Part shown: positions 1 to 64,000 of the stretch, piece by piece
Layout: each line of letters begins with the position of its first letter
Numbering within the stretch: position 1 is the first letter of the stretch
From: Octopus vulgaris
Taxonomy: Eukaryota
DNA: 64,000 nucleotides
NCBI GenBank assembly: GCA_951406725.2
Contig: OX597815.1
Span: forward strand, 74,214,001-74,278,000
Direction: 5' to 3'
Program-made: the position numbers and the translations under genes
Notes under the pieces: generated by a model
Databases searched by the model: none
Told to the model about the DNA's origin: nothing
What the model saw: the letters and a program-made list of their open reading frames with translations, nothing else

Positions 1-1039
1 ATAAACATGCAAGTCATATAAACCTTGATTTTTCCCTTTTAAGAAAACTTTTGGAAAATTTGTCTTCTATTGATCTTGTCGGACATTATTTACAAAACAG
101 CAGTCTATCTATTGATAATATTCTGATTAGTCAGGGCCATCAAATGTTTTCTTTTCTTTTAGGGGGTACCTCTGATGTCTTTGGAGCTGATAAAATAAGT
201 ACAGCAGTGTATTAAGGTTGATTCACTTGATTGTAGCACTTTCCTAAAAAAAAATTATTGGTTTGCTACCCTGCACTAAACATACATCCCCTACTTCTTC
301 CACTCACTTCTGGCACCCCTGTTCTTTTCATTCCTCCTGCCTTGTACCTTGAAAATATACTCTGATACCTCATCACCAATTTTCAGCTCCACCCTCCAAT
401 CTCTCTTCTAAAACATGAGCAGTCATATAGTTCTTAAGCAAGAAACCAGCTTTGCTCCTTTCCTCCCATATTCTTCATGCTATTCTTCTACCATAAAGTT
501 TTACCTCTCCACTTGAGGTTCATAGTTTTGCAAGCTGCATGGCAACCTCACTTGTGCTGAAAATATGAAAAGAAAAAAAAAAGCACCCAGTACACACTTT
601 AAAATGATTGATGTTAAGGGCTTCCAACTGTAGAATCATGCCAAACAGACACTGGAGCACAATGCAGTTCTTGGACTCATCAGATCCTTTTGAACTGTCC
701 AACCCATGAAGCCTGAAACAATGATGATATGCCTATATATAAGGAAGAACGATATATATAGTGCATTGCACTGTTGAATATACTTTTCAGCACAATTTTA
801 TATTAGCAAGAATACATTTTTTTTTAACAGCATCTTGTCTCTTAGATTAAACATCTAGTAAACTTGCTTTTAGTTGGAATTTCTTTTCTTGTTTATGGTC
901 CAATTTTTTTATTCTGAATATTTAGTTGTTATTTTTGCATAACACATGTAATATATAATGTTGGTATTCTAAATTTTATTTTGAAACTGTTGAGTTTGAT
1001 AGAAAACCAAATTCTAGTCACTGTTAGTGCCTTTAGGAA

Positions 1040-1325
1040 AGGCAGTGGTATGGGCATGTGTTGAGGAAGGATGAGGAGCATGTTCAGAAGAGGGTGCTAG
1101 TGTTTGAGGTAAATGGACAGTAAAAGCGAGGTAGACCAAGGAAAATGTGGAGGGGACAGGTGGAGGAGGAAGAGATTGGGAGGATTGGCTTGAGAAGGGA
1201 GGACACCCAAAACTGGGCAAGATGACAAGATGGTGTGAGGGCAGTTGCTATGGCAATGTGGTATATCTGGCCACCCTCGTTAACGGGGACAAAACCTAGA
1301 TTCAAAATGATGGATGGTGATGATA
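1040..1325 (+). mobile_element. RTE-clade LINE 3' end fragment
   Basis: Translates as WYGHVLRKDEEHVQKRVLVFEVNGQ*KRGRPRKMW (RTE C-terminal WxGHV...RGRP motif), then a short 3' UTR ending in a gatg/gat repeat tail. Confidence 0.75.
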
Positions 1326-2089
1326 AATACCACAAGTTTTTCATGCTTTTATTTTAGTTAATTCAAGTCAGCTTTGATTGAGCCAAGACCTGTGGTCAAA
1401 GGTTTTTCAGCAATAACTGTATCATTTTTTTAAATAATGTATCTGAGACTACAAAATCTTGTGTGTCTTTCATGTCAACAAATATTATAGGCTGTGATTC
1501 ACTAGAGATTTAGCTGCTGTTCTTGGAGGTTGAGTAACTACAGAGGAGAGGATTCTTTGTTTATATTTTGTAGTTATTTATTTGTATATAACAAACAACC
1601 TGCATTTCAACCAATTCAAAAATCAGATGTTTGTTACTCAACAGAGTTTTTAGAATTTCAAAATAGTTTTTTATGTAGAGTTTTTGAAGTTATTGAAATA
1701 TATTTTTTTTTGTTTTTATTTATTTAGTTTCTCAATTATTTTGTTTTTGGTTTGTAAATTCTTTCCCTGGAGACAAATAGATTTATACAGGTCATAGTAT
1801 CATGTGAATCAGAATGCAAATGTTTTTTATGTCTGTAGTCTGTAACTTGTGATAATTTATTCAGAAAGGTGGGGGGGAATGCAGTATTTTCCACTCTACT
1901 GATGAAATATAATATATAAAAATTGTAATGTAAGAAACATTCGTAATGATGGAAAATGTAAATAAATTGTAAATTCATATTTTATTTTAATATTTTTTCA
2001 TGCAAAAAAAGAAAAGAATAAGAAAAAGTACATATTTTGAAGCACTGCTTAAAACCAACGAATGGAAATTTAGAACATAGAACACCAAA

Positions 2090-2250
2090 CATACATACAT
2101 ATGTGTGTGTGTATGTATATATATATACACACACACACACATATATACATGCACACACACATGCACGTACACATATACATGTACATACACATACACGCAC
2201 TCACACACACATATGCACACATACACACTTTCTCACATACATACAAACAT
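2090..2250. repeat. Compound (TG)/(TA)/(CA) microsatellite
   Basis: Direct reading; explains four overlapping pseudo-ORFs. Confidence 0.9.
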
Positions 2251-2559
2251 AGACCTTAAAATTCTTTTCTTTTTCTTATCAGTTTCATCATATAAATTTT
2301 CACATCAAATCTTAAGCGCTCTAATTAATGAGATAAGGCAGTAACTAATTAAATAATGAATGCTTATTTCATTTTAACTCTAGCTCTTTATAGTAATCTT
2401 TCAGTATACCTGTTTTTTTTTCATTTTTGAATTTCAATTGAGTTTACTGAAAAAAAGTAACCTCATTCCTGCCTCTGAGAAATAGACCAATAAACCATAA
2501 ATTATCTTTACAGTCACTCCTCTTAATAATTTTATTTACCAAATCCTTGAAACAGCATG

Positions 2560-2590
<31 letters not shown>

Positions 2591-3159
2591 CATTGTCACT
2601 ATCATCATCAGCATCTTAGAGTCTGAGATACTGATTGTGTTGCCTCAGTATCCTTATGCCAACTTGTTTAGTTCGTGATATCATTCTGTTTTTAAGATGT
2701 TTACTAAATAACCACTTTACATCATATTTCATCACTGTTGAAATGGGTTGAGAGATGAAACTTGGCACAGATGTGCAGAACATTTCAACTTGCTAGTAAG
2801 CCTGCTAGCCTTCATCTTCTTCCTTCTCCTTCTCTTCTTCTCTGTGGCTGTAGTGGCAAGCGGTAATTGTACAGTGTGTGTGTGGGGTGGGGTGGGGGAT
2901 ACTCTCCTTATTAAGTGTTATGTTTACATGGGATTCTTGTGGAAATGGTTTTTATGAGCCTTGGTTGCTATTATTTGCAACTACTGGAGCTTTTTTCTCA
3001 ATTACTTAATGTACAGTGACCACAAGATACAGTTTTAATGGCTGCATTTCCTCTTTATTTCATTTTCTGTCTGAGTTTTGGTAAGTGATTTCCTTTTTTT
3101 GCACCCCTTCCTCTGTATTATCTGGACTAGCAAACCCAATAAGATTTTTTGCCTTTTAT

Positions 3160-3570
3160 CCATTACTTATTTCAGTCACTGGACTGTGACCACATTGGAG
3201 CATCATTTTGAAGAGCTGTATTTTTTTCTTTTTTCTTTCAAAGTCTGGGACAATTCTGTTAGTCTGTTCACTGAACTACTAAGTTACAGGGACAGCAACA
3301 CCAGTTGTCAAGTGGTGGGGACAGTGGGGACAAAAGCACTCACCTATGCATGCATGCACGCACGCTTGCGCACACACACATGTATGTATGTATGTATGTA
3401 TGTATGTGTGTGTGTATGATGGGCTTCCACACACTTTGTCTACCAAATTCACTCATAAGGCATTGGTCAGCTTGAGGCTGTTGTAGAAGACACTTGCCCT
3501 AGGTGCCATGTAGTGGGACTGAACCTGAAACCATATGGTTGTAAGGTGAGCATTTTAACCACACAACCAT
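3160..3570 (-). mobile_element. SINE family A (head ggctgtgtggttaagaagc..., CORE-like ccttgggcaagtgtctt)
   Basis: Reverse complement of the head repeated more than 20 times in the window, with a central (TG/CA)n tract. Confidence 0.7.
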
Positions 3571-3649
3571 AATTAGTTATAAAATAGTTTTGTCTGAAAA
3601 ATTAGTAATTAGTAGTATATTTGAATTTTTTATATTTCACAAAGAGTTA

Positions 3650-3870
3650 AGGCAGTGAGGTGGCTGAATCATTAGCATGCTGAGCAAAATGCTTAGCAAC
3701 ATTTCATCCCTCTTTACATTCTGAGTTCAAATTCTGCTGGGGTCCACTTTGCTTTTCATCCTTTTGAGGATTGATAAAATAGTGCCAGTTCAGCACTTGA
3801 GGGATTGATGTAATTGACTTATCTCATCCCTTGAACTTGCTGTTTTTGTGCTAAAATTTGAAACCAATAT
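3650..3870 (+). mobile_element. SINE family B (head ggcagtgaggtggctgaatcattagcatgc...ctgagttcaaattc)
   Basis: Pol III A/B-box-like head. Related copies at about 15475-15675(-), 32360-32555(-), 32595-32812(-), 36040-36245(+), 38680-38890(-), 53260-53445(-), 59735-59925(+) and 60822-61035(-). Confidence 0.68.
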
Positions 3871-4016
3871 TTCACAAAGAGAAAAAATTTTTTTTATGTT
3901 GCTGTTTTCTTTTAGTAGTTATGTAGTATGAAATGACTGATTAGATAACAAATCTTTAATTAATGAAATTAAATCTCTCTGTATGAGTTTTGTTGTCTTT
4001 TCTTTGTGAATGATAC

Positions 4017-4238
4017 TTAACCCTTTTGTTACTGTATTTATTTTGAGATGCTCTGTGTTTCTTTCAATTACTTTAAATAGAATGAAGAATTTAGTAAAAT
4101 AACTTAGTTATCATTCAGCTGGTGTTAGAAACATAAAGTGTGACTAAGGTTTGGTGGAAAATTTTAATTCAAAACTTATGAAAACAAAAAATTTGTAGCC
4201 AGAGCCTGTTTCAGCCAGGTTGGTAATGAAAGGGTTAA
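4017..4238. mobile_element. piggyBac-type MITE, family 1
   Basis: TTAA|cccttttgttac ... gtaatgaaaggg|TTAA termini. Confidence 0.75.
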
Positions 4239-4922
4239 CCCTTTTCTTTTTACCCTGTTTCTGTTGAAATTACATTGCTTTTGTTTCAATTATCATTATC
4301 ATCATTTAACATCTGTGTTCCATGCTGGCATAGGATGGATGGTTCAACAGGATTCAATGAGCTGAAGGGTTGTGAAGAAATTTTGAGTATTTAGGCCCAG
4401 GCATGGTGGGGTGGTTAAATATTTTGCTTCCTGACTACATGATTTTGAGTTTAGTCCTATTGCATGACAGGATCTGACTAGTCCTAGGGCTACAGACATT
4501 AAAAAAAAACACATTTGCATTCTAATTCACATAATACTATAATCTGCATAAATGTATTTGTCTTTTAGAGAAGAGTTTATAAAACAAAACCTAAACCAAA
4601 ATAATTGAAAAACTATTTATGGAGTCTCCATTGTAAGCTTTGGTGTGGTATCTATGGCTGGGCACCCTTCCTAATGCTGACCACTTCATAGTATGTACTG
4701 GGTGCTTTTTCATGGCATCAGTACTAGTGAGATCACCAAGTAAAACTTGTTTCAGTTTATTTTGAAAATAATAAGGAACTGTTGTTAAACCGATGTTTGG
4801 GACTTAAATTGATACAAGATTTAGATGGGAACTTTTAATTTAAATCACTTTTAAACAGAAAGCTTGCATCATTGAACCAGTGGGTGGGTTAGTATCAAGT
4901 GGGTTGATATCAAAAGTGTTAA
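4235..4922. mobile_element. Second family-1 MITE sharing the TTAA of the first, interrupted by SINE pieces (about 4290-4745)
   Basis: Starts ttaacccttt at 4235. The body resumes at about 4747 (ttgtttcagtttattttgaaaataat) and ends caaaagtgttaa. Confidence 0.6.
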
Positions 4923-5842
4923 TAATTGTATTTGCTTCAGATTACCTAGCTAGAAGTGCTAGATTTTCTAAGTAAGTTATCTGTGATAGACTGCTATGTT
5001 TGCAAGGGGACATTTGTCTCGTGTTTGTTTAACATTTGAAAATTGAAGAAGTCATTTTACACAAAATGCTTTATTCAATAAAAACAAACTTCCCAGCACT
5101 TTTCTTATTATATGTCTTTAAAAAATAAGACTTAAGAAATCAATGCTACTTCTTAGTGTTTATTCACTATTTGATTGGATTTTATGAGAAATATGTTTAG
5201 TATTCACCTTCTTTCACTTCAGTTTTGCTTTAGTTGTATTAACATTGTTAACAAAGTCGATAGCGCTTGCATAAAATACCCTGCAGTATTCAGTTACATC
5301 TCTTTAACTTCATCATCATCATTGTTTAACGTTCGCTTTCTATTCTATCATGGGTTGGACAATTTGACTCATTCTGATCTGGCAAAGTTTCTATAGCTGG
5401 ATGCCCTTCCTAACGCCAACCACTCCGAGAGTGTAGTGGGTGCTTTTAGTAGTAATAATATTCTTGATGCTGATGATGATGATAATAATGATATTAAAAA
5501 ACTTTGCCTAGGTCAACATTGGCTTTATTTCTTTTAGAGATCAGTAAAATAAAATTATCCTTCAAGTACCCTATTTGTGCCTGTGTTACAAATATTTGTA
5601 ATTAGAGAAATATAGAAAATGATTTGCTTTACACATGCTATTTATTTTCAAGTGTGTGTGTATTATTTGGTATTATTGATCAGCTTGTTCAAAAGTGGTA
5701 AAATATTTACTGATTGTGGGGTTCTATTAAGCAGATTGAAAATGTATTGATAGTATTGATTTGACTAGGACTTTAGGTTTTGCCTTTAATGGTGTATTTA
5801 ATCAAGGGTTCAAGTCAAATTAATTCTAAGAACTTTCAAGAA

Positions 5843-5881
<39 letters not shown>

Positions 5882-7235
5882 GATAATGTTTACTGATTTA
5901 ATAAATATATTTGTGCAATGTAGAATGTTTTCATTCATTTGTCTTATGAAGACAGCCTGGTTGCACCAAATGAAACTTTATCTCAGAATTAAAGAATCAA
6001 TTGTTACATTCGTACTAAAATTGATGTCTGGAATTGATATCCTTTGTTTTAGAGATGGAAGAAATTTTGAGTGTATAGGTGTAGACATAGTCGACTGGTT
6101 GAGAATTTTGCTTCCCAACAACATGGTTTGCGCTTCAGTCTCACTGCATGGCATTTGGGTAGATGTCTTCTGCTATAATCCTGGATCCATCAAACCCTTG
6201 TAAGTGAAAGAAGCCAGTTGCATGTATGCTTGCATACATGTATGTGTATGTGCATATATCATCATTAGCACCACCATTTAATGCCTGTTTCTCTATACTT
6301 CTTTGGGTTGGATGGTTTTACAGAAACTAGCAAGCCAGAACACTGCTTCAAGCTCCAAAGTCTGCTTTGGCATGGTTTTTATTACTGAATGTCCTTCCTA
6401 ATGCCTGCTACTTTTCAGTGTGTACTGGGTGCTTTTTTCATGACATCAGTACTTTGTGGAGGTCATCAAGTAAATTGTAAGACAAGGCCCCTCTACTGAG
6501 TGGGTGGGTAGGTGTGTTATCGAGGGAGGTGGCTTTATGCCAACACACACACTTCCAAGCTAAACTTAACATGTCTTATGTAACACATACAATTACTGAT
6601 TAGTTTTTTTTCTCTGGTCTAATTAATTACCAGTGGTCGTTTGCATCATTGCGGATGTGTGTGTGTGTTTGTTTCGTTGCCTTGACATTGTATGAAAGTT
6701 GTAAACAAGTAATCACTGTTATATAAGCTGTGTCCCTTGTTTCTAGTGTTTTGTGAAAACATGTCCAGCCGTATTGAAATACTACCTTGCTTGGAAACAA
6801 GGTGAGTGTTAGTAGCAGTAAGTGCATTTGGCCATAGAAACTCTACATTAACAAATTCCCTCTGTTTAACCCATGCAAGCATGGTACAGTGGACTTTATA
6901 ACGATGATGGTGCTCTATCATCAAGTGTAAATTTAATAGAGTTTTAGTAGTTATTTTAGGTATCCATGATTTATTACAGCTAATAATATTTCTTTTATAA
7001 GATGGTGAGCACCAACTTCCATTCTTAATGTTATTCACTTAGCTCTGCTGCATTGATTTATCATTATTGCATCGCCTTTTGTAGAGTAATGATAAGCTTA
7101 TCTTTTTAAATGTAGCTTATGTTAATGTTTGCAAGTAATTGCTTTTGTAATTTAACATATTAAGAAATGAAACTCTCTTCGTTTATGGTGATTATTTTCA
7201 GTTGTTTCCTGATTTTAAGAATCAATTTCATGCAT

Positions 7236-7268
<33 letters not shown>

Positions 7269-7720
7269 GTAAGGATAAGGATGGAAAAAAACAAAACAAA
7301 AAAACTATCTTGTTTCTTGTTTTTTTTTCTTCCACATCTCAAGTTACTTCATGTTGATGGTGCTGGTGTGAGATATGTTGGCAATGGTATTAAGATGGAT
7401 CAGTTTACCTAAATATAGATTTAATCTGAATTATCATGCTGCAGTGACCTTTCAGTATAAAGCGGTTTAAATATATCATTGTAGCTAATAACATATTCCC
7501 TTATATTGATAGTAAAAAAAAAATGGTTCAGACTATTCTTTTATAGGGGAAATGCACAGGATTACATCATCTTTACTTTTATGTGGCTGAGAGTTGTTTG
7601 CAGCCTTTTATGGATTGCAACAGAGGGAGACCAACAGTTTTTTTCCCCCCATTAGTATCAAATTTCGAAGCTTAAACTCTAGTTTATAAAGAAATATTTT
7701 TTTTTTAAAACAACTTTATT

Positions 7721-8084
7721 CCTTTTGTTACTATATTTCTGTGGAAATAAACTGTTTTTATTTCAATTAATTTGGAAACTAATTAAAAATTTTGTAAGAT
7801 AACTTTGCCATTATTAAGCTAGTGTTTAGGATATAAAGTAACATGAAATTTTGATGGAAAGTTTTGTTATCTATTTCTGTTGAAATATACTGCCTGTATA
7901 TCACTTAATCTTGGAAATAATTAAAAATTTAGTAAAATACCTCTGTCATTATTTTTAACTGGTGTTTAGGATGAAATTAACATGTAATTTTGATGGGAGG
8001 GTTTAATATATATCACTTTTAAACAGGAAGTTTCTATCATAGACCTAAGAGTGATCTTGGGTAGTTTAGTACTGGAAGGGTTAA
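7721..8084. mobile_element. piggyBac-type MITE, family 1, with internal partial duplication
   Basis: ccttttgttactatatttc start. The body segment is repeated (about 7735-7865 and 7873-8000). Ends ggaagggttaa. Confidence 0.6.
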
Positions 8085-8307
8085 GCAGTGCAGGCTAGAA
8101 TTTAGTTAAAATATGTGAGTTGTTAACAATAAATGAAGATGAGATGAAACTTTATGTAACACATACTTTATGTAACACATACTTATGTAACACATAAGTT
8201 GTTTAATGCTTCTATTATATTTCGGGAAATCATCCCATTATCAAATATAAGATAGAAAATATTCAAGGGTCTTGAGAAAAAGTGCTATTGTTGATAGGCA
8301 AAAGAAT

Positions 8308-8830
8308 TGTTGTTGTGATCCCCTTTGGTCATGAATGACCTTGGGATTGCACCTAGAAAGTTACCCTTCCGAGGCACAAGTCTGGGCAAGGTTGTTTATG
8401 GAAGACCAGCAGTCGCCCATGCATACCAGCCTCCCCACTCCACGTCACTGATATTATCCAAGGGAAAAGCAAAGGCCGATACAGCTTGACACCAGTGACG
8501 TCGCAGTTCATTTATTAACGTGCAAGTGGCTGAGCACTTCACAGATGTGCGTACCTTTCATGCAGTTCTCGAGGAGATTCAGCGTGACAAAGAGTGTGAC
8601 AAGGCTGGCCCTTTGAAATACAGGTACAACAGAAACAGGAAGAAAGAGTGAGAGAAAGTTGTGGTGAAAGAGTACAACAGGGTTCACCCCACCCCCCCAC
8701 ACACACCTGCCGGAACCTTGTGGAGCTTTAGGTGTTTTCACTCAATAAACACAATCCCCAGTCTGGAAATCGAAACCGCGATCCTATGACTGCGAGTCCG
8801 CTGCCCTAACCACTGGGCCATTGCGCCTCC
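8308..8830 (-). mobile_element. Intact tRNA-derived SINE (octopus OR-type) with a 14-bp TSD
   Basis: Minus-strand head GGAGGCGCAATGGCCCAGTGG (A box) ... GGTTTCGATTTCC (B box), 3' ggtcattcatgacc stem-loop and (CAA)n tail. TSD ataggcaaaagaat at 8294-8307 and 8831-8844. Confidence 0.88.
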
Positions 8831-9289
8831 ATAGGCAAAAGAATATACTTCTGTTATTCAATGAAATTTGATTGTTTCCATTTTGTTTTCCATATCACTG
8901 ATAATCAAAATAATTTTTTTCTCCCTTCAGAGATAAAATTGATTCTTTCAGAATGTGTTTTGAACGCTAATTCCAAATTTATTTTTCATCTTTTCCTCTT
9001 GTATGTCTAATTTTTGGAATATGAATTTTATGCATTACTTGAATTGAATCACAGCATACACATGATTAATTCATAAATAATTAATGTTATGCTCATTTGT
9101 ATTTTATAAATTCAATGCTAGGAATGCATGTAATTGAAGAATATACATTATACAAGTTTTTAGGTCAACTCAAGATGGCACAAACATCATGCACACACGC
9201 ACATATGCACGCGCGCGCACGCCCACACATGTACAGACATGCAGTGGCTATCAACTCCTAGCCAAATATGATCATCACTAACAAATTAT

Positions 9290-10290
9290 CTTATCATCAT
9301 CATCATCATCATTTAACGTCTGTTGTCTATGCTGGCATGGGTTGGATGGTTTGACTGGGCTGGCATGCTTGAAGGCTGCACCAGACTCCAGTCGGATTTG
9401 GCATGGTTTTCTATGGCTGAATGCCCTTCCTAACACTAACCACTCTGAGAGTGTAACAGTTGCTTTTACATGACACCAGGATGTGTTTACGTGCCACCAG
9501 CACAGATACCGATTTGGATGACATTGGTATCTGCCATGACTGATTTTGCTTTGCTTGATGAGTCTTCTTCTCAAGCACAACATAATGCCAAAGGTCTTGG
9601 TTATTGCTTCCGTTAGACCCAACACTTAAAAGGAACTCAGCCACTTCGCCTCTGTGAGGCTCAACATTCAAAAGATGTTCTTTATGTGCTATCAGCATGG
9701 ATGCACTTGGTTTGACAGGTCCTCTCAAGCAGGGGACTGTCAATTTGGGTAGCTGTTCCCTCAATTGGGTCAACATTTGGCAGACTCTCCTCCCATTCAT
9801 TCTCCACATTCAGCAGTCTTTCATAATGGCATCTCCAAGCCTCTTTCTTTGCAGATTCCTTAAAAGCAAGTGCACCATCATCCATGCAAATTCATTTCTC
9901 TCCTATGGCATCACAATTTTCTCTCACACACTGTCTTGCAATCTGAAATACTTCAGTTCTTTGGTCCTCATGATGCTGAACATAGGCAAACTTCTTCTTT
10001 TCTGCTTCATGCTTGGCTAGATATATCTGTCTCCTAGCTTCTCTTATGGCTATCTGATACAGTTCCCTACTGCCCCCACACTTCCAGGCCTTCCAAGCCT
10101 GTTTCTTTGCTCTAATGGCCTTGTTTACGGTATTTTTCCACTACCATATTTCTCTAGGTCTGGAAGGGGCTTTGCACCAGCCACAAATTTGGTCTGTGGC
10201 ACTCAGCAAACTGTCTCACAGGAATTCCCAGTTGCTCTCTATGTCACAAGTTTGTAGATCCTCCCTCCCTCTCATAAAATTTCTCAATTA
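9290..10290 (-). mobile_element. Internally deleted RTE-like LINE (EN-RT linker joined to the 3' tail)
   Basis: The minus strand encodes ...KKQAWKAWK...KKEAWRCHYERLLNVENEWE..., then jumps at about 9725 to the 3' end and (GAT)n tail shared with many SINE copies. No RT core is present. Confidence 0.7.
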
Positions 10291-13123
10291 GAATGTCCCT
10301 AAGATATTAAAGACAATGGCTGTCAGCAATTCCCATGCTGAAATTCAAAGTCAATAACAGCTTGTGCAATACTGCTAAAACTCTCACCCACAGAGCCTAG
10401 TAGTTTGAAAAGATCTCTGGCTTTACAATGAAGCAACTGTTATTTTGTATTTTCCCTCTCTTAAAGAGATGTCTAAACAAAAACTAGGGGTCTCTCTACT
10501 GTGTTCATCTGACCCTTGACAGTTTTATTTTCCGTTCTGCTGGGTGTCCAACAAAAACCACCCTCCTTACCAAGCAGGCTTGGTAGAGTTGACTACTTAG
10601 TCACTGACAGCCTAGCCATGCAACAGGTTATAACTGGGTTACAGGTTACCAGTAGCACTAAGAGTGAACTTAGACACACAGACACATATGACTGGATTTT
10701 TTTAGTTTCCATCTACCAAATCTACTTACAAGGCTTTTGTTGACCCTAGGCTGTATTAGAAGATATTTGTCCAAGGTAAGCCTGAACACAAAACCATGTA
10801 GTAGAGAAGCAAACTTCTTAACCACACAGTTATACCTGTTTTAAATATGATTTTATAAACTTGGTCAGAGCTGTCCATGTTGCATCATCCACAATTGTCA
10901 GCAGTTATATTTTTATTCCAAACTCCCTAAATACAGTAATACCTTGGTAGCACTATAGATATATTTCTAAAAATGCAGTGCTAAAAGATGCAACACTGGG
11001 GGATGTATCTTAAATATAGATACATAGTAACATAGCATAGAGATATAAGATTGATAGGCTATTTTTAACAGTGATGCAGACACAAATGAAGACGATAAAC
11101 ATTGCCAAATGGCTGAGAAATCCAGAGCTTTACTGTCAAACTCTCCAAACACTTAAGAACTTTAGATAACCTCACATGTGATATGATGTTACTTATCATA
11201 ATCTAAATTTATACAGGAATCAGAAAATTAGTTGAATTACTTGAGGTCTAATATTTTAAAATTATTGAGTGATTTGAATTGACTTTAATCAGAATTATAC
11301 AAATCTAAACAGCCTTAATTCAGTTGAAAAGCTGTAGTGTGAAGAATATAGGACATACAAAAAGAGCTATGCCTGGGATTAGGATCTAAGCTGAGGGCTC
11401 CCCCCCCACTTATTGGTTACTTTTTAAAGAACACATCTAATGTTGTCTTCATTTTGTGAGTTGCAAGACACCTGTGCTTATCCCTCTATTATATTTAGCC
11501 TCCCAACACCTTGGTATAAAGCTATCTCTATCCTATCACAAATACTCTCTTCACTTAGTTGAAGGGTCTTTCTTTACTCTTGTTATTTTTGTGACTGGCA
11601 AGTTACTTTGTGACCTCACTAGTGCTGGTGGCAGGGGGGGGGGGAAGCATCCAATATGCTCTGTAAAGTGGTTGGCATTAGAAGTGCATGCAGTTGTAGA
11701 AACTACACTAAAGCTGACATTGGCACTTGATGCAATTCTGCAAAGTCACTGGATTCTATCAAACTGTCCAACCCATTCCAGTATGGAAAATGGATTTCTG
11801 ATGATGATGATGATATGTGTTTGCAAAGTTGTCAGTATGTTGATGCTTGAATTTATACTGTTTTTAATTAGTTTAATTGGTCTGGAAAATATCTTAGATT
11901 TCATTTTAATGAAGTTTACTTTATTTACTAAATAAGATACCTGATGCTATTGAAATTGTTGCTTTTTTCTTTTTTTTTAGATTTTTGGACAACTATCAAA
12001 ATTAGAAATTTTGTAACGTAAATACAAAATTGGAAGAACTAATTTTAGTGATTTGCAAAAAATGCTTTAGAGATTAGCAATATGGAAACTTTATATCAAA
12101 AGCTTTGTCTATATCTAATGCAACCATTTTAATGCTGAATTGCTGAAAAAGAACATTTAGAGATACGCAATTCACTGTTCTGTCTGTTATCCTTTACTTG
12201 TTTCGGCCATAAAACTGTGGTCATGCTAGGGCACCACCTTAATCCTGGTACATATTCTATCTGTCTATTGTAGAACTGCCAAGTTGCAGAAAGAAACCAG
12301 CACTATTTGCCCAGCAGTGAGGGAAGAAAAGCATCCCATCCTACATATATATTTATGTGATGGACTTCCACATTTTCCTTTAAATTTACTTACAAGGCAT
12401 TGGATGGCCTGGGGATATAAAAGAAGAGACTTGTTCAAGGTGCTGTGCTGTGGGAATGAACCTGAAGTTAGTTGGTTGCAAAGCAATCTTCTTAACCACA
12501 CAGTAATGCCTCCTTGATGGAATTTATTGAACTCTTAAATTCTGACACCTAAATTTCCAGATTGTTTTTTGAGACTGTTAAGCTTGTTTATTATTTCTTC
12601 TTCCTCTTTAATTTGAAAATACAGGAATATTTAATAGTAATTTGATAGAATGATGAAAGAGTTTGTTTATACAAAAAATATCTTAAGATGTAGGATAACT
12701 AAAATCTGTGTAATGAGCTGTGTTGTGCTGTTAGTTTGGCTTTAAAACTCCTAATGAAGCTAGGCCAATTTAGTGAATTACGATGCAAATGGGGAAATCA
12801 ACACAGAGTTAAATGCTATGACAGCAGGTAGCTGTTTATGTCATATTGTGTATTATATAAATATGTGTAAGATGAAATAAAAAACTGAATTTTTGTGGTG
12901 TATGATAATGAAGTTCTGTTGCAATTAGTAAACATTGTAATAATGTAAAAAGCAGAAAGTACCCGAGTTGTATTTGGACATGTGGTATAGGTATTTGTTT
13001 AGGAATAATTAGAGGTTATTGGGAGGCAGGTATCTTCAGATCAGAGTCATGTCCTGACTGCTTGCAGCAGAGTGAACACTGCTATATGTACCCAACATGT
13101 TGGTGTTGAACAAGATGATGGAT

Positions 13124-13338
13124 GAACCCTTTGGCATTTAAACTGGCTATATCCAGCCCAAATATTCTACCTGTTTTATGGTCAAACTGGCAAGATCCAA
13201 CCCCTTACACATACCCTACAATGTCATTCTAAAAATAAGTCACATCAAAATCTCAAAGCTACAAAGTAATGCATGATTAATTCAAGATAATGTGAATAAA
13301 TAAGCATTACATTTGATAGAATAATCTGGATGCTTAAT
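13124..13338. mobile_element. piggyBac-type MITE, family 2 (reverse orientation)
   Basis: aaccctttggcatttaaactggctatatcc is the reverse complement of the end of the 45287 copy. Confidence 0.55.
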
Positions 13339-14359
13339 GATTATGTCTTCCATTCATGTAGACCATACAAAGATTGGAAAACTGGATCAAAAACTGCAAG
13401 GAATTTGGTCTGATATTTTTATAGTTTGGTCAATCCAATAACCTGAGGGTGTATTTTTTCATCAACCCTGAAAAGTAAAGTTGACCTCAGTGGACATTCT
13501 GTCCCCTGCTCTAATAATTCTACCATTTCTCTGCTATGAAAGGATTAAGAATTTTTTTCACTCTCACAACAGTCACAAGCAAAATATATTCTCCCTGTGA
13601 AACATCATTCCAAAATAGTTACTCATTCCTCAACATTTTTATATTCAGTCCTTCATTGTTACATATGCTTGTATTTATACTTTTGTTTTTATCATGTTTT
13701 TCTTTTAAATCTATTTATGGTCTAGAACTCAGTTATTTAAAACATACATTCAAAGGACATCATTCTTGACTAACACTGAGATAATGATGATTAATATCTT
13801 TCAATGACACAACTGAGTGGTCCATATGACTTCTGTTGAATAGCATAAACTCAGCTTGAGAAACATGTGCAAGGATAAGGAATCTCGTACATTTGTTACA
13901 TTTATTCTTTCTAATTTAAAAAATATTTAATGGTTTAGTCAGAGAAGAATGGGAGGTAGTTATTCTTAGACTAAAAATCTGATCTGAATATCTACAAAAT
14001 TCAACAGACTTCCACATAGTTTTTGACTTCCAAAGTTCACTCATAAGGCTTTAGTTGACCAGAGGCTGTGGTTAAAAAGTATTTTAACCATTGTCTTACC
14101 TATTATAATAATATGCATATCTGTTACATTGATAATTAATTATTTTTTAATAATCACTCTTTATCTGTTTTAAAGCATGAACATTTTTTTTTAAAGTTCT
14201 AGATTAAGCAAGAAAAAAGTCTTTATGCAAAACATATTTTCTTATTGTCTTGACATGTTCAAGGTCATATTATCATAATTTTTAGAATAATAAAAATAAA
14301 CTATTTTAATGATTAAGAATATTTGTAATAATATTTGGTATTTAGCAATCTGTTTTTAG

Positions 14360-14775
14360 GAGTAGGTTTGGCTGTATGATTAAGAAATTTGCTTCCTAAT
14401 CATGAGGTTTCAGATTCAGTGTTGTTGCTTGGCACTTTGGGCAAGTGTCTTCTGCTACATCACTGGGCTGACCAAAAAGGCTTTGTGAGCAAATTTAGTA
14501 GATGGAAACTGAAAGAAACCCCCTGTGTGTGTGTGTGTCTCTCTCTCTCTCTCATCTTGACATTACATGAAAGTTGTAAAGGAGCATCATTGTTATACAA
14601 GTGGTGTCTGTTTCCAGTCTTACATGGAAACCTGTCAAGCTATGGGGAAATAATACCTTCTTTGGAAATAGGATAGGGCTAGCAACAAGAACAGAATCTA
14701 ACCCTAGAAAATCTGCTTCAACAAATTCTGCATGAATCATGCAAGCATAGAAGAGTGGACATAAAATGATGATGT
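14360..14775 (+). mobile_element. SINE family A with RTE-like (GAT)n tail
   Basis: Head + (TG)n + ...ggaaataggatagggctag...catgcaagcatagaagagtggacataaaatgatgatg. Confidence 0.7.
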
Positions 14776-15672
14776 TTATATTAAGTCCTCATATAGTTTT
14801 AAAAACCAGCCTGTCTATTTTTAAATCTTCCCTGAAAATATGGAAGATTAATTTAATTCAAAGCTACTTATTCCTCAAATCAAATTCTCTTCTTCCAGTT
14901 ATCAACTCCTTTTGTACCTTCTTAATTTCCCTCTATTCAATTTTTATTATCAGTTGTGCATTTTTTTCATTTCCACATATTTGATATAGTTTCATATCTT
15001 CATAAGCTAATAAGGGAGTCCTCTCTTGGTTGGTCAGCCTGGTAGAAATAACAGCCAAATTCCTCTCAAATGATATCCTACCATCTTAAGAGGACATATT
15101 AAATAATGATACATTGATACAAAGACAGTATTCTCATGGCTGGAGTGCTTTGATCATAAATTTGTTTATTCAGAGCTGATTTGGGCCTAAACAACTGCAA
15201 CAAGACATGCTGGTCGTAGCTAGATGACTTTGATCAAAGGTTTGCTTGATCATAACTGATATGGACCTGAACAGTCACAACTTCATGGCTTACTGCCATG
15301 AATTTAACTTGCATGAATTTAACTTTAAGAAATTTAACTGCCTTGAATTTAACTTGCAGCAGTAAGATCAATAGTTTGCAGATCTACTGTGAGATTGTTT
15401 AACAGGCTGCAAGTTATGTAAAATGGTATTTTATTTAATGATGGTGAAGATGGTGGTGGTTGTTATTGTTGTTTCAATTTTTGAGACAAGGCCAGTAATT
15501 TTGGGAAAGAGGTACATTGATTATATCGACCCCCCCCCCCCAGTGGTCAAATGATGCCTAAAGGATGAAAGTCAAAGTCAGCCTTACAGAATTTGAACTC
15601 AGGATGTAAAGATGAATGAACTGCTGCTAAGCATTTTGTCTAGTGTGCTAATGATTCAGCCACTTCACCACC

Positions 15673-15705
<33 letters not shown>

Positions 15706-16446
15706 TTAATAATAATAATATTCCTTTCTCCCTGAGCATTCGAAAATGTAAACATCCTTTTCATTGCAAAAACACTACTGTATTCTCTAACTGGATAGAC
15801 AAACCAACATCTCAAGAAAACTTAAAAACTTTGATATATTAAATTTTGTATGAAACTTTTCCCTGACTACCCAAATATGTAAACATAACTTTTATTGCAA
15901 CAACACAATTGAATTGAGAAACTAAAAAAAATAATCAACAACGTGAATATAGTGTGTGTATGTTTTCTCTACCAGTAATTACAAATAGAACAAGTTGAAT
16001 TGCTTCTTCTCAGAGGCAAGGTCAGCATTCCTAGTGGTTGCTGATAGTAGTAAACACATTTGACCTCTGCTGACCCAAAGGGTGTGAAGATTCTTTTGTC
16101 TCTACGGCTGACCTCCCCACCAACTGTAGAATTTGATCTATTCACCAAGTTGGTACCCCCATTTCTTTCAACAACCACATATTTATAATTATCTGTACAA
16201 GACAAAAGTTGAAAGTAAAGAACATTTAACAAAATTTTTTAATAATAAATGGAAATAGTAATAATGATAATAACAGTGGTAGTGGTGGTGGTAACGATAA
16301 AAATAAAAATAATGATAATATGCTACAGCTGCTAATACTATTAATACTACAAATACTACAACTACTACTATTCTGATAGCATAAGAATCTGAGGCCCAAA
16401 CAATAATACTAGTGATATCAGTGATAATAATAATAATAATAATAAT

Positions 16447-19400
16447 GAAAGGAGCTGGTGAAGTCTCCCTGAGCCTCCCCATGTCCTGATTAATGATACA
16501 TCTATTGATGGTGTCACAATAAAAACACTGGTAATTGCACAACCTGATAATCGCTACCTCATATGAGTGACAATGAATAAACAAGATATTGTGAATAATG
16601 GTGGTAATGAAACTGAAGCCATTGATGGTGACAGTGTTGCACCTGGTAGGCTCAGAGATTCTGGCCTGGCTCCAGCCTGTCGATATCCAGACATGGCATA
16701 GATGGAGCAAGCAAATTAATGCTGTGGTCATGGAGTGTTACTATCTGAGCAACCCGGTAGATGAAAATGGTGCTCAAATTAGTGGTTAAAAAAATCATTG
16801 GTTCACAGAAGTAGATCTTGAAGCTATCAAGAGATGGGTCTTGGAAAATAGCAGCAGAGATAACAATGAAAATGCAGTACTTACTAATAAGAGTAATCTC
16901 TTGGCACAAGAAAGGAACAGTGGCAGTTTACTTGATGAGAGACATGTAGATGATCTAAATGAAGACAATAAAAATAATGGCGACATGACAGATAAACAAA
17001 AGGCAATCTATGACAGAATAAAGTTAAGACTATAAGAGAATGATAGCAACATTATTTGCAACCTTTAAAGGGTTGATCGCTGGAAATTGAGCCAAGAAAC
17101 GAAAAATGTCAATGAAATTCTGAAATACATCAGAACAAACATCACAGAAACAAATAATTTGATCAAGGCAGCAAGTATTGTTGTGGTAGAAAACGTGAGT
17201 GTTGATGTCAAGAAAAAGAAACATGAGTGGCAAAAGAAAATATCCATGGTGGAAAAGAAGAACCCAGGCAGGGTTAGACATGCTCTCAAAGGAAATTTCT
17301 GTGTTAGACCAAAAAGAGAAAGGGGAGCTTCAAAGCGAACAAAAATACAGGGCCCTGAAAAGGAAGTATAATATTGAAAGAAAGGGCCTGAAAGTAGTAG
17401 TGGAAGAACTGAAACAGCACCTTGTTGCAAAGAAAGCAAAGATGGTAAGATTCGATCAAAGAATGGTTACCACCAGAATAGGTTATTCAGAGTAAATCAG
17501 AAGAGATTCTATAAAGAAATAAATGGAAAGTGTACAAATGAAAAGTTAATACCAGATAACAATGAAAGTCAAAAGTTTTGGAGTGACGTCTGGAGCAAAG
17601 ACAAGGAGAACAAGAAGGATGCTGAATGGTTGCAAGAACTGAAACAAACAGTAGTCTGTCCAAAACAGGCAGAACTAGTCATTTCAGTTATGGAAGTGAA
17701 GGAAATCAGCAAAAAAAAATGAGGAACTGGAAGGCTCCGGGACCAAAGCTACTGGATCAAAAGATTTGGCGAATGTCGTGCATGAATAGCTGCACAACTC
17801 AACACCTTGTTAAATGCCAACCAAGTAATAACACAGCAGTTGACGTTGAGTAGGGCAGTGCTGTGTTTGTAAAACATCGAAAAAGGCAATACAATAGACA
17901 ATTATAGGCAGATATCCTGTCTGCCACTTATGTGGAAATTATTGACTGGAATACTCACAAAGTTAATGTATGAACATCTGGAAAAAAAATGGAGTCCTAC
18001 CACATGAGCAGAACAGGTGCAAGTGCAGAGGTACCAAGGATCAACTCCTGATAGACAAAACTGTACTTAGAGACTGCAAGAAGAGGAAAAGTAACTAAGC
18101 CATGTCATGGATTGACTATCGTAAGGCATACGATGTGATCCCACACTGTTGTATTATGGAGTGTATGAACCTATTTGGTATTGCATCGAATGTTGAGCGA
18201 TTGCTTGGAAAAAGTATGGCAAATTGGAGGACGGATGTAACAGCATATGGAAGAAGTTTAGGTACAGTAGAAGTTAGGGGGGGCATCTTCCAAGGGGACT
18301 GCCTGTCCCCACTGATCTTTGTACTGTGCTTGATACCACTAACACTGTTACTGAGGAAAGCAAAAGCTGGGTATGTATTCAAATGCCGCCAACCATTTGT
18401 TATTCATGGATGACCTCAAACTTCATGGTAAAGATAAAGCCCAAGTCAGTTCTTTCGTTGATACGGTGTATACTTTCATTGATGATATCAGAATGGAGTT
18501 TGGACTGAGAAAGTGTGGTGTGTTAGTCTTGATGAGAGGCAAAATCAAATGTATGGGCGGGCTATTGATATCGTTGGGAGAGGTTATGAAGCAGATAGAA
18601 GAGATGGGCTTATAAGTACTTGGGGATTTTGGAAATGGACAAATTGATGGAGAAAGAAATGATAGAAAAATTTAAGGTGGAGTACTTGTGCAGACTGAGA
18701 CTGATCCTTAGGTCAAAATTAAACGGACGGAATAAGATTGAACCTGGGCAGTTACACTCATTAGATAAGGAGCAGGGGTAATCGCATGGACAGTAGATGA
18801 ACTAAACAGCTTAGACAGAAAGACAAGGAAGTTGCTAACTAGATATGGGACACTTCACCCAAAAAGTAACACAGACAAACTATATGTACCACGAAAAAAA
18901 GGGGGGAAGTGGACTTATTGGAGGTGAACATAGCATTAGAGCAGAAGAAAACAACATAGCATGGTATTTAAAATATGTCACAGAACTGCTATTATTTGAA
19001 GTAAAAAGGTTAGGCTTGTGTAGGATGGAAGATTGCAAAGATAAAGCACTGTACAAGCACTTGAGAATGAATGAAACTGAAAATAAGTGGATAAAGAAAA
19101 GAATACATGGACAATTTCATAGGGATATTGAAGATAAGACAGACAGAGAAAAAAGATGGCTGTGGATGACTAATGGTGATTTAAAACCAGAAACGAAGGC
19201 TCTAATCTGTGCTGCCCAAGAGCAAGCAATAAGAACAAACTACATAAAATACAGAGTAGACAACACATCAGAAAGTGATGTGCAGAATCTGTGGACAAAA
19301 TGATGAAACTGTATGGCATATTACCAGCCAATGTATGCCACTAGCCTAGAAGGAATATAAGAGATGCCACGACAATATAGCAAGGCTTGTTCATTGGACA

Positions 19401-19900
19401 CTTTGCAACAAGTATGGACTTGACAGAGAAGAAAATTAGTACGAACACAAACCTGAAGGCATCATTGAAAATGATAATGCAAAGATCCTGTGGGATTTTA
19501 TGATTCAGTGCAACCATGAGATAGAGAATAGGAAACCAAACTATGCTGGATCATAGATATAGCATGCCCAGCTGACAACAAGGTATGTAATAAGGAAGAA
19601 AGAAAAGTCGATAGGAATGACAGGTTAGCTTGGGAGGTAAAGCAGTTGTGGTTGATGAAAAAAGGTGGTAGTGGTACCAATAATTGTTGGAGCCTTGGGA
19701 ACAGTGAGTAAAAATCTCAAGAAGTACATGGAACAAATAGGGGCTGCAACAAGGGTGGAGCACTTGCAGAAAACAGCATTGCTTGGAACCATTCGAATAC
19801 TCTGGAAGGTGCTCAAAAAATAAGAGGTGTTACCTTAGTTCACTGGTAGTGAACAGCTGACACTGCAGTACATCTCCAGTGTTAGAAGCTGTGCAAAGGC
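16447..19900 (+). mobile_element. R4/Dong-clade non-LTR retrotransposon (RT + CCHC + restriction-like endonuclease), near full length, inactivated
   Basis: Flanked on both sides by (TAA)n (16424-16446 and 19901-19938). ORF pieces: WSKQINAVVMECYYLSNP (R4-type N-terminus), NWKAPGP, WIDYRKAYD, GIFQGDCLSPL, NHLLFMDDLKL (FMDD at 18403-18414), CRICGQNDETVWHITSQC (19281-19334), RCHD, IIDIACP...KEERK, LQKTALLGT. Confidence 0.92.
16598..19823 (+). pseudogene. Disrupted single ORF of the R4/Dong element
   Basis: The homologous segments are split over at least 8 ORF-track entries in all three frames, with in-frame stops and frameshifts. Confidence 0.85.
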
Positions 19901-19942
<42 letters not shown>

Positions 19943-20245
19943 GGGCAAGGCAAAAATCTTTTGGTTAAGAAAGTTAAAACTCTTAAGCTTATCAATATAT
20001 GTTGGGTTTGGATCCCCCATTATGTTTATTTCCTGACTCAGCAGATTGTACCAGGATGGTATTTAGCTCCAAAAATAGAAAGAAAAAAAAGGAAGAAAAA
20101 AACCCCATCATTCTACATTTTCATGGTCTAGTTAACTTGTATATTGTTACTTTGTTGATAAATATTAAATAGACACAATTAACCAGTAAAATATAGTTGT
20201 TCAATGAAGTTGATAACTGACAATAATTTTTGCTTTGTTTTGTAG

Positions 20246-20292
20246 TTGGACATTGTTCTGATTAGAAAATCTTTTGATGAAATCTCTATGAG
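20246..20292 (+). CDS. Candidate 47-nt exon (phase 0 to 2), LDIVLIRKSFDEISM; ATG at 20288 could be a start
   Basis: Acceptor tttttgctttgttttgtag| (with UGC), donor GAG|gttagg. Frame 0 is open and ends in phase 2, matching the 33-nt exon. Confidence 0.45.
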
Positions 20293-21295
20293 GTTAGGTT
20301 GACCACAAAGTTATAACAATTCTTATTCAGATATTCATAAAGTGCATCCATGCATGTAGAGAAGACTGATTGTTAAAAAAGTTATGACATTCTCTGTTTA
20401 GTCATTCTGTCATTAGACTTTCAAATCTAATGAATTGGTCTTTGTTTTGAGCTAAATGTGTACACACACACACATACATGCATACACACAAACACTGGAC
20501 TCACAAGAAATAATATGATTCAGTTTTTAAATATTTATATTTAGTGATTGTAACTTGGAAATTAGAACCAAAAGACAACCAGCCAACAACTATTATGAAA
20601 GCTTGGTGGACTTATTTCATTGTTGCTTTGATATTAGTATTAAGCACATGACATGCGGCTATGGGATAGATCTGTTTCTACTATTATCCTGTAAAAAGCA
20701 TTAAATCTAAAATTCAGACCATAAACTGTGCTACGTTCTGTGTTTATTTTCTTGCAAAAATAGCTTTAGAATTTGGGCAAATAACAAAAACTACTTAAAT
20801 AAGAATGAAATGAAATTCGTTGATATTTGCTACCTTTGATAATTTGTTTTGAGATTTGTTGTCCAAATGATATGCAGTCTGACAAATCTAAATTACATCA
20901 GCATGGAAAAAAAAACAACATTGGCATTAAAATAACAATGATGATGATTGCAGTGGCATTGATAATCAGCATCGTCCCACATGTTCTAGTGTCAGTATTC
21001 ATTCAATTCTTGGGAACTTCAGTTTTTAAAAGAAATAATGCAATATATATGAGGTTCTGTAGACAAGAGAGTTTGATATTTCAAGAGCAGAAATAAACCA
21101 AGGGAATCTTTATTTACAATAGCTTGATTAGGTCTTAAGGAAATTAGATAAGTAGAAAAATTACAGAGAAAATGAGAGACTGTTGTATAGGCTGGTCTAT
21201 AGATTTATTCTACCAATATTATTATTTTGATTACTAATGGAAATTCAGTTGAAAAAGTAGATGGCATTAAAATAAACTGGAAAAACAATACCCTG

Positions 21296-21347
21296 AGTGG
21301 GGTCAGTAAGCCAATAATAAACACACAGTGGTTTTATTTCACTTCTT

Positions 21348-21401
<54 letters not shown>

Positions 21402-21669
21402 GTCAACTAATTAGCCATTTAACCAATTAGCTAATTGATTGTTTGATTAATTGCTTAGTCAATTAGCTAGGTTTCTCAAAGGGCATGTAATTGATGAGGT
21501 TGCAAATGGTGGTGCAAGGACTTTGATAAACCTGATTGATTGATTGACCAAATGATTAATCGAAGAATTGATTAGTTAATTGTTTAAATGGTTAATGAAT
21601 TGACAAATAAAAATAAAGAAGTGAAATAGAACCAGTGCATGTGTTTATTATTAGCATAATGACTCTCTT
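21296..21669. repeat. Fold-back (long inverted repeat) element with an (ATT)n expansion in the left arm
   Basis: 21309-21349 pairs with 21612-21655, and 21401-21481 pairs with 21521-21607. The loop is about 39 nt. Confidence 0.75.
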
Positions 21670-21937
21670 GAAATATAACACCTGTTTCAACATGAATTCA
21701 TATTAAGAATCTTGCAAATCAAATACCAGAACAGAATTTTCTCATTTAACTTAGAAAATAGGGTTAAAAATACTAAGCCCTACTTTGAAATAGATTTGGT
21801 TGATAAATTTGAAAGTTTAGAAGTATCTGTAATTTATGGAAATTTTTCTCTGAACTATTGTTTATAAGTTTTGAAACTATGGCAGTGAATACTATTTTAC
21901 ATCTGTGTGTACGTATGTATTTTCATATGTCATCAAG

Positions 21938-22318
21938 TGTAAGCATAGCGGTGTGGTTAAGAAGCTTGCTTTGCAACTATGTGGTTTTGGGTTCAGTCCC
22001 ATTGTGTGATACCTTGAGCAAGTGTCTTCTACTGTAACCTTGGGCTGACCAAAGCCTTGTGAGTGAATTTTGTAGATAGAAACTGTGTGGAAGCCTGTCG
22101 TGTGTGTGTGTGTATGTGTGTGTTTGTGCTGCCACTGCTTGACAACTGGTGTTAGTTTATGTCCCCATAATGTAGTAGTTTGGTGAAAGAGACCAATTGA
22201 ATAAGTATCACACTTAAAAAGAAACAAGTACTGGAGTTGATTTGTTCAACTAAACACTCCAAGGTGGTGCTCCAGTATGGCTGCAGTCCAATGACTACAT
22301 CAAGTAAAAGATAAAAAA
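21938..22318 (+). mobile_element. SINE family A with the alternative tail (...ggtggtgctccagtatggctgcagtc...aagtaaaagataaaa)
   Basis: Collinear with copies at 27965-28335, 40288-40740 and 42320-42700. Confidence 0.72.
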
Positions 22319-23989
22319 TATAGTTTTTGTTTCACTTTGTATTTTCTTCACACTATCATATTTTATTACATTTTTACCATCAAATTTTAAATAGATTTAT
22401 ACAACATCAGCCTCAAGTCTAAAGAAATGATGCTTATTGAAAATATTTGATTTTTTTTTATACTGGTATCGATTCCTGTCTTAGAATGTGAATGTTATAT
22501 GAATAATTACATTGCTTTTAGTCTTTAAAGTAAGATATTTTCATTTATATCATAATTGTTAAAATGTAAATTTGTTCATGCTAATTTCTCATATTTTAAT
22601 GACCTACATTAAATGGTAAATGAGTAATTATCGACAGGGTTATTAACCTCATCTTGTATAATCAATAATTATTTGTTTAATAATCCCTCATCTTAGAAGT
22701 ATGTAAATATAATTACATTAATTGTTGTCAATTTACCATTTAAAAGATCTGACATATACAATTGAGTGAATAAGATAGCGTGAGCAATCAACTCAATCTT
22801 GAATTCAAATCCATTACTAGTTAATGTTTAGTGCTTTAGTTAATTTAATGTTTAGTAATTAATAACAAACTGGTATTATACCCAGGGTGAGATTTATTTC
22901 TCATTTGTTTAACATTATTGGATGAGAAATTTGTTGTATTTTCCACCATTTAGTTAGAATGAAAGTTGGGCACGAATTAATTAGGTTTCTGTTAAAGTGA
23001 GTAATGGATTAAATATAGTATAATATACTATGTTTTCATATAAGTTGTAGGCATAGCTGTGTGGTTGAGAAGCTTGCTTACCAACCATGCAGTCTTAGGT
23101 TCAGTCCCACTTTATAGCAACTCAGGGAAGTGTTGTCAACAAAGCCTGGATTGACCATAGCCTTGTGTGTGGACTTACAGGTGGGAACCGGAAAAAACCC
23201 ATCATGTGTGTATACATATATTGTTGATGCCACTCACCCTGCAGAGGATTGGCCTGCAAGAGCCCTGTGCTGTGCCATTTAAAAAGCCCCTGTGCTGCAC
23301 CATGTAATAATACCTGTTCCAGTGCCACATAGAGACACCTGTGCTGATGCTATGTAAAAAGCACCCAGCACATTCTGTAAAGTGGTTAGCATTATGAAGG
23401 GCATCCAGCCATAGAAACCAATCCAAATCAAACTCGAACCTGTGCAACTCTCCTACTTGCCAGCTCTGAACAAACCATCCCATACCAGCATGGAAAATGG
23501 ACATTAAAAGATGATGATAATGATATGCGTGCCCACCCTCGTATTGACATCATTTGATTATTGTAAATCACAGTCATATAAGTGTTGTTTATTACTTGTC
23601 CATTGTGAAACATTACTTTACTTGGAAACAAGTGAGGGTTGGTGACAAGTAGAGCATCCAGCCATAGAAAATTAGCCTCAACAAATTCCATCCACCCCAC
23701 GCAAGCCTGGTAAAATACATTTTAAAATGATGATGAGAATGTTTTTGTTTTTCCTATTCCAGTGCTGTATGAAGTATACTTGTTGCAGATATAGACAGTA
23801 AGACTTAGTTTGCAGTTTCTAATTTTGTCATTAGCATGAGGTTTAATTTCACAGATGTCACTTCTTATCTCCGAGTTTATTTTAGTAAGATAACAGGAAG
23901 TATAAAAATATCATTCTACTTAGTGACTTAAGGGTTTATTTAACTTGGTAGCAAAAGTGAGACTATTCAGCACAATGTTTCTAAAAATC

Positions 23990-24290
23990 TTTTGATGATT
24001 GCCTTTACATCTTTTCTGCCCACTGTTCCTGAGAGAGTTTTTGGAGTAGAATCCTCAGGTACTTCCTCCATTGGGTGCTTTCAAAAGCAACTGTTGTTAC
24101 ACTTTCCATCTGGATTCTAAGCATGACTAGCTGAGACTATGGATGTTATCCAACCATTCTCATTCATTCATGGTCAACCCTTTGATCTCCTGCTGGTTGG
24201 TTCACCTTGAAGAATCCATCTTGTGCCCCTTTCCTGTGACATTCTAATCACATGCCTGTAGTACTGGAGTTGTGACCACTCATTGCAGAA
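23990..24290 (-). mobile_element. Degenerate RTE-like LINE 3' fragment
   Basis: The minus strand reads approximately LQYYRHV..RMSQERGTRWILQGEPTSRRSKG.P...WLDNI, with frameshifts. Confidence 0.5.
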
Positions 24291-24802
24291 TAGTGGTGGC
24301 TGATCTGCAAGCTACACACACCCTGTAGAGAAACAATACTCCAGAGATAATCATAGATTAGGGAAATTCTAGTAAAGTCTGTTCTATTGGCAAATTAATA
24401 GGGATGAACTATTATATCTTGTTTTTGCTGATTAGTATACCAATATGAATCTTTGTAATCATGTAGATGTCATTGCTAGAGGGAGAGGGAGAAGCTGTTA
24501 AAAATTTCCAGGGATTCATTTAGTATTTTATATGAAATATAATTTTCTTTTTCATTTCATTCAGTTGGGCTATACAAGAAGTGGAGTATTCCATTTTTCA
24601 GAACTGTGTGATACACTTTTATGTTTTTAAGATTTAAGCAACTTGCTGTTTTAAAATTGGAACTTTTGAGACAAGTATCCTGTAGAGTAGCATATTAAAT
24701 TATCAACCAAGTAAATGAGAATGACCTGTTTAACCTATGCTAGCCTGCAAAAATGGAGGTAAAATGAATGAACAGACTACAGACAATTATATAAATTCAT
24801 AA

Positions 24803-25177
24803 GTGCAGACATGGCTGTGTGGTTCAGAAGTTAGCTTCACAACTATGTGGTTTTGGGTTCAGTCCAACTGTCTAGCACCGTAGGTAAATGCCTCTTACTA
24901 TAGCCCCAGGCCAATCAAACCTTGCGAGTGAATTTAGTACATGGAAACTGGAAGACATCTATCATGTGCGTGTACGTGTGCATGCACATACATGCGCACA
25001 CACACACACATACACACAGGACTGCCACACAGTCTATCTACCAAATTCACTCAGAAGGCATTGATCAGTCTGAGGTTACAGCAGAAGACACTTTCCCAAG
25101 GTGACATTCTGTGGGACTGAACCTGAAACCACATAGTTGCAAAGTAAGCTACTTAACCACACAGCCATGTTTGCACC
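24803..25177. mobile_element. Two family-A SINE heads in inverted orientation (24803-24965 +, 25025-25177 -)
   Basis: gtgcagacatggctgtgtggtt... at the left end; ...aaccacacagccatgtttgcac at the right end. Confidence 0.75.
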
Positions 25178-26151
25178 TTACATATCATAAATCTCTCAAA
25201 GCTAGATGTTGCTTGTTGAGTGAAGTAATTTGCTGTGAGAACAATACAAAATAAAGTCAATATTAACTTAGAGGATGAGTTATAATAATTGGATGTGATG
25301 ATGTAAAATAAGAAAAGTTTGAGGCATACTATTGTGTAGATTCATTTAATAGCTGAATTGATAGTTAGATGAGGCAAACACTATTGTTGTCCTTTGCTGT
25401 TCTTGCAATATATTGACTTAAGTACCAACTCGTTTTTAGAAAAAAAAACTTCCTCTATCAGCTATCCAAAAATAATCTTGTTTCAGATTTCTGCAAAGTA
25501 TGATCTAGTTTGGTTGATCAATTTTGGAATCAGTTCAGTCTATTGTCAATCTTAAATTCAAAGTTTCAAATTTATAGATTCTTGTAATTCAGCCTGAAAT
25601 AGCATTATATCTTGAAATAGCATGAGCTAAATTTTGTCGAGGAAAGAATTACATATTGTCTTCAATCTGCTAACTATCAAAGTAAATTGATTTTTATTTA
25701 TACATTTTATTACAGGTATAGCTGTGTGATTAAGCAGCTTGCTTTTCAACTAGATGGTTTTGGGTTCAGTTCTGGGGTTGATTTGTTCAACTAAAACCCT
25801 TCAAGGTGGTACCTCAGCATGGCTGCCATCCAATGATAGAAATAAGATAGTTCAGTAATTTTTTTTAAAAACTTGCTATTAACAGCCAGCTCATATATTC
25901 TCCTCATAGCATTTGAAGTAGTCATTCTGTTGGATTATGGCAATTTGTTTTGCTATTAAATAATAGTTTAATCACTTATAATTTCTAACATAGTTAAAAT
26001 AATAGTTTAATCACTTATAATTTCTAAACATAAGCTTATAGTTACTAACGCAATCTATCTAGATTAGTCTAAAAATTTAATCCAACACTTGCAGTTCTAA
26101 GATGTTCCTGAATAATGTGCTTGAGAATTGATACTTTTACTGTTCTCTAGA

Positions 26152-26154
<3 letters not shown>

Positions 26155-26199
<45 letters not shown>
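26155..26199. repeat. (AT)n microsatellite
   Basis: Direct reading. Others at about 28710-28740, 29873-29903, 58876-58920 and 59606-59640. Confidence 0.9.
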
Positions 26200-26200
<1 letters not shown>

Positions 26201-27094
26201 TTGGGTTAATATGAAATTTAAGTATTTATATCTATAGTGTGTACACACACACACACAATATATATATTTTGTGCATACCACCCTTTCAAGCTGTCTTTTG
26301 GTTATATGTACTATTCTCTTGTGTGCTACTTTTCAACTTCAAAATAAATGAAAAGAAAAAAAAATGGTTAAAAGTAACTTCTATAAATTTTCACATGTGA
26401 ATTTTTCACATTTTGTTCTTACACACACACACACACACACACACGTAGTCTTCAAGCTAGCCTTTATTGTTATGCAGGAATAAGTGCTAATTACCAACCG
26501 TCCCTCTATCATACCTTAACCTCTCCTTACCTGGCATATAGCCACCTCCCTCAATATTAGTCCCCTACCTCAGTGGAGGGGTGTTGCCCTGTGAGTTATT
26601 TGGTGACCCCTTTGGGACTGGTGCCACATAAAATAATGCTGTGCTCTCTGTAAAGGTGGTTGCTGAAAGGAAGGGCATCCAGCTATAGAAACCTTGCAGA
26701 CATTGGAGTGTACCACAGCTGCTGTCAAACCATCCAACCCCTCTCAGTATCGAAACAGACATCATATAGTGATGATGATGATTTTGTGTGTGTGTGTGTG
26801 TGTGTATTTTACCTTCACCGCTCCTTTGCTTGACAACTGGTGTTAGTTCGTTTACATCCTTGTAACTTGCAGTTCAAGAGGAGACCCAGAGAGTAAGTAA
26901 CAGACATTTTATACATGTGTGTATGTGTGATATATATATATATATATATATATAAACATCAACGATGCAGAAATGACTTACTCAGAGGGAATTTAAAGGC
27001 AATGTAATGCAAGGGTAGAGTAAAGGCAATCTATAAATCAGGTACTCTAAATCAGTCAGAAGTACATAGAGGGCCCATGTAAGCATGCAGTAAA

Positions 27095-27380
27095 TAGTCA
27101 AAGAGAATAAACGAACATTAAAAATAACAATAACAAACAAGAAGAAGACGTGCACATGGAATGTATTAGTTTGATGCTCAGTAAAAAGAGAGAGTTTTTG
27201 ACATTGCTGTTGGTGATTCTGCCTCCCCTCTTTAGACTTTTCTGGTTTCCTTTCCAATGAAGAGCTATGCTCGAAATGTCAAAAACTCTCTTTTTACTGA
27301 GCATCAAACCAGTACATTCCATGTGCATGTCCTTTTGTTTGTTATTGTTATTTCTAATGTTTGTTTATTCAATTTCACTA
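27095..27380. mobile_element. Penelope-like pLTR remnant: inverted repeat enclosing a hammerhead-like motif
   Basis: Arms 27095-27205 and 27275-27380 are near-perfect reverse complements; the spacer and right arm start carry ...aatgaagagctatgctcgaaatgtc. Confidence 0.65.
27251..27284 (+). ncRNA. Degenerate hammerhead-like motif
   Basis: ttt-CCAATGA-a-gagc(tat)gctc-GAAAT-GTC-aaaa. The core box is mutated relative to CUGANGA. Confidence 0.4.
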
Positions 27381-28707
27381 TATATATTATTATTATCATC
27401 ATCATCATCATTTAACATCTGTTTTCCATGCTAGCATGGGTTGGATGGTTCGACCGGGGTCTGGGAAGCCAGGAGGCTGCACCAGGCTCAAGTCTGATCT
27501 GGCAGTATTTCTACAGCTGGATGCCCTTCCTAACACCAACCACTCCGTGAGTGTAATGAGTGCTTTTCACATGCCACTGGCACAGAGGCCAGAGGAGGCT
27601 GGCAAACGGCCACGATCGGTTGATGCTTTTACATGTCACTGGCACAGATGCCAGTCAGGTGGCACTGGCATTAGCCACGTTCAGACGGTGCTTTTTATGT
27701 GTCACCGGTATGTGTATCTTAACTACAATTTCCATTTGATTTTTATTTTGATGTTGGTGTTGACGTACTTGACTCAATAGGTCTCCTCAAGAACATTGGG
27801 TCACTCTTCGATCCAAGGTTAGCACAGCAGGCCGTCCTGCGAGCCACGAACTCACTTCATATGCATATATATATATATTATAATGAAAAGTATTGGTACA
27901 AGTGTATCAAATAGTTAAATAGTTACTCGCATGTTTATTTTTCATTTCTTTTTTTTTTGTGATATTGGCACAGGGGTGGCTGCATGGTAAGAAGTTTACT
28001 TCTCAACCACATGGTTCTAGGTACAGTCCTACTACATGGCATCTTGGGCAAGCTTTGTGAGTTGATTTGGTATATGAAAACTGAAAGAAGCCTGTCATGT
28101 GTGTTTTGTGTGTATGTGTGTGCCTGTGTGTTTGTGTTTGCCTGCAACACCACTGGTTGACAACTGGTGTTGGTTTGTTTATATTCCTGTAAGTTAATAG
28201 TTTAGCAAAAGAGACTGACTGAATTAGTGCCAGACTTAAAAACAGTAAGTACAGGACTTGATTTGTTTGAGTAAAAACTCAAGACGGTGCCCCAGTATGA
28301 CCTCAGTCCAATGACTAAAACAAGATATAAAAGATAAATTGCTGAATGTTTTCTTTTGTAGCAATGAATTTATAATGAGGTGTTGTTATCTCAATCAATT
28401 ATGTTTGAGATTTATATGGAAGAAAAATCACTGTTTACACTAGCTGAATCTATTAACAGAATTTTCCATGAGACAGGAAGAAAGAGAAAAACTGAGTACA
28501 TAAAATTGATACATTCATTTTATGGGATGTGTAATAATTACAACAGAATATTTAATAGCTTGATGATTCTACTACATTATTACATATTATTCTATATTTA
28601 ATAAGGTACTATATACTTTGAATGAATATAGATTAAGTTGTTTTTGTTTTTTTGTTAGAGTTGTTGCAAGATTGTTTCTTGTTTATGTCTATTGTTTTAA
28701 AATATAA

Positions 28708-28742
<35 letters not shown>

Positions 28743-29869
28743 TTCATGCAGAAGCCATAGATCTATTCTTCAACAGCTCTCATTAAAATACATTGACGTG
28801 TTTGTTTGTTCAGTCAATATTTGTAGAAAATACTGTTGTATATACATGTATCATAAAAAGTAATTGCTATTTCAATCATATTTTTAGCCAAAATTCATTA
28901 GTCTACAAGTGGACTTGTTTCTCCTCCAGATTTAGACTGTAATCTGTTAACTTTTGTAGAGAAAAGAATAATCTTCTTTTGATTGTAAATATATCATGCT
29001 CCACTTATTGTATACAATCTTAAAATGATTTTTTTTTATTTGACTTCTTACATTAAAAACAGAAAAATAAATCTGGCATTGGTTCATTTTTGTATGTGTT
29101 TTTCCATGTTGAGGCATTGTTTTACAACTGAACACCCTTCCTGTTGCTAATCCTTACCTGTTTTGTCAAGTAAGTGGGTATCTTATTCTCTGTCTTTGGA
29201 TGTGCGAAGCCATCAGACAGGTGATATGACTGCAACATCACTGCTGGTAAGCTGAGTGATGTTCTGAGAAGCACAAATGTAAACATGCATGCATACACCT
29301 CAGTTCAAGAGGGAAATATTACCTTGTTTGGAAATAAGTGAGGATTGGCAACATGAAGGACATCCAGCTATAGAAAATCTACTTCAATAATTTTCATCCA
29401 GCCCATACAAGCATGGAGAAGTGGATATTAAATTGATGATGATAGTGATGTGTATATGAAAGACCTCTTTCAGTCTGCCTAGACTTCTGTTTGACTTGGG
29501 GTTTAATTGAGATGACACTTGCTCTTGCTGCCATGCTGTGAGACTGGTCCTGACCATGTTTACACTTATATATTCTGAGTAAACAAATAAGTATTTTCTT
29601 TTAGATATCTAAACTACTTCTAAATTTAAAAGCTTAGAAATTCCTATTGGCATTTCTGTTTTCAAGGACAAAATGACGTTAAGAATCTATCTTCCTGTAG
29701 CACATTGTATTATATTTATCTACTGTCACTTTCTTTTCAACTGGAATATGTTATCAGGTAGACGTATTCCTAGTTAAAGGTGAAGTCTTGTTGACCAGTA
29801 TTTTCTAAGGTGACTATATTGATCATATCCTTGCCAAAACTGAAAAATCAGAAAGCACTGAGGTATTTG

Positions 29870-29907
<38 letters not shown>

Positions 29908-31705
29908 ATCATCATCATCATCGTTTAACATCCGTTTTCCATGCTAGCATGGGTTACACACACATACAGAGACATTAATCTCATTCTGTCTTGTCTCTTC
30001 TAGACATGTTTTAATACTTCTAGACATGCGTTAAATAGCATAAAGTTACTGTTTGAAGCAGTAGTGTTAACTGGTAAAGTTTTTTTATCGTTATATTAAA
30101 GAGCTAGAGAAATAACAAGCTTAATTAGTTCATTATAGTATGATTATCTGATATTATCATGATTTCTATTGTAGTTAGAAGAAAATGAAATTTCTTTCAA
30201 AATAAGAAAGGTTCAAGTTTAAATTAGAAGTGATGGTAGATAAGAATAGATGTAAATCATCACAAACCATCTCAAACCTATTGGAATCCTTGGTAGATAT
30301 TAAGCAGGGGAATTGTCTCCATATTTATTAGTTTCTTAACAAAACAGGTCTAGTCTTGTCTAACTAGCATGGAATGACAACAAAAAATATAAAAAGGATT
30401 GTTTTTTTATATTTATACACATATAAGCTATGTAAATGTATGCAGTTCGCATTTTTAGACTGTTAATTGATATGAATTATGACAATACTAAAATAACTGT
30501 TTCCTCCATGGCATCTTCAATATAACATCATATCTGGTTGGTTTCAAGGTGATGACTCTTAATGTAAATTTATCTAAATATTACTCAGATACCATTAAGC
30601 GTCTATTTCAAATGGTTTTTGGGGTTGTGAAATTGTCCATGACACACCTACTGGTAGTTGTCAGTGCTGTACCTGTGATAGAGGAAGTATTAATAATAAC
30701 AACAACTATAATAATAATAATAAATAGTTTTCTTTCTAGATTTGTTTTTTAGTAATTTAGTTTGTGAGCTAAACGGGTTAGGTCTAATACTTTGGAAGTT
30801 AGTGTGGCTGACAAAAAGTTGGTAAGTTTATTATTAATTTATTACATATGGGACTTAGTGTTTGCTATCTTGTTTAATGCTTCCAAGGAAACCTGAAGCA
30901 GCTGTGTGTACTATAAGTATGAAATGTGATTTTTTTCGTTTATTTTTTTTTAATTGCTTGCTTCAAAAGGTAGAAGTGCTACTTAGCTTGTACAGCAACT
31001 GTTACTTATTCCACTCTCCCCTGCCATTTAAAATAATTATTACAACCTTTAATTGAATTATCTAATATATATCTAATATATGTATTCATACACACACCCA
31101 CACACATGGTGTCATAAAATGAATGCTTTTATAGTAATTTTTAATTATATACACTTCCTGAGAATTTTAGTGGGTTTTTATGATTAGATTTATTTATTAT
31201 TTTTTTTTAACATGTTTATAAAAGAATTGAAGTGTTTTTTAGCAAAATATCAACAAGTCTTCATCACAAGCTACAACATTAACAGCCAGAAAATTAATTT
31301 TATATAAATTTATTGATTTAATTTCTTTTTGAAAAATTGAACTACAATTTCTAAAAATCTTTTGGAAAAATTACCCCCCCACCACAATCATTTTTTACAT
31401 GCACAATCAAATAATCCAATACATATATATGAAATTCTTTCTTTTCAGCAAAATTTTATTGTGTTGCATTCTAAAATGTAATTTATTTCTTGAATGCATT
31501 GTTTATTTGAATGAGGAATTAAATTGTTTGACAATATCTGGTACATATATGTGCCCTCCCTGATTCTTCTGAGACAACTGGAAGAAGTTCTGAGGTTATT
31601 ATTATATATGCTATTTACTTTTGGGACAGACTGATTCCTGCAACCATGTCATTTCTTGTGTAAAATATTGTGGAAGAATTAACACTTTGTTTTAATTTCT
31701 TACAG

Positions 31706-31738
31706 GATTCCTTGTGTATTACATAACTGCCGTATAAG
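31706..31738 (+). CDS. Candidate 33-nt microexon (phase 2 to 2), encoding (R)IPCVLHNCRI
   Basis: Acceptor ttgttttaatttcttacag|, donor AAG|gttagt. Only one of three frames is open. It lies in a SINE-free stretch with TGCATG (31895-31900) and TACTAAC (31913-31919) downstream. Confidence 0.55.
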
Positions 31739-32359
31739 GTTAGTGGGGAATGTTACCCATGCTATAGAAATGTGTGCTTTTTTCTGAATATCTTTCTACT
31801 GTTGTTTGCTTGCTATTGGTGATCTTAAACCTTTCAGTTGAATGCTGCTGTTACTAAGGTCAATAATGGATTTTCTAGACACAATTTTCCAGTCTGCATG
31901 GATTTTTAGTTTTACTAACATTTAGCATTGCTAATATTTTCTGTTTGACTTAAGCTGCAATCTTATATACTATTTTATTGAGAATCTTTCTGGCTGTGCA
32001 TTTATACTTTATTGATATATAATTTGCTTTTCCTATTTCCATCAGCTCTCTGCTACTCTGTATTGTTAAGCATACAGTATATGTTTAATATAAGCCAAAA
32101 GGATTTTCTTCTTTCTAACATTTTTTTTGCTTCAGCTTTCTGATCGATAAAAGAAATGTCACTTAAACATTTTTGCAATGGACCTTTTTAAAGGAAAAAA
32201 TAACCATTAAAGTCTTGTGTGCTTTAATATGTATCATTGTTATATTTGTTATGCCATCTATTAGTGTTAGAAAGATAATAATTTTATTCATGGATATGAA
32301 GTGACTGAATGAGTCAGAGTGCAGGTTTTTTTTTTTTTGAATGAGAAATGTTTGTAATT

Positions 32360-32812
32360 CTTTCAAATTTTGGCACAAGGCCAGTAATTTTCAGAGGAAG
32401 GGATGAGTCAATTATATCAACTCCAGTACTTGACTGGTATTTTATTGTCCTGACCCAAAAGCATAAAAAGTTAACCTTAGTGGGATTTGAACTCAACATA
32501 AAAAGCTAGAAGTGCTATTAAGCATTTTGTTTGATATGCTAACAGTTCTTCCAACTTAACATGTTAATGACAGAACTATAAATAATAACAATAGTTTCAA
32601 ATTTTGAACAGAAGGCTAGCCATTTTAATGGAAGGGATCGAGCCAGTTATATTGACCTCACTACTTGACTGGTTCTATATTTCATTGACCTTTGAAAGAT
32701 GTAAAGCAAAGTTGACCTTGGCAGGATTCAAACTCAGAATGTAAGGAATCAAAAGAAATGCCACTAAGCATTTTGTCTGATGTGCTTACAATTCTGCCAG
32801 CTCACTGCCTTA
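32360..32812 (-). mobile_element. Two tandem family-B SINEs
   Basis: Two successive tttcaaatttt...aaagttgacctt...gatttgaactc...aagcattttgt units. Confidence 0.65.
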
Positions 32813-35800
32813 ATGAGAGAACTGTTAATAATAATGTTGTAGTTTTGAAATTAAAAAAAAATTTTTTTATAATCATTTGTTTGTTGGTTACATGTGAGAG
32901 CTGCTAAGGTAATAATACTAGACTATTATAATCATGAAATAAACTTCTGAAATTGATTAGGTAAAGTGCTCTGTTATCAATCTTTTTGCCAGCAGGCATG
33001 TATTTTCTGATGGTGGCATTGATAAGTTGTATCATTATTTATGCTAAAATATCAGTAAGGGAATTCATATATCTCAACGGATGCTAGACTGTTGTTTCTG
33101 GGAATAACTAAGTTTATTGCTAATTTGAGATTCATATTTGAAAGCAAGATTAAGAATAACAATGGAACATTTACTGATGAGGGGGACTCAGTACGTGAGC
33201 AGATTCAAATTTAGATTGGTTGAATAAGCTGTCACAGGGAAGTGAATGTCCCAGTCAACATGAATTATATAACTAAAGTTTATGTAGATGAAACTGTAAA
33301 TGAAAATTTGCTTTCTTTTACTGATCTTTCAGAACCAGAGAGAGAGGTGGGAAGGACAGGTCACACGTTAAATTTTAAAGATGAGTGTTATCATCTGAGA
33401 TATGGAGGTGAGAATAATAGAGATGTTGTAACTATGTCCAATCATTTTGCTTGAGGGGTCTTTCTTTGTGAGTACTTGGTGACCTCACTAGTGCTGGTGC
33501 CACAATAAAAGCACCTAGCACATACTCCTTGTAAAATGGTTGGTGATTGGAAGAAACATGCCAAAGCAGACATTGAAGCTCAGCACATTCCTCTGGCTCT
33601 TCAGTTCCTGTCAAAATGTCTAACCCATGCCAACATGGAAAAAGAAGTTTAATGATGATGTGTATTGTAAGAAGATATCCATTTGTTACTCTATATTATT
33701 ATTATTATTAGCAGGTCATTTGGCAAAAAGCTGAACATTCATACATCATCCTTGATGGGAGAGCTCATCATTATTATATGTATGCTCCTAGAGATTTAAG
33801 TTGTTGCCCACAGAGAATGAGATCAAATTAACTTGTTTAAGAGGTTATTTTAATTGTAGGGTGTCTGTAGATTTGGCACAGGAAAGTGAATGAAGGTTTT
33901 GATAACTTAGGTGGAGAACTTAGTGGATCATGAGATAGTAACAAAAAGGTGGATCAAAGATTTATTTATATTGAGATTGGAATGGGTGCAGTGTTGGTAA
34001 CCAAGCAGTTTGCCTTAGCAGTAGGGGGTGTTGCTAATAGTTATGTAGATTTCAATAGGAGTGGAAGGAGATACTGTTCAATGTTGCTGTGGGTGTATTT
34101 GGCTGACAAGTAGAACAAACAGTTAAGTTACAGTTGGAGATGGATATTTTGTTTGACTATGTGTATATAATATATATATATATATAATCATTTATCATCC
34201 GCTTTCCATGCTAGCATGGGTTGGACGGTTCAACTGGGGTCTGGGAGGCCAGAAGGCTGCAACCAGGCCCAGTCTGATCTGGCAATGTTTCTACGGCTGG
34301 ATGCCCTTCCTAACGCCAACCACTCCTTGAGTGTAGTGGGTGCTTTTTTCGTGCCAGACGGGGCTGGCAAACGACCATACTTTAAACATAAATGTATACT
34401 TAATGAAAACACTTCAAATTTCTTTCAAGTGCTTTCTGAAATAATAACTGTGTAGCATATTTTAGTTTTTAAAAATCTTTTAAATCTTGGTTCTTTCTTG
34501 GAAGTCTATCTTCATCCTATTTTCTGTGGATAAGATGGAATTTGTTAAGGCAGATTTACAACAGCTAGATGCCCATCCTGCTTCTAAGCAAGGTATTATT
34601 TCCTTGTGATTAAACATGTTTTCATGGAAAATTGGAAATGAATAGCACCATGTTCATGATGGTAACACTTATTTACAACAATCAAAAATTGTCATGAGGT
34701 TCCCCCCCCAAAAAAAAAATGTATAAACGGAGGAAGGTCTTACACAATGAAATCATTTCTTGTTATATATTATGTAGACCTGAAATGCATGTATTAAGTG
34801 ATTTCAAAATATTACCATTTAGTTTGACTTCATTTTTATAACTTATATACAAAGAAGACAGGCTTAGGGCCCAGGGCTATAGTAGAAGACACATGTCCAA
34901 GGTGCCATGTGGTGAGACTGAACCCAAAAGTATGTGATTAGAAAGCAAATTGCTTTTGGGTGACAAAGATGATGTCCATTATAAAATCATCAGTCTGCTT
35001 ACACTAAGATATCTAAATGTGCTATAAGATGCTTCTTCCTCACAAGATAGGACATTTGTGTATTTATTCTACTTGCCTGAAAATATATTTAAATTCTACA
35101 TTGCATTTGAAATCCAGCTAACAGTAAAGACACTGACAAAACTGAATGTATGTGTGTGTGTCTTTATACTCACCCGTACAGACAGAAAATAAAAGAAACT
35201 AAATTATAATTACCTTGGATAGTTTCAATTACATTTTCAGTTATTGATAATGCTTTTTTGATTTGATGCAGTTTGGAAATAAGTTTATTACTGTTTATCT
35301 TTGACAGTCAATTAATAATTCATTTGACAGTCAATAACAATTCATTAGTGGTTAGTTTATTTGTGGATTTTATAACTGTTGGTTATTGTTGCAATCTAAT
35401 TTATATATGTATATTTGAAACAGTTAATATCTGTCGAATAATATTTAGTAGTAATTATGTCGTTATATATTTTAAAGTTTCTTTTCACGTACATTTGTGT
35501 GTGCGTTGTTGAGTTTGTAGGAAGGGGCATTATCTGTTACTTTTTGGGGCTCTTGGAATTTGGTGAGTTTGATGCTGTTAATACTCAATTCTGTAGAAAA
35601 AAATATTACAGAAGAATAATGCTTTGGAGAGAAAGGACCAGGCATAAAAGTTAGTACAGAACCAAAGGGGTTGAATGTACTGAGAGTGAGGAGAGGTGGA
35701 AATGAAAGTGGTAGGTGCATGAGACCAACCAGTTTCAGGGAATAAGTTCCATTTTAGTAGAGATAGAAAAGATAGAGGAAGGGGACAGCATGTCTGTGAA

Positions 35801-36267
35801 GAGATAAAAAAAAATTGCAGAATTAAATTACCTCCATTTCTCTTGAGTTCCTAGCAAATACTGCTAGGTTTTTGTTTATTTTCTCCAACTGAAAGAGAAA
35901 TAAGTTGAAAAATTTTGCATATGTCATTTAGTACATTGTTCCTTAGTTTATTTATTCTAAGAATAACATTTAATTAGATAGATTCCAATGTGGATTATAT
36001 GATTACGAGAAATCTCTCTTGCATGAAAACACGCAAAATGTGGTGATCTGGCAAAACTGTTAGCATGCCTGCAAAATGCTTAGTGGCATTTCATGTCTTT
36101 CTATTCTGAGTTCAAATTTTGCTGAGGCTGACTTTATCCTTCATCCTTTCAGGATCGATTAAGTAAGTACCAGTCAAGTTCTAGGGTCAATGTAATTGAC
36201 TCACACTTCCTTTCAGAAATTGCTGGCCCTGTACCAAAATTTAAAGCTATTATGTGCATGCATGCAT

Positions 36268-36307
<40 letters not shown>

Positions 36308-37044
36308 CATGTTTGTGTGCATGAGTATATATGTGAGTGTCTCTCTTTGCGTATGAGTTTGTGATGGAAAGAAATGGTTCTGCAGAATGGTGTTATGAAT
36401 GTAAAGTTGCATGTGTGTGTATATATATGCATGTCTGTGTATGTGTGTTTGTGTTTGTATGAGAGAGAGAGAGAAAGAAAGAGAGAGAGGTGAGTAGTTT
36501 GAAGCTTCAGGAATCCTGGTCAAAATGTCACTTTTGGCATGTCTTGGATAATATTACTGAGAGCTGCATTCATTATTAATAGCTCCTTGGAAATTAATGC
36601 TACCAATGTCATTCATTGCAAAGCAATAAAAATAGTTTTCAATTACTTATTCCTTTGTATCTATCCTATAGTGGTGATGTGTGGCCTCTTTGTTCAACCT
36701 ATTTATAGTTAGGAGTTTACAATTGAAAGTTTTGTTCCTTTGCCAGAATCACATCACAACATTACACTGACAGAATTATATAAGCCTTTTGACCAGTATT
36801 CTAATGTTTTACCCACCTGTGTCTTTCTCATGTGTGTATATAAAAGCTGAAAGTTCTTTATATATAGGTGCAGATGTATTGTGTCATTAAGAAACTTGCT
36901 ATTTCACAGCCATGTGGTTTCAGGCTCAGTCCTTCAGTCCTACTGCATAGCACTTTGGGCAAATGTCTACTACTATAGTACAGGGCTAATCAAAGCCTTG
37001 TGAGTGGGTTTTGTACAGGGAAACTGAAAAGTCTATATATCTAT

Positions 37045-37059
37045 ATACACATGCACACA

Positions 37060-37119
<60 letters not shown>

Positions 37120-37140
37120 TATATGCATGCACACACACAT
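37045..37140. repeat. (CA)n microsatellite
   Basis: Direct reading. Confidence 0.9.
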
Positions 37141-40100
37141 ACATATAAGTGAAAGAAATAGCATTATTACCAGAAGGCAATCTTTATATCATCTAACTTA
37201 AACCTTTTGGTATTAATACTTTTTCCATCGCTAATATTTATTTTTAATAAGCCTGCTGGCTGTTTGTGACATTGGTGACGAAAAAAACTGTTATTTTATA
37301 TATTTTGGGCAGTGAGATTTGCCATTGAAGAAGCACAGTATGCTGAAATTACGCAATCAGGCAAATTTGGTGCTCATGCCAGGCGATTCTCATTTGTTAC
37401 AATATATATCTGTGCTTTTATGCACCATACGTTTATATGAGAGGACTTCTCAAGGCGAATACTATAGTATTTGATGTTTTAACAATACATCCTTGTTAAG
37501 CTGGATATTAAAGATTGTCTTTTGATATATATATATCTGTGTATGTGTCCCTCTTTGTTTTGACATCACATGATAGTTATAAGTGTCATAGTCATACAAG
37601 CAGTGTCCTTCCTTTCCAATTTTTTGTGAAATCACATCATATGATGGGGAAGTATTACCTTGGTTGGAAGCAGGGTTGAGTTGGTGACAGAGTATCTGTC
37701 TCAGTGATTCCATCTGACCGATGCAAGCATAGAAAAGTTGGCATCTAAATAATGGTGGTGGCGATGTTGATTGTGTGTGTGTGTGTGTGTGCAGGCATAG
37801 TTGTGTGGTTAAGAAGTTTACTTCCCAACCATATAGTTCTAGTCTTAGTTCCATTATGTGTCACTGAGGGTGTCTTTTTCTATTAGCCTCTGGTCAACCA
37901 ATGCCTTGTGAGTGGATTTGGTAGAACAGGAACTGGAAGAAGTCTTTCATTTGTGTGTGTAACACATTTGTTTACATTTGTGCTTCCCTCAGATTTGCTT
38001 GCTACAAGTGGTTATGTTGTTTCTCTTATTAACAAATCATCTGCTGGCTTTGTATATCCAAGCCTGTGTAGAGTGAGAGACCCCTAGCTTGAAAACCAGG
38101 TGGGGACATATAATGCATGAAAGAGAGAGAAAGAAAGAAAGAGGTTGTGTGTATGCATAGCTATAATTGGAAAAGTTTGCTTTGTCACTATGTAGTTCTG
38201 GATTTGATTCCACTACTTGGTATCTTGGCAACTGTCTTTTATAACTTCACACATGGTATTGAACTGTCTAATAATGTGTGGAAATTTTGTTGTTGAAGCT
38301 GGTTTGGAAGGCCATCATGTGTATATGTACACGTACACACACAATATTGAATGTGGAACTTAATATAGAAAGATGTTTAGAATACAAGCCTTTGGTGGGG
38401 AAATGTGTTGATAAACATGATGCCAATATGGTTTAAGTGTTTGTATTTTAAATATGTTTATTTATTTATAAAAATGTCGACAGGTTGCAAACTGCTTTGT
38501 ACTTGGGAACTCATCTAAGCATGCTCAAACAAATTCTCAAGATTTAAACATTTTAGTCAACCTGTCAGCATTCTTATCAAATAAATAAATCACTTACTTT
38601 GCATATACTACATTGAGTCTTTTATTTAGACTGTGGTTTTCTAGTGCTAACATACAAGCATAATCTAATATATTGTTTCTAATCTAGGCACAAAGCCAGC
38701 AGTTTTGAGGGAAGTGTATGTGTGTGTTGGGGTGGGTTAGTAGTCCCCATTGGTCCCAGTGCTTGATTGATATTTTATAGATCCCTGGAGGATGAAAGGT
38801 AAAGTTGACTTTGGCAGGATTTGGACTCAAATGTAAATGACCATAACACCATGAGGCATTTTGTCTGATGTGCTAATGATTCTGTCATACCTGCTAACAT
38901 CATCGTTTTAACATCCACTTTTCCATCTGTGGATAGGCTAGACAGAATTTGTTGAGGCAGATTTTCTACTGCCGAATGGATGCACTTCCTGTTGCCAACC
39001 TTCTTCTGCTTCCAAGCAAGGAAATATTTCCTCAGAGCTGGACTTGTTTTAATAAACAATTGTAAATGATGGCCTTGCTTGTATGATAGTGATGCTCATT
39101 TACATCTATTGTGCAATGTTAAGAAGAAGAGACACAGACATTCACCCATGCATTCAGATAAGTGATGGGTTTCTTTCAGTTTCCATCTACCAAATCCACT
39201 AACAAGGGACTTGGGGCTATAGTAGAAGACACTTGCCCAAAATGCCACACAGTGGGACTGAATCCCAAGCCACATGGATGGGAAATGAACTTCTTAGGCA
39301 CACAGCCACAATTGCCCCCCCCCCCCACACACTATTCCATGTGTGCCTGCACCAGCAAAAACAGTATGGCTATGAACCAGTGATAAAAATCAGTAAAATA
39401 ATATATAAATGATATTGCACATTATAAGCATGAAAAATGTAGTACATTACTATATCGTTTTTTTTTTGTTGTTTTTTGTGTAAAAAAATTAACTTGTGTG
39501 GTGCTGAAGACCACCACAAACCTGAATGATTGTATTTTATTAGCACGAATAAATTCTACAATGGTATAGGGACAGATGGATCCAGGGGGACAGTTTTGTT
39601 TATACAGATTCAGCATTAATCATATCAGTTAGGGTTATAATTTAATTTTCAATCAGACACCCCACTCATAATCCTCTCATGTTTTAAGTTGTACTGTGTT
39701 GAGATTTAAAACTTTGTGCTTAAGTGTCCAGTGTTTTAAAAATAGCCAGGAATTAAACCAAATGGCATTTGATGGTTGCAATGAGTAGGTTGCATGATTA
39801 TGTAACTTCTCTTGTGCTTGTACATATTCTTAGACCCCTCCCTTCTTTTTTTTTTTTATTGTCTTGCGTAACTAAAGTTTGCACTGTTCTTGAATCTCTG
39901 CTGGTTTGTCTCATCATAACTAAGATTGATGTGGAGAATGGAGAAGGAAGATAAGCAACAGCTTTTTTAAAAGGAAAACCTTAGTGGTGTGGAATAAATT
40001 AAGAAGGTAGAGGAAAGTAATATAGCTATGCTATATTATTATATTACTTGCAGTAATGCTGTCTGCAAGTGAAATAAAATATGTTTGCGGATACATAGGG

Positions 40101-41704
40101 GATTGCTTCAGTCAGTAGTGGAAATAGCTGGGTTTTGAAACTTCTTTTCTGCTAACTTTATGGAGTTTAGCAGGAAAGATTTATTAACATTCATAAATGT
40201 ATTCAACAGTGAAGAAGCCACTAATCCAAAATGGCCAGTTTGAGAGATGCTTTTATGTTAGGTTTTTATAAAAGTATCTTGATTTACATGCACAGATATG
40301 GCTGTGTGGTTAAGAAGCTATTTTGTTGCCACATAGTTTTGTGTTTGGCTCCTCTGTGTGGCATCTTGGGTAACTGCCTCAGGTCAACCAGTACCTTGTG
40401 AGTGGATTTGGTTGACAGAAACAACTGTGTGGAAGCCTATTGTGTGTGTGTGGCCTTGTTTCTTTTTCTATCCCCACTCCTACTGTCACCAACTCCATTG
40501 TCCAAACCCCTCTGCATCTCTACCATCTGTTTCCTCCACATTTATGTGTGTGTGTCCGTGTCCCACTGCTACCTGACAATCAGTGTTAGTTTGTTTATGT
40601 CCTTGTAACTTAACAATTCAGCAACAAACTGACAAAATAAGTACTAGATTTGAAAAATAAGTACTGGGGTTGATTTGTTCAACTTAACTCTTCACACCCC
40701 AGCATGGCCACCATCCTGTGACTGAAACGAGTAAAAAACCAAAAGAATATATGTGTGTGTGTGTGTATCTTCAAAAAGACTTTTATAAGTAGTATAGTTG
40801 AACCAAAATAAATTTAATTGTAATTTACTTTCAATACTTTCGTATTGTTCTACAGATCTTATTAATGTTTCAAAGTTGATATACAATGAATATTATTTGT
40901 ATTTTGTCTGCTTGTTGAACATGCCACGAGGTGCAGTTAACAGTTGTCACGATAGACATAGAATGAAGGGTGTAAGATGCTGATAGTTTGAGTTGGGTTC
41001 AATTTGCCTATAATGAATGCGCAATACTTGTGGATAATTAACAATTTTATTTCACAGCAGAAATATTTTCTATGTTGGTCATGTATTAAAAATGCAACAA
41101 CAAAGTTTACACACTGGAAATGACAATTGTGTAGCTATTACAAGTATGTAGTTGATTAAGAAGGCTCTGTAAATAAACTTCCACAACAAAAGAAAATATA
41201 CCAGGCTGGGTTCATGACTGCAAACTGTAGCTGCTGTCTACTAGGTTGAGTAAGGAGTCATTAGAACAACTGTTGAAAAGCAGCAAAATAAGAGTGCAGT
41301 TAGTTTAGCTGTGATCATCCACAAACTGAGGCAAGAGGTGAGACATGTGAAAATGAATTGGCCGGTCTCTGTGCAATATGGTCTGGCAAGAATGAAGACG
41401 CATTTCTCTTGGCCATCCTTGACATTGCAAAGCTGGCACTAAAAACATGCCTATTTATAAGCCTTGTAAAGAGATCAAGTAGATTGGTCTATAACTCAGC
41501 CAATCACATGAATAACTTTGCAATTTGTCGATTCAGTTTCAAATCTTACAACAGACATAACTGTCTCACATCATCCTTTAATCTTGGTTAAGTGTTATCT
41601 TTTTGTGTAGTTGGAGAAACCAAGAATGGCCATGTATAACATTAATTGTTTATATTAAAAAAACAGTTATTGGAAAGATGGATGAGATCTGAATATAATA
41701 CTTG

Positions 41705-42120
41705 TTTATCTTGTTTCAGTCATTGCACTGTGGCCATGCTGGGGCACTGCCTTGAAGGGTTCAGTTGAACAAGTCGACTCCAGTACTTTGTTTTTAAAAG
41801 TCCGTTACTTATTCTATTGATTTCTTTTTCGCTGAACTGCTGTGGGGATGTAAACAAACTAGCACCAGTAATCAAACAGTGGCAGGAGACAAACATGCAC
41901 ATACATTCACACACGCACATACATTCATACACTCATGCATGCATTCACACACTCACACACATAATGACCTTCCACACAGTTTCTGTCTACCAAACTCACT
42001 CACAAGGGACTAGTTGGCCCAGGGCTATAGTAGAAGACACTTGTCCAAAGTGCTGTGTGGTGGCACTGAACCCAAAACCTTGAGGTTGCAAAGTTAGCTT
42101 CTTAACCATGCAGGCATGCT
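41705..42120 (-). mobile_element. SINE family A (full)
   Basis: Reverse complement of the 42320-42700 type copy. Confidence 0.7.
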
Positions 42121-42319
42121 GGGAGAAAGTATTCAGGTGTGAATTTGTTTAATTAGCTGCCAAAACAAATATAGAGGATCTTTTATTTACTCATTATCCT
42201 CTATAAGCGTATATTCCTATGTAATCTGTTAATTTCTTTTTTTGTCATCGTAGTATATCAAATGTACTTTTTAGTTTTTCTGATGTCAGAGACAACAATT
42301 TCAATCAACATTTTGTTTT

Positions 42320-42700
42320 TTGCAAGTGGCTGTGTGGTAAGAATTTTGCTTCGCAATCACATGGTTCCGGGTTCAGTCCCACTGCGTTGTACCTTGAGCA
42401 AGTGTCTTCTACTATAACCTCTGCTGATTAAAACCTTGAGTGGATTTGGTAGATGGAGACTGAAGGAAGCTCGTCGTGTGTGTGTGTGTGTTTATATGAT
42501 TATGATGATTGACCTATCATGTCAGATGTATGCGTGTTTACGTCCCTGGGACTTAGTGGTGCAGAAAACATACTGATAGAATAAGTACTAGGCTTTAAAA
42601 AAAGTCCTGGGGTTGGTCTGTTCGATTAAAATTCTTCAAGGTGGTGCCCCAGCATGGCCGTAGTCTAATGACAAAAGCAAGTAAAAGATAAAACAAAAGA
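42320..42700 (+). mobile_element. SINE family A (full, relatively young)
   Basis: CpG-retaining head catggttccgggttcagtcccactgcg, CORE-like segment, tail aagtaaaagataaaacaaaaga. Confidence 0.75.
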
Positions 42701-43098
42701 TACCTACACGAAACCTTCATTCGACCTTATTTTACACACGTGTAAACCGAGATATATATATGTCAGTATGTATGAATCTATATTGAATAGAGAGATAGAA
42801 ATAAACTGAAAATACAAATAGAGATAGCTACTTGAAAACCTTTTTTAACTCTCCAGAATGCTTTTGTTGTCAGAAAACTAGTTTCCTCTATATTAATTTT
42901 GCTAAGTGCTATAGTAGCTAGTAGCATGCCTCCACTTGTTAACGAGATGCATACTCTTGTAAGACGGTGGGAGGAAAAGGGAGAGCGAGAGAGAAAGAAG
43001 AAGAACAACAAAAATTGATGAATGTATTTCTTGAAATTTATATCATTGTCTGAAATCATCCCTCCATTTTCAAATCCTCTTTCTCTTCTTTGCTTCAG

Positions 43099-43120
43099 CT
43101 TATTCAATCAGCCAACTTGC
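43099..43120 (+). CDS. Candidate 22-nt microexon (phase 2 to 0), encoding (S)LFNQPTC
   Basis: Long pyrimidine tract cctctttctcttctttgcttcag| containing UGC, and a perfect donor |gtaagt at 43121. Reads c tta ttc aat cag cca act tgc and joins exon 62696 in frame. Confidence 0.6.
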
Positions 43121-43320
43121 GTAAGTGGATAAATTCTAGCTAGGGATCTATGATTCACCACTACTGGTCACAAACTACTGACACAGTAAATAGCCAATCA
43201 GAAACAGTTATCAGCTGTCAGCTTGTTTCATAGCAAATTATTGATGTGTTAAAATCTCGAAGTATTGAAAGTAAATAAATAAATAAACCCATTCTCGGGT
43301 TCGCTTTTCTGCTTTTTTCT
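43110..43320 (+). promoter_or_regulatory. Candidate internal promoter/enhancer
   Basis: AGCCAATCAG (NF-Y consensus) at 43192-43201, CAGCTG E-box at 43212-43217, TTGCGTAA at 43117-43124, inside a SINE-free, locally CpG-richer stretch (about 42710-44400). Confidence 0.35.
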
Positions 43321-44678
43321 TATATAGCAACTTGTAATTATTTTTGTTGTTGTTGAATTATTAATAGATGTTAGTTCTACAAAAAAACTAAAGAAAGAAA
43401 GAAAACAAAACAAAAGACATCTATCGAATCTTATTTTCTTTCTTTTCTTTCTGCTATCTGTAATTGGAATCTGTAATTTGAATATATCTGTCTTCTTTAT
43501 GTTGTTGACTGTTGTGTACAACTACCTATCTCATGGTAGTTAAAATAGATTGTTGGCATATATTTACGTCAACTTGTGATATATATTGTAAATTGTGAAT
43601 GGAAGTTCATTGAGATTAAATTTATCTGGAATATCCCGTTATATATACACACACACGCACGCGACAGAAAACAATGAGCATAATATTATATCGAAGAGAT
43701 AACCTTGCTCAAGTTTAATCTTTTTATATTGATTTTATTTTTTGGATATTTCCTAATTAGTCTTTTATATTTATTTTGGAACATTTATGTTTCTAAATTC
43801 ATTAACTTTCCGAAACTTTCTTGATCTCTTGTGGCAATAGAGGCGCTATTAATGTCTCGTTTAAAAAAAAAAAAATTAGTAGACAGCAAAGAATCGTGGG
43901 AATGGTTTTTATAACTGATAAAATCCAACCAAGGCGATTATAAAATAAGCACGACAATAATAGCACCACTATCCTAACTTCATTTTGAGCATAAGGCTAA
44001 GGTCTCAGAATATTTATAGACTTTGAAATGTTGTTCCAAACTAAAAATAAAAGATTAATTTGGAAAGATGGAAAACAAATATCAACATAAAATTTAACTC
44101 TGTGCACAGCTGTCTTCAGTATAGCATTTGAAAAAAAAAAAGTTGTTCCCTTTGTACATAATTTTTTTTCTTCTTTTGGCTGTTAACCCGTTAATTGAAT
44201 ATGACTGTTCACAACACCGACAAAACACATGAAAAGAAAAAAAATGTGTAATTTAGAACAAAATTACAAAAGCATACGAAAGGACAATAAGATCTAGCAA
44301 TGAAGACAACAATGATGTAAGAAAGGTCCACACAGAATTTAAGCCTTTTGCAACTTGCACTGCATTGCAAAAACCCTTCTACTGTAGTGCTAAATGTGCC
44401 AAAAACAAGCTGAAATTAAACGTTTGGTTTAGCAATTCTTCACCTAGTCTTTCCCAACCAAGAATGACCTTTGTAAGCAATGTTGGCTGTTGACTCTTGA
44501 GAGTTCCTTCACCCGTTGACAGATTTTATTTTTCACTCTGCTGGGTGTTAACAGTCAACCTCCTTACCCAGAATGCTTGGTGGGGTTACCAGCTTAGTTG
44601 CTGACGGCCCAACCACGAAACGGGAATGAGCTCAAAAAGAGGACAACATGAAAAGGACAAGTTTTAGTTTAGGAAGAG

Positions 44679-44714
44679 TTTTGACATTTCAAACACAAGT
44701 CCTTCATCAGAAAA
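44679..44714 (-). ncRNA. Minimal type I hammerhead-ribozyme-like motif
   Basis: Minus strand: tttt-CTGATGA-a-ggac(ttgt)gttt-GAAAT-GTC-aaaa. Intact CUGAUGA, GAAA and GUC; stem II pairs via G-U. Confidence 0.55.
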
Positions 44715-45082
44715 ATAAAAGAATGAGAAAAGATGATTGAATAAGAAAAAACTTAGGGACTAGATAGGAATGTATTTCTATAGGGCATGTATGGGAAGTT
44801 ACACACACACACTCCTACTCAGTCAAGGACACTAGTTTTGTGAGTTACGTGCCAACCTTGCTAGTGTAACTGCCATGAAATAAAGTACCTCGTTCACTCT
44901 GTAAAGTGGTTGGTATTTGAAAGGGCATTCACCTGTAGATTAGGTCATTCATCTGTTGCTATGTTGAGGAACTAATTTCAAAGGTTTGATTGATCACATT
45001 AACTCTGGCACTTATTTTGTTGGTTTCTAAGCATAACATTAGGATGTGACCATGAGAAAATGTCAAATGCATGCAAGGTCAA

Positions 45083-45182
45083 ACTATACACTCTTTGAAC
45101 ATGAACCATACACTCATCCTGAACATGAATCATGCATTCTTTTTGAACATGAACTGTACACTCTTTTTGAACATTAACTGGT
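45083..45182 (+). repeat. About 24-bp tandem repeat, 4 copies
   Basis: Four units of approximately tgaacatgaac..tacactcttttt. Confidence 0.75.
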
Positions 45183-45194
45183 ACTCCATTGGTC

Positions 45195-45712
45195 ACAACA
45201 ATGAGAGTTCCAGTTGATCTGATCAATGGAACAGCCTGCTTGTGAAATTAACAGGCAGCTGGTTGAGCACCCCACAGACACATATACCCTTTTTAGTGTT
45301 TGCATTATTCTGCCAAAATTAATGCTTTTTTTATCCACATTGTTTTGAACTAATCATGCATTATCTTGTAGCTATGAGATTTTGATGAGGTAGCTGTTAA
45401 TTTTTAAAACGATATTGTAGGGTTGGTGTGAGAGACCAGATATGGCCAGTTTAAACATAAAATAAGCAGAATACTTTTGGCCGGATATGGCCGGTTTAAA
45501 TGCTAAAGGGTTAATATAGTTTTCCAGGAGATTCAGCAAGACACAGAATGTGATTAGGCTGGCCCTTTGAAATCCTGATACTAATCATTTTTGCCAGCCG
45601 AGTGGACTGAAACAATATGAAGTACCTTACCCATGTACACTACCTGCCACCAGGAATTGAACTCGTGATTATAAGATTGTGAGCACCCTAACCACTGAAC
45701 CTTGCATCTTCT
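45195..45712 (-). mobile_element. Older copy of the 8308-type SINE, split by a MITE
   Basis: Shares ggagattcagc..gacacaga.tgtga..aggctggccctttgaaat with 8573-8620. Confidence 0.6.
45287..45514. mobile_element. piggyBac-type MITE, family 2, inserted within a SINE
   Basis: ccctttttagtgtt ... aatgctaaagggTTAA. Related copies at about 13124-13338 (reverse) and 56880-57103. Confidence 0.65.
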
Positions 45713-47965
45713 TTCGAACATTAATGTGCAAACTATTGACTGCTGTGGAATGTTTACATTTTTAAAGAAGTTGCATTCAACTAAGATGAATGGATGCTGG
45801 CTCATTGAATAAAAGCTTAAATATGATGCCGCCCATCACTGGTGCTGAATTGTGAGCTTGGAATAGACATTTAGGATAACAGAAATATTAGGAACTAACT
45901 GCAATTAGATACAAGAGTTTATAGAATTAACAGATTCCATCATGCATTTTCACACTCAAGCCAGTGCTAGCCATAAATAGATATTGGATTTTTCAAATGT
46001 TCATAATCTCTTGTGGCTTTGCCAGTGAAGTCCAGTGAAGCAATATGTCTGACTCTGTCTGACTGCTGTGTATATAGAGTTAAGTAAACTTTTTGAAGGT
46101 CACAAGTCAGAAGTGGCAACCAGATACAAATTTAAGATTTTGTATCTTTATCTTTTACTAGTTGGAATGCAACCATGCTGGGGCACTGCCTTAAAGGGTA
46201 CAGTTGAACAAATTGACCCCAATACTTATTGTTAAGTCTGGTGATATTCTGTTGATCTCTTTCAAGCAATTGTGGGAGGACAAAGACAATGAACACACAC
46301 ATATTTATATCCTGGGATTCTTCACAGTTTCCATTTATGAAATTCATTAAGAAAGCTTCAGTGTGCCTGGAGCTTTGGAAGAAGACAATTGTCCAAAGTG
46401 CCATGCAGTGAAACTGAACCTAGAACCACGTGGGTCAGATAGAAGTCTGAAGTTGGAAAATTTGTATGTTAGATGTTTGAAGTTTATTTTAATTTTTTTA
46501 TTATCTATGTTAACTTGTGACTAGGAAGAAAATGAGTCAAATAGCTATGAGTTATAAATTTTATCAATAATATTTGTCTGTATATTAAGGACTAGTAACT
46601 TGTAAATGGGCAAATTAAGGTTTTGGACTTGCTAATTGAATGTTTAGTTTGGCACCAAAGGTGGTCAGGAAAATTTGGAGGGAGATGTAGAATTTAATTT
46701 CAAATAGTTTAGATGAAAGGTCTTTGTTGATTCTTTTGGATTTGGCGTTAATATTTTATTTGTCTCTTTTCCCTCATTTATTTGTTAGACAATCAGACTG
46801 AGTTACTAAATTTGGAATTTTGTGTCTTGTATTAATTACATTTAACTTCATACTAATACCATTATTTGAAGTAATTACCTGTCTGGTATATACACTAGCT
46901 TTATGAGACTGATTGTTTTATTATTATTATTTCTATTTGATTTTGTTTTTCAATACAGAAAGGAACTCATCACTCACTGGCAATACTTTTAATTAGTATA
47001 TTTTGAAGATTTGGGAGGGAGAAAAAAATTCTGTTTTCTTTATATAACCTTGTCATTTGATGTCATTTATTACACGGAACAGATCAATCATGTAATTGCT
47101 AGACATTTTCGTTTTTAATTAGTGTATCTCTTGTTTGCTATTCCCTCTTCATTTAACAATGATGAAAGCCTAAGAAATAACCCAATCTTGTCTTTGTTGA
47201 GCATTTATATCATCATCATCTTCATAGTTTTTATGTCTATTTTATTTTCATGCTTGTATGGGTTGGATAATCTTTTCTAATGCAGCTTCTTAACCATGCT
47301 TGTGTCCATCCTTTCTTCCTTTAGGCATTCTAGAAGAATTCTTTTCATCGATTCACTTTGTTATATTTACTGCAAAAATGGTCAAGTTTTGTCCAGGCAT
47401 GTGCAAGACCATAATCTTTTTTCCTTTGTGTATATTCTGCTTAAATATTTGTTTCTGCAATTATAGCCTGGAACGATAATTGGATCCAGTTACTTTAATG
47501 AAAAAACAATTTTGATGAGAAATCTTTTAAAATTTTCTCTTTCCCTTATGTTTCTGGAATAAAATTAAATATCACTGTTGCAGTTGATATTCACTTTCAG
47601 AAATTGAACTATCCAACTGTACATCCAACACTTAGTTATGCTTGTTGCTGTTACCACTTTTTCTTTTAAAACTCTTAGAAATTCATAGTTGTTACTATTG
47701 AATGTGAAGCTAGTAGCTGGTATCTATTTGTTTCAAGTATAAAAGATTATATAAAATAACAATGTTTATCTTGTGAAATCATGTTATCACTATTATAATA
47801 ATGAGATTTAAGTCAATATTCTTATTTAAATATAGAAACACTAATTATGGGTGCTGTTGCATGGGTTGGTAGTCTCAGACCATGAAGACTTAGGTTGGTA
47901 TTGGGCAAGCTGATAATGAATGGTTTAATTAATTATAGTAAAGCAAGTGGGATGAAGTTATTTGC

Positions 47966-48175
47966 TTAACTCTTTTGACACCAATCCACCCCTAGTTCTT
48001 TGTTAGTCTTCCTCTTTAAAGAGCTTTAAATTAAATCCTTCCACCAAAATTTCATGTTAATTTAATGTTCCAAACACTAGTTTAATAGTGAATTATTTTA
48101 TAAATTCTTCCTTATTTTCAAAATCAACTGAAACAAAAGCTGTCTATTTCAACAGAACTATAACAAAAGGGTTAA
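47966..48175. mobile_element. piggyBac-type MITE, family 1 (opposite orientation)
   Basis: ttaactcttttgac ... taacaaaagggttaa. Confidence 0.65.
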
Positions 48176-48651
48176 CTTTTCCTAACCAGAATGGTGCTAT
48201 CAATGAGGACCCCCATATTGACTTACCAAGATAGAATGTACTGGCAAAGAGTAATTGTTTTGGCCATGAACACACACACAGCATTGATAACACAGGGCAC
48301 TGATGACAGTATATGAAGAGTTGACGTTTTTGTTTGTAGATTCTTTCCCTATTGTCTCATTCATCAGCAATTCCTTTGATTTATTTAAAGTCTCTTTATT
48401 CTCTAACTCTGTTTGGACAATAGATAAAGTTACTGTACTTTAGGCTTGTAGGTCATGAATTCTTATCTTGCTGTAGGTATTGTACTGGATTCTTAATCAA
48501 AACACTCTACTCTGCACCAACCCCCATGGCACAGAGATTGCACAGCCAATTAATTCTACCAAATTTATATGACTATCTTTGTGGAAATATATCTTATTAT
48601 GAATAAGTGCAAAGAGGATAAATGTATTTCACTCTTCTGTATTATATTACA

Positions 48652-49062
48652 CTAGCAGCATAGCCCGGGTATGTAATAGCCCCTAGTAGGCAACGACTAA
48701 TCCCAATCTATTTCTTTCCCTCTAGGGAACGAAGACGCATGTGTAGGTTGCAATGTCTTCTCTTCACTCGAATACGTCTGTGTATACGATGTTCCTAGCT
48801 GTCTCCCGATTGCAAGTTGCAAAAACTACAACAGAAAATGTGTCGCATATAAAAAGCTTAGATTCTCGACCCCCATGTCGAATTTATCGATTTTTTTCAG
48901 AACTGGGGGAACTTTTCAAAATTTTCGCTGCGTTAGTTTTGAATTATGACATTGGGCTATGTGTGTGTCAAGTTTCATCAGAATCGGTTGAAAGCCGTGG
49001 TCAGGGTGAGGGTACAACCTGACAGACACACAGACAGACAAACTGCCGTTTATATATAGAGA
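48652..49062 (-). mobile_element. Non-autonomous Helitron-like element (Lep1/HINE-like architecture)
   Basis: On the - strand it reads A|TCTCTATATATAAAC...(tgtc)n...CCCGGGCTATGCTGCTAG|T: 5' TC, 3' CTAG, insertion between A and T, no TSD, GC-rich palindrome near the 3' end. Much richer in CpG than its flanks. Confidence 0.75.
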
Positions 49063-50519
49063 TGATTAAATATAATTTATATTAATTTTCGATATATCTT
49101 TGCATGATGAAGACAAGGTTTTTGAAAAATCATAATTTCATTCAACATGCTGCAGTCCTTTTGGAAATTATTAAATGTATTAGTCTATAAGTATTGATGT
49201 TTATTTCAAAACACCACCACCATTTCTCAATATATTCTAAAATTTGTAATGTAAGATCTCTTCCTTCTCTGTCTCACTAATTCTACCCCCTCACTCCCTC
49301 TCTTTCCCTCTCTCTCCCATGCACACACACACAAATCTTAACTGTGAGAGGTAAGCTTTTGAAATAATGTCATAATTAAAATTGCTATTCTGTCCTTGAA
49401 AATGGAGGTCAGTTTAATCTAATAATTAAATAGTAGCTGGTATATAGACCCACCACCGAACATATCACCGTTGCTCATTTAAAGACAAATTATTAGCCTG
49501 ATGGTATTTTTTCCTTCTTTTTCTATTTCTTTTCTATCTATTTAAAAATTTCACAATAGACCCAGTGGAAATGAGCTCTCATATGATGGTAGTTTAACAA
49601 GAGAAATTTCAATATGAATTGTTGCATTGGTTTTTAATTCAACCACTGAAAAGAAAGAAAAAAAAATGATTGAAAGGAATGAATGAAATAGCAGGATTTA
49701 TTTTGACCAATTTAAACAATCAGAACTAATTTCTTTATTAGCTTTTATTTGTTGGTGTTATTCCAATAGAAAAACATGAGATGTTAGACTGGTTTTATTA
49801 TTATTATTATTTAAAAATTTTCTCTCTTCTCAATGGCTTCAAATATTGGAGAAAGTTGTTTAATCTCTTATCCGAAAAAGCTTCAAGTTACCTTGTAATT
49901 TTAAAAAAATGGTGATGTTGGATTCAGTTTCTTGGTGTATTGTATGAATTTAGGTTATGTAATGCTAACCTTTTGCCATTAATATATTAAATGTATAAAT
50001 ATAGTTACAAACATCTAAAGGTCAAAGAGGAAAATATTTTGCTGAACTTTGTATTAGCATATTGTACCTTTGACTACCATTTCCATAAATATATTTGAGT
50101 TTTTGGCATACTAAACCTATAACCTGGTTTTCATTCTGAAAGTTAAACTACTTCACTTTTGATGTTTATGCTCATGGTAAAAATATGAATGTCATCATTT
50201 TGTATATCTCCATCACCTGTAAATATATCTAAAGCCTCATGTCTATGTATTGTAAAAAAAAGAATTAAAAAAAAAAAGATTTTGTAATAATTTGAACCAA
50301 AAATATTACGCTACAAAGTACCTGAGCCATGATTTTACATTTACAACACACACATAACACCACTATCATTTATTGTCCACTTTTCCTTGCTCGCATGGGT
50401 TGGATGCAGTTTATTGAAGCAAATTGTCTATGGCTGGATGCCCTTCCTATTGGTAACCCTAATGTGTTTCCAGGCATGGACATATTTACACAATGGTTGG
50501 CAAGGCAAATTTTTGTGTG

Positions 50520-50870
50520 AAACAATTGTCCACAGAAGTCACATCTGATGGTTGGTAGAGGCCCTGGTTAGAATTGGTGGGTTTTTTGTTGAATCCATTT
50601 GCTGTTTTCATTTCTTGACAATATTCTTCAAAATGTTCTACACTTATTTTAATGACATGATGCCACATTGTTCTGTCTTCTGTGTGTTGCTCCCAAAATT
50701 TAGGGTCCATGCTGGTGCTCTTCATTGTTCATTTCAGTTGGGGTAGACATGTAATTGCTTGCCAGTACTGAGTTTGCTGTAGAGGATTTGACACGGCAAT
50801 CTGGTGCTATTGATGCAATGGACATGACCTGCCCATTCAAGGTGATGTTTGAGGGTGATGGCCTCGGTTC
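50520..50870 (-). mobile_element. RTE (BovB-like) LINE C-terminal fragment
   Basis: ORF-track peptides LEWAGHVHCINSTRLPCQILYSKLSTGK and WEQHTEDRTMWHHVIK match RTE C-terminal motifs. Confidence 0.75.
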
Positions 50871-51599
50871 TATTGGTTTTGGCCCCTTCAAAGACTGCAG
50901 GGGACCTTTTTCTTTCCTGTTTTGCTTGTAGTATGAAAAATGCACCGAATACACACTGTGAAGAGGTTGGTGTTAGGAAGGGTGTCCAGCTGTAGAAACC
51001 ATGCAAAAGCTGATATTAAACCTCAACACAGTTCAGAGGCTTGTTGGATTCTGTCAAACCCATGCCAGTATGGAAAACAGATATTAAATGATTATGATGG
51101 TAATATTAAGAAAACTTCATTTAATGCATACTGAGTATATATATATGTGTAAGCCAGCAGCACAGCATTGTTCTTAAAAGGCACTGACATGTGTAACCAG
51201 CAGTGATACTGATAATTTATATATTTTTAAATATGGTTTAAAAATGTAATTCAATATAGTTCTCATCTTATAAAAGATCAATTGTCAGTCATGGCTTCAT
51301 CTGGTTACCTATCATCATTAATTAATATTAATTCAATTTTAATTAAATTTAGCTATAATATTTTGACTTAAGACCACACTGTTTCCTCTGTCTAAACATG
51401 TGCAACTGTTTATTTTGTAGTTTTAAATTACTTCCCATCTTTTTCTTTTCCTTGTCTGTGTTACTAATCTTTATAGCTATTTCACTAGATTTCATAGCTA
51501 TTGATGTAGCATCCACCACTTTCTGATTTTGGGGAATGAAAATTGTTTTCAGGGGATATTTTTGTTTTTTGAAGTCTATTTTATTATTTCATTATCATT

Positions 51600-52022
51600 C
51601 CTCCTCATCATCATTTAACATCCACTTTTCCATGCTGCATAGATCAGATGGAATTTGTTGAGGCAGATCTACTACAGTTGAATACTCGTCCCATTGCCAA
51701 TTCCCTCCCCACATCCAAGCAAAGTAATATTTCCCAATGGCCAGATACGTTTTCCATGGCAGACTGAAAATGAACAATATAGCTTGTATGACAGTGTTGT
51801 TCATTTAGTCATAACATGATGTCAAAAACAAAGGCACACACACACACGCACACATGCGCGTGTGTGATAGGCTTCTTTCAGTTTCCCTCCACCAGATCCA
51901 CTCACAAGGGCTTTGGTTAGTCTGAGGCTAAAGTAGAAGACACTTAACGAAAAGTATCATACAGTGGGACTGATCCTGAGACCACATGGTTGGGCAAAAA
52001 GCTTCTTAACCATACAGCCACA
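51600..52022 (-). mobile_element. SINE family A with RTE-like tail
   Basis: Reverse complement of the 52505-52905 type copy. Confidence 0.7.
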
Positions 52023-52504
52023 CCTTAAGTTTTACTATTACACTATAGTTTCTTTAGAAGATTATAAGGTGGCACTTATTCACATATCTTGTTTCATTCA
52101 GTAAATGCATTCAACTATAGTGTTTTACATTCTCATAAACTTATTAAACTTCCTGTAGAATAAATTTAAGAAAGACATGGTAAAATATACAATGACTAGT
52201 GTGAAGTACACATTACAAATATGATAGTTTAGCAACATGATTGTGTTTCTGAGTCTATTCTCTTGCTCTCTTTGTCTGTTCTAAGAAGCTAAGATGTTAT
52301 CTTGAAAAAGTTTGCTATCATGTTTTCCTTTATAGCTTTTATATCTAACATGTGTTTGAGTTATGCTGAAAATTAATCTATCTCTCTCTCTTTCTCTACT
52401 TTATTACATTTACTCTTCTTATTGTTGTCAGTTTGGGGAGGTGGATGATATATCATGATGAAGATGATGATAGTGATGATGCATGAAGTTCTTGTCATCA
52501 CACA

Positions 52505-52905
52505 GGCATGGGCATGGCTGTGTGGTTGAGAAGCCTGCTTTGTAACCATGTAATCATGGGTTCAGTCTTTCTATGTGTTACCTCGGGCAAGTGTCATCTA
52601 CTATAGCCCTGGGTCAACCAGAGCCCTGTGAATGGATTTGGTAAATGGAAACTGAAAGAAGCTTGCTGTGTGTGTGTGTACTCTTTCTTGACATTGTATG
52701 ATGGTTGTGAATGAGCATCAGTGTCATACAAGCAATGTAGTTTGTTTCCAATCTTCCATGAAAATATGTCAAACCATGGGGAAATATTACCTTACTTGGA
52801 AACAGGTGAATGTGGGTGACAGGAAGGGTATCTGGTTGTAGAAAATCTGCCTCAACAAATTCCATCTTACCCATGCATGCCTAGAAAAGTGGACCTTAAA
52901 TGACA
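52505..52905 (+). mobile_element. SINE family A with RTE-like tail
   Basis: Head ggcatggctgtgtggttgagaagc, tail ...catgcatgcctagaaaagtggaccttaaatgac. Confidence 0.7.
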
Positions 52906-54554
52906 ACACTTTACTCTAGTTTAAAATGATAATAATATTTGAACTTTTATTTAGCCATTTGCTTTTAAATGTTTGAAATTTGCTAATGTGTAAAAGTCTT
53001 TGGATTAAGCATAGAATTTCATCTTAGTCACTCATTTCACCTATTTTTAATTAATTGGGAAGTTATTAAATAAATGAATCTTATTTCATTTCTACGATAC
53101 CATTAACTTTACTTGTCGTTGGTGGGAATTTTGACTGTCTTTAAATTTGCTCCTGTTACTTCACATTTTTAAGAATATCTCATCAAAGTCACAACCTGTT
53201 GGGTAAAAACCAGCTCTGGAATACAAGAATATTTTTCATGTCATTTTTGTATAATTATTCCTTTCTACTACAGGCATATAGCCTGAAATTTTGAGGGAGT
53301 CAATTATATCAGCCCAGTGCTTGACTAGTACTTATTTTATTGACCCCAAAAAGCTAAAAGGCAAAGTTGACCTTGGTGAAATTTGAACTTAGATCATAAA
53401 GACAGATGAAAGGCTGCTAAACATTTTGCCTGGCTGGCTAATGTTCACTACTTTATATACAAGTCATCAACACAAGCAGTGGATGTAGAAATTATATAAT
53501 TATTAATATATAATCATATGATATATATCGTATATAATTATTAATATATTACACTCTCAGAGTTGTTGGTATTAGGAAGGGTATCCAGCTGTAGAAACCT
53601 TGCCAAATCAGATTGGAGCTTGGTGCAACCTCCTGGCTTGCCAGGCCTCAGTCAAACTGTCCAACCCATGTCAGCATGGAAAGCGGACGTTAAACAACAA
53701 TGATGATGATATATATAGTAGACAGGCATAGTTGTGTGATTAAGAAGCATGCTTTACACTCATGGTTTCAGTTTGTCCTACTGAATCCTATTGAGTGGCA
53801 TCTTGAGCTGCTGTCTTCTATAGCCCTGGGTTGACCAAAGCCTTGTAAGTGGATTTGGTAATGGGAATTGAAAGAAATGTATCTATGTTTTATATGCATA
53901 TGTGAGTGACATCATTTGATGGTTGTAAACAAGTGCCATTTATTTCCAGTATTCTGCCTACAAATTGTATTGGATTCATGCAAGTATGAAAAAGTGGATG
54001 TTAAAAGAAATATAAGAGAGAAATGATGATGACCATCATCATCATTTAACATCTGCTTTCCATGTTGGCATGGGTTGGATGGCTTGACAGGAGCTGGTAA
54101 GGCTAGGGGCCACACCAGGTCCCATCATCTGTTTTGGTTTGGTTTTTACAACCGGACGTACTTCATAACACCAGCTACTTTACAGAGTGCACTGGGTGAC
54201 TTTATACGTAGAACCATCACCAGTGCTTTTTATGTTGTACTACAATGAGTATGAAGCAGAAGAAATGAGTGGACATTTGGAACTGATGGAATTTCAGTTT
54301 TATGAAAACTTAGCTTTTTGGTGAAATGTTTGTCATTAGTATTGCAGAGTTAAGTACCAATCTGCCACAGACTCTCTTTGATTCTCATACAAATCTTGTT
54401 GTTTTAAAATGTTTAAATCAAAGAACTTCCATTATAATTTTGTATAAAAGCATAGTATTGTTATATTCCAAATCTCATATTGATAACAAAAAATTTATTT
54501 TATTTAATTAGTAGAAATAATTACTCTCAAAATCAACTAAAATGCAATGACAAT

Positions 54555-54574
54555 GTATTTCATTGCAGGTATGG
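54555..54574 (+). other. Candidate recursive splice site (3'SS fused to 5'SS)
   Basis: gtatttcattgcag|gtatgg, AG|GT at 54567-54570, with ACTAA at about 54536 upstream; not inside a recognisable SINE. Confidence 0.3.
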
Positions 54575-55139
54575 TCCCTTCTCATGTCACAAAATTAACA
54601 TCATTGAAATAAAAATTATCTCTGTTCTTTATGGTGTGTTTTTTTTTTTTGTTTTGGGGTGCTGGGTGAGAAACGAAATTGTAATTTTCCCTTAAAACTC
54701 CAAAGCTTCATTTGTATTCTGAAAATATTATGCTCAATTTCATATTTTCACTGTGGTAACCTGCAGTGTTTGTATGAATAAAAGATAGGGCTGATGCTTA
54801 AAATTGCAAAAGCTAGACACTTGTTCTATAAAGACACAATGAATCAGAGTTTAATATGTATTAATGAGCAGTAACTGATCTGATTGATTCTTAAAATAAA
54901 GGAATATAAATTCTAGAGTAGCATATGGTCAATATATTGCACCTAATGCATAGGGCAGCTGCAGATTAGAGCAGAGGGGTATATTTTAATTTTGGAGGGA
55001 AAAAAACTGGAGAAACCCCATCAATGTATCTGAAGTTTGAAAATCAGTTGTGGGGGTAAATGAAGCTTTAATATAAACAAGGTTAGAAATAATGAGAGAA
55101 GCAATGTCAATAAGAAGTATATAATAAATAAAATAGGTG

Positions 55140-55510
55140 TGTCTTTTTATGTAAGAAGCTTGCTTCCCAACTATGTGGTCTCTGGTTTAGTCCCACTGTA
55201 CAATCCCTTGGGCAATCATCTTCTATATCCTTAGGCTGACCAAAGCCTTGCAAATGGATTTTGTAGACTGAAACTGAAGAAACCCTCTGTATGTGTGTAT
55301 ATATGGAAATGAGCATCATTGTCTTACAGGTGATGTTATTCATTTCCAATCTTCTATGAAAATATGTCTGACCATGGGGGAAATATTACCTTGCTTGGAA
55401 ATAGGTGAGGGTTGATGACAGGAAGGGCATGTGACTATAAAAAGCTGTCTCAGCAAATACCATGTGACCCATGCAAGCATAGAAAAGTGGGCATTAAATG
55501 ATGATGATAA
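55140..55510 (+). mobile_element. SINE family A with RTE-like tail
   Basis: Same architecture as 14360 and 52505. Confidence 0.68.
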
Positions 55511-56879
55511 ATTCACATTGCTTGAAATATAAAAGGAGTAAGGACAGAAATTATTTTAAGACATAATGCAGATACTAATATCCCTATGGAGAAATATCAA
55601 ATGGAATACACATAACTGTCTCACAAGTAGCAGAAAAGATCAATCAATTAAACAATTATTCTATGTTGTTAACAGTAACCTCTTAAGTTATTAATGGGCT
55701 TCAGAATAGGGCTTTATTATTCTGATATTTCTTTCAGTCAAATAGCTTATTTAGCATGAGTATAAACAGACTGTGTTTACAAAACAGTGTCCAAATTACT
55801 CTTTTCTATCAATTTATTTATGAAGGCTAGATAAAATAGGTCTATACTTGAAAAAAAAAAAAATAATAATATTGTTGTGTTGAGGAGTTGTACTCACTAT
55901 AGAAGATTTTCAGGCATGAAGTTTTATTGTTTTGGTAAAGCAATTCAATCAGTGATATATAACAGACATGGGAAACTACATTGTGTCTTGTTGTTAAATG
56001 AGTCTTTTCATTACAGAAACATTTTTTTTCCTTTGTATTTCATTCTTTTATCACAAATATAATAAAAATAGTAAAGGCATTCACATATCCGATCTCTCTA
56101 TTAACCTTTAGAGCACATATACATGTGAGAAAGCTTTGTATAGTTTTCTAACCCATTTGATAAAATTGTTTATAAAGATCTAGCATAAGTTGTTTTTAAG
56201 ATTTCTTTCTGCAACAAAATCCCTCCTGTATTTATTTATTAAACCTTTAGAAAACTTGACTCTATCTCCTCACCACTTAGATATGAGAAATATAGTTCAG
56301 CTTTCATTTGTTTGTGTTTCTTGTATTAAAACAGAAAAATTAAAAGTAGTAAAGAGAAAGTAGGCCACAGTATATTCTGAGTTACACCCGTTACACCCGC
56401 GTCTACTTTTCTAATCTTGTATTCTCATTTGAAAGTACATTCTTTGTTACTTGCTTTCTTTCTCTTTAATGTTTTGTGAACAACAAATTTGCTTGGAAAT
56501 AATTCTTTATTTATCTTGATTTCACCTGATGATTTCTTGGCAACTATCTTTCTTTCTGAGTTCCCTCTTGTTTGCTAATCTCAAACATGTTTGGTTGATA
56601 TTGATTTTTTTTGTCTTCTTTTGCTGATAATATTATATGATTGTATTTACCATAGTCTTCACTGATAACCTCTACATCAATTTGCTGTAAAGCTTAAGTT
56701 TAACAAGTTATGTCAGTGTCAAAGTGTTATTTGTCAGGTTTTTTTTTCCTATTTCTTAGTTAGAATAGGCAGTACCTCAGATTTTTTTTTTGCAGAACCT
56801 CTAAGATTGGTGGGAAGAAGGGAGAGAGGGAAGTTTTTTTATCTGGGAGACCTGGCCCGAATGCCTGCAACAAAGTGGA

Positions 56880-57103
56880 CCCTTTAGTATTCTGATTACA
56901 CTATCAAATGTAATGTTTATTTATTCAAATTGTGTTGAATTAATTCTGCATTATCTTGTAGTTTTGAGATTTTGATGATGTGAGTGTTTGTTTTTAGAAT
57001 GACATTGTAGGGTAGGTATGAGAGGCAGGATATGGTCAGTTTGAACATAAAACGGGTAGAATATTTGGGCTCTATATGTCCAGTTTAAATGCTAAATGGT
57101 TAA
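56880..57103. mobile_element. piggyBac-type MITE, family 2
   Basis: ccctttagtattc ... aatgctaaatggttaa; collinear with 45287-45514. Confidence 0.6.
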
Positions 57104-57369
57104 AGGTACCCAAGGTAACCTGTTATCCCCTGTATCTTATTCTGTTTTTGTCTCATGCATGCAAGTTTTAAGAATAAGTTTTTTTCTCTCTCATGGATGC
57201 AGACACAGTGCTATTGTTAAGAAGTTTGCTTTGCATTCAAATTGTTTCAGTTCTAATGCATAAGTCTTTTGGCAAGTGACTTTTACTATAACCTTGGATT
57301 GATGAAAGCCTTATGAATGAAATTTGGGAGATAGAAATAGTGCCAAAGGCAGCTATATATATATATATA

Positions 57370-57905
57370 TCTTGAGGGAAATGTTGACATAAGAGGCATC
57401 AGATGTGATGTGCAAGAGAGACGACCTTGCTGGTATGGTCATGTGTTGCATATGGATAAGGACGTTGCATATGAAGAAGTGCTGATCTCTAACTGTGGAG
57501 GGAACCCGTGGAAGAGGTAGATCAGGAAGACATGAGACGAGATGGTGATGCATGATCTTCAAATATTGAGCCTCATGGAAGCAATGACAATTGACTGAGA
57601 CCTTTGGCAATATGCCGTACTTGACAAGACTCGTCAAGCCAAGTGAAATCGTAGTTGTAGTCGATGCCGGTGTCACTTAATTGCATCCATACTGTGGCAC
57701 ATAAAAGCAGCTGTGCTGGTGGTACATAAAAAGCACCTATTACACTCTTGGAGTGGTTGGCATTAGGAAGGGTATCCAGCCAAAGCAACCATGCCAAATC
57801 AGACTGGAACTTGGCGCAGCTCTCCAATGTACTGTTCCTGTTAAACTGTCTAACCCATACCAGCTTGGAAAGCAGCTGCTAAATGATATTGATGATGATG
57901 ATATA
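57370..57905 (+). mobile_element. RTE LINE 3' end with 3' UTR and (GAT)n tail
   Basis: tggtatggtcatgtg (WYGHV) and VEGTRGRGR, followed by the same 3' tail as at 9290-9620, ending gatgatgatgat. Confidence 0.75.
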
Positions 57906-58007
57906 TGATATATATGATATAAAAGTGGCACTTGCAAGTGAGTATGACCAAGTAGCATAAACTATGCTTTTGCTAATTGTTTTAGGAGCTTATATGAATT
58001 GTTAGAA

Positions 58008-58870
58008 AGGATCACAAAAGTATAGCTCACAAAATTACTGCAGAGCTTAATGACTACCCCGAGAACCCAGTTTCCACAAAACTGTTCGATGAGAGCTGCA
58101 CAAAGCCGGATTTCATGGGAGGGCTGCAATCAGAAAACCACTACTTCCAAAAACAAACATTGCAAAGTGTTTAGAGTGGAGTAAAAACCTACAGAATTGG
58201 TCCCTAGAGCAGTGGAAGAATATTATTTTCTCAGATGAGTCATCCTTTACTTTATTTCTGACCACCGGCCGAGTATACGTGTGGAGACAGACAAAAGAAG
58301 CATTTGACCCAGACTGTCTTCTTCCAACTGTTAAACATGGAGGAGCTGTGATGATCGGGGGTGGGTGGAGGGTGGCTATATCTTGGAAATCCCTTCATGG
58401 CAGAATTAATAGTCAAGACTAAGCATTTTATCTGATCAAATTCATCCTGTAGTTGTGGAACTGTTTCCCTCGGCAGAATTAATAGTCAAGACTAAGCATT
58501 TTATCTGATCAAATTCATCCTGTAGTTGTGGAACTGTTTCCCGACGGAAACAGAATCTTTCAGGATGATAATGCACCAATTCACGCAGTTGTTACTGAAT
58601 GGCACGAGGTACATTCTATTGAAGTTGAACATCTTATCTGGCCAGCACAGTCCTCAAATCTCAATATTATTGAACATTTATGGTGCATTTTAGAAAAACA
58701 AGTAAATAGTCAATATCCTCCACCATTATTACTACAAGAATTGGAGACTGTTTTAGCTGAAGAATACCATACCTTATAGAATTCAAGCCGTAATTACTGC
58801 CAAAGTTGGTCCTACCATATATTAAAATAAATTTAAAATTTTAAGGTATTTTCATTATTTTGTCCAACCC

Positions 58871-58873
<3 letters not shown>
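58008..58873 (+). mobile_element. Tc1-family DNA transposon, 5'-truncated, decayed transposase with right TIR
   Basis: Motifs RELHKAGFHGRAAIRKPL, IFSDESSF, PTVKHGG, FQDDNAPIH, WPAQSSNLNIIEHLW. Right end ...ttattttgtccaacccctg (CAGGGGTTGGACAAAATAA on the - strand) abuts a (TA)n tract. Confidence 0.88.
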
Positions 58874-58935
<62 letters not shown>

Positions 58936-58989
58936 TACCCCCTCTTCTCCTCACTACACCACACGACTTTACACATCACATCATATATG

Positions 58990-59300
58990 ATGTGCCATAC
59001 TAATACATACACCAACTAATACATACTAATACATACACCAACCCTATACATACACACGTCCAGACCCCTCATACGCACTTATACTCTCTCATACACACAC
59101 ACACACACACACACTTATACATACTAATACGTACTAATACATACTAATACATACACCAACCCCATACATACGCCTGTCCAGACCTATCCTACGCACTAAT
59201 ACCCTCTCATACACACACACACACACACACCCTTATACATACTAATACATACACCAACCCTATACATACACACGTCCAGACCCCTCCTACGCACTAATAG
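58990..59300 (+). repeat. CA-rich minisatellite, about 3 units of 105-130 bp
   Basis: Repeating catactaatacatacaccaaccctatacatacacacgtccagacccctc...acgcact.ata..ctctcatacacac. Confidence 0.8.
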
Positions 59301-59603
59301 GTGGTCATTCAACCCTATTATCAACCCTATTATCTCCCCTTATTTCGCTCTCGCGTCTCATGTTTGATCTTTGACTTCTGGCCGAAATCAGATCGCCATG
59401 TTGATTCGTTAGTTACTGCACGCATTTTTTTTCTCTCCTTCTTTCTGTGTTTTTTTTCTCTCTGTGTATCTTTCTGTTGAAGAGCATAGGCTCGAAACGT
59501 TAAAGACTTGTTTTATTTATATTTCCTGAGCGCCATACTAATACAATTATTTGTTTGTTTTCCACCTGCCTTCGTCTTTTGTCTATTTTCATAAAGCTTC
59601 CCG

Positions 59604-59606
<3 letters not shown>
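59300..59606 (+). mobile_element. Penelope-like pLTR / non-autonomous element related to 27240-27380
   Basis: Shares tgaagagc..gctcgaaa.gt.aaa.act...ctgagc..ca.ac.a.taca..tt with the 27 kb copy; ends at a (TA)n tract. Confidence 0.6.
59469..59506 (+). ncRNA. Minimal type I hammerhead-ribozyme-like motif (A6U variant)
   Basis: tcttt-CTGTTGA-a-gagc(atag)gctc-GAAAC-GTT-aaaga. Stem I tcttt/aaaga, stem II gagc/gctc, palindromic ACGT in place of stem III. Confidence 0.6.
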
Positions 59607-59662
<56 letters not shown>

Positions 59663-60644
59663 TATATATGCACACACACATATGGATATGCATGCGTTTT
59701 TGCACACACAGCTATACACCAATGATAAGAAGAAAATGGGAAACTGACAGAATCATTAGCATGCTGAGCAAAATGCTTAGCATTTCTTCTAGCTCTTTTT
59801 CTTCTGAGTTAAAATTCTTGAGGTGGACTTTCTTTCATCCCTCAGGGGTTGATAAAATACCAGTCAAGTAGTGTGGTTGATGCAATCATCTTACCCCCCT
59901 GCCATCAAAATTGCTCGTCTTGAGCCCTGGAGTTGACCAGTGTAATGTTTGGAGTGAATGTTTTGATTTTGGTCATTCATACACCACAGAATCGTGGTAA
60001 CTGATCTTATGAGTACTAAGGCTCAAGAAAAAAAAATGTTTTAGGATAGACATCCAGCTATAGAAACCATGCCAAAGCAAACATTAGAGCATTACACAGC
60101 CCTGAAACCCATTGGACCATGTCAAATCATTCATCCCATACTAGCTTGGCAGATAGACATTGATAGATGATGATGATGCTTCATCTACGATATATGTTTC
60201 CATGAACCAAAGAAAAACTTATGAAACTTTTAAATAATCATTGCTACTTGAAAATACTTTTATTTACTGTGTTTACCTGTCTTCTGATTAAGACATCTCA
60301 TATTTCTCTTCAAAATCATAATTTTTGTGTTATCTGTTTTATGATTTTTATAATCACTGCCTTATCAATAGAGATTTTTGTTTGTATTTAGTTGTCAGTC
60401 ATAACTTTCTACCTTTCTTTAGTCACCTAGAATTTGCCAAACAGAAATATCAACATGTGGAGAGCTAATGAATCGAAAATGCTAATTGGTTATTGAAGCT
60501 CTGACCTTTAGGCTATAAGTATTCAAAATGTTAAATATAAATGAATATTTCTTAGTTATTTAGATATTTTTGTTATATATTTATTTCTTTAAGATTCATA
60601 TTTATATTTATTTTGCTTCTTACTGTTTAAGACTGATAATTTCT

Positions 60645-61061
60645 TTAACCCTTTTGTTACCATATTTCTATTGAAAAACACTTAATTTGTTTCAATATCG
60701 AAAATAATGAAGAATTTCGTAAAATAACTTATTGTTAAGATGGAAGATTTTAATTTAGATCAATTTAAAATAGGAAATTTGTGTTATAGAACCAGAGGCA
60801 GTCTCAGGCAGATTAATATTATTTTCAAATTTTGGCTCAAGGCCAGCAATTTTGAGGGAGGGTTAAGTCAATTACATTGTCTCCCCTCCCCACAGTTCAC
60901 CTGGTACTTATTTTATCAAAAGGATGAAAGACAAACCCAGCCTTGGTGGAATTTGAACTCAGAACATGAAGATGGATGAAATGCCATTAAGCATTTCATC
61001 TGGCATGCTAACAATTCTGCCAGATTGCTGCCTTTAGGCGGGTTAATATTAGAAGGATTAA
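60645..61061. mobile_element. piggyBac-type MITE, family 1, with a SINE inserted near its end (about 60822-61035)
   Basis: ttaacccttttgttacc start and agaaggattaa end. ttaatatt is duplicated around the SINE. Confidence 0.6.
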
Positions 61062-62208
61062 AGTTATCATTAGACTTTGGAAAATATTATACACGCATTG
61101 CAATTTTCTGTAATGTTACTACCATTTGAAATTTTCTAATCTTGAACTTGAAAACTCTTTGTAAATAGTAGCATGAGTCAGTTTAGTAGGCTTTTTGTTG
61201 AAAATTTTATTTTTCTTAAACACAGATACTTGTTCTTAGATTTTTTTAGATAGCTGAAATGTAATAATTCAATTTGTATGCTTCTTTCTCTCTCTCCCTT
61301 TTTTCTTTTGTAATGTTTAACATATTGTGGTTTGCTAGAAAATATATTTTTTATTTTCACTGGTAATTTTAGTATACACTTTTATAGATATTTTGTTCAT
61401 GATGTTACATTATATTGGTTTTCTTTGAAGGTTGTAACAGTTCAGTTGAGAACATTAAATCTGAATTGCTAATATGAAAAATATCTCAAGTTTATGACTT
61501 TATCTTGAATCCTTTGAAATTTCAGAATGAATTATTGTTTCTCGTAGAACTGTATAAAATTAAAAAGAACTCAATTTCTAAAATTTTTGTAAATTGCACT
61601 TGTCTACACAAAATTTGTATTTCTGGAAAAATAAATTTTTGACTTGTGTGATGTCCATTATAGCTCATGTAAGATAAGTCAATCAATTTATAAGGAATGA
61701 AGAAATCATTTTTAAAGTGTTACTTTTTTGTTTGTACTGGTTTATTTGGTCATCCTGGTAGCAACCTGTGACAGCAAGCATATATAAAAATGGCCAGAAT
61801 AACTAAAACATACCAACAACATGAAGGTACTATAGTGAAGTTTTGATTTTGTAGTTTAACGTCTTGGATGTGATTCAGGAATTTTGAGGGTGATTAAAGT
61901 TAACTTTTCATCAGCATTGCACCCAGTTTCACTGGGCCCTAAAAATGCTCTTGTAGCTAATGCATACAGGCCATAGAGGAGCACTGGTCTCTAGAAATGT
62001 GTGTCACAGGTCCACTGGTGTTTGGACATGCCTTGATTGATACCATGTAAGCTTAGTTCTTTTAAAGTTGTTTGCAGAAGTAGTTTTCATTTAATCAACT
62101 GCTGGAAATCAATTAACTGCTGCAAACAGAAATAATTTAACTTATATAAATAGCTTCCAGTTACTTATATGGAAATTTTAACACAAAAAGAAGGGTTAAA
62201 AACACTCT

Positions 62209-62438
62209 TTACTTTTTTGATATCAATCTGTCCGAGTTTCTGACTTGGTTCCCTGATATATAGTTTCTGTTTGGAAGTGATCTCAAGTAAAACCTTAAAT
62301 CATAATTTCATTTTAAATTATGTTCCAAATACTAGCTTAATAATGATAAAGTTGTTATACTAATTTTTTCATTATTTTCAAAATTAATTAAAACAAAAAG
62401 CAGTGTATTTCAAAGAAATATGGTAACAAATGGGTTAA
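62209..62438. mobile_element. piggyBac-type MITE, family 1 (opposite orientation)
   Basis: Ends tggtaacaaatgggttaa; the body resembles the 47966 copy. Confidence 0.55.
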
Positions 62439-62695
62439 GGTCAATGACTTATGAGGATTTTCAAAGACGTTCTTGGAATGAACAATGCCATCAATCATGT
62501 AAAATATGTCATTCCATTCATTATTTTATGTCCAACCCATCCAGGAACATGAATGTTGAATGATGATGATATTAGTTTATTTTTTATGTCTTTACATCAT
62601 AAAATTTTGCTTCTTAAAAAATGCCAAATGATATAGTTTTGAAGAGATTTAGATTAAAATAGTTTTGTTCTAATATTTATTTATTTTTTTTTCAG

Positions 62696-62891
62696 ACCGA
62701 GGAGGAGGGTGTTAATGCCTGTATGGATAGGGTGCGGAAGCTGTTAAGCCCTGGAACCAAGAAGAAAACTGTTCCTCAAAACAGCAACAAGACCTTCGGA
62801 GTTCCTCTTGAAGAACTTGTTCGCCAGGCACCTGATGGGCTTAAAATTCCCCTCATTGTAAAGAAGATATGTGAACATATTGAAAACCATG
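62696..62891 (+). CDS. Coding exon of a RhoGAP-domain gene, FAM13A/FAM13B-like (start of the RhoGAP domain)
   Basis: Strong acceptor (ttattttttt ttcag|, AG at 62694-62695) and donor (CATG|gtaagg, GT at 62892). Open in phase 0: TEEEGVNAC-MDRVRKLLSPGTKKKTVPQNSNKTFGVPLEELVRQAPDGLKIPLIVKKICEHIENH-G. The FGVPLEEL...IPLIVKKICEHIE.HG pattern is the canonical RhoGAP N-terminal signature. Its position near the N-terminus resembles FAM13; orthology is inferred. Confidence 0.9.
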
Positions 62892-63678
62892 GTAAGGATT
62901 TTAGGTTTATTTCAATGAATCTTAACAAAGAAATGAATCAACTGAGCAGATATGGAGTAAGTTTTTGTCTCTTAGGCTGTGGCAGTGGCATTGTAGTTAA
63001 GAAGTTTGCTTCAGTATCACATGGTTCTGGGATCGATCCCACTGTATGGCTCCTTGAAAAGATGTCTTCTAACAGATTCAGGTTGTGAGTGGAATTGATT
63101 ACATGGAAATTGTACAGAAGCCTGTTGGATGAATTGCTTATGTTGTTGGATGGTGGACTCAATCCATTCTCTGGTTTCAGCACGGCCACCTGCACCTTGA
63201 GTGCCTTTAGCAGAGTCCACTCTATTTCAAGTGTTCAGAGCCAGGTTTCCAGTCTCAAGTTAGATTGATATCTTAATGCATTACTTCCTCCTGCAGCACC
63301 CCCATAAAACACAGCCCCCACCCCTCCACTAGTCATTCTTCAAAGTCCTGCAAAAAAAAAAGTTTGGCTTAGCTATAACCTCCACCTGCTCTTTAGGAGA
63401 AATATCTCCTTATATCTCATTTCAAGCACTGTGGATAAGTGGGTGAGAAATTTAACGTCAACTATTATCACCTGGAAAAGATATTGCTTAACAATTGTAA
63501 GGGCCTTAGAAATACCATCTCAGTTGTTGTTCAGTAATCTGAATGTTAAAGAGAGCAGTTTTAAAATTTTTATGAAGTTCGTTATGGCTTAGTTATCACT
63601 TGCGAATGACTGAGTATGACCGAGTAGCTTGCAGTGTGCTTTTGCTAATTGTTTGAGTTGCCTATATTATCTTGAGAC

Positions 63679-63914
63679 CAGTGTTTCTCAACTGGGGTCC
63701 ATATAAGATTTTGTTGCTAAAATTTATCTGCAATAAATTGGTCATACTTCTACTATATGCAAAACATTTAAATTTTTTTTCAATACAATTCCTCATAATG
63801 TTTAATTATAATAAGACAGTAGGATTTTTTTAGAGCATCAAGTAGCTACAGAGGTCTAGTAGAGTAAAACAGGAATCAAAGGGGTCCATTGGCAAAAATG
63901 GTTGAGAACTACTG
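63679..63914. mobile_element. hAT (Charlie-like) MITE
   Basis: TIRs cagtgtttctcaac / gttgagaactactg. Flanking 8-mers cttgagac and ctctagac (6/8 identical; NTCTAGAN-type target). Confidence 0.75.
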
Positions 63915-64000
63915 CTCTAGACCCTCCCACCCTTAACCCAGCAGAATATTGAGGGTATAATGGCTGGATGGAGTGAAAGCTACACCAGCATTTGGCTGGT

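Follow-up and report, generated by a model that had tools for sequence, protein, structure and literature searches.

Microexons, dual-role start codons and FAM13

Exons of 3–27 nt are usually classed as microexons, and frame-restoring neural cassette exons coupled to nonsense-mediated decay (NMD) are also known, exon 10 of PTBP2 being the type case. The features of neural microexons controlled by the eMIC domain of SRRM3/4 are set out in 10.1101/2021.02.24.432780 and 10.1101/2024.09.17.613571. According to PMC13631847, the frame of an AUG decides whether it opens an overlapping upstream open reading frame (uORF), as it does out of frame, or an N-terminal extension, as it does in frame, and overlapping uORFs are able to block the main ORF. 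Human FAM13A is a RhoA GAP whose long and short isoforms are distinguished by their promoters and by the presence or absence of the entire RhoGAP domain (PMC11376246), and human FAM13B lacked GAP activity (PMC10714175).

The 64,000 nt stretch of the Octopus vulgaris genome analysed here (contig OX597815.1, positions 74,214,001 to 74,278,000), referred to as the window and numbered from its first letter, includes part of the Octopus FAM13 gene. The gene was identified from protein matches, the top ones of which are named FAM13A or FAM13B, and the FAM13 C-terminal family PF26116 is present on all eight matches in precomputed annotation. The protein P0013, residues 1–798 of which align to the locus nearly residue for residue, contains a RhoGAP domain (PF00620, residues 60–206, E 1e-43). 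This bears out the original prediction that the RhoGAP exon belongs to a FAM13-like GAP. The G-I-F-R motif, the Arg of which we take to be the catalytic finger, is retained, and GAP activity is predicted. The octopus gene thus resembles FAM13A and FAM13B in domain content and motif, and, as in that family, many orthologues have both long and short-start records. Unlike the human FAM13A isoforms described in PMC11376246, the two predicted octopus forms would both keep the RhoGAP domain and differ by 29 aa.

The annotated coding exon 62696–62891 is 100% identical to named Octopus FAM13A proteins, and contigs from four runs diverge from the genome no more than 2 nt from either of its ends. A further coding exon is annotated upstream, 7.3 kb to the left of the window. 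It supplies an alternative in-frame N-terminus, 17 aa long, in which none of the three candidate exons described below takes part. These three all fall inside the long, 69.9 kb first intron. The first exon of FAM13 is probably in a CpG-rich region 90 to 75 kb left of the window. A CpG-rich patch 13 to 11 kb left of the window was rejected as a promoter, as it is an inverted and tandem repeat. Rfam returned no matches within the window.

Candidate exons in the first intron

The original prediction proposed that three microexons chain in frame onto the RhoGAP exon (Table 1). On recomputation, the coordinates, splice ends, phases and both translations were all correct: AG precedes and GT follows each of the four exons, and the full chain is an open frame, in which starting at ATG 20288 lengthens the protein by 29 aa. 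If the 22 nt piece is left out, the same ATG reads 29 aa to a stop at 62745–62747, beyond ATG 62723. Only the 22 nt piece is under the usual microexon limit; the 33 and 47 nt pieces exceed it. The sequence facts stand, and we infer that the three pieces serve as exons, although no RNA read joining them was found among the rows listed.

Table 1. Features of the FAM13 locus within the window
Feature	Position	Strand	Remarks
Candidate exon ending ATG-AG/GT, 47 nt; predicted ancestral start ATG 20288	20246..20292	+	donor well supported
4-codon uORF, TGA overlapping ATG 20288	20277..20291	+	sequence only
Frame-preserving candidate exon, 33 nt, phase 2 to 2, completes M-R-I-P	31706..31738	+	splice rank 1
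Acceptor region of 22 nt candidate exon	43004..43098	+	93 nt AG-free zone, CU-rich pyrimidine tract, UGC 43091–43093
Candidate microexon, 22 nt, phase 2 to 0; predicted frame switch	43099..43120	+	best open non-repeat 3n+1 candidate
Annotated FAM13 coding exon	62696..62891	+	phase-0 acceptor, ATG 62723, RhoGAP domain start
10-codon out-of-frame ORF overlapping ATG 62723	62715..62747	+	sequence only

Taken alone, the splice strength of the three pieces is close to background. Among 12,020 AG..GT pairs in the 69.9 kb intron, the 33, 22 and 47 nt pieces ranked 1, 10 and 22, respectively. Pairs of at least 14 bits numbered 25 on the plus strand versus 23 on the minus strand, and pairs at the level of the 33 nt piece (at least 20.7 bits) occurred about once per 70 kb in controls. 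The donor at 20292 (7.6 bits) was the strongest of 37 plus-strand donors of the form ATG-A[AG]/GT in 162.7 kb, and one of 29 such donors on the minus-strand control scored above it. In the same 162.7 kb, 31706 was the sole acceptor followed by x-[IV]-P among 983 of at least 3 bits. The acceptor of the 47 nt piece is uncertain, as an alternative at 20042 is stronger (7.8 versus 6.4 bits). Each piece has one match in the genome. The donor of the 22 nt piece (3.3 bits) is below all 17 real FAM13 donors (minimum 4.0 bits), and the piece is the top open, non-repeat candidate of length 3n+1 of the 14 listed between 31739 and 62695. A 10 nt candidate at 36153–36162 (splice rank 2, phase 2 to 0) was rejected, as it ends in a stop and is also repeat-borne, with 26 other matches in 264 kb.

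The original prediction pointed to UGC in the pyrimidine tract as a neural microexon signature. UGC is indeed present at -8 of the 22 nt piece and -15 of the 47 nt piece, but the 33 nt acceptor lacks it and it is common elsewhere, found within 10 nt of 19/210 background acceptors and within 25 nt of 39/210, and within 25 nt of one of the 17 real FAM13 acceptors. The 93 nt AG-free zone of the 22 nt piece exceeds the median of 49 nt for the 17 real exons, three of which have longer ones. A strict filter combining an AG-free zone of at least 40 nt, UGC and a GTRAG donor, which was set knowing the candidate, returned the 22 nt piece as its only site on the plus strand and none on the minus strand of 264 kb (528 kb counting both strands); with a looser donor there were 3–36 plus-strand versus 0–26 minus-strand sites. 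A candidate regulator is also encoded in the octopus genome, as in eMIC systems: an SRRM_C (eMIC-type) match at G000:C25:37317492-37317626 scored 33 bits against a Pfam cut-off of 27, the match being partial (profile positions 14–55 of 67).

The 22 nt piece matches eMIC microexons in its length, in having UGC close to its 3' splice site, in the extent of its AG-free zone and in its CU-rich tract (judged by eye). Unlike them, it is 3n+1 in length and sits between a start codon and the gene body, and it has no YTRAY branch-point match within 60 nt upstream; its neural inclusion and eMIC dependence are predicted. Known eMIC microexons add a few residues inside a domain, whereas inclusion of this one would restore the frame. 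Together, these comparisons support the 22 nt piece, with its eMIC-like intronic surroundings, as the strongest candidate for restoring the frame.

N-termini of FAM13 orthologues

The chain exceeds chance only once the N-termini of orthologues are added. Before the equivalent of exon 62696, the Mya (P0144), Dreissena (P0067) and Mercenaria (P0049) proteins have 20 aa and that of Sinanodonta (P0047) has 21 aa, and all four extensions begin M-K-[IV]-P. The octopus chain is 20 aa, counting only residues before exon 62696 (the 29 aa above are the total added upstream of ATG 62723), and begins M-R-I-P. FAM13 of ticks, a horseshoe crab and a sea spider starts M-R-[KR]-P. From 211 N-termini examined, 124 without an anchor or partial, 24 short and one duplicate were set aside, and 27 of the remaining 62 distinct long N-termini start with M[KR] and seven with M[KR]xP. 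The peptide of the 33 nt piece resembles the four bivalve N-termini (p=0.011, n=368), as do residues 3–20 of the chain (p=0.009 among 5,760 random two-exon chains), although the four-bivalve set was picked after the likeness had been noticed. Against six other molluscs and four distant N-termini the chain gave p=0.72 and p=0.056, respectively. This bivalve likeness is one at the protein level.

Three read-through proteins (P0126, P0175 and P0045) and a further locus, L024, have a phase-0 acceptor upstream of the short start, and in other animals it lies 9–12 codons ahead of that start. Long and short-start records coexist in 7/10 mollusc clusters. We conclude that ATG 20288 and the 33 nt exon are supported, by sequence comparison, as a coding start of ancestral type.

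As the original prediction expected, gene models miss the pieces, which are in none of the fetched Octopus protein records. Among the 13 Octopus records that cover exon 62696 (a 14th, a fragment, was left out), none has the extension; five start at ATG 62723 and eight use the upstream annotated exon. It was also absent from 13 other cephalopod-type N-termini, namely P0002, P0003 and 11 from a cluster of 26 members, 15 of which were listed, whereas 14 of the 15 oyster members listed show the long form. A short-protein search returned only intron read-through products. A metagenome scan returned three loci, of which one looked like a transcript, one was genomic and of animal type and one was an unrelated match of bacterial type; none resembled cephalopods.

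The extension has no Gly2, and the lipidation of its Cys proposed originally is a prediction from sequence. An early Cys is found in 8/62 long orthologue N-termini and in none of the four closest bivalves. The extension may influence membrane targeting via Cys, and this is the weakest step of the explanation.

Start selection and alternative readings

The long form can arise only with a 3n+1 insert between the ATG exon, which ends in phase 2, and exon 62696, whose acceptor is phase 0; the 33 and 22 nt pieces would together supply one (55 nt). In the reading we prefer, to which we give a probability of about 0.5, the 47 and 33 nt pieces carry the ancestral FAM13 start, and the 22 nt piece is a mostly skipped, possibly neuron-enhanced cassette. 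With this cassette included, ATG 20288 would be in frame and the protein 29 residues longer; its skipping would yield the short protein from ATG 62723 by leaky scanning. We infer that the 22 nt piece is skipped separately. The outcome would be a switch between long and short N-termini on the same RhoGAP domain rather than an on/off switch, with at most partial protein loss or NMD on skipping, and any eMIC control or neural bias is presumptive.

Spliced contigs are compatible with this arrangement. In the four spliced contigs listed, from four runs presumed to be RNA with tissues not recorded, the 22 nt piece does not adjoin exon 62696, though assembled contigs drop rare forms. One contig fits a direct join of the annotated exon 7.3 kb left of the window to 62696, which weakens the upstream join originally proposed. 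In the other three, the sequence joined to exon 62696 ends [not C]AG, as do the 33 and 47 nt exons. These contigs fit the skip junction without proving it; because 26/121 strong upstream donors share this ending, contig ends cannot identify the joined exon. Read mapping spanned 43000–62999 (likeness 88, share 1), with the 33 and 47 nt pieces outside this range, and was swamped by repeats, so that the rows listed contain no junction that would count for or against the candidate exons.

The same contigs bear on an alternative that we regard as unlikely, in which the 47 nt donor and 33 nt exon are real or relics, the 22 nt piece is a chance or decayed match, the long form has disappeared from cephalopods, and ATG 20288 serves as a mere uORF or not at all. 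The lack of cephalopod records with the extension, the absence of the 22 nt piece beside 62696 in the listed contigs, its weak donor and background-level rank all point this way, as does its peptide, which resembles no orthologue (p=0.25, range 0.22–0.45). However, with the 22 nt piece the extension reaches exactly the 20 aa of three bivalves, and no other site in 528 kb passes the strict eMIC-like filter; disuse would be expected to erode such features.

The pieces might instead be real but inseparable, all three being spliced into a single minor long isoform that perhaps has its own promoter; the 22 nt piece would then never be skipped alone, there would be no frame switch, and the AG-ended contigs would derive from other 5' UTR exons. 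Other upstream candidates ending [not C]AG exist, for example from -20397 to -20302 relative to the window (13.5+8.8 bits), and gastropod and mussel orthologues have several alternative N-termini spliced to the same acceptor. Against this, the 22 nt donor is the weakest and its acceptor region is cassette-like, while the 33 nt sites are of constitutive strength, and we consider this reading doubtful.

Less probable again is the original proposal in its strong form, in which skipping represses via an overlapping uORF or NMD, so that neurons turn on FAM13 protein from this transcript by including the microexon. On the computed paths, the skip-path ORF from 20288 is out of frame and overruns ATG 62723, with its stop about 140 nt ahead of the next junction and many more junctions further on, and overlapping uORFs can block a main ORF (PMC13631847). 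However, ATG 20288 has a weak context (T at -3, A at +4), and the ORF at 62715–62747, which has the same stop, overlaps ATG 62723 in every isoform. The AG-joined path was also displayed in three of the four runs, which would be unexpected for a strongly degraded form. As ATG 20288 is weak and the short protein is the usual record, skipping is likely to switch N-termini via leaky scanning rather than silence the gene, and strong repression is improbable.

The least probable reading is that a 70 kb intron has yielded three AG..GT matches by chance. Splice scores near background and the lack of joining reads favour it, but the top-ranked pair supplies the only acceptor of reasonable strength with x-[IV]-P after it, the strongest ATG-AG donor lies upstream of that pair, and the chain length equals that of orthologues.

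Returning to the preferred reading, FAM13 would share with leaders of the ATF4 and CDKN1A types, as described in PMC13631847, one AUG that serves either a uORF or an N-terminal extension; unlike in those leaders, the frame flip would come from a microexon. As with PTBP2 exon 10, the full frame would depend on including an exon whose length is not a multiple of three. Unlike there, skipping leaves a further in-frame ATG downstream from which translation can still start, so that a shorter protein rather than loss is expected. Of the original interpretation, the FAM13 identity, the coding start at ATG 20288 with the 33 nt exon and the 22 nt candidate are supported, and strong repression and the upstream join to 62696 are weakened. 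The boldest reading, that a neural eMIC-type microexon flips an ancestral start between an overlapping uORF and a Cys-bearing extension, that neurons receive a differently targeted RhoGAP and that the phase-2/phase-0 layout is mollusc-wide, is less likely than not.

Searches of the literature on octopus microexons, FAM13B with microexons or SRRM4, cephalopod FAM13 and FAM13A palmitoylation, in the portions accessible, found no report of these exons, and titles and abstract openings revealed no described microexon that flips an AUG between uORF and N-terminal extension. The main text of a 2026 bioRxiv survey covering octopus (10.64898/2026.09.05.749416) does not mention FAM13; the exons may still be listed in the supplements to that survey or in databases of splicing.

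At minimum, these findings probably amend the octopus FAM13 gene model at its 5' end and recover an N-terminus of bivalves and chelicerates that is missing from all fetched cephalopod records; if the pieces prove to be a relic or a minor isoform, the gain is that annotation fix. Should the 22 nt exon be under neuronal regulation, its action as a microexon would lie in setting the frame of a start codon and not in inserting residues. Such a design would be searchable genome-wide, and FAM13 would be a concrete candidate for a cephalopod eMIC target. As human FAM13A is a RhoA GAP (PMC11376246), an N-terminus specific to neurons could influence the site at which Rho is inactivated.

The FAM13 locus and the candidate exons

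The exon at 62696–62891, which opens the RhoGAP domain, shows 100% identity to Octopus proteins named FAM13A, and residues 1–798 of protein P0013 are laid out across 17 exons at this locus. The Octopus cluster of 14 records comprises 5 that begin at ATG 62723, 8 whose first eight residues come from a separate 105 nt coding exon, and a single fragment. As this annotated upstream exon lies 7.3 kb left of the window, all three candidate exons (47, 33 and 22 nt) fall inside an annotated 69.9 kb intron. The 105 nt exon supplies a 17 aa in-frame extension and also has a 19-codon uORF with a stop that overlaps the exon's ATG, comparable to the mini-uORF at 20277. Strong non-repeat exon or donor candidates found further upstream (L003–L012) may represent FAM13 5' UTR exons.

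Positions of features in and around the window
Feature	Window position	Other coordinates	Remarks
105 nt annotated coding exon	-7328..-7224	G000:C2:74206672-74206776; L002 1420-1524	Phase-0 donor
Possible 5' UTR exons or donor	-20397..-20302; -23705..-23584; -83143 (donor)
CpG-rich array	about -12850..-11100	L011 about 7150-8900	~500 nt units, inverted and tandem
Broken ORFs	17378-17722; 18839-19303		Within about 16500-19500 (+)
47 nt candidate exon	20246-20292		ATG 20288
33 nt candidate exon	31706-31738
Second 22 nt candidate	32136-32157		Donor 2.6 bits
10 nt AG..GT pair	36153-36162		20 bits
22 nt candidate exon	43099-43120
Tandem duplications, two-copy	58399-58542; 59015-59252		Periods 73 and 118 nt
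FAM13 coding exon	62696-62891		Short-form ATG 62723
Contig alignment start, X1	62695		465 nt of contig upstream
Contig alignment starts, X13, X6, X7	62694		596, 589, 130 nt of contig upstream, respectively
Exon with SRRM_C (eMIC-type) profile match		G000:C25:37317492-37317626 (L026)

The coordinates originally predicted for the four stretches were correct, with AG before and GT after each, and translation confirmed that the three pieces and exon 62696 join in one open frame. With the 22 nt piece skipped, ATG 20288 reads a 29 aa ORF that stops at 62745–62747, beyond ATG 62723, and in the computed paths the 33 nt piece alters neither outcome. Together the three pieces add up to 102 nt and would thus also preserve frame with the 105 nt exon, a one-in-three event by chance alone. 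In the genome searched, each of the small pieces is matched once, and other copies are absent from 264 kb of the locus. The broken ORFs ~1 kb upstream of the 47 nt exon show strong GC and AT skew and resemble a decayed non-LTR retrotransposon; a Pfam search returned no match in support of this.

Splice signals and orthologue N-termini

When AG..GT pairs of 3–51 nt were scored with matrices derived from 17 exons of this gene, the 33, 22 and 47 nt pieces ranked 1, 10 and 22 among 12,020 pairs. However, 25 pairs reached at least 14 bits on the target strand versus 23 on the minus strand, and target and control stretches of 70, 93, 87 and 264 kb contained 1, 1, 0 and 4 pairs of at least 20.7 bits. 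The splice signals, all that the original prediction had, are present but near background, and alone are not enough to call the three pieces exons.

Orthologue N-termini change the picture for the 47 and 33 nt pieces. In molluscs, the equivalent of exon 62696 starts about 9–12 codons ahead of the short start with a phase-0 acceptor, visible in intron read-through proteins (P0126, P0175 and P0045) as well as in L024, an echinoderm-like contig of genomic sequence. As this acceptor precedes the short start across molluscs, FAM13 coding sequence upstream of it is, on sequence comparison, ancestral. The residues before this exon number 20 in Mya, Dreissena and Mercenaria and 21 in Sinanodonta, with borders taken from isoform break points or a conserved T rather than bivalve DNA, and all start M-K-[IV]-P; the window chain has 20, starting M-R-I-P. 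Chelicerate FAM13 starts M-R-[KR]-P and in most cases carries Cys at 6–7. Among 62 distinct long N-termini (from 211 examined, excluding 124 unanchored or partial, 24 short and 1 duplicate), 27 have an M[KR] start and 7 have M[KR]xP.

Of 983 acceptors of at least 3 bits in the 162.7 kb preceding 62696, only the one at 31706 has x-[IV]-P next (minus-strand control 1/938, at 3.9 bits), and the 20292 donor is the top of 37 ATG-A[AG]/GT donors. Chain residues 3–20 resembled the four bivalves at p=0.009 (5,760 random two-exon chains of equal length), a set picked post hoc with the likeness already seen; p was 0.72 for six other molluscs and 0.056 for four distant N-termini. The 33 nt part carries the signal (p=0.011, n=368), whereas the 22 nt part does not (p=0.22–0.45, n=615). 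The 33 nt exon is very probably real, and the ATG donor at 20292 only slightly less surely so.

The 22 nt candidate microexon and the ends of spliced contigs

As the ATG exon ends in phase 2 and the acceptor at 62696 is phase 0, a 3n+1 insert is needed, and the 22 nt piece is the best open, non-repeat candidate between 31739 and 62695. The only higher-scoring one, the 10 nt pair, was rejected because it belongs to a repeat and finishes on a stop codon, where the ORF from ATG 20288 would end if the pair were spliced in. The second 22 nt open 3n+1 candidate has a near-identical acceptor end, including UGC, and a poor donor.

The 22 nt acceptor combines an AG-free zone of 93 nt with a CU-rich tract and has UGC at -8; two reports give such features for fly and mammalian eMIC targets (10.1101/2021.02.24.432780, 10.1101/2024.09.17.613571). 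A filter for an AG-free zone of at least 40 nt, UGC and a GTRAG donor, with thresholds chosen when the candidate was already known, returned only this site in 264 kb, both strands included; when the donor was relaxed, the filter was unspecific (3–36 sites on +, 0–26 on -). None of the 17 real donors of the gene is as weak as that of the 22 nt piece, and no branch-point consensus was found within 60 nt of the acceptor. A partial SRRM_C domain above the Pfam cut-off is present in the genome, in an exon likely to belong to an Srrm234 orthologue. The 22 nt piece agrees with the eMIC class in its length, its UGC, its AG-free zone and the occurrence of a regulator in the genome, and its inclusion under eMIC control is a prediction. 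UGC itself is common (within 10 nt of the acceptor in 19/210 acceptors). We lean towards a real 22 nt exon.

In 4/4 runs (putative RNA of unspecified tissue, in the form of assembled contigs), exon 62696 is spanned with 0 mismatches by a contig that stops matching the genome no more than 2 nt from either exon end, and the contigs are therefore spliced. A C-ended exon such as the 22 nt piece predicts an alignment start at 62696, seen in 0/4. The X1 contig is compatible with the 105 nt exon, which ends TG, and the X13, X6 and X7 contigs with an exon whose last bases are [not C]AG, an ending found on the 33 and 47 nt pieces and also at 26/121 strong upstream donors. These three contigs fit the skip form without proving it. 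None of 13 other cephalopod-type N-termini (11 from 15 listed of 26 cluster members) has the extension; oysters have the long form in 14/15 listed members. The contig starts and unextended cephalopod N-termini count against high 22 nt inclusion. As contigs drop rare paths and only those listed were inspected, they do not address a minor or tissue-restricted inclusion form.

Start-codon choice and a possible isoform switch

Inclusion of the 22 nt exon would add 29 aa to an unchanged RhoGAP domain; with the exon skipped, ATG 20288 would be read out of frame. By start-codon context rules ATG 20288 has a weak setting (T at -3, A at +4), and it is overlapped by a uORF of 4 codons; ATG 62715 opens a 10-codon overlapping ORF common to every isoform. 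Given these features, the skip form would permit leaky scanning to ATG 62723, yielding the short protein. The proposed uORF does overlap ATG 62723 out of frame, but the weak context and ATG 62715 disfavour strong repression or NMD, either of which would probably be partial at most.

Short-start records stand beside long ones in 7/10 mollusc clusters, and the same holds for Tachypleus, Acanthaster and Dysidea; this would fit a shared layout, and other promoters could explain it equally. Human FAM13A is reported to have a long and a short form that are set apart by promoter and by the entire GAP domain (PMC11376246), and human FAM13B showed no GAP activity (PMC10714175).

The chain N-terminus lacks Gly2, and early Cys occurs in 8/62 long N-termini and in none of the closest bivalves; Cys lipidation of the extension is speculative. 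A short hydrophobic-then-Cys motif near the FAM13 start (proteins P0073, P0075, P0080, P0097, P0069, P0113, P0202, P0203 and P0213) spans echinoderms, sponge, brachiopod, vertebrate FAM13A and chelicerates, is missing from bivalve extensions, and is possibly an old membrane-targeting signal.

In titles and abstract openings, neither these exons nor a microexon acting on a start codon came up, and FAM13 is absent from the main text of a bioRxiv survey that includes octopus. A choice from one AUG between out-of-frame overlap and in-frame extension is established (PMC13631847). We put the isoform switch as a whole at a probability of about 0.5; a neural, eMIC-regulated version with conserved layout appears unlikely. 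The candidate resembles an eMIC-type microexon, but one that would act on a start codon, turning a uORF into an extension.
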